Made by a program: the position numbers and the translations under genes
The notes under the pieces: generated by a model
What the model was told of the DNA's origin: nothing
Database searches by the model: none
What the model saw: only the letters and a program-made list of their open reading frames with translations
Part shown: positions 1 through 64,000 of the stretch, piece after piece
Numbering within the stretch: position 1 is the stretch's first letter
Layout: every line of letters starts with the position of its first letter
Origin: Bacillota bacterium
Lineage (GTDB): Bacteria; Bacillota; Clostridia; Christensenellales; UBA1242
Direction: 5' to 3'
NCBI GenBank assembly: GCA_009784185.1
Contig: WRCD01000001.1
Location: 55,255 to 119,254 of the forward strand
Length of the DNA stretch: 64,000 bases

Positions 1-1
1 T

Positions 2-676
2 GTAAAGGATGCGTACAACTACAAGGATATTCAATTTATATTAAGCGATACCGCCGGCATCCGGCGCGGAGAGACTCGCGTTGAAGAAATCGGCATTGAG
101 CGCAGCTACATGGAGATAGAGTCTGCCGATATTGTTCTCGTAGTGCTGGACTCAAGCCAGGGGCTGACTCAAGAGGATGAGAAGCTGCTTAAGCTGGTGG
201 AGGATAAGCCGTGTATTACGGTTTGGAACAAGGCGGATATTTCTAGCGATGGGATTGCTTCGTCTGATGGGGCAGGAAGCAGGGCTCGCAATGACAATGT
301 GGTTTGTGCGCTGTCTTTGCGAGACGGGCAAGCGGAGCCGGCAAACGAAGCAATCTCCCATATAGAAGTCAAAACATCAGCACTACAAAATGTAGGTATT
401 TCCGAACTCAAAGATGCAGTCTATCAAACCATATTTACCGGAAGCACTGCTTTAGCCTCCGACCAAATTATGCTAACCTCGCTAAGACATAAGGCGGCAA
501 TAGAGCTGGCGCTCAATTCGCTTAAAACAGCAATATCTATGGCGGATAATGACGGGCTGGAATGTGTTTCGCTCTATATCAAATCCGCATGGCTTGCGCT
601 TGGCGAAATTACAGGAACCACAAGCAACGAGGCGGTGCTGGATGCTATATTCAGCAAATTCTGTTTGGGGAAATGA
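2..676 (+). CDS. mnmE: tRNA modification GTPase MnmE, C-terminal part (5' end lies outside the window)
   Basis: The frame is open from nt 2. It contains DTAGIR (G3), NKAD (G4) and the family-typical C-terminal FCLGK, and it sits directly upstream of mnmG. It carries a repeat-derived in-frame insert at 241-367. Confidence 0.85.
   Translation, partial: VKDAYNYKDIQFILSDTAGIRRGETRVEEIGIERSYMEIESADIVLVVLDSSQGLTQEDEKLLKLVEDKPCITVWNKADISSDGIASSDGAGSRARNDNVVCALSLRDGQAEPANEAISHIEVKTSALQNVGISELKDAVYQTIFTGSTALASDQIMLTSLRHKAAIELALNSLKTAISMADNDGLECVSLYIKSAWLALGEITGTTSNEAVLDAIFSKFCLGK
241..296. repeat. Type-C palindromic repeat (TTCTA..GGGATTGCTTCG-N25-CTCGCAATGACA), inside mnmE
   Basis: It aligns by eye with the copies at 6080, 8997, 15199 and 16773. 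Confidence 0.75.
311..367. repeat. Type-C repeat, inverted copy, inside mnmE
   Basis: The sequence CTGTCTTTGCGAG...CGAAGCAATCTCCC..TAGAA is the reverse complement of the type-C consensus. Confidence 0.7.
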
Positions 677-687
677 ACAAGCAGGAT

Positions 688-825
688 AAAATTCCCCTCT
701 AGAGAGGGGTGCCCGCTTGCGGGCGGGGTGTGTAAAAAGGCCTTTACGCCACCTTCGGTGTCGGCTACCCCGTCTGCCCTCGCCTCTGCGGCTCGGTCAT
801 CCACCCCTTCGGGGAAGGGGAATTT
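688..825. repeat. Composite A/B palindromic MITE-like element
   Basis: It begins AAAATTCCCCTCTAGAGAGGGGTGCC-hairpin-GGCGGGGTGTGT and ends GGCTACCCCGTC..CCACCCCTTCGGGGAAGGGGAATTT. The termini are inverted. Confidence 0.8.
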
Positions 826-840
826 ATAGGAGACAAACTC

Positions 841-2694
841 ATGGAAAACAATTTTGATGCAATTATAATCGGAAGCGGGCATGCGGGCGTTGAGGCGGCG
901 CTTGCTCTTTCTCGCATGGGACACAAAACACTTATGGTTACGCTTAATTTGGACAGCATTGCGTTTTTAGCTTGCAACCCGAGCATTGGCGGAACGGCCA
1001 AAGGACACCTGGTATGCGAGATTGACGCACTTGGCGGTGAAATGGGCAAAGCGGCTGATGCCTGCACCATAAATATGCGTATGTTAAACAGCGGCAAGGG
1101 TGCAGCCGTCCAAAGTCTGCGGGCACAGGTGGACAAAGTAAAATACCACACATATATGAAAAAAATGCTGGAAAACACTCCTAATTTACACATTAAACAA
1201 GGCGAAACCAGTAATATTCTTACAAAAAGCGGAAAAGTGGTTGGTATTGAACTTGACCAGAAACTAAAGTTTTTTGCTCCTAAAGTAATTGTTGCAACAG
1301 GCGTTTATTTAAACTCGCGCATTATATCCGGCAAATATGTGCGCAATGAGGGGCCAAACGGCTTCAGCAACGCTGCCCTGCTTACTAAAAACCTGATTAA
1401 GCTCGGTTGCAATATAATGCGCTTTAAAACCGGCACCCCGGCCAGGCTGGACGGGCGTACAATTAACCTAGGCGCGCTTGAGCCGCAGCATGGTGACGAC
1501 GGTGTGCGAAGATTTTGTGTGCTGGACAAAAACCCTGCCCTTAATCTGCAGCCATGCTATTTAGGCTATACAAATCCGGAAACGCATGAAATTATCAATA
1601 AAAACCTGCATCTGGCACCAATGTATAGCGGCGGCATCAACGGAATTGGCGCAAGATATTGCCCCAGTATAGAAGACAAGGTTGTGCGGTTTGCAGATAA
1701 ACAGCGCCACCAGTTCTTTTTAGAGCCGGAAAGCATGGATAGCAATGAAATATATCTTCAGGGCATAAGCACCAGTATGCCGGCCGAAATTCAGCAAAAG
1801 ATTGTAAACAGTTGTGCGGGCTTGGAAAAAGCGTGGATTATGCGGTACGCATATGCAATTGAATACGACTGCATAGACTCAACCGACCTATACCCTACTT
1901 TAGAATTTAAAAAAGTTAAGGGGTTGTATTTTGCAGGTCAGATAAACGGAACAAGCGGATACGAAGAGGCTGCTGCGCAGGGGCTAATTGCAGGGATTAA
2001 CGCTGCGCTTGCATTGCAAAACAAGCCTGCGCTGATTATTGGACGCGACCAGGGATACATTGGTGTGCTTATAGATGACCTTGTAACAAAGGGCACAAAC
2101 GAGCCGTACCGGATGATGACTTCACGTGCCGAATACAGGCTGATTCTCCGGCAGGATAATGCCGACGAGCGGCTCACTCCGCTAGGGTTTGCGGCCGGAC
2201 TTGCAGATAAAAAACGAGTGGCGGCACTTAAAAGCAAATTAAAACAAATTGCCGTTTTGGAGTCGGGCTTGGATAAAATACTTGCTCCGTCTGCAAAACT
2301 GAATAGTTTTTTAATAAAAAACGGGCAGCCGGAGGCAAAAAGCGGAATAAGTGTGCGGAATTTGGTTAAGCGGCCGGATATAAATCTTTTTGAACTGAAC
2401 AAGGAGTTTGAATTATTTAATGCCGCTGCAGATATTTTAGAACAAGTAAACACAAGAGTAAAATATGACGGATATATTGCCCTTGAACAAAAGCATATTG
2501 CAGAAATGCGCAAGACGGAAAATCTTTTGCTGCCCGACCTGGATTATAATTCTTTGTCCGGGCTAAGAATTGAGGCCAGACAAAAACTGAACAAGATAAA
2601 GCCTCTTAATCTCGGACAGGCATCAAGAATCAGCGGAGTTTCGCCTGCGGACATTGCTGTGCTGCTGATTTATTTAAAAACAATGAAAAACTGA
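841..2694 (+). CDS. mnmG: tRNA uridine 5-carboxymethylaminomethyl modification enzyme MnmG (GidA)
   Basis: N-terminal FAD motif DAIIIGSGHAGVEAA. Other GidA-typical segments are GGTAKGHLV.EIDALGG, RFKTGTPARL and FFAGQINGTSGYEEAAAQG. An AGGAGA SD lies 7 nt upstream of the ATG. Confidence 0.95.
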   Translation: MENNFDAIIIGSGHAGVEAALALSRMGHKTLMVTLNLDSIAFLACNPSIGGTAKGHLVCEIDALGGEMGKAADACTINMRMLNSGKGAAVQSLRAQVDKVKYHTYMKKMLENTPNLHIKQGETSNILTKSGKVVGIELDQKLKFFAPKVIVATGVYLNSRIISGKYVRNEGPNGFSNAALLTKNLIKLGCNIMRFKTGTPARLDGRTINLGALEPQHGDDGVRRFCVLDKNPALNLQPCYLGYTNPETHEIINKNLHLAPMYSGGINGIGARYCPSIEDKVVRFADKQRHQFFLEPESMDSNEIYLQGISTSMPAEIQQKIVNSCAGLEKAWIMRYAYAIEYDCIDSTDLYPTLEFKKVKGLYFAGQINGTSGYEEAAAQGLIAGINAALALQNKPALIIGRDQGYIGVLIDDLVTKGTNEPYRMMTSRAEYRLILRQDNADERLTPLGFAAGLADKKRVAALKSKLKQIAVLESGLDKILAPSAKLNSFLIKNGQPEAKSGISVRNLVKRPDINLFELNKEFELFNAAADILEQVNTRVKYDGYIALEQKHIAEMRKTENLLLPDLDYNSLSGLRIEARQKLNKIKPLNLGQASRISGVSPADIAVLLIYLKTMKN

Positions 2695-2874
2695 CACGCT
2701 GTTGCTGGCCATGCCCCTCAACGCCGGTAAACGAAGCGGTTTTATACAGCTCTGTTTAAGAAAAAGGGGCTTCGTTTAAAGCGTTTCGAAGTATGACCGA
2801 CAACAGCTCTCAAGACCTGGCCCGGCAGCTGCCGTCAGCGCGTCTGCCTTGTCTGGCATTTGCTCATGCGCTTA

Positions 2875-2890
2875 TGTTTCACGTGGAGCA
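2875..2890. promoter_or_regulatory. parS-like site TGTTTCACGTGGAGCA, about 30 nt upstream of the parA promoter
   Basis: It matches the Bacillus-type parS consensus TGTTNCACGTGAAACA at 14 of 16 positions. Confidence 0.5.
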
Positions 2891-2919
2891 GAAAATTGCG
2901 GCGAATGCGCGGTTTTTTG

Positions 2920-2948
2920 TTGAGTTTTATTTATGAGGGTGATATAAT
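2920..2948 (+). promoter_or_regulatory. Sigma70-type promoter of parAB (TTGAGT-17-TATAAT)
   Basis: The hexamers and the 17-nt spacer were read directly from the sequence. Confidence 0.55.
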
Positions 2949-2982
2949 GTCACTGCAATGTTATATTAGAAGGAGAAAAAGT

Positions 2983-3795
2983 TTGGGAAAGATTGTTGCA
3001 TTTACCAACCAGAAAGGCGGAGTTGGAAAAACTACGACCTGTGTTAACCTGGCGGCATATTTATGTGCTTTCAGTAAAAAAGTTTTAATTGTAGACCTTG
3101 ACCCGCAAGGAAATGCCACCACCGGTGTTGGCATAGACAAGAGCAAAGACTTAAAAACACTGTACAACATTATTGACAATGATTGTTCGGCAGCCGAAGC
3201 GGTTCTGGGCACAAATCTTGTCGGGCTGGATATTATTCCGTCTACTGTTGATTTGGCGGGAGCCGAAATTGACCTTGTTCAGATTAAAAGCAGAGAAAAG
3301 GTTTTAAAACGTGCATTGGACAGCTTGAAAAACAGTTATGACTATGTACTTATAGATTGTCCTCCAAGTTTGGGATTGCTGACGGTTAACGCTTTAACTG
3401 CTTCAAATTCAATTATGATACCTATACAATGCGAGTTTTATGCCCTTGAAGGGCTAAGCCAGCTTATGAACACCATAAAACTGGTTAAACAGCATTTGAA
3501 TCCGGAAATAGAAATTGAGGGCGTAATTTTAACTATGAAGGACAGCCGCTCCAATCTGGTTAATCAGGTAGCGGCAGAAATACAGAAATTTTTCGGCAAA
3601 AAAGTGTTTGAGGTTATTATACCAAGAAACATCCGGCTGGCCGAAGCTCCAAGCCATGGACTGCCGATTGTAATTTACGACAACAAGGCTCCGGGAGCCA
3701 TTGCATACCAGGAGCTTACAAGAGAATTTCTAAAACGGAACAATGACAAAGGAACTGTGGTTCCAAAAGAAAAACTGTTTAAAGGAGCTAATTAA
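2983..3795 (+). CDS. soj: ParA/Soj chromosome partitioning ATPase
   Basis: Deviant Walker A KGGVGKTT follows directly after the start. A TTG start at 2983 lies 5 nt after an AAGGAGA SD and downstream of a sigma70-like promoter at 2920-2948. The longer ORF-track start at 2860 would lie upstream of that promoter. Confidence 0.85.
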   Translation: MGKIVAFTNQKGGVGKTTTCVNLAAYLCAFSKKVLIVDLDPQGNATTGVGIDKSKDLKTLYNIIDNDCSAAEAVLGTNLVGLDIIPSTVDLAGAEIDLVQIKSREKVLKRALDSLKNSYDYVLIDCPPSLGLLTVNALTASNSIMIPIQCEFYALEGLSQLMNTIKLVKQHLNPEIEIEGVILTMKDSRSNLVNQVAAEIQKFFGKKVFEVIIPRNIRLAEAPSHGLPIVIYDNKAPGAIAYQELTREFLKRNNDKGTVVPKEKLFKGAN

Positions 3796-4847
3796 TGAAA
3801 AAAGGACTGGGAAAAGGGCTGGGGGCATTGTTCTCTGTGTACGAACAGGGTGAACAAGCAGCAGATGATATTATTAATTCTAAGCCTGTTCCACGTGAAA
3901 CAAACAAGGCGGAACCGAAGAGTGAGCCAAAACCTGTTCCACGTGAAACGATTGATGTAAAAAAACCGGCCGAACCAGAGGCGGCATATTACAATTGGGC
4001 GGAGGCTCAGGAGAGAGCGGGCAAAGCGGCGGCAGGCGTTACTCAGAATTTTGCCGGAGAGCGGGTTGAAATATTGGATTTAAATTTGATTGACAGAAAT
4101 GAAGACCAGCCAAGAAAGAATTTTGATAAAGAGGCTTTGGAAGAGCTTGCGGAATCTATAAGACAGCACGGCGTGATTCAGCCGATAGTTGTTAACAATG
4201 CCGGCGGGCGGTTTGTAATAATTGCCGGTGAGCGAAGGTATAGGGCAAGCAAGATGGCGGGCCTCAAAAAGATTCCCGCAATAATAAAGAATTATACCCA
4301 GCGGCAAATTAAAGAGGTTGCGCTAATAGAGAACTTGCAAAGGGAAGATCTGAACAGCTTGGAGGCTGCAAGGGCTATTAAGCGGCTTATGGAAGAGCAT
4401 GGAATGAACCAGGAAGAGGTTGCGGACAGAATTGGTAAAAGCAGGCCGGCAATTGCAAACACATTAAGGCTTTTATCGCTCCAGCCGGAAGTGCAGGCAA
4501 TGCTTGAGAAGGGTAAGCTAAGCGCGGGGCACGCAAGAACGCTTGTTGTGGTAAGTAAGCCCGAAGATCAGATTCGTCTTGCCAGACTGGCAACGGATGA
4601 TAAGAAAAGCGTTCGCGATCTGGAAAAAATTGTTAGAGAATACTTAAATCCAAGTTTGGCTAAGCCAAAGGCTAAACAGAGTGTCAGCTTAGAGTTGAAA
4701 GAGCTGATAAGTGATATGCAAAAGATATTTGCTACCAAGGTTCATGTTTTGGGCGGAGACAGAAGAGGCAGAATTTATATTGACTACTATAGCAAAGAAG
4801 ATTTGGACAGAATAAGTGATTGTATGGAAAGATTGAAAAGAAGATAA
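3795..4847 (+). CDS. spo0J: ParB/Spo0J partition protein with an extended N-terminal linker
   Basis: N-terminal KGLGKGLGAL, the ParB box GERRYRAS, and an HTH region EVADRIGKSRPAIANTLRLL. It overlaps the parA stop by 1 nt (TAATG). Confidence 0.9.
   Translation: MKKGLGKGLGALFSVYEQGEQAADDIINSKPVPRETNKAEPKSEPKPVPRETIDVKKPAEPEAAYYNWAEAQERAGKAAAGVTQNFAGERVEILDLNLIDRNEDQPRKNFDKEALEELAESIRQHGVIQPIVVNNAGGRFVIIAGERRYRASKMAGLKKIPAIIKNYTQRQIKEVALIENLQREDLNSLEAARAIKRLMEEHGMNQEEVADRIGKSRPAIANTLRLLSLQPEVQAMLEKGKLSAGHARTLVVVSKPEDQIRLARLATDDKKSVRDLEKIVREYLNPSLAKPKAKQSVSLELKELISDMQKIFATKVHVLGGDRRGRIYIDYYSKEDLDRISDCMERLKRR
3887..3902. promoter_or_regulatory. parS site TGTTCCACGTGAAACA inside parB coding sequence
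   Basis: It matches the canonical 16-mer exactly. Confidence 0.8.
3935..3950. promoter_or_regulatory. parS site TGTTCCACGTGAAACG inside parB coding sequence
   Basis: It matches 15 of 16 positions and lies 48 nt from the previous site. Confidence 0.75.
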
Positions 4848-4855
4848 TGCGAAAC

Positions 4856-4879
4856 AAAAACCGCCGTTGGCGGTTTTTT
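4856..4879 (+). terminator. Intrinsic terminator after parB
   Basis: The stem CCGCC-GTT-GGCGG is followed by a T6 run. Confidence 0.7.
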
Positions 4880-4884
4880 GTTTC

Positions 4885-4932
4885 GGCTACCCCGTCAGCT
4901 TCGCTGCCACCCCTTCTAAAAAGGGGAATTTT
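4885..4932. repeat. Solo type-B end
   Basis: The sequence is GGCTACCCCGTCAGCTTCGCTGCCACCCCTTCTAAAAAGGGGAATTTT. Confidence 0.75.
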
Positions 4933-4963
4933 GCTCAAGACATATCTTTGCCGGACAGGGAAT

Positions 4964-4979
4964 CGTTTCACGTGGAACC
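4964..4979. promoter_or_regulatory. parS-like site CGTTTCACGTGGAACC downstream of parB
   Basis: The 14-nt core is the reverse complement of the core of the sites inside parB. Only the outermost positions differ. Confidence 0.65.
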
Positions 4980-5073
4980 AATCTTTCTTGTTTACGAAGC
5001 AGCAGCGGAGTTGACGTGGTCTGTTACGTGCCTACGCAAAACACATCCCCCGTCACTCCACTACTGCTTCTTT

Positions 5074-5089
5074 CGTTCCACGTGGAACG
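5074..5089. promoter_or_regulatory. parS-like site CGTTCCACGTGGAACG (perfect 16-nt palindrome)
   Basis: It has the GTTCCACGTGGAAC core and forms the right arm of the 4964-5089 palindrome. Confidence 0.6.
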
Positions 5090-5130
5090 GGCAACGAGAA
5101 TTTTCCATAATATGTTAGATAGGACATATT

Positions 5131-5931
5131 ATGCTGGTAGAATTTTTTTCTGAGCTGTCTCCGTTATTGCAAACCGTGCTGGCAAGCACATTTGGTTTTT
5201 TGGTAACCGGCCTTGGGGCGGCAATTGTGTTTTTGTTTGCTAAACCCAATAAAAAGGTGTTTGCCTGTCTGCTGGCGGTAGCGGCAGGGGTAATGGTGGC
5301 CTCGTCTATATTCAGTCTGATATTGCCATCTATTGAAATGGGCGAACTGGTGTATGGCATGGGCTGGTTTACGGCTAGCCTCGGGTTTACATTGGGAGCA
5401 TTGTACATAGTTGCGGTTGATTATATGGTGGAAGCGGCTAACAAAAGAAAACGGCTGTTTAAAACTGCCGAGCGGAAACAAGCCTTTTTATTGTTTGCTT
5501 CTATTACCACTCACAACGTTGCTGAAGGTATGGTAATTGGAGTTGCTTTTGCAGCGGCTGCAATGACAGACAGCACGACTACAATTGTTGGAGCAATCTT
5601 GCTCGCTTTTGGAATTGCTGTACAAAACTTTCCCGAGGGAGCAGCTGTGTCTTTGCCGATGTACAGCTACGGGCACAGTAAGCCGGCGGCGTTTTTGTAT
5701 GGGGCCTTGTCGGCAATAGTTGAGCCGGTGTTTGCAATTGCAGCTTTTTTACTGGCAAGTCTTGCTGTTCCGCTTATGCCGTTTTTGCTGTCGTTTGGAG
5801 CAGGAGCAATGATTGGAGTTGTTCTTAGTGAGTTGATTCCAGATGCAATAAAGGGAAGCCGGAACCTGACGATACTTATGTTTTGTGCCGGATTTATATT
5901 TATGATGATTCTGGACGTGGTATTAGGGTGA
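5131..5931 (+). CDS. ZIP-family divalent metal transporter (ZupT/GufA-like)
   Basis: Polytopic membrane protein with the ZIP signatures HNVAEGMVIGVAF and QNFPEGAAVS. Confidence 0.75.
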   Translation: MLVEFFSELSPLLQTVLASTFGFLVTGLGAAIVFLFAKPNKKVFACLLAVAAGVMVASSIFSLILPSIEMGELVYGMGWFTASLGFTLGALYIVAVDYMVEAANKRKRLFKTAERKQAFLLFASITTHNVAEGMVIGVAFAAAAMTDSTTTIVGAILLAFGIAVQNFPEGAAVSLPMYSYGHSKPAAFLYGALSAIVEPVFAIAAFLLASLAVPLMPFLLSFGAGAMIGVVLSELIPDAIKGSRNLTILMFCAGFIFMMILDVVLG

Positions 5932-5941
5932 GTACTGGAAC

Positions 5942-5990
5942 AAAAGATTCCCCTCTTGAGAGGGGTGGCGCCGTAGGCGACGGGGTGTGT
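5942..5990. repeat. Solo type-A end
   Basis: The sequence is AAAAGATTCCCCTCTTGAGAGGGGTGGCGCCGTAGGCGACGGGGTGTGT. Confidence 0.75.
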
Positions 5991-6030
5991 CTAGCGCATG
6001 GCATTAAATAGGGCAATAAGCGTGCGCAAC

Positions 6031-6062
6031 AAAAATCCCCCTCTATCTTAGAGGAGAATTTT
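6031..6062. repeat. Degenerate terminal hairpin of the A/B family
   Basis: The sequence is AAAAATCCCCCTCTATCTTAGAGGAGAATTTT. Confidence 0.4.
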
Positions 6063-6079
6063 ATTCACTTCCTGTAGAT

Positions 6080-6136
6080 TTCTATCTAGGGGATTGCTTC
6101 GCTGGAGGTGCTTCGAAGACCGTCTCGCAATGACAG
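6080..6136. repeat. Type-C repeat (intergenic)
   Basis: The sequence is TTCTATCTAGGGGATTGCTTCG...CTCGCAATGACAG. Confidence 0.75.
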
Positions 6137-6139
6137 AAC

Positions 6140-6955
6140 CTACTTCTTCTTGCTGGTTAAAATCATATGAAATAACCAGTCCTGTGTTTTTTCGGGCAGT
6201 ATTCCCAAAAATTTTAGTTGTTTGCTGTTTACAATCCGGTACATTATTTTAGGCTTTTTCTTTTCAATTATTTTTTGTGTTAGTTTAGCCAGCAGCATCG
6301 GGTCATTGGTTTTGTTTAGTTCATGACTCATCATGCTTACCATGTTACCAAATGAGTCTTTAAAATATTTGGTAGTCTCCATAAGGTGGTTGCAGCTCTT
6401 AGTTGTTTCTGTCAGCATATTGGTTTTAAGCGAGCCCGGGCGGATTTTAACAACCGGAATTTTTAATAGTTTCAGCTCGCGCCGCAACGCATCCGAATAT
6501 GCTTCGACCGCAACCTTGCTGATTACATACGGCCCGTTAAACGGCGGGGAAGAGTATTGGGCAATCTCGCTTGAAATGTTTATAATTCTGCTGTAATCAC
6601 CTTTTAGCAGCGGCAGAAAAATTTTGTTTACCCGGTACATTCCCATAAGGTTGATGTCTATTATGTTTTGCAGTTTTGCCTCATCTATTTCGCAAATGGC
6701 CTCCATAACAAAAATGCCCGCGTTGTTTATAACGCATTTTAATGTATCGGTCTGCTGGCTGATTACTTTAAATGCGGCCTCAACGGAGGCGGGTTTGGTT
6801 ACATCCATAATCAGCGGAATTATGTTTTCACTTGGTTCGCCGGAGTATTTGTTAATATCCGTACAAAAAACCTTGTAGCCATTGTTGGCTAAATGCGTGG
6901 TTATAGCAAGCCCAATTCCGCTTGCTCCGCCGGTTACCAGAATGTAGTTGGTCAT
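6140..6955 (-). CDS. SDR-family oxidoreductase
   Basis: N-terminal TGGASGIG Rossmann motif, NNAG, and a YxxxK-type catalytic segment (YVISK). An AAGGAG SD overlaps the end of dnaB. Confidence 0.8.
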   Translation of the reverse strand: MTNYILVTGGASGIGLAITTHLANNGYKVFCTDINKYSGEPSENIIPLIMDVTKPASVEAAFKVISQQTDTLKCVINNAGIFVMEAICEIDEAKLQNIIDINLMGMYRVNKIFLPLLKGDYSRIINISSEIAQYSSPPFNGPYVISKVAVEAYSDALRRELKLLKIPVVKIRPGSLKTNMLTETTKSCNHLMETTKYFKDSFGNMVSMMSHELNKTNDPMLLAKLTQKIIEKKKPKIMYRIVNSKQLKFLGILPEKTQDWLFHMILTSKKK

Positions 6956-6964
6956 ATTTGCTCC

Positions 6965-8461
6965 TTAAAAGCTCTTCAGCACATCATCGTCTTCAAGGTT
7001 GTCCATGGCTTGCAGGGTTACGGCCTTGTCTTCGGCGGGTGTGGATTTGCGTTTTTGTTCGGCGGGCATACTGGCTTCAAGGCTGCCTGCATTGGCGGAT
7101 TTAGATAGGTCTTTAAACAGGGTATATTCGCCGTTCCATAGTAATTTAAAGTTGTGCAGCTGGCCGTTTCGGTGCTTGGCAATTATCACTTCCGCTATGT
7201 TCTTTTCGTATTCACCTTCTGCAATATCGTTATACATATCGCTTTTATAAATAAACGCAACAATATCCGCATCCTGCTCAATTGCGCCCGATTCTCTCAG
7301 GTCACTTAACACAGGCCTGTGGTCGCGGCGGGTTTCTACCGCACGGCTTAGCTGGCTAAGTGCAATTACCGGCACGTTCAGCTCTTTTGCCAGTATTTTC
7401 AGGCTGCGTGATATCTCGCTTATTTCCTGCTGGCGGTTATCACTCTTTGACTTGCCGCCAAGTGTCATCAGCTGGAGATAGTCCACCACAACAAGGTCAA
7501 GCCCGTGCTCGCGTTTTAGTCTCCGGCATTTGCTAAGCATTTCGGCGGGAGTTATTAAACTGGAGTCATCTACAAATATCTTGGCCTTGCTTAGTTCCTC
7601 ATGTGCTAGGGTAATGCGCTTCCAGTCGTCCGGCTTAAGCTTGCCGTTTAGCGCGTTGCTCATATTAACTCTGGCCACGGTACATAATGAGCGCTGAGCC
7701 AGTTGCCCGCGGGGCATTTCAAGGTTAAAAACTGCACAAACTTTTTTCTCTTTAATTCCAACGTGCTCTGCTATGTTCATGGCAAGACTGGTTTTACCAA
7801 AACCGGGCCGTGCGGCAATAAGAATCAGATTGCCTTTCTGCAGCCCATGAGTAATGTAGTCCAATTCGTAAAAGCCTGTTTTAAGTCCGCGCCTGCTGTT
7901 TGGGTCTTTATGAATTGCGTTGAAAATATCCAGCACGTCTAAGAGGGTTTCCTTAACCGCAACCAGGTCGCTTCTGTCCTGAGTTTTGGATACTTCAAAT
8001 ATGCTGCGTTCCGCGTAACTCAGTGCTTCGGTTAGGTCGCTTGCCGCATACGAGTTGTCAATTATTCCTTGTGCGCCTTTAATCAGCCTGCGCAGCAGGC
8101 TGTCACGCTTTACTATTTCTACGTAATGCTTAAAGTTGGCGGCAGACGGCACTATGTTGGTTAATGTACTGATATAAGCAATACCGCCGACTGAGGCAAG
8201 AAGGCCTTGTTTTTCAAGTTCGTCGGTAAGCGTAACGTAATCTATAGGCTGGTTTTTAACAAAAACCGATTGCATGCAGCTAAACACGTTTTTGTGGCTA
8301 TCCGTGTAAAAATCGTCCGAAACCATTTCGTTTAATATGGTTATGGGCGCTTCCAGGTCAATTAATACACATCCAAGCACTGCCTGCTCGGCTTCGATAT
8401 TATGCGGAAGAATCCTTGCGGATACGCTCACGTGAGACGTTGGTTTTTTAGTGGTACTCAT
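6965..8461 (-). CDS. dnaB: Replicative DNA helicase DnaB
   Basis: N-terminal PHNIEAEQAVLG, Walker A ARPGFGKTS, and EISRSLK.LAKEL..PVIALSQLSR. It has a C-terminal acidic extension and an AAGGAGA SD. Confidence 0.95.
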   Translation of the reverse strand: MSTTKKPTSHVSVSARILPHNIEAEQAVLGCVLIDLEAPITILNEMVSDDFYTDSHKNVFSCMQSVFVKNQPIDYVTLTDELEKQGLLASVGGIAYISTLTNIVPSAANFKHYVEIVKRDSLLRRLIKGAQGIIDNSYAASDLTEALSYAERSIFEVSKTQDRSDLVAVKETLLDVLDIFNAIHKDPNSRRGLKTGFYELDYITHGLQKGNLILIAARPGFGKTSLAMNIAEHVGIKEKKVCAVFNLEMPRGQLAQRSLCTVARVNMSNALNGKLKPDDWKRITLAHEELSKAKIFVDDSSLITPAEMLSKCRRLKREHGLDLVVVDYLQLMTLGGKSKSDNRQQEISEISRSLKILAKELNVPVIALSQLSRAVETRRDHRPVLSDLRESGAIEQDADIVAFIYKSDMYNDIAEGEYEKNIAEVIIAKHRNGQLHNFKLLWNGEYTLFKDLSKSANAGSLEASMPAEQKRKSTPAEDKAVTLQAMDNLEDDDVLKSF

Positions 8462-8496
8462 TTTTTCTCCTTTCTGTTGGCTGGGTTATGCGCCAG

Positions 8497-8549
8497 CAAT
8501 TCCCCTTTTTAGAAGGGGTGGCAATCACGGAGTGATTGACGGGGTAGCC
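8497..8549. repeat. Solo type-B end (reverse), between the membrane-protein gene and dnaB
   Basis: The sequence is CAATTCCCCTTTTTAGAAGGGGTGGCAATCACGGAGTGATTGACGGGGTAGCC. Confidence 0.75.
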
Positions 8550-8564
8550 AAACGATAGCTGGGG

Positions 8565-8987
8565 TTATTTTTTCTTCTTTCGTTTCTTTTTATGGTTGGG
8601 GTTGTTGTTTCTGGGCTTTGGTTTTACGTCGCCTTTGGCGCCGGCTACCCCGTCAGCTTCGCTGCCACCCCTTCGCGAGGAAGGGGAATTTTGTCCGGGA
8701 AGGTCTTCGCCTGGCTCTGGTTTAGTCTCCTCGTTTGCCTTGTGCAGCGCCAGCTTGGCGGCGTATTGCTTTTCGGCCTTTTTGCGCTGCCGGATTTTTA
8801 GCCGGTGCTCGTAAACAACCTGGCTTACTATTATTGCTACACCCATCAGCAGGGCATCAATAACTACCAGCAGCCAGAAATTTATATGCGGCTCTAATAG
8901 CCAGCTGACCGCAATAATTACCGGCAAGGCAATTAAAATGCCCAGATAATACCGCTTAGCATAATCCCTTAACTCTTTTTTAGTCAT
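8565..8987 (-). CDS. Small two-TM membrane protein with a basic tail partly encoded by a type-B repeat
   Basis: Two hydrophobic helices are followed by a K/R-rich tail. A GAGGAG SD is present. The tail codons ..QNSPSSRRGGSEADGVAG.. coincide with the repeat copy at 8643-8692. Confidence 0.55.
   Translation of the reverse strand: MTKKELRDYAKRYYLGILIALPVIIAVSWLLEPHINFWLLVVIDALLMGVAIIVSQVVYEHRLKIRQRKKAEKQYAAKLALHKANEETKPEPGEDLPGQNSPSSRRGGSEADGVAGAKGDVKPKPRNNNPNHKKKRKKKK
8643..8692. repeat. Solo type-B end inside the coding sequence of the small membrane protein
   Basis: The sequence is GGCTACCCCGTCAGCTTCGCTGCCACCCCTTCGCGAGGAAGGGGAATTTT. Confidence 0.75.
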
Positions 8988-8996
8988 GATTCTCCT

Positions 8997-9054
8997 CTGT
9001 CATTGCGAGTCACACCCGGGTCTTCTTCAAACGAAGCAATCCCAATGGATAGAA
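8997..9054. repeat. Type-C repeat (reverse), abutting the SD of the minus-strand membrane-protein gene
   Basis: The sequence is CTGTCATTGCGAG...CGAAGCAATCCCAATGGATAGAA. Confidence 0.75.
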
Positions 9055-9127
9055 GTGCAAACATATTACCACAAAGAAAGAGAATTGTAAAGTGAATAAA
9101 AGTTGACAGCAAAAGTTGGAAAACCTA

Positions 9128-9156
9128 TTGATATCACTTGCTAATCATGTTATAAT
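9128..9156 (+). promoter_or_regulatory. Promoter TTGATA-17-TATAAT
   Basis: It lies 20 nt upstream of the ATG at 9177, with the SD in between. Confidence 0.55.
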
Positions 9157-9176
9157 AAAGGCAGGAGATTTAAACA

Positions 9177-10127
9177 ATGAGTAAAATTAATAAAGACGAC
9201 TGGAAAGAGCGCATTTTGGGCGGCAATAAAAATCCCACGCCTTTTCAAAAACTGGAGCCGGAGTTTGTGCCTAAGTGGGGAATGCTGGGCTTGGGCGATG
9301 ACGACGAGCGGGAAGAACTTATTAATGTTATGAGCAAGGCTGGTGTGAAGCGTGTTAATTTTTGTTATCCGTTGGACGAGGATTTGAGCCAAAGTCCGGA
9401 GTTAATTATCTATACAATGGACATGGCACGCAGCTTTAAGGACTCCGGGTTTTTGGTGTCGTTTTGCAATATTGATGAGCTGGGCAAGATAAAGGTAATC
9501 AAAAAAGAATTTGGCAATCTTGACGACATATCCTATTTAACCGACGACAGCTGGGTGCCGGCGGTGATGGAGTATTGCACGAAACACAATACTCCATTCA
9601 TTCCAAGCGGACACAACATAGCGGAAATGAAAGCTTATGTTGACGCAGGATATCCTGTTGTGAAAGCAATGCCGTACGCCCAACAGAAGGTGGTAGACGG
9701 CAAGGCGGAAGGAATGTTTGCTGTGCCTGAGTTGCGCCAGAAGATAAACGGAAGAAAAGTTGACCAAGAGCAGTCCGATGTTTTGTTTGCTGCAGGAGGC
9801 GGTCTGGCTCCGCTTTTTACTAAGCCTGTAGGCGGGGCTCCAAAACTTAACTGGGCGTTTAAAGATGCTGCAAAACTGGAAGGAATGGTAATTATAAGTG
9901 CAACTCAACCCGTAAAAGTTTGCTTGCTTGAAAATGGGTGCTCCTGGACCAGCGGCAGTGAAAGCGCAGTGATAGCTAACAGGCTTGACGGAACTCAGAG
10001 CTATTTGAAAACAAAACCATCGCTGAAGCGCACAGAAACCTATTTTAACGCAGTTAAAACAAAGCTTGAAGGCAAAGAAAAAGTAAAGCCGGCAGGTTCG
10101 GCACCATTAAACCAGCGTACACCATAA
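9177..10127 (+). CDS. Hypothetical protein (a segment resembles KDPG/KHG-aldolase-type TIM barrels; weak)
   Basis: A TTGATA-17-TATAAT promoter and an AGGAGA SD lie upstream, and a terminator lies downstream. The segment TPFIPSGHNIAEMKAYVDAGYPVVKAMPY resembles the aldolase ..PG..TP.E...A...G...VK.FP pattern. The functional call is tentative. Confidence 0.6.
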   Translation: MSKINKDDWKERILGGNKNPTPFQKLEPEFVPKWGMLGLGDDDEREELINVMSKAGVKRVNFCYPLDEDLSQSPELIIYTMDMARSFKDSGFLVSFCNIDELGKIKVIKKEFGNLDDISYLTDDSWVPAVMEYCTKHNTPFIPSGHNIAEMKAYVDAGYPVVKAMPYAQQKVVDGKAEGMFAVPELRQKINGRKVDQEQSDVLFAAGGGLAPLFTKPVGGAPKLNWAFKDAAKLEGMVIISATQPVKVCLLENGCSWTSGSESAVIANRLDGTQSYLKTKPSLKRTETYFNAVKTKLEGKEKVKPAGSAPLNQRTP

Positions 10128-10138
10128 AAACTGTTAAC

Positions 10139-10167
10139 AAAAAATTCCCCAGAAGGGGGATTTTTTT
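10139..10167 (+). terminator. Terminator-like hairpin (also resembles the repeat-family terminal hairpin)
   Basis: The sequence AAAAAATTCCCC-AGAA-GGGGGATTTTTTT forms the hairpin. Confidence 0.55.
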
Positions 10168-10185
10168 ATTTGCCCTTTAAGTGGT

Positions 10186-10214
10186 TTACAGTTTGCCCAA
10201 TAATTTGGTATAAT
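10186..10214 (+). promoter_or_regulatory. helD promoter TTACAG-17-(TGg)TATAAT, extended -10
   Basis: The hexamers were read directly from the sequence. Confidence 0.55.
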
Positions 10215-10252
10215 GATACAATCGCAGTGGGAAATACCGGAGGTGAACGCCA

Positions 10253-12247
10253 ATGATGAAAAACGACCCAAAAGAGTTTGAGCTGGAGCAAAAGTATCTG
10301 GCAAATACGCTTACAGCGGTTAATAACCGCTTAGGCAGATTAGATAGTTTCGTGCGGCAGCAGATTGAAGACGTAACCGAAATGAAGCGCCATTTAAGCG
10401 ACGATGCGTGGGACATTGACCCGGAGGAGCTTGTACTGACACATAGCAAGGTAAACAGCCTTGTTGATTTCACCAATGGGCAGATAAGAGAAAGTTATAT
10501 GTTAAACAAGGCGCTTCGCGTGCCGTATTTCGGGCGCATAGACTTTTTGATAGACGGTGACAACGAACCCATGCAGGTATATGTGGGATTAATCGGCATT
10601 GAGGACGCAGGTGAGTATTACGTGTTTGACTGGCGTGCGCCGGTATCCGAGTTGTTTTACGAATCCGGCCTTGGGCGGGCGGCCTACCGGGCGCCGCAAG
10701 GCAAAATGAAGGGCGAGGTAACCCTGAAGCGGCAATATGTAATTAAGCGCGGTGAACTGAAACAGGTTTATGAGGTTGACCTTAATATTGCAGACGAGTT
10801 TCTGCAGGCAATTTTAAGCGAGCACAAAGACACGTCTGTGCTGCACTCAATAGCAAGCAGTATTCAGGCCGAGCAGAACAAGATTATAAGAAACAGCACC
10901 GACAATGTGCTGGTAGTTCAAGGTCGGGCAGGCAGCGGAAAAACCACAGTTGCGCTCCACAGAATAGCGTATATGCTTTACCGCGAGAAAAACATTACAA
11001 GCAGCAACGTGCTTGTGTTCAGCCCAAATTCCGCGTTCAGCAGTTATATTTCGGGCATTCTGCCGGAGCTTGGCGAGGAAAACACCCGTGAGGCTACGTT
11101 TGTTAAGTTTGTTAAAAGAATACTTAAAACCAGCGCCGATATTGAAAGCCAGGATGAGTTTGTAACCAGGTTTGCTAAGCTTAAGGATGTTGAAAAAGCT
11201 GTGGTGCTGGAAAAACTTAATATGGACATAGAAGGCGTGCTGGACAGTTATCTTAAGCGCTTCTGCCGCACATTGCGGTTTACCGGAGAGCTTGAAACCG
11301 GTGCCGGCACAATCAGCGAGCGCGACTTAAATAATATGCTGCATGAGCATTGCATTACCGACAGGGTTCAGGAGCGTATAAGCAACATTGCGGAAAACAT
11401 TGCAATATCAAGCGGCATAAACACTCCAAAAGCGCTTACAAGCTTACGTGACAACCTAATCGGCAGGCTGAATAAAAGCATTAAGCTTACCGACATTTAC
11501 AACGGATTTAATAAAGCTGTGTTTAATCTGCCTCCGCTTGGAGAAAAGCTTAGTTTTGAGGATGCCGTGCTGTTGTGCGTACTTAAAGGCAAGGTGCAGA
11601 ATGTCTTAGTTAAAATGGATGTGCGGCATATTATTATTGACGAGGCGCAGGATTATCCGCTGCTGCTTCTTAAGTTTTTGGTTGAGATTTTTCCGCGCAG
11701 TAAGTTTACAGTATTAGGCGACATTAACCAAAAAACCCTGCCGCTGCCGGATGATACCTTGCTGGCGTTTTCCGATATGTTTAAGGAACACGGCAGTTTT
11801 GTAGTGCTTAATGAGTCTTACCGGAGCAGTGAAGAAATTGTTGAATATGCGGGCAAAATTATAGGCGAGGATTCGCACAATGCTTTCAGGCTTAAGGTCA
11901 ATCGTCCGGTAATTGAGCACAAAGCATCGGAGTTTAACAATACGGTTTTATCAGATGTAGAGTCCTTAATAAAAGCGGGTGACAAAAGCATTGGAATAAT
12001 TGTTGATTCAATTGCTTCCGCTAAAGATGTATACAAGCAGCTCAAGCCAAAACTTGGCTCACGGCTGGGGCTTGTTAACAGCAGTGAGGCGGCAACCTTG
12101 GCTCCTATTATGGTTATTCCGGCGCTGCTTGCTAAAGGGCTGGAGTTTGACAGCTGCGTTGTACTATGTAAGGGTGCGTTAACTCAGGACAACTTGTTTT
12201 ATATAGCCTGCACAAGAGCAATACACGGATTGATTGTTTATTTATAA
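10253..12247 (+). CDS. helD: HelD-type UvrD-like helicase (RNA polymerase recycling factor family)
   Basis: N-terminal coiled-coil region, the PYFGRIDF motif, Walker A GRAGSGKTTVALHRIAYM, and IIDEAQD. A GGAGGTG SD is present. Confidence 0.8.
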   Translation: MMKNDPKEFELEQKYLANTLTAVNNRLGRLDSFVRQQIEDVTEMKRHLSDDAWDIDPEELVLTHSKVNSLVDFTNGQIRESYMLNKALRVPYFGRIDFLIDGDNEPMQVYVGLIGIEDAGEYYVFDWRAPVSELFYESGLGRAAYRAPQGKMKGEVTLKRQYVIKRGELKQVYEVDLNIADEFLQAILSEHKDTSVLHSIASSIQAEQNKIIRNSTDNVLVVQGRAGSGKTTVALHRIAYMLYREKNITSSNVLVFSPNSAFSSYISGILPELGEENTREATFVKFVKRILKTSADIESQDEFVTRFAKLKDVEKAVVLEKLNMDIEGVLDSYLKRFCRTLRFTGELETGAGTISERDLNNMLHEHCITDRVQERISNIAENIAISSGINTPKALTSLRDNLIGRLNKSIKLTDIYNGFNKAVFNLPPLGEKLSFEDAVLLCVLKGKVQNVLVKMDVRHIIIDEAQDYPLLLLKFLVEIFPRSKFTVLGDINQKTLPLPDDTLLAFSDMFKEHGSFVVLNESYRSSEEIVEYAGKIIGEDSHNAFRLKVNRPVIEHKASEFNNTVLSDVESLIKAGDKSIGIIVDSIASAKDVYKQLKPKLGSRLGLVNSSEAATLAPIMVIPALLAKGLEFDSCVVLCKGALTQDNLFYIACTRAIHGLIVYL

Positions 12248-12314
12248 ACAATCAATTATAAAATATAAATTATAAAATATAAATTGCGGATTTTATTTCA
12301 ATAGAGGTGGGGGT

Positions 12315-12668
12315 GTGGTAAACGACAATATCGTAAAAAACAAAAGCGCAGACTTTGCTTTAAGAGTAGTTAATCTTTATAAATATCTGGTTGACGATAA
12401 AAACGAAAAGGTCATGTCCAAACAAATTCTTAGAAGCGGAACAAGTGTTGGCGCAAATGTCTCAGAAAGCGTATATGCATCCAGCAAAGCCGACTTTATT
12501 AACAAACTGCAGATTGCACAGAAAGAAGCAGGCGAAACTGAGTTTTGGATTGAATTATTATATAAGTCTAAATACATTGACCAAAAATTATTTAACAGTT
12601 TAATAAACGACTGCAAGGAACTGCTAAGACTGTTGGCCACCATAATCAAAAATTCTAAAAAATCCTAA
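12315..12668 (+). CDS. Four-helix-bundle protein (23S rRNA intervening-sequence protein / Avd-like family)
   Basis: Its size and pattern fit the family: FALRVVNLYKYL...QILRSGTSVGANVSE...F..KL.IA.KEA.ETEFWIELL. It has a GTG start after a GAGGTGGGGG SD and is visibly more AT-rich than its neighbours. Confidence 0.75.
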   Translation: MVNDNIVKNKSADFALRVVNLYKYLVDDKNEKVMSKQILRSGTSVGANVSESVYASSKADFINKLQIAQKEAGETEFWIELLYKSKYIDQKLFNSLINDCKELLRLLATIIKNSKKS

Positions 12669-12716
12669 ATTTATATTTTATATCTTATAATTTATAATTG
12701 TATCCAAAGGAGACAT

Positions 12717-13283
12717 ATGGAACCAAAACGCGGAAGAGGGAAAACTGTAAATCCGTTTGAGCGGGCAATGCTCAATCTGTTTGTTTATAAATTGAGAAAG
12801 GGAAAAAGCGTGCTAAGCCTTGGCTGCGGTGTGGGCATACCGTACGAGCAGTTTTTGTGTATGCTTAAGTGCGTTATTACCGGCGTGGACGGGGATAAAA
12901 ACGCTGTAGTTCAAGCTATGGTAGATGTGCCGAGAGCTAAGTTTGTTTGTGAAAACATTTTAACATATAATACCAAAGAAACTTTTAACGGGCTGCTTTT
13001 AATTGACGCGCATCAGCACTTGCCAAAGGATACGCACAGAGAGCTGTTTTGCAAGGCAAACAATCTTTTGTGTGAAGAGGGCGTGCTGCTTGTTACGGTC
13101 CCGCCGCAAAATGCAATGGCCGACGGCAAACTATATGACCTGGATACTACAGTTAATATACTGGACGAATGCGGCTTTAAACTTATTGTAAGCGAGAACC
13201 AGACAGAGTACGGAATCAAGAACGACCTGAATTGGGTGCTGCTGCGAAAGAAGCCCACAACCACCAGCCAGATGAAGATGTAA
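12717..13283 (+). CDS. Class I SAM-dependent methyltransferase
   Basis: Motif I VLSLGCGVG and an AAAGGAGA SD. Confidence 0.6.
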   Translation: MEPKRGRGKTVNPFERAMLNLFVYKLRKGKSVLSLGCGVGIPYEQFLCMLKCVITGVDGDKNAVVQAMVDVPRAKFVCENILTYNTKETFNGLLLIDAHQHLPKDTHRELFCKANNLLCEEGVLLVTVPPQNAMADGKLYDLDTTVNILDECGFKLIVSENQTEYGIKNDLNWVLLRKKPTTTSQMKM

Positions 13284-13286
13284 AAT

Positions 13287-13316
13287 AAAAAACCACGCTG
13301 TTTAGCGTGGTTTTTC
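13287..13316. terminator. Bidirectional intrinsic terminator
   Basis: An A6 run, the stem CCACGCT-GTTT-AGCGTGG, and a T5 run lie between convergent genes. Confidence 0.75.
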
Positions 13317-13333
13317 TTTGTGGTTTTTAAGGA

Positions 13334-13498
13334 TTAACCGTTGTTGCGGTTGTTCTTGCGCGCTCTGCGGCAGTCAGAACATCTTACCGGCTTGTTTTCA
13401 AAGCCTTTTTCCTTATAAAACTCTTGTTCGCCAACGGTAAAGATAAATTCTTTTCCGCAGTCTTTGCAAACTAAGGTTTCATCTTGCATAAAGACCAT
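13334..13498 (-). CDS. Small zinc-ribbon protein (54 aa), absent from the supplied ORF track
   Basis: My translation is MVFMQDETLVCKDCGKEFIFTVGEQEFYKEKGFENKPVRCSDCRRARKNNRNNG. It has CxxC...CxxC, an AAGGAG SD 5 nt upstream, and a bidirectional terminator just downstream. Confidence 0.65.
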   Translation of the reverse strand: MVFMQDETLVCKDCGKEFIFTVGEQEFYKEKGFENKPVRCSDCRRARKNNRNNG

Positions 13499-13690
13499 AC
13501 TCCTTTTTAATTCTTAAAACTTTTTTAACTGGACCAAAACCAAAACTCTTTCAGAAAAAGGAGTAAGGGGAAAAGTTTTATACTTAATATTACCATATAA
13601 ATAAAAAATAATCAATAGTTTATGACAAACTTTTTCAATGAACATTTAACACTTAACACTGAACAATGTCGGGTCGCTGACACTCCGATT

Positions 13691-13855
13691 AAAATTCCCC
13701 TCTACAAGAGGGGTGCCCGTAGGGCGGGGTGTGGACAGAGCAAAGACACTCATTATTCTTGCCGCTTACGAATATCAATACTTAGTGAAGAGGTTTGTTT
13801 TTCACATACCCCGCCCCCTCTGGGGGCACCCCTTTATCTTAAAGGGGAATTTTTT
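13691..13855. repeat. Composite element with two inverted type-A ends
   Basis: It begins AAAATTCCCCTCTACAAGAGGGGTGCCCGTAGGGCGGGGTGTGG and ends CACATACCCCGCCCCCTCTGGGGGCACCCCTTTATCTTAAAGGGGAATTTTT. Confidence 0.8.
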
Positions 13856-13864
13856 GAGGTGGCA

Positions 13865-16840
13865 ATGGACAATTTCTACAATTACACAAAGTCTGAAATC
13901 TTTAATAAGTTCCGCACGAGCGAATCCGGTTTAACAAACGAGCGGGCGGAGGCTCTGCTCAAAACGCATGGACTCAACAAGTTGGCGGAGGCTAAAAAGA
14001 AACATCCGCTTATATTGTTTTTGGCTCAGTTTAAAGATATTATGGTTATTATTCTGCTTATTGCGGCCGTGGTGGTTGCCGCTGTGGGGCTGTTTAAGCA
14101 GGAATACAACGAGCTCTTAGACGCGGGCATAATTTTAATTATTGTACTATTAAATGCTGTTATAAACTTTATCCAACAAAACAAGGCCGATAAAAGCATG
14201 GAGAGCCTGAAGCGCATGAATCAGGCGCACGCCAAGGTGGTGCGGGGCGGGCAGGCTCGCAGTATCCTTGCTCAAAACATAGCATTAGGTGAGCTAATTA
14301 CGCTAGAAGCGGGCGATATTGTACCCGCGGATATGTTTATAACAAAGGCGCATAGCCTGCAGGTAAATGAGTCTGCGCTGACAGGTGAGAGCCATAGCGT
14401 AACCAAAACTGCTGCAGAGAGGCTGGGGCAAAACGTGGCGCTTGGAGATAGAACCAACATGGTGCATTCCGGCAGCGTGGTTAGTTATGGGCGCGGGGCT
14501 GGAGTTGCCGTACGCACCGGCATGAACACTGAAGTGGGTAAAATAGCGCACGCAATTAATACTGCTCCCGAGCAAACAACTCCGCTTCAGCAGAAACTGA
14601 ACAGAGTAGGAACAGTTATCGGAGTTGGTGTGCTGATAATTGCGGCGTTTATATTTGTGCTTAACGTGCTTGTTAAAGATGCTCATTCTATTTTTGACTC
14701 ATTGCTGGTTGCAATTGCGCTGGCGGTTGCAGCAATACCCGAAAGCCTGCCGGCGGCGGTTACTATAATAATGGCGCTAAGTGTTGGGCGGATGAGTAAG
14801 AAAAACGCCATTATCCGGCGGCTTAGTGCGGTAGAGACGCTTGGCTCATGTCAGGTAATATGCAGCGACAAAACCGGCACGCTTACGCAAAACAAGATGA
14901 CAGTGGTGGAAGTGTTTATGCCGGAAATGTTGACAGTACAAAATTCCCCTTCTCCGAAGGGGTGGATGCCGAAGGCAGACGGGGTAACAGCGGTCAAAGC
15001 AGAGTCCGTGCTGTTGGCCGCGGCAAGGCCGCGACTAGCCGCCGCGCAGAGCGGCGTAAGGGCCTTTAACACACCCCGTCCGCCTGACGGCTGCCCCCGG
15101 CTGCGCGCACCGCGCTTGCCCGCTTTGGCTACAAACAGCGCCCCACGCTGTTTGCTTTACGCGTCGCGCCCCTCTTATAGAGGGGAGTTGAGAAGCGCTT
15201 CTATCAGGGGGATTGCTTCGTTTGAAGGGGCAGGAGGCAGGGCTCGCAATGACAGCGCCCACGAGCTAATCCGCTGTATGCTGCTTTGCTCCGACTCTAC
15301 AGTCAGCGGCGGCAAGGTTATAGGCAACCCTACCGAAAATGCGCTGGTGGAGTACGGGCTGAAGCAGGGATTTAATAAAAAACTATTTGACGAACAATAT
15401 AGGAGAATAGACGAGCTGCCGTTTGACAGTAACCGAAAACTGATGACAACATTTAATATGGTAAACGGCAAGGTGGTTGGCTACACAAAGGGCTCGCCAG
15501 ATAATGTTTTGGACAGGTGTACACATTATTTGCAAGATGATGAGATGCTGCCACTTACCGGAGAAGTTGTTGAGCAAATGAAAAGCGAGATAGTTAGAGC
15601 AAACTCAAAAGCGTTGCGCACACTTGCGTTTGCGTATAAGGAATGTGGCGGAAGCAAGAAGTTTGGCTTTGACAATGAGCAGGGGCTAACTTTTATTGGT
15701 TTTGCTGGTCTAATTGACCCGCCAAGGCCGGAGGTGGCCCAGGCTATAAAAACCTGCAAGGCGGCCGGTATGACTACGGTAATGATTACCGGGGACCACT
15801 TAATTACCGCACTTGCAATAGCACGGCAGATTGGCTTAGCCGAGCGTGAACACGAAGCCATAACCGGCAAGCAGCTGGATGCCATGAGTGATGCGGAGTT
15901 TAAACGCAGGATAGAAAGCATTAAGGTTTACGCAAGAGTCAGCCCTGAAAACAAGGTGCGGATTGTGGATACATGGAAGAGCTTAGGCAAGGTGGTTGCC
16001 ATGACGGGCGACGGGGTGAATGACGCGCCAAGCCTTAAGCGGGCAGATATTGGAATCGGCATGGGCATATCGGGCACGGAGCTAACCAGGCAGGTGGCGG
16101 ATATGGTGCTTGCAGACGATAACTTTGCAACAATTGTGGTGGCGGTACGCGAGGGCAGGCGGATACTGGACAATATTAAAAAAGCCATCCGCTATATGTT
16201 CAGCACAAATCTGACGGAAGTTATTTCAATACTGACGGTTACAATGATTGCGCCCAAACTTACATTTTTATTGCCGATACAGATATTGTTTATAAACCTT
16301 GTTACCGACGGGCTGCCGGCCATTGCGCTGGGCATGCAAAGAAGCGAAAAGGATATTATGAACAGGAAGCCCGTACCCAAAACGGCTGGCCTATTTAGCG
16401 GCGGGCTTGGAAAAAACATTATTACCGAGGCCGCAATGCAAAGCGTTATTGTAATCAGCTTGTTTTTTGCAGCAAACGCCTTGTGGGGAAATGCTGTTGC
16501 CACAACCTGCGCTTTCATTACTCTCTCGCTGATACAACTATTCCACGCATGGAATGTACGAACTCATACAAGCATATTTAAGTCGGCTCCGCACAAAGAC
16601 AGGCTTATGCTGCTGGCATTCGGGCTTGGCCTTGGCCTTAACCTGATGATTGCACTTACGCCGGGCATTGCAGCCGCATTTGGAGTAGTTCCGCTAACCC
16701 TAACCCAATGGGCAGTGGTGGCGCTATGCAGTATGGCAATAATCCCACTGGTGGAGGTGTATAAACTAATAACTGTCTTTGCGAGTCGTTCCGGCAACGC
16801 CCGCAAACGAAGCAATCCCCTAAGTAGAAACAGCAGTTAA
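13865..16840 (+). CDS. P-type cation (Ca2+-type, P2) ATPase carrying repeat-derived insertions
   Basis: Motifs TGES, DKTGTLT, TGDH and GDGVNDAP, with about 10 TM segments. The true start is the ATG at 13865, after a GAGGTGG SD. The ORF-track start at 13622 reads through a palindromic element. Confidence 0.85.
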   Translation: MDNFYNYTKSEIFNKFRTSESGLTNERAEALLKTHGLNKLAEAKKKHPLILFLAQFKDIMVIILLIAAVVVAAVGLFKQEYNELLDAGIILIIVLLNAVINFIQQNKADKSMESLKRMNQAHAKVVRGGQARSILAQNIALGELITLEAGDIVPADMFITKAHSLQVNESALTGESHSVTKTAAERLGQNVALGDRTNMVHSGSVVSYGRGAGVAVRTGMNTEVGKIAHAINTAPEQTTPLQQKLNRVGTVIGVGVLIIAAFIFVLNVLVKDAHSIFDSLLVAIALAVAAIPESLPAAVTIIMALSVGRMSKKNAIIRRLSAVETLGSCQVICSDKTGTLTQNKMTVVEVFMPEMLTVQNSPSPKGWMPKADGVTAVKAESVLLAAARPRLAAAQSGVRAFNTPRPPDGCPRLRAPRLPALATNSAPRCLLYASRPSYRGELRSASIRGIASFEGAGGRARNDSAHELIRCMLLCSDSTVSGGKVIGNPTENALVEYGLKQGFNKKLFDEQYRRIDELPFDSNRKLMTTFNMVNGKVVGYTKGSPDNVLDRCTHYLQDDEMLPLTGEVVEQMKSEIVRANSKALRTLAFAYKECGGSKKFGFDNEQGLTFIGFAGLIDPPRPEVAQAIKTCKAAGMTTVMITGDHLITALAIARQIGLAEREHEAITGKQLDAMSDAEFKRRIESIKVYARVSPENKVRIVDTWKSLGKVVAMTGDGVNDAPSLKRADIGIGMGISGTELTRQVADMVLADDNFATIVVAVREGRRILDNIKKAIRYMFSTNLTEVISILTVTMIAPKLTFLLPIQILFINLVTDGLPAIALGMQRSEKDIMNRKPVPKTAGLFSGGLGKNIITEAAMQSVIVISLFFAANALWGNAVATTCAFITLSLIQLFHAWNVRTHTSIFKSAPHKDRLMLLAFGLGLGLNLMIALTPGIAAAFGVVPLTLTQWAVVALCSMAIIPLVEVYKLITVFASRSGNARKRSNPLSRNSS
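14940..15189. repeat. Composite B/A element (expanded) inside the ATPase coding sequence
   Basis: It begins AAAATTCCCCTTCTCCGAAGGGGTGGATGCCGAAGGCAGACGGGGTAAC and ends ACACACCCCGTCCGCC...GCGCCCCTCTTATAGAGGGGAGTT. Confidence 0.8.
15199..15255. repeat. Type-C repeat inside the ATPase coding sequence
   Basis: The sequence is TTCTATCAGGGGGATTGCTTCGTTTGAAGGGGCAGGAGGCAGGGCTCGCAATGACAG. Confidence 0.8.
16773..16829. repeat. Type-C repeat (reverse) forming the last codons of the ATPase gene
   Basis: The sequence is CTGTCTTTGCGAGTCG...CGAAGCAATCCCCTAAGTAGAA. Confidence 0.75.
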
Positions 16841-16854
16841 TATGAGCACGGAAC

Positions 16855-16977
16855 AAAATTCCCCTCTGTAAGAGGGGCGCGACGCGTAAAGCAAACAGCG
16901 TGGGGCGCTGTTTGTAGCCAAAGCGGGCAAGCGCGGTGCGCGCAGCCGGGGGCAGCCGTCAGGCGGACGGGGTGTGG
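16855..16977. repeat. Solo expanded type-A end; near-identical inverted copy of 15068-15189
   Basis: Its reverse complement aligns base-for-base with 15071-15189. I counted two differences (TTACAG/TTATAG and GAATT/GAGTT). Confidence 0.85.
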
Positions 16978-17001
16978 TTAGAGAAATGGAGCAACAAAAA
17001 A

Positions 17002-17032
17002 AGCGGGCTGGTTAGCCTGCTTTTACTTTTTT
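17002..17032 (+). terminator. Intrinsic terminator after the ATPase gene
   Basis: An 8-bp stem AGCGGGCT/AGCCTGCT with loop GGTT is followed by a T-rich tail. Confidence 0.6.
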
Positions 17033-17050
17033 GTGTTTAAACTATTTTGT

Positions 17051-17080
17051 TTGACTTTCTCTCTTTCTTTATCATATAAT
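17051..17080 (+). promoter_or_regulatory. cysS promoter TTGACT-18-TATAAT
   Basis: The hexamers were read directly. The leader is only about 25 nt long. Confidence 0.55.
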
Positions 17081-17106
17081 CTCTTCATAAGTAAGGAGAT
17101 TCTATT

Positions 17107-18540
17107 TTGCTTAAGCTATATGATTCGCTAACAAGAGAGAAGCGGGAGTTTGTACCGGTTACCAAAGGCGAAATTAAAATGTATGTCTGCGGTGTTACGG
17201 TATATAATAAAATGCATATCGGAAATGCGCGCACTTATGTGTCTTATGATATTATGCGCGAGTATTTTATTAATTTCAAAAACTACAAAGTGCTGTATAT
17301 CCAAAACATAACCGATGTTGGTGCGGTTGTTGGCGATGCCGACCGCGGCGAGGATAAGATTGAAAAGCAGGCACGGCTTGCCGGCCTCCACCCTATGGAA
17401 GTTGTGGATATGTACATTAAGCTCATGTGGGACGGGCTTGATGCGCTGAGAAACAGGAGACCGAATATAAGTCCGCGCGCAACCGGACATATTGTTGAAA
17501 TAATTGAAGCGGTTCAGGCTATGATAGCCAGCGGCAGTGCGTATGTGGCTGGCGGCGATGTTTACATTGATGTATCCAAAATTAAGAACTACGGCTGCCT
17601 CAGCGGCAACACCTTGGAGGCATTAAGCGCCGGTTATAGGATTGAGGCCGAGAGCAAAAAGCGCAGCCCGCATGATTTCAGTGTATGGAAGTCTGCCGGG
17701 CCAAAGTCTGACCTTAAGTGGAACAGCCCATGGGGAATGGGCTACCCCGGCTGGCATATTGAGTGCTCGGTTATGAGCCAGAAATATTTGGGCAACACTT
17801 TTGATATTCACGGCGGAGGCGCGGACATAAAGTTTCCGCATCATGAAAATGAAATTGCACAGAGCTATGCGCTGCACGGATGTCAGCCCGTCAACTATTG
17901 GGTGCATACCGGTATGCTTAATGTGGACGGAGCTAAAATGGCTAAGAGCGCAGGCAACTTTATAACCGCCGATGATGCCATTACAAAGTTTGGTGCAAGA
18001 GAGCTGAGATGGTTTTTTGTTAATTGCCATTACGGCAGCCCCACCAATATAAGCGCAGAAAGCATTGCCGCAACCGAAGCCGGATATGAGCGCCTGGCAA
18101 CCTACTTTTATAATCTGAAGCAAAATGCGGGCAACGCAAAAAATGCTGAGCTGGATAAGCTACTGAAAGACTTAGCAAACAAGTTTGAAGCCAGTATGGA
18201 CGACGACATAAACACCCCGAATGCGGTTGCGGCAATTTACGAATTTATAAAGCTAACAAACCCTATTATAGTATCTAAGCAATACAATTTGGGCAACATA
18301 AGCGCAATAACCGAGTTTTTTAGCAAAGTTAACCAAGTGTTTAAGGTGTTTGATTTTTTAACAGAAACAGGCGGGAAGCCGGACGACAGAGAAGCTAAAG
18401 TAAAACAGCTGATTGAAGAGCGTAATAATTTCAGGGCAGCTAAAAACTTTGCGGAGGCTGATAGAGTTAAGCAGGAGATATTGGCACTGAATGTGGAGTT
18501 GTATGACAACAAGGACGGCACGACGTATAGGCTGAAGTAA
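17107..18540 (+). CDS. cysS: Cysteine--tRNA ligase
   Basis: HIGN (HIGH) and KMAKS (KMSKS) motifs, and WHIECS. It has a TTG start after an AAGGAGA SD and a promoter at 17051-17080. Confidence 0.9.
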   Translation: MLKLYDSLTREKREFVPVTKGEIKMYVCGVTVYNKMHIGNARTYVSYDIMREYFINFKNYKVLYIQNITDVGAVVGDADRGEDKIEKQARLAGLHPMEVVDMYIKLMWDGLDALRNRRPNISPRATGHIVEIIEAVQAMIASGSAYVAGGDVYIDVSKIKNYGCLSGNTLEALSAGYRIEAESKKRSPHDFSVWKSAGPKSDLKWNSPWGMGYPGWHIECSVMSQKYLGNTFDIHGGGADIKFPHHENEIAQSYALHGCQPVNYWVHTGMLNVDGAKMAKSAGNFITADDAITKFGARELRWFFVNCHYGSPTNISAESIAATEAGYERLATYFYNLKQNAGNAKNAELDKLLKDLANKFEASMDDDINTPNAVAAIYEFIKLTNPIIVSKQYNLGNISAITEFFSKVNQVFKVFDFLTETGGKPDDREAKVKQLIEERNNFRAAKNFAEADRVKQEILALNVELYDNKDGTTYRLK

Positions 18541-18543
18541 ACC

Positions 18544-18681
18544 AAAAATTCCCCTTTGCTGCGCGAAGGGGTGGATGACGAGCCGAAAGGCGATGTCAGA
18601 CGGGGTAGTCGCTTGCGGAGCAAGCGCAAAAGCCTTTTTAACACACCCCGCCCTTCGGGCACCCCTCTCAAGAGGGGAATT
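18544..18681. repeat. Composite B/A element
   Basis: It begins AAAAATTCCCCTTTGCTGCGCGAAGGGGTGGA..GACGGGGTAG and ends ACACACCCCGCCCTTCGGGCACCCCTCTCAAGAGGGGAATT. Confidence 0.8.
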
Positions 18682-18705
18682 AATTAGAAGAGGAGAAATA
18701 AAAAT

Positions 18706-19359
18706 ATGGCAGATTTATCACAGATGAAACTAAACAACGGGACACCGATTAACCGGAAACGCAAAATGATTGTGTCGGTAGTGGGAGACACTGTCTGCAG
18801 TGCAGACAGCGAAAAGTATATTCTGGCAATGGAGCTGGGCAAGGCGCTTGTAGACAACGGCTACAGGGTTATGACCGGCGGCAACGGCGGAATTATGAAA
18901 GCGGCGCATGAAGGCGCGCATAGGAGCAAAAAGTATCGCGAAGGCGATACCATTGCTATTTTGCCTCAGGCTGACCATAATGAAGCAAATGCTTATGCGG
19001 ATATTTGTATCGGTTCCGGCCTGGACATGGTGCGCGATTTAATTGTTGCTAACAGCAAGGTAGTAATTGCGGTAGGCGGAGGAAGCGGAACGCTTCATGA
19101 AATGGCGGCGGCCTGGCAGCGCAGCAGAATGATTATAGGATATACTAATGTTAAGGGCTGGAGCGCTAATCTGGCAGGGCAAAAAATGGACAACCGTCAG
19201 CGTTACGGCGGTGTGGATGACGTAATCTGGCCGGTTACAAACGCAAAGGAAGTTATTGCAACCATTAACAAATACCTGCCGATGTACACTAAGGTTACAG
19301 AGAAGCTGGCATACGACCACCGTATGGTTGTGGAAGAGGCCGAACCAAGAACGGAATAA
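18706..19359 (+). CDS. TIGR00725/LOG-like (SLOG) family protein
   Basis: Motifs TGGNGGIM.AA..GA and VGGGSGTLHE, and an AGAGGAGA SD. Confidence 0.65.
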   Translation: MADLSQMKLNNGTPINRKRKMIVSVVGDTVCSADSEKYILAMELGKALVDNGYRVMTGGNGGIMKAAHEGAHRSKKYREGDTIAILPQADHNEANAYADICIGSGLDMVRDLIVANSKVVIAVGGGSGTLHEMAAAWQRSRMIIGYTNVKGWSANLAGQKMDNRQRYGGVDDVIWPVTNAKEVIATINKYLPMYTKVTEKLAYDHRMVVEEAEPRTE

Positions 19360-19361
19360 AT

Positions 19362-19500
19362 AAAATTCCCCTCTAGAGAGGGGTGCCACGGAGTGGCGGG
19401 GTGTGGTTAACGCAAAGTTTTGCGCTACCTCCGGTAGCGGCTACCCCGTCTGCACTTCGCTAACGGCTCGTGCATCCACCCCTTCGAAAAAGGGGAATTT
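19362..19500. repeat. Composite A/B element
   Basis: It begins AAAATTCCCCTCTAGAGAGGGGTGCCACGGAGTGGCGGGGTGTGG and ends GGCTACCCCGTCTGC..CCACCCCTTCGAAAAAGGGGAATTT. Confidence 0.8.
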
Positions 19501-19522
19501 CATAAAGAAGGACAAAACAAAA

Positions 19523-21364
19523 ATGCAAGAGAAGCTTACATTTAATGCGTTGCTGGATAAGTGGAGCAGATTCTGGACAGAGAATAATCACAAACAGATT
19601 AAAAACTCCAGCCTTGTGCCGGACGGCGATACAAGCGTGTTGTTTACAACTGCCGGAATGCAGCCGCTGGTGCCGTATCTCTTAGGCAGGCCGCATCCAA
19701 ACGGAACAAGGTTATATAACGTTCAGACATGTCTCCGGACAGACGACATAGAAGAGGTGGGCGACAGCAGTCACCTTACCAGTTTTCATATGCTGGGCAA
19801 CTGGAGCCTGGGCGACTATTTTAAAGAGGAATCTATTAAATACAGCTTCAACTTTTTAACAAATCCCAAATGGCTGAATATCCCGCTTGAAAAGCTGTCC
19901 GTAACAGTTTTTAAAGGAGACGAAAACGCTCCGTATGATGAGGTAAGTGCTGCGGCATGGGAAAAACTGGGTATACCAAAGAGCCGTATCTACCCCCTGG
20001 GAAAAAAAGATAACTGGTGGGCGGCCGGTGATACCGGACCTTGCGGACCCGACACCGAAATTTTTTATGATACCGGCAAGCCGTCTTGCGGAGAAAGTTG
20101 TGGGCCTGCTTGTAATTGCGGAAAACATATAGAAATCTGGAACAATGTTTTTATGGAATATAACGTTCCGGCACCGGGTGCAAAGCCCGAAAAACTGCCG
20201 AAACAGAATGTAGATACCGGCATGGGCGCAGACCGTGTACTATGCGTGCTTAACGGGTATGAGACGGTTTTTGAAAGAACTTGTTTTATGGGCGCAATAG
20301 TTATTTTGGAAGAGCTTAGTTCTCACTTTTCTTACAATCCTTCTAAAAAGGACAATAACTCAGAAGCCGTAAACAAGGATTTCAGAATAATAGCCGACCA
20401 CCTGCGAAGTGCTGTATTTTTGCTGGGCGATGAAATGCCAACAACACCAAGCAATACCGGCAGGGGATATATATTGCGCAGATTGATACGGCGGGCAATT
20501 ATGTGTGCCAGAAAGTTGTATATAACAGATTCACGGCAATTAACAAAAGTGATTGAATATTATATCAGGTATTATGCAAATCTTTATCCAAATATGGATA
20601 TGCGCGCAAGTGATATAGTTGGAGAGTTTGTTAAAGAGGCAGACGCTTTTGGTAAAACCCTGGCCAGTGGCATGAAAGAGTTTGAAACTGTTGTAAGCAC
20701 AATAAAGAGTTCAAGCGAGCGCAGTAACTTAATCACCGGCCAGCAAGTGTTTAGGTTGTACGACACATTCGGTTTTCCGCCGGAGCTTACAGAAGAACTT
20801 GCTAAGGAAAAAGGGCTGACTGTTGACATGGCAGGCTTCAAGGTGGCTTACGCCGAGCATCAGGAAAAATCGAGAGCCGGCGGAGCCGATATGTTTAAGG
20901 GCGGAGTGTTTAGGGGAGACGGTGCGCAAGAGGAGATGCTGAAAAAGCTGCACTCAGCAACGCATTTATTACACGCGGCGCTTGGCAAAGTGCTGGGCAA
21001 CACAAGCTTGCAACGCGGAAGCAATATTACAGCCGAGCGGTTGCGTTTCGATTTTTTATGCGACCATAAACTTACTGACGACGAAATTAAACGGGTTGAA
21101 GAACTGGTTAACAGTTGGATTAAGGCTGACGAGCCTATAGTTTGTAACGAAATGAGTTTGGACGAGGCAAAGAGGAGCGGCGCAATAGGAATATTCAGTG
21201 ATAAGTACGGCGAAAAAGTTACTGTTTACTCAATGGGCGGATTCAGTAAAGAACTATGCGGCGGGCCGCATGCAAGCCGAACCGGTGAGCTCGGGAGCTT
21301 TAAAATAACCAAAGAAGAAGCCAGCAGCGCGGGAGTGCGCAGGATTAAGGCGGAGTTGAGGTAA
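19523..21364 (+). CDS. alaS: Alanine--tRNA ligase, short form (613 aa) ending after the editing domain
   Basis: Class II core FTTAGMQPLVPYLLG. Editing-site HSATHLLH and CGGPH motifs are followed by AGVRRI and the stop. The start is the ATG at 19523; the ORF-track start at 19403 reads through a palindromic element. Confidence 0.8.
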   Translation: MQEKLTFNALLDKWSRFWTENNHKQIKNSSLVPDGDTSVLFTTAGMQPLVPYLLGRPHPNGTRLYNVQTCLRTDDIEEVGDSSHLTSFHMLGNWSLGDYFKEESIKYSFNFLTNPKWLNIPLEKLSVTVFKGDENAPYDEVSAAAWEKLGIPKSRIYPLGKKDNWWAAGDTGPCGPDTEIFYDTGKPSCGESCGPACNCGKHIEIWNNVFMEYNVPAPGAKPEKLPKQNVDTGMGADRVLCVLNGYETVFERTCFMGAIVILEELSSHFSYNPSKKDNNSEAVNKDFRIIADHLRSAVFLLGDEMPTTPSNTGRGYILRRLIRRAIMCARKLYITDSRQLTKVIEYYIRYYANLYPNMDMRASDIVGEFVKEADAFGKTLASGMKEFETVVSTIKSSSERSNLITGQQVFRLYDTFGFPPELTEELAKEKGLTVDMAGFKVAYAEHQEKSRAGGADMFKGGVFRGDGAQEEMLKKLHSATHLLHAALGKVLGNTSLQRGSNITAERLRFDFLCDHKLTDDEIKRVEELVNSWIKADEPIVCNEMSLDEAKRSGAIGIFSDKYGEKVTVYSMGGFSKELCGGPHASRTGELGSFKITKEEASSAGVRRIKAELR

Positions 21365-21369
21365 TTTTA

Positions 21370-21398
21370 TTGACATCACACCCAAACTAAGTTATAAT
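21370..21398 (+). promoter_or_regulatory. Promoter TTGACA-17-TATAAT
   Basis: It has consensus hexamers and lies upstream of the DUF4097-like gene. Confidence 0.6.
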
Positions 21399-21427
21399 GA
21401 AAAAAATTGGTCTGTTGTGAGGTGAAT

Positions 21428-22936
21428 ATGGCAAAGCTTGCGGTTCAGATATTTAAGTATATGCTTATTGTGCTTGGCGGAATAGCTTGTTTGGGCATTA
21501 TCGGCTGCGCCGTACTTGTAATTTTTCCGAGTGCTACCATATTTGGTGTTAGTTATTCCTCCGGAAATGCTGCCCCAATAGAAAACAGACACGTAAACTC
21601 AGGCAACTTTGCCTTGGCAGACACTGTTGAGTTTAAAACAAACGGCTACGGAATCAGGCTGCGTGAAATGAGGACAGAAGACAACCTCCCCAATGAATTT
21701 GATTTCGGCACAAGGCTGTACAAACAGTTTGCCGGGTTTGTTTACGGAGACACCAGAACTCCGGCTTTAAGCACAGGGTATGATGCCGACACAAAAGTTT
21801 TTACTTTCGAGGTAAGTGAGCCGGTAGGTTTTGTTAACAACACAAACACATATCTGGAAGTGTATCTCCGCTCAACAAGCCTGCTTGCGTCCAAAACTCT
21901 GCTTTTAACCACAACCTCGGGCAAGGTTGATATTGGTCTGCCCATAACCGGGTCGTCAAAAAACCTGGAAATAGGAAATGCAATTGTAAACACCGGTCAC
22001 GGCAGCACTAAGTTTACCAACGCCATAATAAAAGACAAACTTACAGTAAACAAAACCGGCGGCGAAATTACTGTGGATAAAAACATTGGCGGAACGGCTG
22101 ATATACTGATGAGCGCCGGACTAACCAGAATTACTCTTTTGGGAGTTGCGGAAAGCGGTAAAAGCACAGGCTCAGACTTTGGCCTGGAGATTAATGCCAG
22201 CAACGCCGACATTAAAGTAACTAAAGTATGGAATGACGGTTTCAAACTGGATGCGGGCGGAGGACTTGTCAACATAGCCGAAATTAACGGTGATGTGTCG
22301 GTTGACATGACCGCCGGCTGTGAGCTGCATATTACTACAATACAAGGCGCGAGCAGCGTTGCAATAAACGGCACGGGCGGAGCACTGACAATAGGTGAAG
22401 TAAACTGTGATGTTGTTATATACAAAACCTCCGGAAGCGTTACAATAACTAAAGCGCTTGGAGAGGTTGATATTGAAAACGTGAACGGCAACATTACAAT
22501 AACCGAGGCCAACAAAGAGGTTACGGCTGTAAGTGAGCGCGGCAACATAAATATTACCGGCAAGGACGACAAAGCCTTTAAAATAACTACAACAAACAAC
22601 TACGGAACAACCACAATTAAAAAAGCACGGGGTGTTGTGGATGCCAAAATCCGCACCAACGGACCGGGCACAATAAACGTGGAGTTTCTGCAAGTTGTTG
22701 GTGCAAGCGAAATTCAAAGCAACATCGGTCAGATTACAATAAGTATCAATATTTCATTTGCCGCTGCAGAACCGTTTTATCTGATATGGGATACGCAATC
22801 GGCCAGCATTGACGTTTGGGGGACCGAAACAACACTCAGTAAAAGCGAAGCAGGAATATTGGGTGCGGAGGACACCTGCGCTGATAAAATTACGGTAGCA
22901 ACCACCAGGCATTTTGTAATAAGCACTGTATCGTAA
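21428..22936 (+). CDS. DUF4097-like beta-strand repeat protein with an N-terminal TM/signal anchor
   Basis: N-terminal hydrophobic helix. Repeated ..G.I.I....G.V.. beta-helix-like units occur, for example GNITITEANKEVTAVSERGNINITG. It has a GAGGTG SD and a promoter at 21370-21398. Confidence 0.55.
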   Translation: MAKLAVQIFKYMLIVLGGIACLGIIGCAVLVIFPSATIFGVSYSSGNAAPIENRHVNSGNFALADTVEFKTNGYGIRLREMRTEDNLPNEFDFGTRLYKQFAGFVYGDTRTPALSTGYDADTKVFTFEVSEPVGFVNNTNTYLEVYLRSTSLLASKTLLLTTTSGKVDIGLPITGSSKNLEIGNAIVNTGHGSTKFTNAIIKDKLTVNKTGGEITVDKNIGGTADILMSAGLTRITLLGVAESGKSTGSDFGLEINASNADIKVTKVWNDGFKLDAGGGLVNIAEINGDVSVDMTAGCELHITTIQGASSVAINGTGGALTIGEVNCDVVIYKTSGSVTITKALGEVDIENVNGNITITEANKEVTAVSERGNINITGKDDKAFKITTTNNYGTTTIKKARGVVDAKIRTNGPGTINVEFLQVVGASEIQSNIGQITISINISFAAAEPFYLIWDTQSASIDVWGTETTLSKSEAGILGAEDTCADKITVATTRHFVISTVS

Positions 22937-22951
22937 TAGCACGAAACAAAC

Positions 22952-22977
22952 AAAAACCACCGCTATGGTGGTTTTTT
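22952..22977 (+). terminator. Intrinsic terminator
   Basis: The sequence AAAAACCACC-GCTAT-GGTGGTTTTTT forms the hairpin and T run. Confidence 0.75.
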
Positions 22978-22978
22978 A

Positions 22979-23007
22979 TTGACTTTTTTGTAAGTTGTAT
23001 CTATAAT
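22979..23007 (+). promoter_or_regulatory. tyrS promoter TTGACT-17-TATAAT
   Basis: The hexamers were read directly. The leader is about 20 nt long. Confidence 0.6.
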
Positions 23008-23027
23008 TTTGAATCAGGAGATTGAAA

Positions 23028-24263
23028 ATGAAATTTAACAGCAATGCATTCGGTATTTTACAGGAGCGGGGGTTTGTTTACTTACTGAGTCATCCGGAAG
23101 AAACAAGGAAACTGCTTGAAAAAGGGCCCGTTACATTTTATCTTGGTATTGACCCAACCGCAGACGACCTGCATATAGGTCACTTTTTTGCGTTGCAGAT
23201 ATTTAAAATTCTGCAGGACTGCGGACATAAAGGGGTTCTGCTGATTGGCGGAGCAACTGCCATGATTGGCGATCCAAGCTTTAAGAGCGATATGCGTAAA
23301 CTCTTAACCAAAGAGGAAGTAGACAGAAACTCTAAAGAGATAAACGGCATACTGCACAGGTTTATCAGTTTATCCGGAGATAATCCGGCAATAGTTGTAA
23401 ACAATGCCGACTGGATAAGACAGAAAGATTTTATAGGCTTTCTGCGTGAAGTAGGCACACATTTTAACGTGGCTAAAATGCTGGCTGCGGATTGTTACAA
23501 AAACAGGCTGCATGAGGGCGGGCTGACTTTTCTGGAAATGGGATATATGCTTATGCAGGCGTATGATTTTGTGCATTTAAACGACAAGTACAACTGCTTA
23601 ATGCAGATTGGCGGCAGTGACCAATGGGGGAATATTGTTGCGGGCGTGGAGCTATCAAGAAAAATGAGCAACGCCAAGGGGCAGGAGCGGCCGCTTATGG
23701 TGGGTTTATGCTGTCCGCTGCTGACTAAGGCCGACGGAACAAAAATGGGCAAGACCGAAAAAGGTGTATTATGGGTAAGCCGAGATAAAACCAGTGCGTA
23801 TGACTGTTTTCAATACTTTACAAATGTATACGACGAGGATGTTGAGCAGCTGCTGCGATTCTTTACCATGCTTCCGGTTGCGGAAATTAAAGACAAATGC
23901 AAAACAGATATTGTTGGCGCAAAGCGCCTTATGGCATATGAGGTTACAAAAAAACTGCATGGAGAAGCCGAGGCTAAGCAGGCACAAGAAACCGCTAAAA
24001 CGCTGTTCTCCGGCGGCGGCGCGGACGGGGACGTTCCTACACAGGAAATCAGTATTGGGGCAGGGGCTAAGGTTGTGGATGTCTTAGCGCTGACAAGCAT
24101 TGTAAAAAGCAAGCGCGAAGCAAGGGAGTTTATTGAAGCCGGCGCAATTTTAATAGACAACGAAAAGGTAGTTGGGGTAGATTCCTGCCTTGATAAAAAC
24201 AAGAAAGAATTTTTGGTAAAGAAAGGGAAGAAGACCTTTTTAAAGGTTGTTTTGAAACCATAA
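23028..24263 (+). CDS. tyrS: Tyrosine--tRNA ligase
   Basis: HIGH (LHIGHF) and KMGKT (KMSKS) motifs, plus a C-terminal S4-like domain. The ATG lies 7 nt after an AGGAGA SD. Confidence 0.9.
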   Translation: MKFNSNAFGILQERGFVYLLSHPEETRKLLEKGPVTFYLGIDPTADDLHIGHFFALQIFKILQDCGHKGVLLIGGATAMIGDPSFKSDMRKLLTKEEVDRNSKEINGILHRFISLSGDNPAIVVNNADWIRQKDFIGFLREVGTHFNVAKMLAADCYKNRLHEGGLTFLEMGYMLMQAYDFVHLNDKYNCLMQIGGSDQWGNIVAGVELSRKMSNAKGQERPLMVGLCCPLLTKADGTKMGKTEKGVLWVSRDKTSAYDCFQYFTNVYDEDVEQLLRFFTMLPVAEIKDKCKTDIVGAKRLMAYEVTKKLHGEAEAKQAQETAKTLFSGGGADGDVPTQEISIGAGAKVVDVLALTSIVKSKREAREFIEAGAILIDNEKVVGVDSCLDKNKKEFLVKKGKKTFLKVVLKP

Positions 24264-24400
24264 TTCTCCTTTAAGATAAAGGAGCACCCCGCTTGCGGGG
24301 GGAGGTATGTGAAACAGTTGGATAAGCAATAAGACTGGCTTTATCACATACCCCGTCAAGCCTGACGGCTTGCCACCCCTTTATTTTAAGGGGGAATTTT
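24262..24400. repeat. Composite element, more degenerate
   Basis: It begins AATTCTCCTTTAAGATAAAGGAGCACCCCGCTTGCGGGGGG and ends CACATACCCCGTCAAGCCTGACGGCTTGCCACCCCTTTATTTTAAGGGGGAATTTT. Confidence 0.65.
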
Positions 24401-24417
24401 ATGAAAGGGGCTCATTT

Positions 24418-24666
24418 ATGAACAAATCTGAGTTAATGCAAATCCCGGGCGTGGGCAAACGCATGGCAGAGCACATGACCAAAGCGGGATACCCCACTAT
24501 TGAGTCATTAAAAGGCGCCAATCCGGACGAGATATACGCTAAAAGCGTAATGGCAGGCATGATGGACGACAGGTGTGCGCTATATCTGTACAGGTTATGC
24601 GTGGCATATGCCAACAACGAGATTAAAACTCCGGAGCAGCTTAAGTGGTACAATTGGAAGGATTAA
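24418..24666 (+). CDS. Helix-hairpin-helix protein (Cdd1/'pathogenicity locus' family-like)
   Basis: The sequence MQIPGVGKRMAEHMTKAGY..IESLKGANPDEIY matches the family pattern. The in-frame ATG at 24418 follows an AAAGGGG SD, and the upstream part of the ORF is repeat-derived. Confidence 0.6.
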   Translation: MNKSELMQIPGVGKRMAEHMTKAGYPTIESLKGANPDEIYAKSVMAGMMDDRCALYLYRLCVAYANNEIKTPEQLKWYNWKD

Positions 24667-24692
24667 AAAAGCGGAGCCAGCCCCGCTTTTTT
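24665..24692. terminator. Bidirectional terminator between convergent genes
   Basis: The sequence AAAAAAGCGG-AGCCAGCC-CCGCTTTTTT forms the hairpin with flanking A and T runs. Confidence 0.65.
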
Positions 24693-24704
24693 GTTTGCAT
24701 ACTG

Positions 24705-25100
24705 TTATTTCTTGGCAATCATCAGCATCCAATTGATGCCGTATTTGTCTACCAGGCAGCCATAAAGCTCTGCGTAAAACGGTTCGCACAGGTCTTCTAT
24801 AATCTTTCCGTCTGCCTTTAAAACCTCCCAGGCTTTTTTCAGCGCCTCCGAATTTTCAAACGGCGGCATTACAAACATATTGTCGCCGGTTGTGGCTTTG
24901 TGCGGATAATCGGCGCACATAATGTTGCCGCTGCCCAGTACAAAGGTTGAGTGCATAATCAGGTTTTTGGTGGCTTCATCGGCATATCCTTCCATTTCGC
25001 CGTATCTGCATAGCTCCGTAATTTTGCCTCCAAACGCTTTTTCATAGGTCTTTAGTGCCTCCTCACAGTCTCCGCTGAACATTAAGTAGTGTTGAAACAT
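24705..25100 (-). CDS. VOC/glyoxalase-fold protein (PhnB-like)
   Basis: MFQHYLMF...HSTF.......D.....YG..WM pattern. The start at 25100 follows an AAAGGAGA SD, and the longer ORF-track start has no SD. Confidence 0.6.
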   Translation of the reverse strand: MFQHYLMFSGDCEEALKTYEKAFGGKITELCRYGEMEGYADEATKNLIMHSTFVLGSGNIMCADYPHKATTGDNMFVMPPFENSEALKKAWEVLKADGKIIEDLCEPFYAELYGCLVDKYGINWMLMIAKK

Positions 25101-25357
25101 AAAACATTCTCCTTTAGCATAATACCCCATTATAGCACAAATGTTTGATGTGCGCAACAAAAACCATGCTTGTGCATTAATATTTTGAATAAATACTATT
25201 TTTCACATTGTTTCGTTTGTCTTTTTTTGGCGAAATATTGTATATTTATTTTGACATAGTTTTTATGGCGGGGGAGTTTCGTCTTTTTCGGTTTTTTTTC
25301 TTGCAAAAGAGATACAATAATTTTACATATCGGTTTCGGAAAACATAGGAGGGGAAT

Positions 25358-28300
25358 ATGAGTACATTAGCCAAAAAGGGGAACGCGTGGATAAAGAGAT
25401 TCACAGTGTTTGGTGTTGCCATTGCGCTTATGTGCTGCGGCTTTGCTGCGCTGGGTTTTAACCAGCAGCAATACGGCAAAGACGGCGGCGTTGTTTACGC
25501 GGCAAGCAACCAATCGGGACTGGACTTTGAAAACGCATTGGAAATTGGAACTGCGGCTCCTCTTCTTGTTGGCGGCGCAGGCAGAACAATGCTTGCAACG
25601 CAAAACAGATATGTGCGGCTTACCGCCGACATTAACATCAGCGGAAATGCCCCCTGGACTCCTATTCCGACTCTGGCAGCCGGAACGGTATTTGACGGCG
25701 GAATTTATGAGGTGGACAGCCAGGGCGATTTTGTTTATGATTCAACTACAAACGAACCTATTCTTCTTGGTAAGCGGAAAATTGTTGGCCTTACAAACAC
25801 AAGCAACACCAACAACATAGGGTTTGTGGCTAATCTTTTAGGAACCTTTAAGAACGTAGACTTTGAAAACGTAAACCTTGCCGGCACAGGCACAAACAGG
25901 GGCGTGGTTGCGGCAACCGTGCAAAACGGCAATCAGGCGGTTAACGCAAGAATAGAAAATGTGGGTGTGGTTAACGGAGCCGTAGGAGGCACAAATGCCG
26001 GCGGACTTGTCGGCTCGGTTGGTGTTTCAAACAGCGTTGCGGCCACAACTGTTCTTACAATTGACCAATGCTATAACATGGCGGCAATTGCGGCCGTTAA
26101 TGATGCCGGCGGACTTGTGGGCTCGTCACTAAGATGTACATTAACAATAACCAAAAGCTTCAACTCAGGCTCGGTTGTTTCGGCAAGCATTAACAACCGC
26201 CCTAACGTAGGCGGAATTTTGGGCCTGGGCGATGCAACTATCCTTAAAATGGAAAATGTGTATTGTACGGCACGTGTTGAGTGGCTTTCAAACGGGCAAG
26301 GTAATGTGGGCGGTATTATAGGAAACCTTCAAAATGCCGGTGCAACAACCTTAAATAATGTTGCCTTTGCCGGAACTCTTGGCGGAGGCGGCTCTGCCAT
26401 GCTTGGCGGTATTACAAACAATACAAGCAACGGTACGGGGCCTTTTAATATTACAAACTGCTATTATCCGCAAGGGCAAGGTACAAGCAATATAGGCGGT
26501 TCGGCAGCCGCTCAGCCAAGCCAGATGGAGAACGTTCTTGACGAAATTATGGCAATTATTGCGGGGAAACTTATCTTCTCGGTAGTTACGCCAACTTCTC
26601 TTCAGCAATCTCAAAATGGATATACTTTTACAACCAGCCACAGATTGTCGGTTTTGCAAAATTCTGTATATACCTTTACGGTAAGCCTGCTTGCTTCACA
26701 CAGCCAAGCAGCACCGGCCGTGTCAATTAAAATAGGACAAGGCTCAACAGAAACGTGGGCAGACCTGGTTGACCCGGTTCTGGGAGACCCCGCATTTGGT
26801 TCTGTATCGCCAAACCCGCTGGCTCACACTTCTAGCACAACGTCATATACATTTACTATAAACGATATATATGACAACATGGAAATTTTTGTAGGAACAT
26901 CCCGAAACACATACACTGTTTCAGCAGCACCGGCTGACGCTGGTGCTCAAGGAACCTTTGGCTTTACAAGCGGCTATTTTGGCGGAACAAGCGGAACGCC
27001 TGTCGTCCCGTCTTATCCTGCTGGGGTTACGGGAGCTTCGGTCAACCATGGAACAACCATCAACTTTCAGATTACAATGGCAACCGGATATACACAAATG
27101 GCTCCGTTTGTGCGATTCGGCTCAACAACAATTTCCGGAACCTTGGTTTCGGCCGGCGTATATAACTATTCGTATGTTGTAAACAGCAGTGCTGCAATTA
27201 CCATAACGCCTGTTTCAAACAACTACGCGGTTACAAGAAACCCTGCAGGCAATTATACAGGCTTTACTTTTAGTTCAATATCTCCCGAAACGGTTGGCAT
27301 AAACGGGAGCTACACTTTTACCTTGCAGGTTAATGAGGCTTACCGCAACGCAACCAGCCATGCACGCCTTTCAACAATTGGCGGTGCGGGCAACATTAAT
27401 ATTGCCAGAGTTGGAGCAACCGGAACGCTGGGTACTATGCTGGCAATTTCCAGCAATCAGGTAACGGGCGAATATGTATATTACATTATGAACATTAACT
27501 CCGATACTGTAATAAACTTCCCGACTCTGCAAATCAGCAGTTATACCATTGCACTGCCAAGCGGTCCTGAGTTTACCTCGGTTCCTATGCAGTTTACCAA
27601 CCCGCCGCTTAACACGATAGTGCGGACTTCGTACAACCACGGAGATATGTGTCAGTTTTCAATTACGGTGGCACCGGCATACCGCGGAACGGCACCGATT
27701 GTAATGCACGGCGGCACAGTTTTAACACCTACCTCGTCAAACGACATTTCCGGTGTGTACGGCTTTAACTTCCCGGTTACTCAGCAGGCGGCAATTACGG
27801 TAACCACGGGCAGCGTAAATACATTTGTGGTTACCCGCCCCAACTCAGGCACCGGATGGAACACCTCGTCGAGCGACCCCATTCATGTGGAATATGACGG
27901 CGAATACAACTTTATAGTTAACGTTGATGCAGGCTACCGTGGTGTTGCCGGTGCATGGAGGGCTCCAAGCATTATGCTGACAGACGGCACAGGTGCTCAG
28001 CTTATAGACAGCTCCGGGCAGCCGCTTAACCCGGGCACCAACGACGTTACACTTGTTTTAAACACTTTGCACCCCAGTTATTCTCCGGCAAACGGTGTGT
28101 ACACGTACCGGATTTTAGACATTCAAAGCAATATTACCATTCAGGTTTCGGCAAGCATAAACACGTATGCCGTAAACTTTCCCACAAGCGGAACAGGCTT
28201 TGTTTCGGTAGTTGCAACAACTCCTGTGGGCTTTGCCGGCACGGTTAACCACAACGGAAGCTTTAGCTTTACCGTAACATCGGATTTAGCAAACGGGTAT

Positions 28301-31300
28301 GGCCTGTTTGCTCCAACCGTAACAGTTAACGGCGGCGGCAATATTACTCCTGTAAGCGGCAACACAACAACAGGTGTTTACACTTATACAATTAACAACA
28401 TTACTGCAATCCAGAATATTTCAATTGCGGGCAACATTAACACGTATGCCGTAAACAGAGATAACAGCGGAGACGGCTGGACAGCATCTTCGGGCGCAAC
28501 GGGAGCAAGCTGGAACGGAGATTATGAGTTTACCGTAACGGTTGCACCGTCGCACAGGGGTGACTCGGTAAACGGCTGGAGAGCGCCTACCGTTACATTT
28601 ACAGGTACAGGCAGTTGTGACAACGGCGGAACCTTGGGGCTGCTGGAGTTTAACCCCGCGTTGTCTAATCAGTCAACCGGCGTTTATGTTTATAAAATAA
28701 CCGGCATTAAAAGCGCGATAGACATTTCAATTTCGGCTGATATAAACAAGTATACTGTTGTATTTGATGAAGACCCCAGAGACGGTGAGCCCGGTTTTGA
28801 GGGCAGCGGCTGGTTTACAGATGATGAAGATGACCTCGACTTCAGTCACGGCGGAAACTACATATTTGTAATTAATGTTGACGAGGGCTGGTATGGTGAC
28901 GCAGGTGCAAGAAGAGCTCCAACAGTTACATTTAAGGGCACGGCAAACGGTGTTACAAACGGCAGCGTTTCGGTTTTTGTCTCCGACCCGAGACATAACC
29001 CCGACGGCGGCGTGTTCGTTTTCAGGCTGGCAAGTATTACAACCGATATTGAGCTTTCGGTAACAGCCACAATCAACCAATACACGGTTTCAAGAACCGC
29101 TGACGGCACGGGCTTTTCGTCTGCTCCAAACGCAGGCTCGGCAAGCCCCGTTGACTGGAACGGCAGTTATGAGTTTACCGTAAATGTTGGCGCCAACTAC
29201 AGGGGTGACATAGTAAACGGCTGGAGAGCACCAAGCGTAACCCTTGCAAGCGGCACGGGCAGCCTGGTTCTGGACACCGGTCACTTAAACTATTTTCCGG
29301 AAAACGGTGTTTATACATACAAACTTACAGGAATTAAAAGCAATATCCAGATTAATATATCGGTTCAGCTTAACACCTACATTGTAGCGTTTGCAAACGG
29401 CAACGCGCTTACAGGTGACGGCTGGGCTGCAACTCCGGGCACAAGTCCGGTGTCACATGGCGGCAACTACACTTACACCGTTACTTTGGACGTATCTCAC
29501 AGAGGAGATGCCATAAACGGCTGGAGAGCGCCTACCGTAAGTGCCGGAACGCTTGTTCCGGGCTCAAGTGATGCAGCCGCAGGCGTATATGTTTACACAA
29601 TTACCGGTGTTACAACCAACGTTACTATTGCAATAAGCAACGTAACCAGAAACCAATATACCGTGGCGTTTGCAAACGGCAACGCGCTTACGGGTGACGG
29701 CTGGACTGCAACTCCGGGCGCAAGTCCGGTAGCACATGGCGGCAACTATACCTTTACCGTAACACTTGACGTATCTCACAGAGGCGACTCGGTAAACGGC
29801 TGGAGAGCGCCTACCGTAAGTGCCGGAACGCTTGTTCCGGGCGAGAGTGATGCAACCATAGGTGTATATGTTTACACAATTACGGGAGTTACAGGCAATA
29901 CTACAATAACAGTAAGCAACGTAACCAGAAACCAATACAGCGTTACCCTGCCTTCAAGCAGAGTAGGGTATTCTTTTGCGGGCATAACCGAACCGGCATC
30001 AGTAGGACATGGCCAGGCATTCTCTTTCCAGATTCTGGTTTCACCAAGCCACCACACACCGGTTGTTACAATTAAAGGTGGCAGCACGGTTCCCGGAACC
30101 TTTATTACCGACAGATTCTATTTCTCTGTCAGCAATGTTCAGGCAAACTTTGAACTAGAGGTTTTGGTTACTCCATATATATACACGGTAACCCTGCCTT
30201 CAGGGCAGAATGCAGTTGGATTTACTGCAGATAAAGACACGCTTGCATCAAGTGTGGTTCTTTACCATTATCAAAACAGCACAACTCCGGATACAAAATA
30301 TTACTTTGCAATTTCACTCCTTGCTTCTCACTCCGGCATATCGTCGGTGAGTGTTAGTGCGGGCACAGCCACACTTACACCGCTTGGCGAAACCAGCCCG
30401 GGAAGCGGAGTTTTTAGATACGAACTTTCAGAATTTAGAGGTACGGTTGAAGGCATTGTAATTTCTGCAACCGCAACCATTAAAACATATAATGTTTCGT
30501 TTAACGGCGGACTTAGCGCAGCCGGCTGGGAAGTAACAAGCGCGGTCAGCCCAACAACCAACTCGGTTGACTACGGCAGCGAATTCAGATTCTTTGCTAA
30601 TGTAAACACCGGCTATAATACTCTTGTTGTAGAGTACACAATGGCAGGCGGAGCAACACAGACAGCAAGCCGTGTAGGCTCAACCAACGAATATTATATC
30701 TCCAACATAACCGGCAATGTTGTAATTACAATCAGTTCAACAATCAACAGTTACAACGTGTCGGTTGCGGGCGGCAATCTAACCCCGGCCGGCTGGACAG
30801 TTTCGGGCGGAGATATTGTAAGCCCAACAACCAACCCGGTTAACTACAACCTGCCGTTCAGCTTTGATGCGCAATTAAACACCGGCTACCACACTCTTTC
30901 CGTTACTTACACAATGGGCGGAGTGTCTATGGGCGCATTAACAGCGGCGTCGGGAACGGACACCTTTACTATTCCGCACGTAACAGGCAACATTGTTATT
31001 ACGGTAAGCTCAATTCTTCACACATACACAATCACGGCAAGCGCGGTTGGCAACGGAAACATAAGCCCAAGCGGCACCGCAACAATCAATTACGGCAGCA
31101 ACAGTTCAACCTACACATTTACGCCAAACACTGGATATGAGGTTGTTGGCATTATTATCAACAAAGGCCTTCCAAGCCAGGTAATACTTGACGGAACCAC
31201 AAACCCGACACTTGCTGCGGCCATTGCAAGCGGCTATCGGTTTATGGGCGTAACGGCAAACTTTACAATTGAAGTAACGTTTGCAATACGGACCTTTACA

Positions 31301-34300
31301 TTAACAGTTACGCAAACCGCCAACGGAACCATTGAATTTGACAGCGCCACGGCTGTTACAAGGTCGTTTGACTATGGTTCAACACCAAAATACGACATTG
31401 TTCCGGCAACGGGTTATGGTATTGACAAAATTATAATCGGCGGAACGGAGCTGTCCGGCATTGCATTAACAAATGCTATTGCGGCAGGCTCATACACTTT
31501 TGCCGCAATCACAGCAGCAACCAGCATTGAAGTAACATTTAAAAAGATTGTGTTTACAATTGAGGCAAGCGCAGGCAGCAACGGAAGCATTACGCCAAGC
31601 GGTTATGTAAGCGTAAACCACGGCGAAAATGAGTCATTTACTTTTAACCCGTCAACAGGATATAGAGTTGTTGGGGTTGAAATAGACGGAACTGCCTTAA
31701 CAAGCACCGCGCTTGAGGATGTTATTAATGCTAACGGCTACACTTTTACCAACGTAACGGGTGACGGACATTCTATTCATGTAACATTTACAATCATACA
31801 ATATACAGTTACGGCAAGCGCAGGCGGCAACGGAAACATAAGCCCAAGCGGTGCGGCAACAATCAATCATGGCAGCAACAGTGCAGTTTACACGTTTGCG
31901 CCCGCAACCGGCTACTATGTTGAAAGCATTGTTATTGACGGAACAACCATCTACACAAGTGCAGACCCGGAATTTGCAGGCTTTGTTGCAAGCGGTTATC
32001 AGTTTGTGGGCGTAACGGGACAGCGTACGATTCATGTAACCTTTGCAATATACACTTACGACATTACGGTTACTGCAACCGGCAACGGAACGGTTGAACC
32101 AACAGCCGGCACATTGAGCGGCGGCAAGCTGACAGTAAACTACGGTGCTACGCCAACCTTTACAATAACTCCTGCTGCAAACCACCACATTGTAAGCATA
32201 ACAGTTGGCGGAGCAATAGTAGCTAATGCCAACTCATACACATTTACAGCAGTTACTGCAAACACCAGCATTGCGGTTGTGTTTGCAATTGACGCATATA
32301 CAGTAAGTTTTGTAACAACTAATGCGGTACATAGGCCGGCCTCCAGTTGGGTATCTTACACCATTGCGCCAACAACCATAGACCACGGAGCAGTATGGAC
32401 AGTGCCAAGCTTAGCAGGCGTGCGCCATGTAAGCACGTTTGCAAATGCAATCGGATTTACAGTAACAAGCGGACCAAATACGGGAGCAACCGTATACACT
32501 CCCGGCCAGACTATAACTATAACGGGAACGACAACAATAACAATCGTGTTTGACACAGGCACGTCGTGGTCTGTTACGCTTGACGAGGGCGACAGCAACA
32601 TCAGGACTAATTTCATAACCGGACAGCTGGCCACCGACAACCTGCCGGATGCGCCAAACTACAGCAAAGCCAACCATGATTTCCTTGGTTGGAGTTTAAC
32701 GTACATCAGCCCGAGTGCTGCAGCAGCGCTTGACGCAACGGGTCTTGCGGCATTGATAGCCGGAGGAACCAGTGTTAACGCAGACAACGCAAACGGCAAG
32801 ACCTATTACGCAGTATGGCGCGGAACGGCGCAGGCAGTGACGTTTAAAGACCATGACGGAACGACATTAGGAACAGACAGTATATACTATAATGAAAGCA
32901 TAGCGGCATTAACGCCGCCTGCTGCCGGCGCATGGAATTGGGACGACAGAGAATACTATTACACATTCAAAGGCTGGAGTACAAGCCAGCAGGTATATTG
33001 GACAACCGGCAACGTGGACAACGCAAGCTGGAACGAAGGGGTGCTAAGCTTCCCGCAGACTATAACGGGAGCAACCAACTATTACGCAGTATACACAAGA
33101 GCAATTAAGTATTATACTGTTACATGGATAAGTGATAACAACGCAACAACTACACAAAGCACGTACAGATACGATGATGTAATAAGCATTCCGGGCTATA
33201 CAGCCCCATCCAACACTGCTACATGGACATATACCTTTGTTGGCTGGAGAATAACTGTGCAGACCGACTTTGACACCGATACCGGCGGCACTGTTGCGCT
33301 TACCGGAACCAAGGTAACGGCAGATGCAACCTATTATGCTATATTCAGCAGGGCAGCAACCTTGCACACCATCAACTGGTACAACTTTGACGGAACCCTA
33401 ATAAAGAGTGACAGCCTTGCAAACGGGTTAAGTTTAACATTGCCAACTTTAGGAGCAGGCGGCTTTAACGCGCCATCCAACACCGTGGCATTGTCATACA
33501 CGTTTAAAGGCTGGAGCCACACCAACACCGGACATAATGGCGCAACAATTGCAACACCAACGGTTGTTGAGGCATCACTCCCCGGCACCGGCGGGCAAAC
33601 CATAAATTACTATGCAATATTCAATCAGTTTGCAACACCATATGTTGTAACCTTTGTTACAACCAATGCAGTGGAGTTGGTTAGCGGCAACTGGGAGCCA
33701 TATACTGTTGACACAAGCAACAGTGCTACATACTCGTTCTATGGCGGTGTGTGGACCGTGCCTGACTTAACCGGCATACGCCATGCAACCACATACGCGG
33801 ATGCAATCGGATTTAGAATTACCAGCGGAACCGGTTCGGGCTCAACTGTGTACTCATTTGGTGACGCAATCAACTTTGCAATAACCATACAAAGCGCAAC
33901 CACAATTACAATTGTGTTTGCTGCAGGCACGTCATGGTCAATTACACTTGACGAGGGCGACAGCAACATCAGGACTAATTTCATAACCGGACAGCTGGCC
34001 ACCGGCGACTTACCGGCAGCGCCAAACTACAGCAAAGCCAACCATGATTTCCTTGGCTGGAGTTTAACCATGTACACGCCAAGCCAGGCGGCAGCACTCA
34101 GCGGGCAGACCCTGCAGGATATTGAAGACACCAAAACAGGAAGCTACAGCGTAACTGCAGACAGTCCTACAGGCTTAACCTATTACGCTGTTTGGAGAGG
34201 AACGGCGCAGACTGTTACGTTCAACGAATGGAGAGGAGCGTCTGCAACTCAGATAACAACGCAGCAAATCTTCTACAACGAGAGCGTATCGTTTGGCGGC

Positions 34301-37300
34301 ACAGTACCGGCAAACTGGGAAGATGTTGAATACAAATATACTTTCATCGGCTGGAACACCACGCAACAAGTTTATTGGAACGCGGCAGTTGGCGGCGGCA
34401 GAGACAATGCAGCATGGAACGAAAGCGTGCTGGCATTCCCGCAGACCATTACAGCACCAAGAGACTATTATGCGGTATATAAAAGAGAAATTAAATATTA
34501 CACATTAACCTGGACAAACTATGACGACGCAGAGACTGTACAATCATCATACAGACATAATGCAACCATTAATATCCCGAGCGTAAGCGGTCCATCAAAC
34601 GATGCTACATGGACATATACATTTGCGGGCTGGAGAACAACCGGGGCGCAATCAGACTACAGTGACCAGGATAACCTTATATCAGTATCTGCGCTTACCG
34701 GAACTCAGGTAACGGCTGATGTAACATATTACGCATTGTTCAGCAGGGCAGCAACCTTGCATACCATCAACTGGTATAACTTTGACGGAACCCTAATAAA
34801 GAGTGACAGCCTTGCAAACGGGGCAGGTTTAACATTGCCAACTTTAGGAGCAGGCGGCTTTAACGCACCATCCAACACCGTAGCGCTGTCATACTCGTGG
34901 AAAGGCTGGAACACCACCAACACTAACTGGGGCGGCGCAACAATAGCAAACCCAACCGTGGTTAATGTAGCAACTCCGGGCACAGGCTCAGTTACAATTG
35001 ACTACTATGCAATTTTCAACCAGTTTGCAACACCATACACCGTAACATTTGACACAACCGGTGCCGAGAAAGAGAGTGTTCTAGGAAACGGAAACTGGGC
35101 TCCGTTCACTATTACCCAGGAAATAATAGGCTATGGTTCAACCTGGACAGTAATAGGTTTGACCGGTGTGCGAAACGAAGTAGGCTATGCAAACGCAATA
35201 GGCTTCCGGGTAACAAGCGGACCAAATACGGGAGCAACCGTATACACTCCCGGCCAGACTATAACTATAACGGGAACGACAACAATAACAATAGCGTTTG
35301 CTTCAGGTACGTATTTCATTACCTTGGATGAAGGCGACGGCAATGTTAGACACAACTACATAACCGGACAAAACGCACCGGGCACATTACCAAGTTTGCC
35401 GAACTACAGTAAGGCCGACCATGATTTCCTTGGCTGGAGTTTAACGTATATTTCACCAAGCGAGGCGGCCAAACTGGATAGCTCAGAAGAAGCTAACTTG
35501 GCAGCAACCAAGGGGGGAGCCGTTACCGCAACGGGCGAGTTGGTATATCGTGCGGTCTGGCGCGGAACGGCGCAGGCGGTTAATTTCTATGATTGGAGAG
35601 GTGTAAGTGTTGGTTCAGCAATAGATACACAAGCAATTTTCTACAACGAAAATATACTATCATTTGGCGGAGTTGCACCGTCCAACTGGGACGACAGAGA
35701 ATACTATTACACATTCAAAGGCTGGAGTACAAGCCAGCAGGTATATTGGACAACCGGCAACGTGGACAACGCAAGCTGGAACGAAGGGGTGCTTTCATTC
35801 CCGCAGACTATAACGGGAGCAACCAACTATTACGCAGTATACACAAGAACAATTAAGTATTACACAATCACTTGGAAGAACTATGATGACACAACTGCAG
35901 CAACACAAACCACGTACAGATACGGAGATGCAATAACACCTCCAAGTGCAAAAGCCGTACCTAACGACGAGTTGTTTATATACACCTTCCTTGGCTGGAG
36001 GATATCAACGGCGCAGACAGACTATGACACAGACGTGTCCGGTTTCAGCACAAGCCTTGGCACAATCTCTGGCAATGCAACCTATTACGCAGGCTTCAGC
36101 AGAGTGGACACAGAGCATACCGTAAACTGGTATAACTTTGACGGAACACTGATAAAGAGCGAGCTTCTTAAAATAGGCGCTGCAATTACAGAGCCGACAG
36201 CTCACGGCAACTACAAAGTGCCGTCAATCACAGTATCAAGCGTATACTCGCTTAAGGGCTGGAACACAAGCCTTACCGCACACAACGGAAGCGTGATAAC
36301 GCTGGATGCAAACCTTACACTGACATCAAACGGTGCAGTGGTTATAAACTATTACGCAGTGTTTAACGAAACGCCGAGACCGTACACAGTTACGTTCGTT
36401 ACAACCAACGCAGTGCAATATGTTACAGACGCGTGGGTGTCGTATACAATTACTGGTGAAACCATCAACTTCGGTTCAACCTGGACGGTTCCAAGCTTAG
36501 CCGGCATACGACACGCAACCACATATGCAAACGCAACCGGTTTCAGAATAACAAGCGGAACGGGCTCCGGAGCAACTGAATATACGCCCGGTCAAACGAT
36601 AACCATACAAAGCGCAACCACAATCACAATAGTGTTTGCTGCAGGAACTTCGTGGTCAATTACACTCGACGAGGGCGACAGCAACATAGTACCTGACTAC
36701 ATAACCGGACAGAATGCAACCGGCAGCTTGCCGGCAGCACCGACGTACGACAAGACCAACTATGATTTCTTAGGTTGGAGCGCAACATACGTGTCGCCAA
36801 GCCAGGCAGCAGCAGGTCTCGGCACGATTATAGCCGGCGGAACGAGTGTTACTGCGGACAGTGCAAGCGGCAAGACCTATTACGCTGTTTGGAGAGGAGA
36901 AGAACAAGAAGTTAACTTCTACAACTGGGACGGCACAAGCCAGACACTGGTTCAGACTGTAAAAGTTTATTACGGAGAATCTGCAGCGAGTATATTTACA
37001 GCAGGTAATCCGTCTATTACACAAACAAACTTCTACACCTTTGCTTTTGAGGGCTGGAACACAACCAAGCAGGTTCACGGAATACGAAACGGCTCATGGA
37101 GCGAAGCAACAGTGACACCCGGCACAATTCTGGCTCCGACGGACTATTATGCTGTTTACAAGCGAACCATGAGAACGTATAGCATAAACTGGTACGACTA
37201 TGACGGCACATTGGTAACTGCTCAGAACGGGCTGGAATATGATGCTGTAATATCAGCACCAAGCCCGACAAAAGCTCCAACTTCGGTTTCACACAACTAT

Positions 37301-40300
37301 GCTTTTGCCGGCTGGCGAGTAACATCTCAAAGTATTGGAGACGACGAATATAACTTCGGTGACCTAGCTGGTGTTATTACAAACTTTGCAGGAATTAACG
37401 TAACGGCCTCAAACGTATATTACGCCCTATTTAGCCAGTCAATTAAAGTTTACTCAATTACGGCAAGCGCAGGCAGCAACGGAAGCATTGCTCCTGCCGG
37501 AAGCGTTGCGGTTAACCACGGAGCAAGCCGTACGTTTACGTTCAGTCCTGCTGCTAATCACCACGTGGCAAGCATTACAGTTGACGGAACAACCTATACA
37601 AGTGCCGACGGTGCAACCTTTGACGGCTATGTTAGCGGCGGCTACACTTTTAGCAATGTAACTGCAAACGGACACACAATAAGCGTAACGTTTGCAATTG
37701 ACCAGCGCACAATTACGGTAACAACAACCGGCAGCGGAACAGTTACAACCGCAACAGGCAGCACAAGCGGAAACGTTGTGACTGTTAATTATGGTGCTAC
37801 ACCAACCTTTACAATAACTCCTGCTGCAAACCACCACATTGTAAGTATAACAGTTGGCGGAGTGGCGCTTGACGGCACAACCAACCCAACATTGGCAGCA
37901 GTTATTTTGGCTGGGGCATATCAGTTTGCAAGCGTAACAGCCAACACAAGCATTGCAGTTGTGTTTGCAATTGACCAGCGCACAATTACCGCAAGCGCTG
38001 GAGCCAACGGTAATATTTCTCCAATCGGAAATGTTTCGGTTGACTACAACGGCAGCCAGAAGTTTACCTTTGCAGCAGATGCAAACTACCATATTGCAAG
38101 CCTTGTTGTAATAATTAACGGCGTGCAGGTATCCGGCCCATCAATTGCAGCGGCTATTACGGCAGGTGAATACACGTTTACCAACGTAACAACAGATTGT
38201 TCAATAAGTGTAACGTTTGCAATTGACACGTACACAATTTCAGCAAGCGCAGGCAGCAATGGTAATATTTCTCCTGCCGGAAGCGTTTCTGTTGACCATG
38301 GCGCAGACCAGACATTCACGTTCCATCCGGCTGCCAACTACCATGTGGCCAGCATTACGGTTGACGGAACAACCTATACAAGCGGCGCAACCTTTGACGG
38401 CTTTGTTAGCGGCGGCTACACATTCAGCAATGTAACCACAACGCACACAATAAGCGTAACGTTTGCAATTAATACAAATGCAATTACAGCAAGCACAGGC
38501 AGCAATGGTAATATTTCTCCAAGCGGAATCGTAAATGTAAATTACGGCGCCAGCAGCCCGGCCTTTACGTTTACACCAAACACAGGCTATGAAATTGACC
38601 AAGTGCTGGTTAACGGTGTTAACAATGCAGGAGCGGTATCAAGCGGCACGTACACGTTTATAAGTGTTACGTCAGCCCAGACTATTTCTGTAACGTTCAA
38701 GCTTAAATCGTATACTATAACAATAACAACCGGCTCAAACGGAACCACTCACTTAAATGACAATGCAAGCCCGGTTGGCGGAAGCGTTGAGGCTGACCAC
38801 TTCAGCACGCCAAAGTTTACTTTCGTTCCCGCAACCGGCTACAGGGTTATAGCCATAAGTGTTGATACGGGCAGCGGCAGTCTTACCGCCTTAACCGGAA
38901 CTGCTCTAACAAACGCAATCAGCGGCGGCTACACGTTTGCAAGCATAACGGGCAGCAGAGCAATCTCTGTTACATTCGATAAGATTCTTTACACAATTAC
39001 AGCAAGCACGGGCAGCAATGGTAGTATTTCTCCTGCCGGAAGTGTTTCGGTGAGACACGGCGAAGATGAGGCCTTTACATTCACACCAAACACAGGCTAT
39101 GAAATTGACCAAGTGCTGGTTAACGGTGTTAACGATGCGGGAGCGGTACCAAGCGGCACATATACGTTTACAAACGTAACTACCACTCATACAATTAGTG
39201 TAACGTTTAAGCTTAAAACATACACAATTACGGCAAGCGCAGGCAGCAACGGAAGCATAAGCCCAAGCGGAAATGTTCCGGTTAACCACGCGGCAAGCCA
39301 GGCCTTTATGTTTGTGCCTGATGCAAACTATCATGTGGAAAGCATTACTATAAACGGCACAACTTATACAAGTGCCGACGGGGCAGCCTTTGACGGATAT
39401 GTAAGCCTGGGTTACACATTCAGCAACGTAACGGCAAACGGAAACTCAATTAGTGTAACCTTTGCAATTGATGCTTACACAGTTTCTTTCAGAGACGGAC
39501 TTAGCGGTACCGGCTGGGCAGTTTCGGGCAGCGGTGTTGGCCAAAGCAACTCGGTTGACTGGGACAATGACTTCTACTTCTTTGCAAACGTAACCACCGG
39601 CTACGAAAATCTTACTGTTAGATACACGATTAACGGTGCTGTTACAGAATATAATGCAGTTCCGGGCTTAGAGCCAAACGAGTACTATATTCCTAATGTG
39701 CAGGGCACAATTCAGATAGTTGTTTCATCAAGCATTATTAAGCTTAATGTTGAGTGGAAAAACGGCTACAGCGGTGCAGGCTGGAGCACGGAAAATGTTG
39801 ATGAACAAGTTAACTACGGCGGCAGTTATTTAATTTCCATTTTACTGGACGGTCATTACAGGCAGACAACACCAAAGATTTTAATCAACAATGTTGAGGT
39901 ATTATCGGGTATCTCTTACAACTCAACCACCGGTGTTGCAACATATACCATATCAAACATCATTCTGGACAGAGAAATTGAGATTGTTGTTGTGCCTAAC
40001 GTATACAATGTTACTTTGGACAGCACGCCAAGCACCAGCCCTGTTAACTGGGTGTTTGACGATACAGGTTATACTAAAAATATTACTTACAGCCCAACCG
40101 CCGAAGATGACTACGAGTTTACAATTACGGTAAACAACGTTGCATATGACCCGGAAACTCTTATTGTAAGGTTTAACGGCGTTATTGCGTATAGCGACAC
40201 TGTTCTTGGCGGACTCATTGACGGCATTGATGTAGGTGTTGCCGTAAGCGGCACCAACAACGAAATATTTACCTTCACAATTCCTCAGATGATTAAACAC

Positions 40301-43300
40301 CTAAACATTACAATTGAATTGGGCTTGAATGTTTATACTGTTACCAAATCCACAGAAGAAAGAGTAACAATAAACTTTGAAAACGGAGACGGCATTACAA
40401 GAGCGCACGGTCAGCCGTTTACCTTTACCGTTACTGTGGACGAATCTGCAACCCAGAACACGCCGGAATTTAGAATTAACGGCACAGGCAGCTGGATTGC
40501 AATGGCAAGAGTTGGAGCTACCAACACTTACACATACACCATTTCAAGCATGACAGAGAGCATTGTAATAAGCGCAAGGGCCGCAGTTAATACCTACAAT
40601 GTAACCTGGAACGGCAACAATTACAGCGGAACCGGCTGGAGCACTGCAAACGTAAACGATACTGTAACCTGGAACGGAGAATACACGTTCACGATTGATG
40701 TTGACTCAAGCACTCACAACTCTGCAACTCTTGTGGTTACGGTTAACCATGCTGAAATTTTTGCGGACCAGTTTGGTGTTTATACAATTTCGGCAATAAA
40801 AGGCAACCAGACAATCCGCGTGGTTTCTCTCGACTGGAATGTTTACAATGTGTCTGTTTCGGGCGGCAGCCTGTCACCGGCAGGCTGGGTGGTTTCGGAC
40901 GGCGATATTGTAAATGCAGCCACAAACCCGATTGAACACGGTTCCAACTTTGTGTTTAACGCAGCGCTTAAAACGGGCTACAACACATTGGTTGTTAAAT
41001 ACACAATGGTTGGATTTGACAGCGGCAACCCGCAAACAATTGCCGGCGTGCTGGGAGTTTACACAATTCCTAACGTAATCGGTGATGTTGTTATTACGGT
41101 TACTTCAATAATTAATGAATATTCGGTATCGTTTGTTGGCGGAGTTACGGAGGCTGCCGGCTGGATTGTTACCGACGTATTAGATACGAGCCCGGTTAAG
41201 CATGGCTTTGGTTTTGCCTTTGAGGCAGAAACCAAAGAAGGGTACAACACGCTTGTTGTTACCTACACAATGGCCGGAACGCCCGGCACACACATTGTGG
41301 ATGCAGTTGGCGGGGTTTACACTATAGAAAACATTACAGGCGCAGTTGTTATTGCATTGTCGTCAAGCATTAATACATACACGGTAACAATTCCGGAAGG
41401 CGGAGCCGGACAAGGCTTTACCGCCGCAACAGCAGACGGAGATGTTGACTGGGGCAGCAGCTTTACGTTTACAATTGCTTTAGACAGTAAGCACGACCTT
41501 AACATTCCGACAGTTACCGTAACAAGAACAGGGCAGGCAGCCGATGTTCTTGACGAAGAAATTAACAACGCATATTACTCGCTTTCGGTTGCAAGAAACG
41601 CAAACGGACGCATTACTTCAATCACTGTTGTAATTAAACAGGTTAAGGAAGACGCTGATGTTGACATTCAGCCGATTGTAAACAGATACACAATTTCGCT
41701 TACCGGCAATGCGTACGGCTCAATTGCAATTCATGCTTCGGACCTGGATACCGATTATGAGCACGGTTCGGACATCAGAATTATTGTAACACCTAATGCA
41801 GGGTACAACTTCCTGTATTTAAGCAGTAATCCGTCGGGCGTTTATGGGGTTACATATCAGGTAACCGTAACCGTAAGCGGTATTACCAACCACATGACTA
41901 TTGAAGCAATATTTGCCGAGAATCCGGTTACAACAATTTATTTTGACCCTAACGGCGGAAGAATAACCAGCGGTGCGGGCGTAATTCAGCAAGTTTCGGG
42001 CAACGGCGGACTGACTGCCAACGTAAGCGGCATTGAAGAGCCTAAGAGGGTTGGATACGTATTCCAGGGCTGGAACGAAAACGCCGCCGGAACAGGTGCG
42101 TTTGTAGATACTTTTGTGTTCAGCTATAATGAAACCACAGGCGTTACATATTATGCAATATGGGCGCTGAGGGAATACGAGATTATTGTTGACCTTGCCG
42201 AAATGGTTGACGCCGGCGAAACCCCTGTTCAGGCAGGAAAAGACCCCGGTTACTTCTCGCTTGACACAAATTATTACATAGGTTTTGATGACGGCTTGTA
42301 TATGGTTGAATGGCTGGTTTGGTTTGACAGCGGCTTTACTCCGCTTGGAAGCATTATGCCGTATCTCAACATAAAAGATATTTTTGCTAATAATGACAAG
42401 GGGCTGGAGCTTTTGGCAAGATACGAGATTCCTACAGGAGGATATTACCAGCTTAGATTCCAGCCAAGAGTTGAACTTGCCCCATACTCAATTACCGCAA
42501 CAATTATCAACGGTGCTGAGGCAACAATTACAGTTACAACAAACAAAGGAACTCAGGCGCTTACCAACAATATGCCGGTTCAGGTTTCCGGAGATGATGT
42601 TACAATTTCTATTAAAGTTTCAAAAGTGTACAAAGTTATTTGCGGCGAACTTGCTTTTGACAGTACGCTTTTGAGCGGAAACGGAATAATGGAATATACT
42701 TTCACATTCCCGGCAGCACTTGTGTCAAACTTTGTCTTCACAGTTGAGTTTGAAGAAATTGATTACAAGCTTGTTCTAGCGGCAGAAGTGTCACCTGCCG
42801 ACGCACCGCCGCTGGTGGTTCTTAACCACCACTGGGCTTCTTCTGACGAGTTGTCTATGCTGCTTGGCGCTGACAGAACAACAATCATGCAGATAAATGC
42901 GCCGCAAGGGCACAGCTTTATACGATACTCTGTTATAGACAAAGACGGTGTGTATTGGACTCTCTCGGACAAAACCGTTGCTCAGCTTGTTGTTGGGGTT
43001 ACGCTTGTAACAAACGGCTTTGTAACAAAAACCTTCTGGCTTGAAGACTTCCTGCGCAGCATTGGTTCGGGCGAGGAAGGAATTGTTGTTGTTGCGCATT
43101 ACGTTGTTCGGCAAACAGTTAAGGCGGAGTTGGCTGCCGGCAGCAACAGTTTATGGGGAAGCATAGAGGTGTTCTATCTTGACCCTGACTTTAACGCCGC
43201 TTCCGAATACAACAAATTACTCCAGGAAATGATTGAAGCTCATCCGCTTCTTGACAACGACCTGCTTACGCGTGACGGTGGTCTGGAGCCGTGGGAAGAA

Positions 43301-44704
43301 GACATCCTTGACAGTTTTGAACCCGTAATTCAGGCAGAGCTTGAAAGAATTAAGTGGATTCAAATTACTAACCCTAAAAACGGAACGGCATTCGATTACA
43401 ACCAGGAAATTAAAGTGGTTGTTAAGCCGACAAATGATAACTACCTTCTAAATTCAATCTCAGGGCTGGACGGAGTTGCCGTTACATATTACAAAGACGA
43501 ACAGGGCAACGACATTGAAGGGATGTTTAAGTTTAATCTCACAGCCGACGTATCAATAACTGTTGCGTTTGATGCTATAATATTCAGCGTGACGAGAGTA
43601 TCGAGAGATGTTGACGGAAGCCCGCTTCCTAACGCCGAAAACAAAAGCTATCAGGACCTGGTAAAAGGCGAGCAGATTGAAGGCATTAACATTGGAACGG
43701 TTAACGAATACGAGTTTGTGGGCTGGTTTGTTGAGGTTGGCGTAGTTAAGTATTATGCCGACAGCACCGGAATTTACTTCTTTGACGGGTTGGGTGTTAA
43801 AAAATATGTTGACGGCATGGACGGAGTCTTTGCCCTTGACGTGGACACCGGCATAATTAACAGCCTTACGCTTACCGGCAACTTTGTTCAATTCTTTGCA
43901 AGCGGCGGCAACGTTATTACTTTAGTTGCAGAGTTTGGAAGAAAAACATCAATTGAAATTTCAATCATTGACGACTCGGTTGACCTCAACGGCTATGAAA
44001 TTTGGATTGGAGCAAGTAAGATTGGCGAGTCAACCGAAAAGAAACTGTTGTGGGACAGCCTTCCGTCAGGAACAGAAATAACCATCGTTCCGCAAAACAA
44101 CAAGTATTACACCTATGAAGGTTATGAGCTTGACGGCACACCGGGCACGGGCGCAATTGTTGTGCCTCTGCAGGGTCCGGCGTTCCTTAACATTAACTTT
44201 AAAAAGATTATGTACACAATGGACGTTAAGGTTACCGACTCAAATGCAAGAGGTCAGGTAATTTACGACGAAACAGTTGAGTTTGGAATCGGCAGTGTGC
44301 TTGTGTTCAAGTTTGAGCCGAGTGCCGGATATCAGTTAAGAAGCATGATTGTTAATACGAAGCAAGCAATGGAAATGACCGGAGACATGATGTTTATAGG
44401 CAACACGTTAACCATATTTGTAACGGAAGCATGGCTTGATTCGTGGGAGGAATGGATTAACGCAAACGACAAAGTAAGGTTTGAAATTACGGTTGAAACA
44501 ACCATGACAACAGCGTACTTTGTTTCAATGGGAGCTCTTGCTGCCGGTGTGCCGTTGATAACGCTTGGAATTGTTCTGGTATTGCTTTCAAACAGAAAGA
44601 AAAAAGCAGCATACGCACAGGCACTTGCAAAAAGTAAAAGTTCTAAAGCAGGGCTTGAGTCACAGCAATTTATTAAGGACCTGCAAAGCGGAAAATGGGA
44701 TTAA
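25358..44704 (+). CDS. Giant (6448 aa) surface protein: GLUG-type head, beta-rich modules, InlB-B-like and Listeria-Bacteroides repeats, C-terminal TM anchor
   Basis: An AGGAGG SD precedes an N-terminal signal/anchor. From about aa 60 to 400 there are repeated (N/D)xGG(L/I)(V/I)G motifs. These are followed by about 100-aa modules (..GW..NG.Y.F.V....YRG..) and by SAGxNGxISPxG...GY.V modules. Four super-repeats of about 450 aa carry ..F.GW...YYA(V/I)(W/Y/F) units. The C-terminus has a TM helix and an RKKK tail. Confidence 0.85.
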   Translation: MSTLAKKGNAWIKRFTVFGVAIALMCCGFAALGFNQQQYGKDGGVVYAASNQSGLDFENALEIGTAAPLLVGGAGRTMLATQNRYVRLTADINISGNAPWTPIPTLAAGTVFDGGIYEVDSQGDFVYDSTTNEPILLGKRKIVGLTNTSNTNNIGFVANLLGTFKNVDFENVNLAGTGTNRGVVAATVQNGNQAVNARIENVGVVNGAVGGTNAGGLVGSVGVSNSVAATTVLTIDQCYNMAAIAAVNDAGGLVGSSLRCTLTITKSFNSGSVVSASINNRPNVGGILGLGDATILKMENVYCTARVEWLSNGQGNVGGIIGNLQNAGATTLNNVAFAGTLGGGGSAMLGGITNNTSNGTGPFNITNCYYPQGQGTSNIGGSAAAQPSQMENVLDEIMAIIAGKLIFSVVTPTSLQQSQNGYTFTTSHRLSVLQNSVYTFTVSLLASHSQAAPAVSIKIGQGSTETWADLVDPVLGDPAFGSVSPNPLAHTSSTTSYTFTINDIYDNMEIFVGTSRNTYTVSAAPADAGAQGTFGFTSGYFGGTSGTPVVPSYPAGVTGASVNHGTTINFQITMATGYTQMAPFVRFGSTTISGTLVSAGVYNYSYVVNSSAAITITPVSNNYAVTRNPAGNYTGFTFSSISPETVGINGSYTFTLQVNEAYRNATSHARLSTIGGAGNINIARVGATGTLGTMLAISSNQVTGEYVYYIMNINSDTVINFPTLQISSYTIALPSGPEFTSVPMQFTNPPLNTIVRTSYNHGDMCQFSITVAPAYRGTAPIVMHGGTVLTPTSSNDISGVYGFNFPVTQQAAITVTTGSVNTFVVTRPNSGTGWNTSSSDPIHVEYDGEYNFIVNVDAGYRGVAGAWRAPSIMLTDGTGAQLIDSSGQPLNPGTNDVTLVLNTLHPSYSPANGVYTYRILDIQSNITIQVSASINTYAVNFPTSGTGFVSVVATTPVGFAGTVNHNGSFSFTVTSDLANGYGLFAPTVTVNGGGNITPVSGNTTTGVYTYTINNITAIQNISIAGNINTYAVNRDNSGDGWTASSGATGASWNGDYEFTVTVAPSHRGDSVNGWRAPTVTFTGTGSCDNGGTLGLLEFNPALSNQSTGVYVYKITGIKSAIDISISADINKYTVVFDEDPRDGEPGFEGSGWFTDDEDDLDFSHGGNYIFVINVDEGWYGDAGARRAPTVTFKGTANGVTNGSVSVFVSDPRHNPDGGVFVFRLASITTDIELSVTATINQYTVSRTADGTGFSSAPNAGSASPVDWNGSYEFTVNVGANYRGDIVNGWRAPSVTLASGTGSLVLDTGHLNYFPENGVYTYKLTGIKSNIQINISVQLNTYIVAFANGNALTGDGWAATPGTSPVSHGGNYTYTVTLDVSHRGDAINGWRAPTVSAGTLVPGSSDAAAGVYVYTITGVTTNVTIAISNVTRNQYTVAFANGNALTGDGWTATPGASPVAHGGNYTFTVTLDVSHRGDSVNGWRAPTVSAGTLVPGESDATIGVYVYTITGVTGNTTITVSNVTRNQYSVTLPSSRVGYSFAGITEPASVGHGQAFSFQILVSPSHHTPVVTIKGGSTVPGTFITDRFYFSVSNVQANFELEVLVTPYIYTVTLPSGQNAVGFTADKDTLASSVVLYHYQNSTTPDTKYYFAISLLASHSGISSVSVSAGTATLTPLGETSPGSGVFRYELSEFRGTVEGIVISATATIKTYNVSFNGGLSAAGWEVTSAVSPTTNSVDYGSEFRFFANVNTGYNTLVVEYTMAGGATQTASRVGSTNEYYISNITGNVVITISSTINSYNVSVAGGNLTPAGWTVSGGDIVSPTTNPVNYNLPFSFDAQLNTGYHTLSVTYTMGGVSMGALTAASGTDTFTIPHVTGNIVITVSSILHTYTITASAVGNGNISPSGTATINYGSNSSTYTFTPNTGYEVVGIIINKGLPSQVILDGTTNPTLAAAIASGYRFMGVTANFTIEVTFAIRTFTLTVTQTANGTIEFDSATAVTRSFDYGSTPKYDIVPATGYGIDKIIIGGTELSGIALTNAIAAGSYTFAAITAATSIEVTFKKIVFTIEASAGSNGSITPSGYVSVNHGENESFTFNPSTGYRVVGVEIDGTALTSTALEDVINANGYTFTNVTGDGHSIHVTFTIIQYTVTASAGGNGNISPSGAATINHGSNSAVYTFAPATGYYVESIVIDGTTIYTSADPEFAGFVASGYQFVGVTGQRTIHVTFAIYTYDITVTATGNGTVEPTAGTLSGGKLTVNYGATPTFTITPAANHHIVSITVGGAIVANANSYTFTAVTANTSIAVVFAIDAYTVSFVTTNAVHRPASSWVSYTIAPTTIDHGAVWTVPSLAGVRHVSTFANAIGFTVTSGPNTGATVYTPGQTITITGTTTITIVFDTGTSWSVTLDEGDSNIRTNFITGQLATDNLPDAPNYSKANHDFLGWSLTYISPSAAAALDATGLAALIAGGTSVNADNANGKTYYAVWRGTAQAVTFKDHDGTTLGTDSIYYNESIAALTPPAAGAWNWDDREYYYTFKGWSTSQQVYWTTGNVDNASWNEGVLSFPQTITGATNYYAVYTRAIKYYTVTWISDNNATTTQSTYRYDDVISIPGYTAPSNTATWTYTFVGWRITVQTDFDTDTGGTVALTGTKVTADATYYAIFSRAATLHTINWYNFDGTLIKSDSLANGLSLTLPTLGAGGFNAPSNTVALSYTFKGWSHTNTGHNGATIATPTVVEASLPGTGGQTINYYAIFNQFATPYVVTFVTTNAVELVSGNWEPYTVDTSNSATYSFYGGVWTVPDLTGIRHATTYADAIGFRITSGTGSGSTVYSFGDAINFAITIQSATTITIVFAAGTSWSITLDEGDSNIRTNFITGQLATGDLPAAPNYSKANHDFLGWSLTMYTPSQAAALSGQTLQDIEDTKTGSYSVTADSPTGLTYYAVWRGTAQTVTFNEWRGASATQITTQQIFYNESVSFGGTVPANWEDVEYKYTFIGWNTTQQVYWNAAVGGGRDNAAWNESVLAFPQTITAPRDYYAVYKREIKYYTLTWTNYDDAETVQSSYRHNATINIPSVSGPSNDATWTYTFAGWRTTGAQSDYSDQDNLISVSALTGTQVTADVTYYALFSRAATLHTINWYNFDGTLIKSDSLANGAGLTLPTLGAGGFNAPSNTVALSYSWKGWNTTNTNWGGATIANPTVVNVATPGTGSVTIDYYAIFNQFATPYTVTFDTTGAEKESVLGNGNWAPFTITQEIIGYGSTWTVIGLTGVRNEVGYANAIGFRVTSGPNTGATVYTPGQTITITGTTTITIAFASGTYFITLDEGDGNVRHNYITGQNAPGTLPSLPNYSKADHDFLGWSLTYISPSEAAKLDSSEEANLAATKGGAVTATGELVYRAVWRGTAQAVNFYDWRGVSVGSAIDTQAIFYNENILSFGGVAPSNWDDREYYYTFKGWSTSQQVYWTTGNVDNASWNEGVLSFPQTITGATNYYAVYTRTIKYYTITWKNYDDTTAATQTTYRYGDAITPPSAKAVPNDELFIYTFLGWRISTAQTDYDTDVSGFSTSLGTISGNATYYAGFSRVDTEHTVNWYNFDGTLIKSELLKIGAAITEPTAHGNYKVPSITVSSVYSLKGWNTSLTAHNGSVITLDANLTLTSNGAVVINYYAVFNETPRPYTVTFVTTNAVQYVTDAWVSYTITGETINFGSTWTVPSLAGIRHATTYANATGFRITSGTGSGATEYTPGQTITIQSATTITIVFAAGTSWSITLDEGDSNIVPDYITGQNATGSLPAAPTYDKTNYDFLGWSATYVSPSQAAAGLGTIIAGGTSVTADSASGKTYYAVWRGEEQEVNFYNWDGTSQTLVQTVKVYYGESAASIFTAGNPSITQTNFYTFAFEGWNTTKQVHGIRNGSWSEATVTPGTILAPTDYYAVYKRTMRTYSINWYDYDGTLVTAQNGLEYDAVISAPSPTKAPTSVSHNYAFAGWRVTSQSIGDDEYNFGDLAGVITNFAGINVTASNVYYALFSQSIKVYSITASAGSNGSIAPAGSVAVNHGASRTFTFSPAANHHVASITVDGTTYTSADGATFDGYVSGGYTFSNVTANGHTISVTFAIDQRTITVTTTGSGTVTTATGSTSGNVVTVNYGATPTFTITPAANHHIVSITVGGVALDGTTNPTLAAVILAGAYQFASVTANTSIAVVFAIDQRTITASAGANGNISPIGNVSVDYNGSQKFTFAADANYHIASLVVIINGVQVSGPSIAAAITAGEYTFTNVTTDCSISVTFAIDTYTISASAGSNGNISPAGSVSVDHGADQTFTFHPAANYHVASITVDGTTYTSGATFDGFVSGGYTFSNVTTTHTISVTFAINTNAITASTGSNGNISPSGIVNVNYGASSPAFTFTPNTGYEIDQVLVNGVNNAGAVSSGTYTFISVTSAQTISVTFKLKSYTITITTGSNGTTHLNDNASPVGGSVEADHFSTPKFTFVPATGYRVIAISVDTGSGSLTALTGTALTNAISGGYTFASITGSRAISVTFDKILYTITASTGSNGSISPAGSVSVRHGEDEAFTFTPNTGYEIDQVLVNGVNDAGAVPSGTYTFTNVTTTHTISVTFKLKTYTITASAGSNGSISPSGNVPVNHAASQAFMFVPDANYHVESITINGTTYTSADGAAFDGYVSLGYTFSNVTANGNSISVTFAIDAYTVSFRDGLSGTGWAVSGSGVGQSNSVDWDNDFYFFANVTTGYENLTVRYTINGAVTEYNAVPGLEPNEYYIPNVQGTIQIVVSSSIIKLNVEWKNGYSGAGWSTENVDEQVNYGGSYLISILLDGHYRQTTPKILINNVEVLSGISYNSTTGVATYTISNIILDREIEIVVVPNVYNVTLDSTPSTSPVNWVFDDTGYTKNITYSPTAEDDYEFTITVNNVAYDPETLIVRFNGVIAYSDTVLGGLIDGIDVGVAVSGTNNEIFTFTIPQMIKHLNITIELGLNVYTVTKSTEERVTINFENGDGITRAHGQPFTFTVTVDESATQNTPEFRINGTGSWIAMARVGATNTYTYTISSMTESIVISARAAVNTYNVTWNGNNYSGTGWSTANVNDTVTWNGEYTFTIDVDSSTHNSATLVVTVNHAEIFADQFGVYTISAIKGNQTIRVVSLDWNVYNVSVSGGSLSPAGWVVSDGDIVNAATNPIEHGSNFVFNAALKTGYNTLVVKYTMVGFDSGNPQTIAGVLGVYTIPNVIGDVVITVTSIINEYSVSFVGGVTEAAGWIVTDVLDTSPVKHGFGFAFEAETKEGYNTLVVTYTMAGTPGTHIVDAVGGVYTIENITGAVVIALSSSINTYTVTIPEGGAGQGFTAATADGDVDWGSSFTFTIALDSKHDLNIPTVTVTRTGQAADVLDEEINNAYYSLSVARNANGRITSITVVIKQVKEDADVDIQPIVNRYTISLTGNAYGSIAIHASDLDTDYEHGSDIRIIVTPNAGYNFLYLSSNPSGVYGVTYQVTVTVSGITNHMTIEAIFAENPVTTIYFDPNGGRITSGAGVIQQVSGNGGLTANVSGIEEPKRVGYVFQGWNENAAGTGAFVDTFVFSYNETTGVTYYAIWALREYEIIVDLAEMVDAGETPVQAGKDPGYFSLDTNYYIGFDDGLYMVEWLVWFDSGFTPLGSIMPYLNIKDIFANNDKGLELLARYEIPTGGYYQLRFQPRVELAPYSITATIINGAEATITVTTNKGTQALTNNMPVQVSGDDVTISIKVSKVYKVICGELAFDSTLLSGNGIMEYTFTFPAALVSNFVFTVEFEEIDYKLVLAAEVSPADAPPLVVLNHHWASSDELSMLLGADRTTIMQINAPQGHSFIRYSVIDKDGVYWTLSDKTVAQLVVGVTLVTNGFVTKTFWLEDFLRSIGSGEEGIVVVAHYVVRQTVKAELAAGSNSLWGSIEVFYLDPDFNAASEYNKLLQEMIEAHPLLDNDLLTRDGGLEPWEEDILDSFEPVIQAELERIKWIQITNPKNGTAFDYNQEIKVVVKPTNDNYLLNSISGLDGVAVTYYKDEQGNDIEGMFKFNLTADVSITVAFDAIIFSVTRVSRDVDGSPLPNAENKSYQDLVKGEQIEGINIGTVNEYEFVGWFVEVGVVKYYADSTGIYFFDGLGVKKYVDGMDGVFALDVDTGIINSLTLTGNFVQFFASGGNVITLVAEFGRKTSIEISIIDDSVDLNGYEIWIGASKIGESTEKKLLWDSLPSGTEITIVPQNNKYYTYEGYELDGTPGTGAIVVPLQGPAFLNINFKKIMYTMDVKVTDSNARGQVIYDETVEFGIGSVLVFKFEPSAGYQLRSMIVNTKQAMEMTGDMMFIGNTLTIFVTEAWLDSWEEWINANDKVRFEITVETTMTTAYFVSMGALAAGVPLITLGIVLVLLSNRKKKAAYAQALAKSKSSKAGLESQQFIKDLQSGKWD
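29375..29933 (+). repeat. Intragenic tandem duplication, 2 x 279 nt (93 codons)
   Basis: GCGTTTGCAAACGGCAACGCGCTTAC recurs at 29387 and 29666. The copies share long identical blocks. Confidence 0.85.
32300..37440 (+). repeat. Four intragenic super-repeats of about 1.35-1.40 kb each
   Basis: The units start near 32305, 33648, 35043 and 36389 (peptide ..(T/S)F(V/D)TT(N/G)A..). Blocks of about 50-106 identical nt are shared between non-adjacent units. Confidence 0.85.
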
Positions 44705-44719
44705 GGGGAGGGTTGAATT

Positions 44720-46921
44720 ATGAAGAAATTAAGAATGAATTTTAGTTTAATCAGTTTTGCCGCCCTGCTTGTTTCCGTCTTTGCCTGCTTGGGAATCTTT
44801 GGACTGGTCAACAGCGGAAGCCGGGCTGTCTTTGCCGACGAACCCGGCAATCCGTTAATCAGCGTGTTTCTGGCAGATAACGAAATTGAGGGCGGAGAGT
44901 TTAAGATTGGTATGCGTCCAATCACCTTGAACGGAACGGGCACATACACTTTCTCTTCGGCGGGCGAAACAATTAATCTTATTGTGACGGTCTGGCCGCA
45001 TTATGAATTTGTTGGCTACACGATATATTATTATGATGCTCTTACAGAAGGCTTTGTTCTGGACGAAAATGATACGGAAGAAAGAAAACAGACCACTTAT
45101 CCGCTGCTGCTGCAGGACGTTTCGGAGTATGAGATTTATGTGGAATTTAAAATCAAAGAATATGAATTGATTGTTCTTTCGCAATGGTTTGACAACAGGT
45201 CGCTGGACATTTCAAATGACATTTCCGGCGATTTAGGCAGCGGAGCGTTCAAAAGAATCAATTTCACTTCAAACCTTATTACCTTAGATGAAGAGGCTGA
45301 ATTTAAAAATGATATATGGAATGAGGACGGCCTAAGATTTTCGCATGTTGAAATCTTCTATTTCACCGGAAGGGGCAGCAATGACCTGGGAATACAGCCT
45401 CTTTATGAACTGACTTTTAATTCGGCAAATCTTGGTTTGTATGCAAATGAAGACGCGCAAATCTGGGTTATAGGGGTGTATGTTGAAACCTTTGACGTTA
45501 ACATCGGCATTCCTAATTTTCACTCGCTGTACAACGGAATTGAAATTTCAATCATAAGCCCTGTATTTAACAAGCCCGAAACTTTTGAAAGTCATGCCAG
45601 AAGCTTCCGGGGCTGGGTTGACAAAGGCTCATTGATTGTTATTAACGCACTGCATGACGATTACTACACATTTGCCGGATATACATTCCTGGATGGCGAA
45701 GCACCGGGCATCTTTGGCAACGGCGGGCTGCAGGCAATGTTTAAAGTGTTTGAAAACTATCGGATTTATGCAAACTTTGAGCCGGTGCTGCTAACTTTAA
45801 CGTTGCTTGCACGCGACTCTAACGGGAACCTCTTTGACCTTTCCGGCCATGCATATATTAAGATGACTCTCTTTAATACCGGCCTTGAGCCGGGAAAAGC
45901 CAACATCAACGATGTTATGGAAGAGGTTATCTTCCATACAGCCCTGCAGGGCTTTGGCGTTCTGGGCACATATTCCGTTAAAAGAGCAACGTCCGATGTG
46001 CTTGACCCGCTTGTGTTTTCAACCTCTACGTCCAGGCTTACTCCTGCATTTTTGCAGAAATATCTTTACAACGACGGAATAATTTTAGTTGTGCACGTAA
46101 TTAGACAATATGATGTTAATTTTATTGTTCCTCAGCTCTCGGCGGGGATGGGCACTTATGAAGTGTTTGTTAACGGCGGAAGCGTTGGGGTACAGGCAGC
46201 TTCAAAAATGTTTAGATTTAATATCGGTGACAACGTTGAAATTAAAGCAAGCGAAGGAACGTTCCGTAACTTTGGAGGATTTTCAGGCGTTGCAAACGAT
46301 GACATCTTTTACTCAAAAGCAGAAAAAAGACTTATTTTTGTTGCAGGCTATGACAGAACGGTAAATGTGAACTTTTCAGCCGTTATGTTCAGCGTTAAAG
46401 ACGGTGCGGCAAACTCAAATGTTTTCATGCTGCCAAAAACAGTGTCTGTGGGTGACGTTCTGACATTGTCACTGTCATATAACCTGGCGCCTAACCAGAC
46501 AATTAAAGACTGGAAAATATTCGGTGACAGTTATACAAAATGGAGCAGTATTGCCGAGCTTGAAGGAAGCACATTAAAAATTACCTTAAACGAAGCCTTT
46601 ATTATGGCGTATTCAAACTGGTCCGCGGGCGGAACCGACCTGGTAATCAGCAGTGAAGCTATTCCAGGTATGGAGACGGGCGTGCTTTTAATGATTCTGA
46701 TTCCGAGCATTGCTATTCCGGTTTTAGCCGCAGTGCTGCTGCTTTTATGGCTGCAGAACATGAAGCGTAAGAGAATTGTAAGAACAATGGTTACAGAGAA
46801 AATGCAAAGTGACATGACGCGAAACACGGCCGGTTTTATTTCGGACTTAAAGGCCGGAAACATTGCTTCAACAGATGCGCAGGTTAAAAAGGGAATGAAA
46901 GACAAAGACTGGCGTAAATGA
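44720..46921 (+). CDS. Surface-anchored protein (733 aa) with signal peptide, degenerate beta modules and a C-terminal TM plus conserved tail
   Basis: It starts 15 nt after the giant gene with a GGGGAGGG SD. It has a signal peptide (..SRAVFA|DE) and a C-terminal TM followed by KRKR...GFISDLKAG. Confidence 0.75.
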   Translation: MKKLRMNFSLISFAALLVSVFACLGIFGLVNSGSRAVFADEPGNPLISVFLADNEIEGGEFKIGMRPITLNGTGTYTFSSAGETINLIVTVWPHYEFVGYTIYYYDALTEGFVLDENDTEERKQTTYPLLLQDVSEYEIYVEFKIKEYELIVLSQWFDNRSLDISNDISGDLGSGAFKRINFTSNLITLDEEAEFKNDIWNEDGLRFSHVEIFYFTGRGSNDLGIQPLYELTFNSANLGLYANEDAQIWVIGVYVETFDVNIGIPNFHSLYNGIEISIISPVFNKPETFESHARSFRGWVDKGSLIVINALHDDYYTFAGYTFLDGEAPGIFGNGGLQAMFKVFENYRIYANFEPVLLTLTLLARDSNGNLFDLSGHAYIKMTLFNTGLEPGKANINDVMEEVIFHTALQGFGVLGTYSVKRATSDVLDPLVFSTSTSRLTPAFLQKYLYNDGIILVVHVIRQYDVNFIVPQLSAGMGTYEVFVNGGSVGVQAASKMFRFNIGDNVEIKASEGTFRNFGGFSGVANDDIFYSKAEKRLIFVAGYDRTVNVNFSAVMFSVKDGAANSNVFMLPKTVSVGDVLTLSLSYNLAPNQTIKDWKIFGDSYTKWSSIAELEGSTLKITLNEAFIMAYSNWSAGGTDLVISSEAIPGMETGVLLMILIPSIAIPVLAAVLLLLWLQNMKRKRIVRTMVTEKMQSDMTRNTAGFISDLKAGNIASTDAQVKKGMKDKDWRK

Positions 46922-46985
46922 TTAAAACAGTAATCCCTCAGTGTTGTGCTGAGGGTTATTGTTGAAGTACTAAAGGGGATAGGGT

Positions 46986-49900
46986 ATGAACAAAAGAGTT
47001 TTTATAAGTTCGTACAAAAGGTTGGGGCTGGTTGTTGCGCTGATAATGATTGCCGGCTCATTTATGTTTTTAATTAATGCGGGAAAAAGCATAGACCGTG
47101 CCAGCGCTTTTGACGGAACTCCCGTTGCTTTTGTTGACGGCACCGACGGCACTGGCGTGTTGGGTGACCCATACATAATAACTAAGGAAGGGCATTTAGT
47201 ATACCTGTCCGAAAACTATAACAGGCTGGGGGCAAAGCAGCACTATAGGCTGGGTGCTAATTTAGACTTGGACGGCTTTGTGTTTACCCCGATTGCAAAC
47301 GATAACGCAAATGCTTTTAAAGGAGAATTTGACGGCGCCGGTTTTGTAATTTCAAACTTTGTAATGAGCGGCAGCAGTAATGCGGGCGGCTTGTTCGGCT
47401 ATATTGACGGCGGAAAGGTTTTTGATGTTAACATAATAAACTTTAATGCCGAGCAGATTTATACGCCGGGCAGTTTGGCCGGCGGCATAGCGGGAGAGGC
47501 ATTAAACGCAGAAATAACAAACTGTACCGTTTCGTCCTCAAGGCTTACTGCATATAATTCGGCCGGCGGTATTGCCGGAAGTGCACACAGCACTGTTGTT
47601 GAAGACTGCAAAGTGTTTGCATCGTTTATCAGTGCGCAAAAAAGTGCGGGCGGCATTGTAGGTGAAATAACCGGCAGCGGAAGCGTTGTTAACAGCTGCC
47701 TGAGCCAGAACAACAACATATTGGCCGAGACATATATATTGCTGGCAGGTGTGGATTCTGCGGCGGGCGGCATTGCTGCAATAAGCAATGGCACGGCAAT
47801 AAGCGATTGCAGGAGCCGCGACAACAATATCTTTTCTCAGCGATATACCGCAGGGTTGGTTGCCGTTGCCCTGGGAACGACCATTACAAGCAGTTATAAT
47901 ACCAGCACGGTAAAGGGATATGACGGTGTAAGTTTTGCGGGTGTGTACTCGTTAAACGGCGCAAACGGGATTGACGGCATTGCTGCATTAAACGGCGCAG
48001 ACGGAAAGGCCGGGGCAGCGGGAGCAAACGGCACCCGCGGGGGAAGTGCGGGCGGAATTGTTTGTGTGATAGATTATGAAAGTGTCATAACGGACACCTT
48101 TAATGCGGGCATGATTATAGCGGGCAGCGGAGGCGGAGGCGGCAACGGCGGCAGCGGCGGCGGAGGCGGCAACAGCGGAAAAGACGGCTCTGATAATTAT
48201 CTGGCTAACGGAGGCAGCGGCGGCAGCGGAGGCGGAGGCGGCAACGGCGGCAACGGAGGCAGCGCGGGCGCAATATATGTTTTTTACTTAAACAACAGTT
48301 CTGTCCCGGTAAATATTGCCGGCATTATTACAAACACGTTTACCCGTGCGGGAATGGTTAATCTGGACCTGATAAACGGCAATGGCGGTTCTGCGGGCTT
48401 TGGTGGTTTTGCAGGGGGCTTTGGTTATGGTCTGGTTAATGGCAGCAGCGGGCAAAACGGGCTGAACGGCATTCCGGGTGACAGCGGGACAATTGAAAAA
48501 CTGACAGGTGAGGAGTTTCAGCCGCATCTGGTGTTTAATTATAATGGCGGTAATGTTGGTGTTGCAACAAAACCGGTTGATTACAACTCTGCGTTTGGCA
48601 CGTTGCCCGTGCCGGTTTATGATGGCTGGAAGTTTGTAGGCTGGCAAAACGAATATGGCAGTTTTGTAAACGGCAACACCTTATTCTTGGCGCTTGATAA
48701 AATTGAATTAACAGCTATATATGAAAAATTATACGTAATTAACGCGCATCTTAACAACGGCAGCGGAGTTTCAGGCACGGTGTTTGAAGCAAATGATTTT
48801 GTTGCCGAAGGGCTGCCTGTTCCTGTAAGAGCGGGCTGGGCGTTTGACGGCTGGTACCTTGATTCTGCTTTCGGCACTCCCTTATCCGCAACCGCTACCG
48901 CAATAAGCCTGGAAGCCAGTCCAACGGTATATGCCAAGTGGCTTCAGGAAATAAGAATAAACTTTAACATAACCGAGTTTGGCAGCATTATTAACAACGA
49001 GCCCGCAAGCGTGCTCAACAATTTTAACGCCGCTGCGCCCAATCAGTTGTATGTAATAAGAGTAAGCGGGCGGCCGCTTGGTGCATTGCCTGTAGCCAGG
49101 CCCAATATATTAAACAGCCAGTATTATTTCGGCGGCTGGTATGAGAATATATCAAATACTTCTACATTGGTTGCGGCAACCACGGTATACAACCATGCAA
49201 GCCTTACAAACGGGCAGATAACGCTTACCTCCAGATGGAACACTAACGCTTTCCTGGAGTATAACTTAATGGGCGCAGATGACATTGACGAGTGCAGTAC
49301 AGCATGGGACGGCGGCGATGAAATATATGCCGGCGGAACCGGAACCGAGCAAAACCCGTTTCAGATTGCTAACGCCAGACAGCTGAGGCAGCTGGCACTG
49401 CACGTAAACAACCGCACGGCAATCAGCCCGGGCAACTTTTATTTTGACAAACACTTTATTTTAACAAACAATATAGATTTGGGAACCGTTCATCTATGGG
49501 AGCCTATAGGTAACGGTTCGGTAGTCGGCGGACTGGTCAGGAGATTTGAAGGAAGCTTTCACGGAAATGGCTTTTATGTAAAAAATCTTAACATACAATA
49601 CAATAGCAGTACGGCAATAGCTGCCGGAAGCCGTATTTATCTGGGGCTGTTTGGCGCTGCACTTAATGCAAAAATTACCCAAGTTGGCATTGAAAGCGGA
49701 AGCATTACTTTTAACGCAACCGGAACGGGGAATATAGCTGAGCGCACACATATATATGTAGGCTCTGTTATCGGGCGTTGTGCCGGTGCTACATTGATAC
49801 AGGAATGCTACAGTAACGTTGATATCAACGTAAACGTTAACAGAACCGCTGCTACTCTGGGCGTTTCGGCTTTTGTGGGCGGAATGGTTGGCAGGCTTGA

Positions 49901-52900
49901 TAACGGAACAAGCGAAGGAAATGTGTCCAGCGACAATTGGGGCATTCAAACGGCGGGCAGTTCGTTTATAAACAGTTATTTCAGCGGCAGTATTGAATCG
50001 CTCTTTAACTACAACAGCGGCAGGGTGCACAACTTTGTGGGCGGAATTGTTGGCTATGTTTACCTTAGCAACTTTGCTAATGTTTTTAATACCGGCAATA
50101 TTAATATAAGAACGGTACAAACACAGTCTGCCGGTTCTACCATTGCATTTGCGGGCGGAATTTGCGGGGAGATAAACAGCGGCGGAAACCTGGCCAACAC
50201 TTTTAACACGGGAACCGTTAGCGCACATGGTCAGGCTGCCGGAGGGGACCGCCGTGTTGAGGTAGGCGGAATAGTTGCGCACTTAAATGACTCGGCGGGC
50301 CGGATTACCATTAACGGATGTAAAAACACCGGTGCGCTATATCTAACACGGGTGGGGTCAACCACGTCAAGAAACACCACCCCTGAAGTTAACTACGAGG
50401 GCGACGGGCTTGGAGGTATTATTGGGCTTATTGTAGGCACTGCGGGAGTAACGGGCATAAACAATCAGTATGTACAGAACACTATGTTTTTCCGTACCAC
50501 GGCATCCGGCAGCTGGACTCAATATAGGAATGTAGGGATTGATTACTACAACAACGGTTCTGCAAGAACGAGGCCTGCCAACACAAGCAACGGTGCGGGC
50601 GGGCAATATAACGGCAACCACTTAATAGTTGGAAATAATAACCTGGTGGCACATGGCCATGCAGGAAATCACGAGGCATTTGCTTTTGCCAACAACACAG
50701 ACTTTTTTGTAAGCAGTTCTTATTTTGTGGTTCCGTCCGCTGTAACTAATCCGACCATAGCTGCTCCAAATGTTGGAAGATGGAACTTTAGTACGGTATG
50801 GGAATTTAGGCTTGACAGAAACGACAACCTGCCGCTTTTAAAGTACATGAGCTATCTTACAGAATATAAAAGCGGCGTATTAACTCCTAACAGAAAATAT
50901 GTTTATAACGGCGAACGGGTAGGCAGGTTAATTACACCGCTAAGAACCGGATATTTGTTTGAGGGCTGGTGGAACTATCCTGTGGAATTTGACCCAGAGG
51001 TGGGCGGGCTTGCATACAACAGCATTGCGGCGGTAAACGGACAAAACGGATTTATAAGATATGCAGGCAAAACTGCAACAAGCCTTACAGATACCAATTC
51101 AACCGTTTTTGTGGGGCTGGACAATATTCAGATATATGCCGGCTGGATGCCGATACTCAGTAACATTACCTTTACGGTTACGCTAAAAGGTTTATCGGCC
51201 GATGACTCCATCAGCGTTTACCGAGGTTACGCAATGGGGCAGCTTTATGACCCGGTACGCCCCGGTTATGAGTTTTTGGGCTGGTTTGACAGCGGCAATA
51301 TAAGGTACTACAATACCACGGTTTATGCCTTAAGCACCGACCTGATATTAACTGCCAGGTGGCAGGCAAATACATACAGCATAGAGTTTAATGCGGCAGG
51401 CGGATTTGTTTCGGTCGGTATTATTCATGTTGAATATGACAGCACATTAGAGCTGCTGCCTATTCCTTACCTGTTTGGGCATAAGTTTTTAGGCTGGAAG
51501 ACAGCGGGCGGAAGCACGGTTAAAGATGGAGACATATATAAGTTTGACGGCAATATAGTTGTTGCGGCAGAATGGGAGCTTAACACTTATCAGGTTATAT
51601 TTGACTCCAACCCGGCAAGTGTGGCAGGCACAATAGCCGGTGTAATGACACCGCAGGTGTTTGATTTTTACACCGGACCGCAAGATGAGCAAAATCTGAA
51701 GACAAACGCATTCAGCGTAACAGGCTACATTTTTATGGGCTGGGCATTAACGCCGGGCATAAACAGCAATGTGGTATACCTGGACGGTGTAAGCTTTAAA
51801 ATGGACACCGAAGGTGACGTAACTCTTTATGCTGTCTGGAGAGCGGAAACGTTTTTTGTGCGCATGGACACGCGCGGCGGATGGGTTAGTAATCCGGGCA
51901 CCTTAATACGCGAGGGTGCGGCAGGACAAAGAGTAAGCTTGCCAACGCCAACCAAAACCGGATACGATTTTGCTAAATGGCACACGCTGGTTGGCGGGGT
52001 TGAAACGCTTGTAGGCAATAGCATTATAATAAGCGGAAATATCGATGTTTACGCTAAATGGGACGAGATTACATACACTGTCAGCTATAACAAAAATCCG
52101 GGTTCCGGCAGCACGGCTGTAGTTGGAACCGACCCGACTCCGGGAAGCATTCAGACCCCGGGCAGCCTGCCGCTAAACTATTCTGCTTATTCAAGAACAG
52201 GCTACACTTTTGTTGGCTGGGCGCTTGAGCCTGGCGGGCCGCTAATATATAAAAAAGAAACCAACGATATGCTGCATACAACAGGATTGCCAGCGGCTTA
52301 CGCCGGTTCTAATACTTTAGTGCTTTACGCTGTTTGGGAGCCAAACGTGTTTATACTGGAATTTTTCAGCAACGCAGAGGCAATAGACAGAGTTGCCGAT
52401 GTTGACGTGATGGCAAGCCAGTCGTTCAGTTTTGACCAGCCTAAGAATTTATTTGCAAATCAATTTGCTATTATTGGGCTGGAGTTTAAAGGCTGGGCAA
52501 CAACTTCTGTGCTGGCCAAAGCCGGTACGGTAGAGTTTGTAAACTCGGAACTGTTTGGTGCGTTTACTACCGTAAACAAGCTGTATGCAGTGTGGGGGAA
52601 CAGGACATATGTACTGGAGTTCCGCTCCGGCAGCCAGTTTTTGGGCACTACCATTAGTGCAGAGTTTGATTTAGACGAACAAACCGACATTATCTTGCCG
52701 GGCGAAATCAGCTTTCCGCCATCGTTTTTCAGGCAAAGAAATGACTTTATGGGCTGGGCCCTTACCGCAAGTGCTGCGGAAGGTATCAGCAAAATGCCGG
52801 TTGGCATACAGGCTGCGGCTATGGCAAACGGAAACCGGATTACATTGTTTGCTGTTTGGGAGCCGACCAAGTACACAATAGTAATTAAAGACGAAACCGA

Positions 52901-54389
52901 AACCGAAACGCTTCTTACGCTTTACAATGTGCCTTACGGTCATCCTACATGGTATTATAATGCAGGAATTTTTACCAAGACAGGCTATGCCTTTAACGGG
53001 CTGGCGTTTAGCGGAGGCTCGGTGTTTATAACTCCTACCGGCTTTATAGAAATAGGAGAAAGCTATTTTGATACGTTTGATGCCGTAAAGATGCTTGTTG
53101 CAAAACATACACCCATTAAACCGGAGCTGATTGGTCTTAGCAAAGAGCAGGTAGTTTATAAGCAGGCCGAGAACATAACCATTCTGTTTTCGGGTGTTAA
53201 TGTGGTATTTAATGTAAGCAGCGTATTGAACGGCACAGTTTCTATAAACCCGCAAGGAGTCTTAAGCATAACCGCAACAGGAAAGCCGGGAGTAGACACG
53301 GTATCGTTTACGGTAACTGCCACGCATACGGACGACAGCAATGTGTTTGATACCAAAACGTATGAAGTGATTATAAACAAAAGCGCAATCAGCATAGAGA
53401 GTTACAGCACTGCTTTTGTTTACACAGGGCTTAATCAGCAGGCAGATGTGGCTTATACCCTTGCCGGAGTAGATGCCGGCGACAATGTTAAGGCATTGTC
53501 CGGTCTTACGTTCAAGCAAAACAACGTTATAGTTCCGTTTGTTAACGCCGGCACGTATACGGTAGAATTTGTGCTGGCCGCAGCCTGGGCAGCGTATTAT
53601 CAAACAGATGAAAGCTGTGTGTTTAATATAATTATCAGCCCTGCCATACTTACTGTTACCGGAAATAGTTTAGAAAAGATTTATTTTACGGACAATCCGG
53701 ACGAATCATTGTTTGAAAGCATTGTTGCCGGCTTTGTTAACGGTGAGGACATAAATATTGTAGTAAACTACTCAACGTTCTGCACAAAACTAAGCGGGGT
53801 TGGCAAATACATAATATATCAGCTTGCCGAACCGGTGCCGAACTATGACTTTAAATACGAAAACGGTTACATTGAGGTAAAGCCGGTTGCGCTTGTTAAC
53901 GCCGCAATTGAACTGCAGACGGGGGCCGGCGGGTATGTTGAAGGCGGAAAACTGTTTTTTAACTTAGAAGACATTTCTTTTGGAGCTGACGGCGAATTTA
54001 CGGTAAATGATTTTACTATCGTCTGGGAATACACCTCAACACTTGGCGGAAGCTGGACAAGGCTAAACAACGAGCATGATAGTCAGCTGATATTAACAAG
54101 CTATAAGCTTGGAATAGATGTTGCAGGCTTGTTTTTTAGGGTGCGCATTGAAGGTGCGGGTAACATAGCGTCCGATTCAAACGCCGCGTCTTTGGTAACG
54201 CAAGACAGCAGGATAGCCGCTGCACCGTCGGCACCGCTTATGCCGCTTAATGTGCTTGTTACTGTTTTGGCACTGTTTGGGCTTGGCGCAGCAATCGGCT
54301 CTGCTATACTCATTATATGCTTAAGGCATAAGCGCTTAATTGCCCGGATTAATTTGCAAAATGAATATCTGGGAGGGGCAAGAAGATGA
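46986..54389 (+). CDS. Large (2467 aa) surface protein: two GLUG-type regions, Gly/Asn-rich tract, Listeria-Bacteroides repeats, MBG-like modules, C-terminal TM
   Basis: It has an AAAGGGG SD and a signal peptide. AGGI(A/V)G motifs occur twice (about aa 130-300 and about aa 800-1250). There are many ..GY.F.GW......LYAVW units. MBG-like segments are present (YTGLNQQADV.., ..NYDFKYENGYIEVKP). The C-terminus has a TM helix followed by RHKR. Confidence 0.85.
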   Translation: MNKRVFISSYKRLGLVVALIMIAGSFMFLINAGKSIDRASAFDGTPVAFVDGTDGTGVLGDPYIITKEGHLVYLSENYNRLGAKQHYRLGANLDLDGFVFTPIANDNANAFKGEFDGAGFVISNFVMSGSSNAGGLFGYIDGGKVFDVNIINFNAEQIYTPGSLAGGIAGEALNAEITNCTVSSSRLTAYNSAGGIAGSAHSTVVEDCKVFASFISAQKSAGGIVGEITGSGSVVNSCLSQNNNILAETYILLAGVDSAAGGIAAISNGTAISDCRSRDNNIFSQRYTAGLVAVALGTTITSSYNTSTVKGYDGVSFAGVYSLNGANGIDGIAALNGADGKAGAAGANGTRGGSAGGIVCVIDYESVITDTFNAGMIIAGSGGGGGNGGSGGGGGNSGKDGSDNYLANGGSGGSGGGGGNGGNGGSAGAIYVFYLNNSSVPVNIAGIITNTFTRAGMVNLDLINGNGGSAGFGGFAGGFGYGLVNGSSGQNGLNGIPGDSGTIEKLTGEEFQPHLVFNYNGGNVGVATKPVDYNSAFGTLPVPVYDGWKFVGWQNEYGSFVNGNTLFLALDKIELTAIYEKLYVINAHLNNGSGVSGTVFEANDFVAEGLPVPVRAGWAFDGWYLDSAFGTPLSATATAISLEASPTVYAKWLQEIRINFNITEFGSIINNEPASVLNNFNAAAPNQLYVIRVSGRPLGALPVARPNILNSQYYFGGWYENISNTSTLVAATTVYNHASLTNGQITLTSRWNTNAFLEYNLMGADDIDECSTAWDGGDEIYAGGTGTEQNPFQIANARQLRQLALHVNNRTAISPGNFYFDKHFILTNNIDLGTVHLWEPIGNGSVVGGLVRRFEGSFHGNGFYVKNLNIQYNSSTAIAAGSRIYLGLFGAALNAKITQVGIESGSITFNATGTGNIAERTHIYVGSVIGRCAGATLIQECYSNVDINVNVNRTAATLGVSAFVGGMVGRLDNGTSEGNVSSDNWGIQTAGSSFINSYFSGSIESLFNYNSGRVHNFVGGIVGYVYLSNFANVFNTGNINIRTVQTQSAGSTIAFAGGICGEINSGGNLANTFNTGTVSAHGQAAGGDRRVEVGGIVAHLNDSAGRITINGCKNTGALYLTRVGSTTSRNTTPEVNYEGDGLGGIIGLIVGTAGVTGINNQYVQNTMFFRTTASGSWTQYRNVGIDYYNNGSARTRPANTSNGAGGQYNGNHLIVGNNNLVAHGHAGNHEAFAFANNTDFFVSSSYFVVPSAVTNPTIAAPNVGRWNFSTVWEFRLDRNDNLPLLKYMSYLTEYKSGVLTPNRKYVYNGERVGRLITPLRTGYLFEGWWNYPVEFDPEVGGLAYNSIAAVNGQNGFIRYAGKTATSLTDTNSTVFVGLDNIQIYAGWMPILSNITFTVTLKGLSADDSISVYRGYAMGQLYDPVRPGYEFLGWFDSGNIRYYNTTVYALSTDLILTARWQANTYSIEFNAAGGFVSVGIIHVEYDSTLELLPIPYLFGHKFLGWKTAGGSTVKDGDIYKFDGNIVVAAEWELNTYQVIFDSNPASVAGTIAGVMTPQVFDFYTGPQDEQNLKTNAFSVTGYIFMGWALTPGINSNVVYLDGVSFKMDTEGDVTLYAVWRAETFFVRMDTRGGWVSNPGTLIREGAAGQRVSLPTPTKTGYDFAKWHTLVGGVETLVGNSIIISGNIDVYAKWDEITYTVSYNKNPGSGSTAVVGTDPTPGSIQTPGSLPLNYSAYSRTGYTFVGWALEPGGPLIYKKETNDMLHTTGLPAAYAGSNTLVLYAVWEPNVFILEFFSNAEAIDRVADVDVMASQSFSFDQPKNLFANQFAIIGLEFKGWATTSVLAKAGTVEFVNSELFGAFTTVNKLYAVWGNRTYVLEFRSGSQFLGTTISAEFDLDEQTDIILPGEISFPPSFFRQRNDFMGWALTASAAEGISKMPVGIQAAAMANGNRITLFAVWEPTKYTIVIKDETETETLLTLYNVPYGHPTWYYNAGIFTKTGYAFNGLAFSGGSVFITPTGFIEIGESYFDTFDAVKMLVAKHTPIKPELIGLSKEQVVYKQAENITILFSGVNVVFNVSSVLNGTVSINPQGVLSITATGKPGVDTVSFTVTATHTDDSNVFDTKTYEVIINKSAISIESYSTAFVYTGLNQQADVAYTLAGVDAGDNVKALSGLTFKQNNVIVPFVNAGTYTVEFVLAAAWAAYYQTDESCVFNIIISPAILTVTGNSLEKIYFTDNPDESLFESIVAGFVNGEDINIVVNYSTFCTKLSGVGKYIIYQLAEPVPNYDFKYENGYIEVKPVALVNAAIELQTGAGGYVEGGKLFFNLEDISFGADGEFTVNDFTIVWEYTSTLGGSWTRLNNEHDSQLILTSYKLGIDVAGLFFRVRIEGAGNIASDSNAASLVTQDSRIAAAPSAPLMPLNVLVTVLALFGLGAAIGSAILIICLRHKRLIARINLQNEYLGGARR

Positions 54390-57300
54390 AAAAATTATTT
54401 GTTATCTTAGCCTGTTTTGTGTTTTCTGTGTCGGTGTTTGCTTTTGCGCTGTATCCCAACATGAAGTCGGAGCGCGTTACGGCCGGCAACTGGAACGACG
54501 GTATTGATATAAATACCTACGTCTTTACAGGCGGCGGCTCTGGTGATAGTGCGTTGGACCCGTATATAATAACCGATGCAAGTGACTTAGCTTACATGAG
54601 CAAACAGGCGGCCGAAAATGCGTCTATTTTAAACTATAAATTCTATGAGCTGGCAAATGATATACTTAACTTGGATGTTCATTATTTTACACCGATTGGT
54701 TCCGGCAACGAAAACAACAAAATTTATAATATAAGTTTTAACGGAAACGGTTATACGCTGGACGGACTAACTATAGACATCGGTTCGGATTATAACGGTC
54801 TGTTTGGGTTTTTGGCGGATTCGGACATCTACAATTTAAACCTGACAGGAGTCAGCATAGTTGATACTGCTTCCGGCGGAATGTATACCGGCGCAGTTGC
54901 CGGATATGCACAGGGAAGCACCTTTACCGACATAAATACAAGCGGAACAATAACCGTAACAAACAACTATGCCGGAGGCATGGTGGGAGCACTTGGCGGT
55001 GCTGAAAGCGGTTTTGTTGGGTGCATAAGCAACGTGAATGTTACGTCAACTACCGGAAGTTATACGGGAGGTATTTTTGGTGCTGCGTATTCGGGTACGG
55101 TAACGTTAAGCGGATGCAGAAACTATGGTAATATAAGCGGTAATGAATATGTAGCGGGCATTGGTTCGGGCTATAGCACAACCAGCGCAACGTTTATTCT
55201 TGATAGTTGCGTAAACACAGGAGTTGTTAAAAGCCTTACGTTTAACGAAAGCTATTTTGCCGGGCTGATTGCATACGCAAGCAGCAGCTTAAATAATGTA
55301 ATGAATTTTTGCTCTAACACCGGAAAAATTGATGCAACCAACTCCAACTATGTAGCGGGGCTGGTTGCGTTTGGAAAATTCAGTATTAAAGACTGCTTTA
55401 ACAATGCAGGCGTTGACGGCAGAAATTTTGTTGCGGGCATTGCGGCATACGGCACGTTTGATGTTGACGGCAGCTATAACGGTGTAAGCGGCAATATATC
55501 TGCAAGCGGTTCGTCGGCAGATACCGTGGCGGGCGGAATTGTTGGCCGAATGGCCGGCCCGGGCAGCATAAAGCTGAGTTACAACAAGGGGGCGGTCAGC
55601 GTTAGCGGAAACGGAACGCCGGCAGGGTTGCTGGGCAGTTTTGACGCGGCAGGTGCGCCTGCTAATATGTTTGTAATAGAAAACTGCTATAACTGGGGTG
55701 AGGCCGGTAATGCTTTTATCGGCGCTTCAAGCCAGTCTGTTACTGTTGTTAATTGCTATAATATGTCCGGCTCGTCGGTGGCGGCTGGTGCAAATATTAT
55801 AAACTCACTTATAGTCAACGGCGGCAGTGCAGGTTCAATTTTTAACAATTTGTCGGCTTACAGCCCGTCCGGCTGGGGGCTGGATACGCAGCAGAGTTTC
55901 TTTAACGGAACAACTTACGTAAATTACAACAACGGACTCCCATATATACGCTCCGGGCTGGTCAGCGCCTTATATATTGATTTACAGGGCGGAGAAGCAA
56001 CGGGAGCCTTTAAAGGATTTTACCTGCAGGATTACTTAGGGCAGACACAGGTGCTCTTTACTGATTTTAAGAAACTGGGTTACAGTTTTGTTGGATTTAA
56101 CGTGCCAATGCCGTTTGTGCACAAATTACAGGCAGAGGTTTTGTATTGTCAATATGCGTTAACCGATTATGCAATTGAAGTGGATGTAGACGCCGGCAGT
56201 GTAAGTGAAGGCACCGTTGGATTGTATAAGTGGGTTGGCGGTACGCTAACCTTAACCGCCGATCCGGAGGACTTTTATGCCAATCTGGAAACTAATATGG
56301 TTATAAAGGCAGAACAGATTTCGCAGTTAAGCAACAAATTTGCTTATTGGGCGGTTGAGTTTGATGCCGTGCTGTACCAGGTTTCCAACCAAGCCGAGCT
56401 TAATTTAGGCAGTATATTTAATATGAGCTTTTTAGCTGCTTTTGAGGAGCATCTGCTTGCCTTGCCGGCAGGCGCTGCCGACTTTAGATTTGTTGCGGTG
56501 TTTGAGGAATCCTGGGAGATAGAGGTAGATATTGCTACACAACACAAAAACTGGGGAGACCTGACTATAACCGTTGGCGGAAATACACACGGTTTCAATT
56601 TTGATAATACATTCAGGGTTCCGGTTACACATACGGCAATAAACCTTACACTTACACCAAAAGAATATTACAAAACATCGTCGTTTTCGATAGAAAAGGT
56701 AAATGATGCTTCGGGGCAGACCCTTATAGAACCATATACCTTAAACGAGTTTGAGCCCACCAGCATTAACATACAACTGAAAAGCGACCTTAAGCTTTCA
56801 ATCAGTTTTGCCGTAACAATTTATAATTTCAGCATTAGTTCGGTTTATGAGGATTTTACCGATACGCCGGACAACCTGATAGAGTTGTACGGGAACGTAT
56901 ATCCATTTTATATTGACCAATTTATTAATCCTGCCGTTCAGAGTGGGATTTCCGCTAAAGCGGGAGATATTGAAGCCTACAGGTTTTTAGGTTTTAAGTT
57001 TAAGTATGCCATTGGCGGCGGGTACAGCAATTATGTGGATTTGTACGCCCCGGGTGTGATGGGGGCAGTTGATGTAGATGCCGGATTTTTAAAAGACTAC
57101 TTTGTTAGCGGAGCCCAATATTACAACGGCGGAACAGTTTATATAGTTGCGGTATACAAACAGCAGTATCAGTTAAATGTGGAGTTTAACGACCACGAAT
57201 TAGGCAGTCTTGATGTGCGGATAAACACAAGCAGTATTTTAGACTACAACGGCAGATATTTTGACGAGGGCTCGGATATTAAAATATTTATTATAATTTA

Positions 57301-58555
57301 CGACAATTGCAGATTGGACAGTATTACTATAAACGCAGCTGCGGCCGCACAGGTAGACTTACCCTTAGAGACCGGCTTAAATATTTTAATCCGTCTTGCC
57401 AAGATACGGTATTATCTGGAGCTGTATACTATAGATTACGACAATATTAAAATCGATACCGAAGGCAATCTGGAGGCTATAGATTTTAAATCTGACCTGT
57501 TTGGTGAGTATCTGGAATATGATGACAATTTTGTTATATACAACTATCAATCTTTGGAAATGCGCAACAACATGATGTTTGTTGCGTGGTATTACAGGCT
57601 GGCGGGCGGTGCGCTTGTGCCGATTACGGCAGATGAGGATGACAACATAAACAGTATTATTACAAAAGGAATTATTAATCAGGTTAAGTGGACAGGTTCC
57701 GGCGGCCGGGAATACATAACCATTGTTGCAAAAATAGTTAACATTTTTGTGTTGGATGTGCACCTGTCTATAACTCAAAGCTTACGCGGGGACTATATTG
57801 TTGCAGTATATGATGAGGGACTGAATGATTTTGTAATTGTTGACAAGGATGACACAGAGTTTGCAATGGGCGCAACGGTGCGTATAACGGCCGTATCAAA
57901 CAACTATTTCAGTTTTGCTTATTTTGAAGACAGCCAGGGCAATAAGCTTGCTGCAGATAGTTCCAATCCGTTTGCACTCACATTTGTTTTGAGCGGAAAC
58001 CAATTTATTTCGGTCTATTTTGACCCGGACGATTTTTACTTTGCTTTAGGGCCGGGTGACATTTCTCCCAACGGAGAGGTGATGTATCTAATCAATTCCA
58101 AGGCAGCCGAGATAGGGCAAATGCAGACCGTAAAGATAGGCGATACAATTATTGTATCCTTTGAGCCGGGGGCAAATTATCAGGTTAGTGAATTTACAAT
58201 AAACGGAAAAACTTTAATTCAGCTGAGAGACGATTACGGTGCCCAAATAGCAGGAAATTCACTTATAATAAGAGTTAATGCGGATTTCCTGGACTGGATT
58301 TCGGGCAATCAGGGGCTGATTAGCGCCAACATATCAACAGCCATAAGCACATTGTATATAATACTGCTTGCCTCAATTGCCGTGCTGGTGCCGGGAATGG
58401 TGCTTGCCGCAACCATAATAATGGTATACAACCAGCGCAAGAAGGCTGCGGCGCTTGTGGTTAAAGCAAGGCAGGCAAAAACCAAGGGCGGACACGACTT
58501 TAGAGACATGATGGATAAGATAGGCGAAGAAAAGCGAAAGGAGATTAACAAATGA
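54386..58555 (+). CDS. Large (1389 aa) surface protein: GLUG-type head, degenerate beta modules, C-terminal TM plus conserved tail
   Basis: Its ATG overlaps the upstream stop (ATGA). It has a signal peptide and head motifs GLFGFL, YTGAVAGYA, YAGGMVGAL and YTGGIFGAA. The C-terminal module is ..VSFEPGANYQVSEFTINGK.. followed by a TM helix and NQRKKAA. Confidence 0.8.
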   Translation: MKKLFVILACFVFSVSVFAFALYPNMKSERVTAGNWNDGIDINTYVFTGGGSGDSALDPYIITDASDLAYMSKQAAENASILNYKFYELANDILNLDVHYFTPIGSGNENNKIYNISFNGNGYTLDGLTIDIGSDYNGLFGFLADSDIYNLNLTGVSIVDTASGGMYTGAVAGYAQGSTFTDINTSGTITVTNNYAGGMVGALGGAESGFVGCISNVNVTSTTGSYTGGIFGAAYSGTVTLSGCRNYGNISGNEYVAGIGSGYSTTSATFILDSCVNTGVVKSLTFNESYFAGLIAYASSSLNNVMNFCSNTGKIDATNSNYVAGLVAFGKFSIKDCFNNAGVDGRNFVAGIAAYGTFDVDGSYNGVSGNISASGSSADTVAGGIVGRMAGPGSIKLSYNKGAVSVSGNGTPAGLLGSFDAAGAPANMFVIENCYNWGEAGNAFIGASSQSVTVVNCYNMSGSSVAAGANIINSLIVNGGSAGSIFNNLSAYSPSGWGLDTQQSFFNGTTYVNYNNGLPYIRSGLVSALYIDLQGGEATGAFKGFYLQDYLGQTQVLFTDFKKLGYSFVGFNVPMPFVHKLQAEVLYCQYALTDYAIEVDVDAGSVSEGTVGLYKWVGGTLTLTADPEDFYANLETNMVIKAEQISQLSNKFAYWAVEFDAVLYQVSNQAELNLGSIFNMSFLAAFEEHLLALPAGAADFRFVAVFEESWEIEVDIATQHKNWGDLTITVGGNTHGFNFDNTFRVPVTHTAINLTLTPKEYYKTSSFSIEKVNDASGQTLIEPYTLNEFEPTSINIQLKSDLKLSISFAVTIYNFSISSVYEDFTDTPDNLIELYGNVYPFYIDQFINPAVQSGISAKAGDIEAYRFLGFKFKYAIGGGYSNYVDLYAPGVMGAVDVDAGFLKDYFVSGAQYYNGGTVYIVAVYKQQYQLNVEFNDHELGSLDVRINTSSILDYNGRYFDEGSDIKIFIIIYDNCRLDSITINAAAAAQVDLPLETGLNILIRLAKIRYYLELYTIDYDNIKIDTEGNLEAIDFKSDLFGEYLEYDDNFVIYNYQSLEMRNNMMFVAWYYRLAGGALVPITADEDDNINSIITKGIINQVKWTGSGGREYITIVAKIVNIFVLDVHLSITQSLRGDYIVAVYDEGLNDFVIVDKDDTEFAMGATVRITAVSNNYFSFAYFEDSQGNKLAADSSNPFALTFVLSGNQFISVYFDPDDFYFALGPGDISPNGEVMYLINSKAAEIGQMQTVKIGDTIIVSFEPGANYQVSEFTINGKTLIQLRDDYGAQIAGNSLIIRVNADFLDWISGNQGLISANISTAISTLYIILLASIAVLVPGMVLAATIIMVYNQRKKAAALVVKARQAKTKGGHDFRDMMDKIGEEKRKEINK

Positions 58556-59541
58556 GAGCTATAATTGTTTCCTGTCTTATGCTTGCTATGTGCCTGTGTG
58601 TTGCAATATGTTTTGGATACAGCGGCCACGGTGTTGTAAAAGTTTCGGCTGCTTATGAGCCGGAAAACAATGCAGTTCCGGCTGCTGCCGCGCCAAGAAG
58701 CGCAGGGTTTGGCGCATTTGGCGTATGCTCGGTTTATGTTACTATCCCGGGCGAATACAATGGCATGGGCAGTTTCGCGGTTTTTGCGGTTGATACCGAC
58801 CCTGATACAGAAGAGAAAATTTTAACCGGAATAACGCCGGAAGAGAGCAGCAGATATGAGTTCCCGGCCGGGACTTTAATTGAAATTCATGCACTGCCTA
58901 ATCCGTTTCATGAGTTTGTTGACTTTAAACAAAACTTTAAAAGCGAACGTGCGTCACATGAAATATTAAGTGTTGAAGTAAGGTCGGACAGAGAATTCTT
59001 TTTGCTGTTTAAAAAGAAAAACTATATCATTAACGAAGGAATTATCTCCAGCGGCGTGGTGCTTAGTACAAACCAGTTTAAATTGGGTGATGAAATTTAT
59101 GTGTCATTAACCCTGGACTCCATGTTTGAAGTAAAGGACTTTAAAATAAACGGAATTTCGGTTAATCATCCAAACTACACCGGAGAAATAAAGTTTGCAA
59201 ACAACATTGCAACCATTATTATTACCGAGGACTGGCTGGGCGGTTATCTGAGCAATTTGGATGTTGTTGTAACAACCAAACTAAACGATATGTTTTTGAT
59301 TGCCTTAATAACCGCGTCAACCTCAATTCCGCTTTTAATATTGCTTACTGTGTTTTTGCTGGCAATTGGTAAAAGGCAGCGCAAGGCAGCAAGGCACGCA
59401 TTGCAGGTTAAGCAGGTATACGCGTTCCAGACAGATACCGGCTCGTTTATTAAGGGGCTTAAAGACGGAAGTTTTACCGGACAGTTTACGGATAAAGACA
59501 TAAAAGCAGAGCTAAAGAGCCAGAGCAAAGACCCGATGTAA
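58552..59541 (+). CDS. Small (329 aa) member of the same anchored family: signal peptide, one or two beta modules, TM and conserved tail
   Basis: Its ATG overlaps the upstream stop (ATGA). It has a signal peptide and a C-terminal TM followed by KRQRKAA...GSFIKGLKDG. Confidence 0.75.
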   Translation: MRAIIVSCLMLAMCLCVAICFGYSGHGVVKVSAAYEPENNAVPAAAAPRSAGFGAFGVCSVYVTIPGEYNGMGSFAVFAVDTDPDTEEKILTGITPEESSRYEFPAGTLIEIHALPNPFHEFVDFKQNFKSERASHEILSVEVRSDREFFLLFKKKNYIINEGIISSGVVLSTNQFKLGDEIYVSLTLDSMFEVKDFKINGISVNHPNYTGEIKFANNIATIIITEDWLGGYLSNLDVVVTTKLNDMFLIALITASTSIPLLILLTVFLLAIGKRQRKAARHALQVKQVYAFQTDTGSFIKGLKDGSFTGQFTDKDIKAELKSQSKDPM

Positions 59542-59544
59542 CAA

Positions 59545-59573
59545 TTGACAATCTTTTTTGATAGGCGTATAAT
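59545..59573 (+). promoter_or_regulatory. Lipoprotein gene promoter TTGACA-17-TATAAT
   Basis: It has consensus hexamers and starts immediately after the end of the operon. Confidence 0.6.
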
Positions 59574-59599
59574 AATTTACAATAAAGGAGATTTAAAAA

Positions 59600-60145
59600 A
59601 TGAAACTGATAAAAACACTTGTTGCAGCCGTGCTGCTGATTGCCTGCCCGTTAGCGTTTTCGGCGTGTTTTAACAACGGAGATATTCCGCTTGGCACGTA
59701 CAAGCCCGGATTGGTTCAGATAGGCGATAACTCCGCTCACCGTTTTGCAATGGCAGATATGTATAGTCTGGACGATATGACTTCTGCTGCGGTAGTGCAA
59801 AGGATTGCCAACAAACTTGCGGAATTTGGCGTTACTTCAGATATTGATTCAAATTCTTTGGCATACAAGATTAAAAACTATTACGAATTTCATGCCGGCC
59901 TGACCGAGGTTGCCGTTGCAAGCAATCTGATTACAATTGATGCTAGAAGAACCAGTCTTGGACTGCAGAACGGTTCTAAAGCCAGCGAGTACACGGTAGA
60001 CTCTGCCGGTTTGATAGTGTTCCAAAAAGATATGTCTGCCGTGAAGTTTGAAGGAACAAAAGACTGGTCGTTTAAGAACAACGAGATTTATATGAACCAG
60101 AACGCAATAGACAGCACATCATACAGTTTTATTTATAAAAAATAG
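59600..60145 (+). CDS. Putative lipoprotein
   Basis: N-terminus MKLIKTLVAAVLLIAC with an LIAC lipobox-like motif (alternative FSAC). It has its own TTGACA-17-TATAAT promoter, an AAAGGAGA SD and a terminator. Confidence 0.55.
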   Translation: MKLIKTLVAAVLLIACPLAFSACFNNGDIPLGTYKPGLVQIGDNSAHRFAMADMYSLDDMTSAAVVQRIANKLAEFGVTSDIDSNSLAYKIKNYYEFHAGLTEVAVASNLITIDARRTSLGLQNGSKASEYTVDSAGLIVFQKDMSAVKFEGTKDWSFKNNEIYMNQNAIDSTSYSFIYKK

Positions 60146-60150
60146 CAAAC

Positions 60151-60178
60151 AAAAAGCCCGAGTAAAATCGGGCTTTTT
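60151..60178 (+). terminator. Intrinsic terminator after the lipoprotein gene
   Basis: The sequence AAAAAGCCCGA-GTAAAA-TCGGGCTTTTT forms the hairpin and T run. Confidence 0.75.
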
Positions 60179-60206
60179 ATATGGCGTACCTAACAAGCCT
60201 AAACGC

Positions 60207-60235
60207 TTGATATATCGTGTGTTTTGCAGTATAAT
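60207..60235 (+). promoter_or_regulatory. Promoter TTGATA-17-TATAAT placing +1 at the ATG of the 218-aa ORF
   Basis: The -10 hexamer ends 6 nt before the ATG at 60242, and no SD is present. Confidence 0.5.
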
Positions 60236-60241
60236 TAATGT

Positions 60242-60898
60242 ATGGAAGAAAAATGGAAACGTGCATGGTGTCCGTGGACGGAACGGTGTGGCGGAGCTGC
60301 GTTTGAGGGCGACATTGCCAACGGTAATTGGGCTGCGTATTGCGGCTTTGTGAAAGAATATAAGCGTGAACGCGATAAAACATATGAAAAAATTTCAAAA
60401 ACAGCTAGAGTGATAGATGCACAGCGTAGATTTGCAAAATTTACTCAAGAATCTCAAGCGCTTGTTTTGGAAACCAAGGCTCGTAAAATGCATCGCGACA
60501 CGATTGCCTGCTTTAATGCAAGGGTTGAAGACGATACAAAAACATTTAAAAGAATTATTAGCAGAGAGTCTAAAAACGGCAAATATGAAAGTAAAATACT
60601 GCAAGACACGCTTGGCGAATATATGGATGATTATTTCAAAAAAAAGTGGCAGGCAGAAAGTGATAATCCAAGCCCGGAGAGACAGAAACATGCCGACTGG
60701 TTAGGCTATCCAAATTTGGTAGCAGAGGTATGGTGTGAAAAGAAAAATGCTTTTATCAAGTATCATATTTATCCCTCAGCTTGGACAAAGCAGCAACGAA
60801 AGAAATGGGATGGCATGACTGAAAACGAGCAGAAAGTTGTATCCGAAAAGGAATGGCAGCGCATTACGGCCGAGCCCCAAACAAAGAGAAAACAATAA
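60242..60898 (+). CDS. Hypothetical K/E/W-rich protein (218 aa), no recognisable family
   Basis: It is a long ORF whose ATG lies at the predicted transcription start of a strong promoter (60207-60235). I recognise no motif in it. Confidence 0.45.
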   Translation: MEEKWKRAWCPWTERCGGAAFEGDIANGNWAAYCGFVKEYKRERDKTYEKISKTARVIDAQRRFAKFTQESQALVLETKARKMHRDTIACFNARVEDDTKTFKRIISRESKNGKYESKILQDTLGEYMDDYFKKKWQAESDNPSPERQKHADWLGYPNLVAEVWCEKKNAFIKYHIYPSAWTKQQRKKWDGMTENEQKVVSEKEWQRITAEPQTKRKQ

Positions 60899-60903
60899 CA
60901 GTG

Positions 60904-60978
60904 TGGCGTTCCCTACAAGAATCGAACTTGTAACTGGCCCTTAGGAGGGGCCTGTTATATCCATTTAACTAAGGGAAC
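60904..60978 (-). tRNA. tRNA-Arg (anticodon CCU)
   Basis: I folded a 75-nt cloverleaf by hand. Acceptor stem GTTCCCT/AGGGAAC, D stem GTTA/TAAC, anticodon stem GGCCC/GGGCC with loop CT-CCT-AA, T arm ACAAG-TTCGATT-CTTGT, discriminator G, and an encoded CCA. Confidence 0.85.
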
Positions 60979-60987
60979 AAGCCTTTA

Positions 60988-61016
60988 ATTATAGCACTTA
61001 AGCAGCGCTTGTGCAA
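60988..61016 (-). promoter_or_regulatory. tRNA-Arg promoter TTGCAC-17-TATAAT (minus strand)
   Basis: The -10 hexamer ends 9 nt before the first tRNA nucleotide. Confidence 0.55.
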
Positions 61017-61075
61017 GCCAAATTGTCAATTTTGTGCTCCTGCGTGGTGTAACTGCTGATTTTTCTATAAATCCG

Positions 61076-61104
61076 GTTGCCTAAATTGTTTTTTATTGGT
61101 ACAA
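61076..61104 (+). promoter_or_regulatory. yfhO-like gene promoter TTGCCT-17-(TGg)TACAAT
   Basis: The hexamers were read directly from the sequence. Confidence 0.5.
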
Positions 61105-61130
61105 TGTGATTTAAATAAGAAGGGGGAGTT

Positions 61131-63710
61131 ATGAAAGGGATAACTAAAAAACATTGGAAAACTATTTGGGAGTATTCGCTTCCGCCTTTGGTAACCTTGG
61201 TTTTGCTTAGTGTTTTCCTGGCCGTTAAGGGGGTATATCCTTTTGGCGGCGGAGCCGTCGGGCTGATAGACTATTATCATGGACTTGTACCGAGTTATAC
61301 TTATTTGTGGGATATGTTGCATGGTAATGCGTCCATTTTTTACTCCTCAGCTTTGGGTGGCGGCGGCAATATTTTTGCGTCTGGTATAATGAACTCTTTC
61401 CTGTGCCCAATTCTGTGGCTTGTTGCGCTTTTTCCGCGTGAGACATTGGCATTTAACATAGTGTTTATTATTGCAATTCTATTTTTGATAATTGCTTTTA
61501 CTTCTTACTTTTGCTTTAAAAGGCTTTTTCCGAATGTTAACAAATATTACCTACTGTTCTTTTCTATAATGTGGACCTTTAGTGCTTGGATGCTGGTACA
61601 TTACACCAACGTTGGCTGGCTGACCATTATTGCGCTTTTTCCATTGCTGGTTTTGGCACTAAGATACTTGATTCAAAAAAACAAAATAACCCCGTTCGTA
61701 ATAGTTTTTGCTTATAGTTTAATGCTTAGTTATTATATTTCGTTTATGATTCTTGTAGCACTGGTTGCCGTTGCGCTGATATATATTCTTATGCTTGTAA
61801 AGGAAAACAAGAAAAAGACCGCCGCGGCACTGGGATACGGCTTAATATTTTCACTGCTTATTTCTATGATTGCGTTTGCGCCTAGTTTAATAGCCGGCTT
61901 GGGAAGTTTCCGCATAGATTCCGGAGGCTCCGCACAGGTTTTGTATGAAAACTTTGGCAGCAAATTATTTATGATTATTGCCTTCCCCCTTCCGTTGGTA
62001 TTAATTGCCATGTACTTTATTAAACATTTTAAGACCGACAAGCGTATGGCACTTGTGTTTATTGCGGTTTTGGCAGTGCTTTTGTCCGGGCTCGTGTTTG
62101 AAAGGATTAACGCAATGTGGCATACGGGAAGCTATTATTCTTTTCCGTACAGATATAGTTTTGTAATTTTGTTTGCGTTGCTGTTTATGGCATTGTATTA
62201 CATCAATAAGTTTGATTGGCGGCATGATTTTAAGGAGATAAAAAGCAAATTTATTAGCGCACTCCTTATACCTGGTTTTGCAGTAACATATATATTCTTA
62301 TCGTTGGTGTCTCTGGGGCTAAATCACCCGTATCAAACATTGTCGCTTGCTACCACACTGCTGGTTCTTGCTTTAAGCGGTACCGGGGCGGCGCTATATG
62401 TGTTGTTTTTAAAACAGAAACGAACTACGCTGAAACATATAGGAGTTTGTGCTGTTGCTTTTGTAACAATATTCTCGCTGACGTTTGCATATTTCGGGGA
62501 TAGGTTTTACGAGGAACACCATAACCAGATTCAAACCAATTTCTCTATTAGTACATCTGGACTGGAACTTCCGTATCGTATTAAAGACAAGGACAATGTG
62601 TTGTATCCAAACTACCCGTTAATGCTGAATTACCCATCACTGTCTACATGGATTCATATCAGCCCTAACGACCAAACTCTGGCCTATCGCTATTTGGGAT
62701 ACAACGAGTACGGCGTGGTTCTTACCGACCAGGGCGGAAGTTTGTTTTCCGATTTACTGCTGGGAAACAGATATGTCTTGTCGTTAGACCCAAGTCTGTC
62801 TAGCGTGGTATACACAAAAATAGATGAGTTTCAGGGTGCCGAAAACAAGTTGTATATGTACGAGCATAACTTTACATTGCCCTATGTTCAACTGTTTGAT
62901 AAGGCCTTAGACATTTCTGAACTAAACGAATCCTCAATTTTAGATGCGCAGAATGAAATTTATCAAGCGCTGTTAGGCACTAACCAAAACATTATTAATA
63001 CTATTCCTTTCGTGTCTGAAGCGGTTGGAGAGGATATGAAAATTACGGTTAATGTTACGGAGCTTCAAAACCTTTATTTGCAATTTCCGTACGGAACAAA
63101 GGCCTTTCTGTTGGTGGACGACGATAACAAAATTGCCATAAACAACGGGTTGTTTGACCTTGGCATATTTGAGGATGAAACTGTGGAATTTCTAATTTCT
63201 GTGGATAGCCTGGAGGATGCTCAACTTAGCACAATAAAAATTGCAGATGTTCAGAATCTGTCACATGTTGCAAATAATAATTTTGCCAACTATCAGATAA
63301 CCAGGTCAGGAATTAAGTTTACCATAACTTCTGCTGGAAGTTCTCAGGCATTTGTACCCATTACATGGCTTGCGGATTACTCTGTAAAGGTAAACGGGCA
63401 AGTGGGCGAAATTTCAAAGGCCTTCACTTCGTTTGTGGTTGTGCAGTTGCATGACGGCGCAAATGTTATCGAGGTAGATTTTACTCCACAACTATTCAAT
63501 GTTGGAGCACTTATTTCCATAATAGCGTTAATCTTGGTTATTGCTTTATATATCTTAAACCGGTTTTTCAGGCTTTTAGACAAAAGAACCTTCCAATGGA
63601 TAGGAACAAGTTTGGGCGGTATCATTGTGTTGGCTATCGGCTTCCTAGTGTTTTTACAGCCGTTTGCACTAACGTTTGTGGATTTGTTTCATGCAATTTT
63701 TAAACCATAA
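61131..63710 (+). CDS. YfhO-family polytopic membrane protein (GT-C-type glycosyltransferase family)
   Basis: About 13 or more TM segments are followed by a C-terminal extracytoplasmic domain and a terminal TM. The N-terminal D..H(G).VP...YLWDMLHG pattern is typical of YfhO. It has an AAGGGGGAG SD and a promoter at 61076-61104. Confidence 0.6.
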   Translation: MKGITKKHWKTIWEYSLPPLVTLVLLSVFLAVKGVYPFGGGAVGLIDYYHGLVPSYTYLWDMLHGNASIFYSSALGGGGNIFASGIMNSFLCPILWLVALFPRETLAFNIVFIIAILFLIIAFTSYFCFKRLFPNVNKYYLLFFSIMWTFSAWMLVHYTNVGWLTIIALFPLLVLALRYLIQKNKITPFVIVFAYSLMLSYYISFMILVALVAVALIYILMLVKENKKKTAAALGYGLIFSLLISMIAFAPSLIAGLGSFRIDSGGSAQVLYENFGSKLFMIIAFPLPLVLIAMYFIKHFKTDKRMALVFIAVLAVLLSGLVFERINAMWHTGSYYSFPYRYSFVILFALLFMALYYINKFDWRHDFKEIKSKFISALLIPGFAVTYIFLSLVSLGLNHPYQTLSLATTLLVLALSGTGAALYVLFLKQKRTTLKHIGVCAVAFVTIFSLTFAYFGDRFYEEHHNQIQTNFSISTSGLELPYRIKDKDNVLYPNYPLMLNYPSLSTWIHISPNDQTLAYRYLGYNEYGVVLTDQGGSLFSDLLLGNRYVLSLDPSLSSVVYTKIDEFQGAENKLYMYEHNFTLPYVQLFDKALDISELNESSILDAQNEIYQALLGTNQNIINTIPFVSEAVGEDMKITVNVTELQNLYLQFPYGTKAFLLVDDDNKIAINNGLFDLGIFEDETVEFLISVDSLEDAQLSTIKIADVQNLSHVANNNFANYQITRSGIKFTITSAGSSQAFVPITWLADYSVKVNGQVGEISKAFTSFVVVQLHDGANVIEVDFTPQLFNVGALISIIALILVIALYILNRFFRLLDKRTFQWIGTSLGGIIVLAIGFLVFLQPFALTFVDLFHAIFKP

Positions 63711-63735
63711 AAAAGAGCCTTGCGGCTCTTTTTTG
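63710..63735. terminator. Bidirectional terminator
   Basis: The sequence AAAAAGAGCC-TTGC-GGCTCTTTTTT lies between convergent genes. Confidence 0.75.
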
Positions 63736-63770
63736 TGTTGTTATAGTTTCATTAAGGTTTTTATTTGACA

Positions 63771-64000
63771 CTACGGTCTGTATGCTTTGTTTTCGTAGTC
63801 TGCCACAAACCATTTTTTGCCTTTTTGAACTACAATATGGCCTTCGGCTTCTAAAAGCATTTTATGCCCTTCAATGCCTTGCGGGTACTTTTCGTTTAGC
63901 TCGCCGTTCTTTTTTAATGTCCGCCAATACGGGGTCTCGTCAGCGCCCATGCGCTCGTTGCTGGCTTCGGCAACAATGCGGGAAAATATTCCGGCAGTCA
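63771..64000 (-). CDS. MGMT-family (methylated-DNA--protein-cysteine methyltransferase DNA-binding domain-like) protein, C-terminal part; 5' end outside the window
   Basis: My minus-strand translation is ..IVAEASNERMGADETPYWRTLKKNGELNEKYPQGIEGHKMLLEAEGHIVVQKGKKWFVADYENKAYRP*. The (T/I)P(Y/W)WR...G..... and LL..EG patterns are present. Confidence 0.55.
   Translation of the reverse strand, partial: TAGIFSRIVAEASNERMGADETPYWRTLKKNGELNEKYPQGIEGHKMLLEAEGHIVVQKGKKWFVADYENKAYRP

What the first reader, a model, noticed from the sequence alone, without database searches (positions are those of the whole stretch)
44498..59538. Shared membrane-proximal module, TM helix and conserved cytoplasmic tail motif in four of the five operon proteins: a candidate new anchoring/sorting signal
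The C-termini of proteins 1, 2, 4 and 5 align over about 150 aa. The nt ranges are 44498-44701, 46667-46918, 58331-58552 and 59290-59538. The shared parts are:
- a beta module, for example ..VKIGDTIIVSFEPGANYQVSEFTINGK..GNSLIIRVNADFLDWI.. in protein 4. The counterparts are ..IGSVLVFKFEPSAGYQLRSMIVNTK..GNTLTIFVTEAWLDSW.. in protein 1 and ..LGDEIYVSL..FEVKDFKINGI..NNIATIIITEDWLGGY.. in protein 5
- a TM helix
- a juxtamembrane basic patch: N-RKKKAA, NQRKKAA, GKRQRKAA or NMKRKR
- a conserved motif 15-20 residues further on: QQFIKDLQSGKW, GSFIKGLKDGSF, AGFISDLKAGNI, or the weaker HDFRDMMDKIGE

The tails extend 35-55 aa into the cytoplasm. This is much longer than LPXTG, PEP-CTERM or GlyGly-CTERM type sorting signals. 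Conservation of a cytoplasmic motif across otherwise divergent giant extracellular proteins implies a common cytoplasmic or membrane partner, for example for localisation, assembly, secretion coupling or signalling. I do not recognise this motif as a described system. Protein 3 has a TM anchor but a different, shorter tail.
Basis: partly seen in the sequence, partly recalled or inferred. Interest (0 to 1): 0.75.

Follow-up and report, generated by a model that had tools for sequence, protein, structure and literature searches.

The report
Conserved cytoplasmic tail on giant surface proteins
Four of five giant surface proteins in one operon share a previously uncatalogued membrane anchor with a conserved tail inside the cell, and in related gut bacteria genes for such proteins sit beside a bacterial actin-like filament system, which hints that the tail links the cell surface to an internal skeleton.

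Summary
P1, P2, P4 and P5 end in the same roughly 170-aa region: a beta module, a Pro-containing TM helix, an N-x-K-K-K patch and a helical tail. Similarity is significant after composition correction: blastp gives 4e-4 to 3e-18. A tail-only HMM built from 91 non-window relatives scores P1, P2 and P5 at 40-57 bits and P4 at 13 bits, and 0 of 3000 shuffles reach these scores.

An exhaustive search found 604 related cluster representatives, and about 95 of the top 150 carry the full anchor at the extreme C-terminus. No Pfam, NCBIfam or PDB family covers the TM helix plus tail. Sources call these proteins 'hypothetical' or 'GLUG motif-containing'. The motif starts exactly 26 residues after the conserved Asn in 65 of 95 members.

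Genes usually come in tandem, most often short tail then long tail. In eight related loci they adjoin a conserved cluster built around a ParM/StbA-type actin-like protein. That protein very probably lies on the window's own 279-kb contig, but outside the window.

Best reading: an uncleaved type-I anchor whose tail docks a cytoplasmic partner, most plausibly this filament system. That link rests on synteny only. A cleaved sorting signal is not supported.

The parts
25358..44704 (+). P1, 6448-aa surface protein with a short-tail anchor
   Evidence: ORF. The module HMM hits the last 170 aa at 1.4e-46. It has an N-terminal signal-like segment and one C-terminal TM segment.
44210..44512 (+). P1 membrane-proximal beta module
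   Evidence: Aligned with the family module. Coordinates.
44513..44590 (+). P1 TM helix with the conserved Pro
   Evidence: Kyte-Doolittle score 2.44. The Pro is conserved in 73 of 95 relatives.
44591..44701 (+). P1 cytoplasmic tail: NRKKK patch, 19-aa spacer, motif QQFIKDLQSGKWD (44663-44701)
   Evidence: Tail HMM 39.5 bits, 0 of 3000 shuffles reach it. Short-tail subtype.
44720..46921 (+). P2, 733-aa surface protein with a long-tail anchor
   Evidence: Module HMM 1.8e-47.
46385..46678 (+). P2 beta module
46679..46756 (+). P2 TM helix
   Evidence: Kyte-Doolittle score 2.78.
46757..46918 (+). P2 cytoplasmic tail: NMKRKR, spacer, motif 1 AGFISDLKAGN (46829-46861), motif 2 STDAQVKKGMKDKDWRK (46868-46918)
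   Evidence: Tail HMM 49.9 bits, 0 of 3000 shuffles reach it.
46986..54389 (+). P3, 2467-aa surface protein (six Flg_new repeats, MBG_2, GLUG) with a different anchor
   Evidence: Pfam. No similarity to the module.
54237..54386 (+). P3 TM helix and its own 23-aa tail CLRHKRLIARINLQNEYLGGARR
   Evidence: The tail is conserved in the P3-like gene of L019 (VRHKRMIKRLNIQNNYLTGVK).
54386..58555 (+). P4, 1389-aa surface protein with a divergent short-tail anchor
   Evidence: Module HMM 2.4e-40. Orthologue-like proteins P0031, P0057 and P0060 carry similar tails.
58079..58351 (+). P4 beta module
58352..58429 (+). P4 TM helix
   Evidence: Kyte-Doolittle score 2.54.
58430..58552 (+). P4 cytoplasmic tail: NQRKK, spacer, weak in-register motif DMMDKIGEE
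   Evidence: Tail HMM 13.4 bits (0 of 3000 shuffles reach it). Without the basic patch it scores 6.3 bits (31 of 3000).
58552..59541 (+). P5, 329-aa surface protein with a long-tail anchor
   Evidence: Module HMM 1.2e-50. AlphaFold2 model with mean pLDDT 82.
59020..59289 (+). P5 beta module (second Ig-like domain, residues 169-244 of the model)
   Evidence: Weak fold matches to Gram-positive pilin and CnaB-type domains.
59290..59367 (+). P5 TM helix
   Evidence: Part of one continuous helix, residues 246-294, in the model.
59368..59538 (+). P5 cytoplasmic tail: GKRQRK, helical spacer, motif 1 GSFIKGLKDGS (59440-59472), motif 2 FTDKDIKAELKSQSKDPM (59485-59538)
   Evidence: Tail HMM 57.3 bits. 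The model has helices at 296-305 and 314-326, with tail pLDDT 82-92.

Best explanation
P1, P2, P4 and P5 are type-I surface proteins that stay in the membrane and are not cleaved. Each has a signal peptide and a giant ectodomain. An Ig-like or B-repeat-like beta module sits directly on the membrane. Then come a Pro-containing TM helix and an N-x-K-K-K stop-transfer patch.

Their common C-terminus is a member of a widespread family that no database has curated. The TM helix continues about 24 residues into the cytoplasm as a rigid spacer. This holds a short amphipathic helix ([FY]-I-x-D-L-[RK]-E-G) at a fixed distance from the membrane. Long-tail members add a loop and a second helix (V-T-D-E-D-V-K-x-x-M-K, then Lys-rich).

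The genes are made as tandem, translationally coupled sets, usually a short-tail gene followed by a long-tail gene.

Inferred: the tail is a docking module for a cytoplasmic partner. The best candidate is the chromosomal ParM/StbA-family actin-like system, gene order N1 - N2 (a small TM protein) - N3 - ALP - N5. N5 is ParR-like and ends in a conserved GRDYLLxLL peptide. Such a system would place, cluster or mechanically couple the surface proteins.

Shown: the family, its conservation, the topology signals and the synteny. Inferred: any physical tail-filament contact and its purpose.
For: Family:
- The exhaustive profile search found 604 proteins at E<=1e-3 and 221 at E<=1e-10. About 95 of the best 150 have one full-length match at the extreme C-terminus, with TM helix, basic patch and tail.

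Constraint on the tail:
- Tail columns carry 2-3.3 bits, comparable with most well-conserved module columns (the strongest, W and F, reach 4.9 and 3.8 bits).
- The motif starts at tail position 27 in 65 of 95 members.
- Orthologue pairs keep the tail better than the module. P2-P0016 is 52% against 26% identical, and P1-P0051 is 51% against 27%.
- The window tails score 13-57 bits against an HMM built without them, and 0 of 3000 shuffles reach those scores.

Structure:
- The AlphaFold2 model of P5 has a continuous helix at 246-294, then helices at 296-305 and 314-326. Tail pLDDT is 82-92.

Tandem genes:
- The order is short tail then long tail in 13 of 14 pairs tabulated, and again in L027. In L026 both genes of a pair have long tails.
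- P3/P4 and P4/P5 overlap by 4 nt.

Partner candidate:
- The N1-N2-N3-ALP-N5 cluster lies directly beside module genes in L003, L004, L005, L006, L008, L013, L015 and L023. It occurs on either side of them, and the chromosomal surroundings differ between loci.
- The ALP matches Pfam ALP_N at 8e-17. Its model is ParM-like, with TM-scores of 0.68-0.77 to pSK41 ParM, pCBH ParM, CorM and Dh-cParM1.
- The ALP is 71-88% identical between MAGs whose adhesins are only 22-40% identical.
- Ten of 13 module proteins on contigs of at least 20 kb share their contig length with an ALP-bearing contig. One of these is the window's own 279,297-bp contig, through ALP P0174.
- N2 proteins are the best non-family hits of the anchor HMM.
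- The ALP's own helix SDYISDLQEEV is the best non-family hit of the motif HMM, at E 0.01-0.8.
- ParR and CorR bind their filaments through a C-terminal helix peptide (bioRxiv 10.1101/2025.06.27.661541; PDB 4a62 is listed).
Against: - In the window the operon is not next to the ALP cluster. Nothing related lies in the 25 kb upstream or the 4.4 kb downstream.
- Window-type operons L019, L020 and L021 show no ALP in their visible flanks.
- More distant ALPs, 59-64% identical, occur as N1-ALP-N5 with no module gene within 10 kb. The filament therefore has a role of its own.
- In the contig that carries the ALP identical to P0174, the next giant gene (2171 aa) has no anchor.
- Synteny is not contact, and no interaction was modelled or measured.
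- P4's motif is weak.
- The motif-to-ALP and N2-to-anchor similarities are borderline and were noticed after the fact.
- A cell wall would hinder lateral movement of the anchored proteins.
Confidence: 0.45

Rival explanations
1. The region is a plain membrane anchor. The tail is a stop-transfer and retention element whose amphipathic helices lie on the inner leaflet, with Lys-rich ends binding anionic lipids. It is conserved for biogenesis and stability of very large exported proteins, and it has no dedicated protein partner.
For: Positive-inside patch and Lys-rich ends. Motif 1 has a moderate hydrophobic moment of about 0.5. No partner gene is conserved next to window-type operons.
Against: Specific non-lipid-like residues (D, E, G, T, Q) are conserved, and the spacing is fixed at 26 residues in 65 of 95 members. 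These are hard to explain by lipid binding. So are the distinct short and long subtypes kept in pairs and the tight linkage to one gene cluster.
Confidence: 0.22
2. The tails, TM helices and membrane-proximal modules mainly make neighbouring gene products pair with each other (short tail with long tail). This would build a hetero-oligomeric surface fibre. The actin-like cluster would be only a co-inherited neighbour.
For: Tandem, translationally coupled genes in a nearly constant short-then-long order. The juxtamembrane helix has conserved hydrophobic positions at i and i+4. The window holds two such pairs, P1-P2 and P4-P5.
Against: It does not explain why motif 1 is shared by both partners, or why the cluster stays adjacent through rearrangements. 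In L026 both partners have long tails. L023 has a single module gene. This reading is compatible with the main explanation rather than exclusive of it.
Confidence: 0.18
3. The region is a cleaved C-terminal sorting signal. A dedicated sortase-, exosortase- or rhombosortase-like enzyme would recognise it and remove the TM helix and tail after export.
For: It has the three-part look of such signals: conserved residues before the TM helix, the hydrophobic helix, then a basic cluster. Several surface proteins of one genome share it.
Against: No LPXTG, PEP or GlyGly type motif is present. The conserved V-x-T-x-M-N is the last beta strand of the module. The tail is 33-94 aa long and conserved right to its end. 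NCBIfam sorting-signal models give only single stray hits among 70 members. No processing enzyme appears among the annotated neighbours of the related loci.
Confidence: 0.03
4. The tail binds nucleic acid or acts as a signalling output. It could tether surface complexes to the nucleoid, or report ectodomain engagement to the cytoplasm.
For: Helix-loop-helix shape and poly-Lys ends. The neighbourhood of a ParM/ParR-like pair is classically a DNA-segregation module.
Against: No Pfam match to SAP, HeH, WH2 or any other domain, even at E<=10. No kinase, cyclase or regulator is conserved nearby. Short tails lack the Lys-rich end.
Confidence: 0.07

Closest known systems
C-terminal sorting signals of surface proteins (LPXTG/sortase, PEP-CTERM/exosortase, GlyGly-CTERM/rhombosortase)
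   Same: A C-terminal hydrophobic helix followed by a basic cluster, shared by several large secreted proteins of one genome.
   Different: There is no exoplasmic recognition motif. A conserved cytoplasmic extension of 33-94 aa follows the basic patch. No processing enzyme is nearby. NCBIfam models do not match. The anchor is most likely retained, not cleaved.
ParMRC plasmid segregation and its chromosomal derivative CorMR of Anabaena (bioRxiv 10.1101/2025.06.27.661541; PDB 9rmi, 4a62)
   Same: The linked cluster has a ParM-fold ATPase followed by a gene whose product ends in a conserved short helical peptide. ParR and CorR use such a peptide to bind the filament. CorMR shows that chromosomal ParMR pairs can be repurposed as a membrane-associated cytoskeleton.
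   Different: Here the cluster adds N1, a single-pass TM protein (N2) and N3, and it is joined to giant surface-protein genes with conserved tails. No centromere or DNA role was examined. Sequence similarity to CorM and Alp12 is marginal (E about 1e-3).
Divergent InlB B-repeat (Pfam Flg_new_2, PF18998) and Ig-like stalk domains of Gram-positive pilins and adhesins
   Same: The membrane-proximal beta module resembles these domains. Seventeen of 70 family members give weak Flg_new_2 hits. The P5 model gives weak fold hits to BcpA, EbpB and CnaB domains. Many giant proteins carry the same module as tandem arrays.
   Different: The four window modules themselves are below Pfam thresholds. In this family the module is fused without a linker to a TM helix and tail.
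Surface adhesins coupled to an internal cytoskeleton (integrin-talin-actin, apicomplexan TRAP/MIC2 tails, Myxococcus Agl-Glt with MreB, Mycoplasma mobile Gli349 legs). These examples are recalled from general knowledge.
   Same: The logic is the same: a large extracellular adhesin, a single TM pass, and a short conserved cytoplasmic element that engages a filament system.
   Different: There is no homology to any of these. Contact with the filament is unproven here. The organisms are walled Clostridia with no known motility of this type.

Membership tests
LPXTG-type sortase signal | LPXTG-like pentapeptide just outside the TM helix | tested here: not met
   The conserved pre-TM columns read [VI]-x-T-x-[MLI]-[NS]. 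They form the last beta strand of the module in the model.
LPXTG-type sortase signal | Protein ends a few residues after the basic cluster | tested here: not met
   Tails are 37-57 aa in the window and 33-94 aa in the family.
LPXTG-type sortase signal | Sortase encoded in the genome or nearby | not tested
   Only selected neighbours were scanned, and none was a sortase. The rest of the genome was not available.
PEP-CTERM, GlyGly-CTERM and other NCBIfam C-terminal sorting domains | Match to the curated HMM | tested here: not met
   Seventy family C-termini were scanned against NCBIfam. The only result was single stray hits, for example GG_III-CTERM in 1 of 70 at E 0.006.
Pfam Flg_new_2 (divergent InlB B-repeat), for the beta module only | Match above the gathering score | tested here: inconclusive
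   There are 17 of 70 members with E<=0.01. P2, P4, P5 and the last 299 aa of P1 give no hit. A different, internal repeat of P1 does reach 25.9 bits against a cutoff of 23.6.
ParM/StbA actin-like proteins (the linked gene, not in the window) | Actin-fold ATPase of ParM type | tested here: met
   Pfam ALP_N at 8e-17. AlphaFold2 pLDDT 86 and pTM 0.83. Foldseek E 1e-15 to 1e-19 to ParM, Alp12, Alp7A, CorM and Ta0583. NCBI names it ParM/StbA family.
ParMRC-type system (the linked cluster) | Adaptor that binds the filament through a C-terminal helix, plus a centromere | not testable with these tools
   N5 follows the ALP gene and ends in a conserved GRDY[LF][LM]x[LI]L peptide. Binding and a parC-like site were not examined.
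WH2, SAP or HeH short helical motifs (for the tail) | Match to the Pfam profile | tested here: not met
   Ten tails were scanned at E<=10 and none of these families was hit. The resemblance of the pattern to WH2 is from memory only.

The most novel reading that the evidence does not exclude
The conserved tails are the membrane end of a new bacterial surface-to-cytoskeleton coupling system. Pairs of giant TM-anchored adhesins would dock onto a chromosomal ParM-derived actin-like filament, either directly through the [FY]-I-x-D-L helix or through the small TM protein N2 and the adaptors N1, N3 and N5. The filament would then position, pattern or pull on the surface fibres. This would be a prokaryotic counterpart of adhesion receptors linked to actin.
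Probability: 0.3. Interest if true: 0.9.

Novelty: new variant of a known kind. Interest (0 to 1): 0.72.

Why it matters
Gram-positive surface proteins are normally thought of as wall-linked or simply membrane-anchored, and their short cytoplasmic ends are ignored. This family has hundreds of giant proteins from uncultured gut and termite-gut Clostridia (Christensenellales-like). It keeps a structured cytoplasmic tail at a fixed distance from the membrane, and it travels in genomes with a highly conserved actin-like filament gene.

If the two interact, that would be a new use of ParM-type filaments, after plasmid segregation and the CorMR cell-shape system. It would also be a new way for bacteria to organise their surface.

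Even without that link, the region deserves a curated domain model. These proteins are at present annotated only as 'hypothetical' or 'GLUG motif-containing'.

Tried and rejected
- Word-indexed homologue searches with the 4-sequence and 70-sequence alignments returned only P5 or nothing. The candidate lists were probably swamped by Lys-rich words. The exhaustive search was used instead.
- The metagenome scan with P5-like sequences confirmed no hit.
- Exact look-ups of window proteins were not on record.
- The ALP cluster was sought inside the window by tblastn at E<=5 and by HMMs at E<=1. Nothing was found.
- The tails were tested as a known short motif (WH2, SAP, HeH) by Pfam at E<=10, with no hit.
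- The PDB profile search gave only TM-driven noise.
- Four literature searches for an actin-like protein together with surface proteins in Christensenellaceae or Clostridia found nothing relevant.
- A mobile-element origin for the linked cluster was considered and rejected. Its flanks are chromosomal and differ between loci: priA/fmt, gyrB/gyrA, pyruvate formate-lyase and cas9.
- A fused ALP-plus-tail chain for AlphaFold was considered but not submitted.

Full report
**What is in the window.** Five co-directional ORFs lie at 25358-59541: P1 (6448 aa), P2 (733), P3 (2467), P4 (1389) and P5 (329). P3/P4 and P4/P5 overlap by 4 nt, and P1/P2 are 15 nt apart. Each protein has an N-terminal signal-like hydrophobic segment and a single strong C-terminal TM segment. 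Upstream are origin-region housekeeping genes: mnmG, parA, parB/noc, dnaB, helD, cysS, alaS and tyrS. Downstream are a small lipoprotein-like gene, a 218-aa gene and yfhO. The locus is therefore chromosomal.

**Checking the observation.** The last 200 aa of P1, P2, P4 and P5 match each other by blastp with composition-based statistics, at E-values from 4e-4 to 3e-18. P3 matches none of them. For the tails alone, comparisons within the window are significant for P2-P5 (p=0.002) and weaker for the other pairs.

The decisive test uses relatives. A tail-only HMM built from 91 non-window family members scores P1 at 39.5 bits, P2 at 49.9, P5 at 57.3 and P4 at 13.4. None of 3000 composition-preserving shuffles reaches these values. 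Without the basic patch, P4 drops to 6.3 bits (31 of 3000 shuffles reach it), while the others stay at 26-50 bits. Lys/Ala-rich composition therefore does not explain the similarity.

P4 is a divergent subtype.

**The family.** An exhaustive profile search of 1.84 billion cluster representatives found 604 proteins at E<=1e-3 and 221 at E<=1e-10. About 95 of the best 150 have one full-length match at their extreme C-terminus, with a TM helix, an N-x-K-K-K patch and a conserved tail. The rest match only the beta module, many times over, so the module is also a tandem-repeat domain.

- Tails fall into short forms (33-51 aa, ending soon after [FL]-[IL]-K-x-L-R-x-G) and long forms (52 aa or more, continuing G-K-x-V-G-Q-V-T-D-E-D-V-K-x-x-M-K and then Lys-rich). 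P1 and P4 are short. P2 and P5 are long.
- Tail columns carry 2-3.3 bits, comparable with most well-conserved module columns, though the strongest two (W 4.9, F 3.8 bits) are higher. The TM helix has a Pro in 73 of 95 members.
- Motif 1 begins exactly at tail position 27 in 65 of 95 members.
- In orthologue-like pairs the tail is often better kept than the module: 52% against 26% identity for P2-P0016, and 51% against 27% for P1-P0051.

**Is it a known family?** Pfam and NCBIfam scans of the window proteins, of 70 family C-termini and of isolated tails found no model for the TM helix plus tail. The only consistent result was weak Flg_new_2 hits to the beta module in 17 of 70 members. A PDB profile search gave only TM noise. 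Source databases call these proteins 'hypothetical' or 'GLUG motif-containing'. Literature searches found nothing relevant.

**Structure.** AlphaFold2 on P5, with a 30-sequence alignment, gave a mean pLDDT of 82.
- There are two beta domains, at residues 58-155 and 169-244.
- The last strand runs straight into one continuous helix, 246-294. This comprises the TM segment plus about 24 cytoplasmic residues.
- Next come a helix at 296-305 (TGSFIKGLKD), a loop, and a helix at 314-326 (DKDIKAELKSQSK).
- Tail pLDDT is 82-92.
- The ectodomain gives only weak Ig-like, pilin and CnaB matches.

The conserved residues just outside the membrane are thus a structural strand, not a cleavage motif.

**Genomic context.** Loci with relatives come from uncultured Clostridia: Christensenella-like MAGs and termite-gut 'Bacillota' MAGs. 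Anchor-family genes are almost always in tandem. The order is short tail then long tail in 13 of 14 pairs, including P1-P2 and P4-P5. L027 follows the same order, whereas in L026 both genes of a pair have long tails.

In L003, L004, L005, L006, L008, L013, L015 and L023 the genes directly adjoin a conserved cluster:
- N1, about 210 aa.
- N2, a single-pass TM protein with a Lys/Glu-rich cytoplasmic part.
- N3, about 160 aa.
- A 345-365-aa actin-like protein (ALP).
- N5, with a helical N-terminal domain, a Pro/Gln-rich linker and a conserved C-terminal GRDY[LF][LM]x[LI]L peptide.

The cluster lies upstream of the module genes in some loci and downstream in others, and the surrounding chromosomal genes differ.

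The ALP matches Pfam ALP_N and is named ParM/StbA family by NCBI. Its model (pLDDT 86, pTM 0.83) matches ParM, Alp12, Alp7A, CorM and Ta0583. It is 71-88% identical between MAGs whose adhesins share only 22-40% identity.

**Link to the window's genome.** ALP P0174 is 75% identical to the query ALP, and its only recorded contig is 279,297 bp long. That is exactly the contig length recorded for the window's P5. The ALP cluster is therefore very probably on the same contig, but it is not inside the window.

A second assembly (L022) carries the identical ALP. It shows N1-N2-N3-ALP-N5 followed by a 2171-aa protein without the anchor and a 4202-aa protein that runs off the contig.

The same contig-length matching was applied more widely. 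Ten of 13 module proteins on contigs of at least 20 kb share a contig length with an ALP-bearing contig.

**Limits of the link.**
- Window-type operons (L019, L020, L021; P3-like, P4-like and P5-like genes) show no ALP in their visible flanks, and their downstream genes differ.
- ALPs at 59-64% identity occur as N1-ALP-N5 with no module gene within 10 kb. N1-ALP-N5 is therefore a core system with a role of its own. N2, N3 and the anchored proteins look like an addition in one lineage.

**Two weak leads.**
- The anchor HMM (juxtamembrane region, TM helix and tail) finds N2 proteins as its best non-family hits among 1609 ORFs, at E 4e-4 to 2e-3. N2 may be a 'headless' anchor.
- A motif-1-only HMM finds the ALP's own conserved helix G-[VT]-S-D-Y-I-S-D-L-Q-E-[ED]-V (helix 224-238 of the model) as its best non-family hit in 246,000 aa of neighbourhood sequence, at E 0.011-0.8. 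This counts as one independent event.

N5's C-terminal peptide has a similar G-x-D-aromatic-aliphatic-x-x-L pattern. ParR and CorR bind their filaments through just such a C-terminal helix (bioRxiv 10.1101/2025.06.27.661541; PDB 4a62 listed). These points suggest a docking mode but prove nothing.

**Interpretation.**
- Shown: a new, widespread C-terminal anchor family with a constrained, structured cytoplasmic tail; tandem gene organisation; and strong genomic linkage to a ParM-type cluster in relatives, probably also in this genome.
- Inferred: the proteins stay membrane-anchored, and the tail docks a cytoplasmic partner.
- Most speculative: that partner is the actin-like system, which would place or couple the surface proteins.
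- A cleaved sorting signal is unlikely.
- A plain lipid-binding anchor and pure pairing between neighbouring gene products remain live alternatives. The pairing idea is compatible with the main explanation.

**Verdict.** The label 'sorting signal' is not supported. What is demonstrated amounts to a new variant of a known kind, namely TM-anchored surface proteins. If the cytoskeletal coupling is real, it would be a categorically new system.

Noticed in passing
window 54321-54386; L019 2-1561: P3's different, shorter tail (CLRHKRLIARINLQNEYLGGARR) is itself conserved in the P3-like gene of a related operon (VRHKRMIKRLNIQNNYLTGVK). This may be a second tail type with its own constraint.
   Followed up: partly
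window 59545-59573: A perfect sigma-70-type promoter match (TTGACA, 17 nt, TATAAT; 12 of 12) lies just after the P5 stop and before the lipoprotein-like gene at 59600-60145. The five-gene operon therefore probably ends at P5.
   Followed up: no
window 54386-54389 and 58552-58555: The P3/P4 and P4/P5 reading frames overlap by 4 nt, which suggests translational coupling. A gene caller started P5 nine codons later, giving the 320-aa P0001.
   Followed up: no
window 25358-44704 (P1 residues about 1890-2310 and 4035-4700): Weak internal copies of the membrane-proximal beta module occur as tandem arrays inside P1. In other giant proteins the same module is repeated up to about 30 times.
   Followed up: partly
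L003-L008, L013, L015, L022, L023 (for example L005 11296-11829): N2 is a small single-pass TM protein of the actin-like cluster. Its 'LLNNPVLF' juxtamembrane sequence and TM helix weakly resemble the adhesin anchors, at E 4e-4 to 2e-3 among 1609 ORFs. It may be a headless anchor paralogue.
   Followed up: partly
ALP residues about 224-238 (P0174; for example L005 12320-13381): The tail motif's best match outside the family is the ALP's own conserved helix SDYISDLQE[ED]V, at E 0.011-0.8. The C-terminal peptide of N5 (GRDYLLxLL) has a similar pattern. This could be mimicry or chance.
   Followed up: partly
L022 4515-13041: On the contig carrying the ALP identical to the one assigned to the window's genome, the cluster is followed by a 2171-aa secreted protein without the anchor (Big_2, GLUG) and a 4202-aa protein whose end is not visible.
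   Followed up: no
window 19403-21364: The alanine-tRNA ligase is the short form. It is 653 aa with a GTG start, and its best NCBIfam match is NF002436, a model of about 595 positions.
   Followed up: no
window 61131-63710: A YfhO-family membrane protein (Pfam 4e-68) lies 1.6 kb downstream of the operon. It is not conserved next to related operons.
   Followed up: partly
L024 and L025, about 9200-11900: More distant homologues of the actin-like protein occur as a three-gene core, N1-ALP-N5, in apparent spore-formers, with GerA-type germination genes nearby in L024. There are no giant surface-protein genes within 10 kb.
   Followed up: partly
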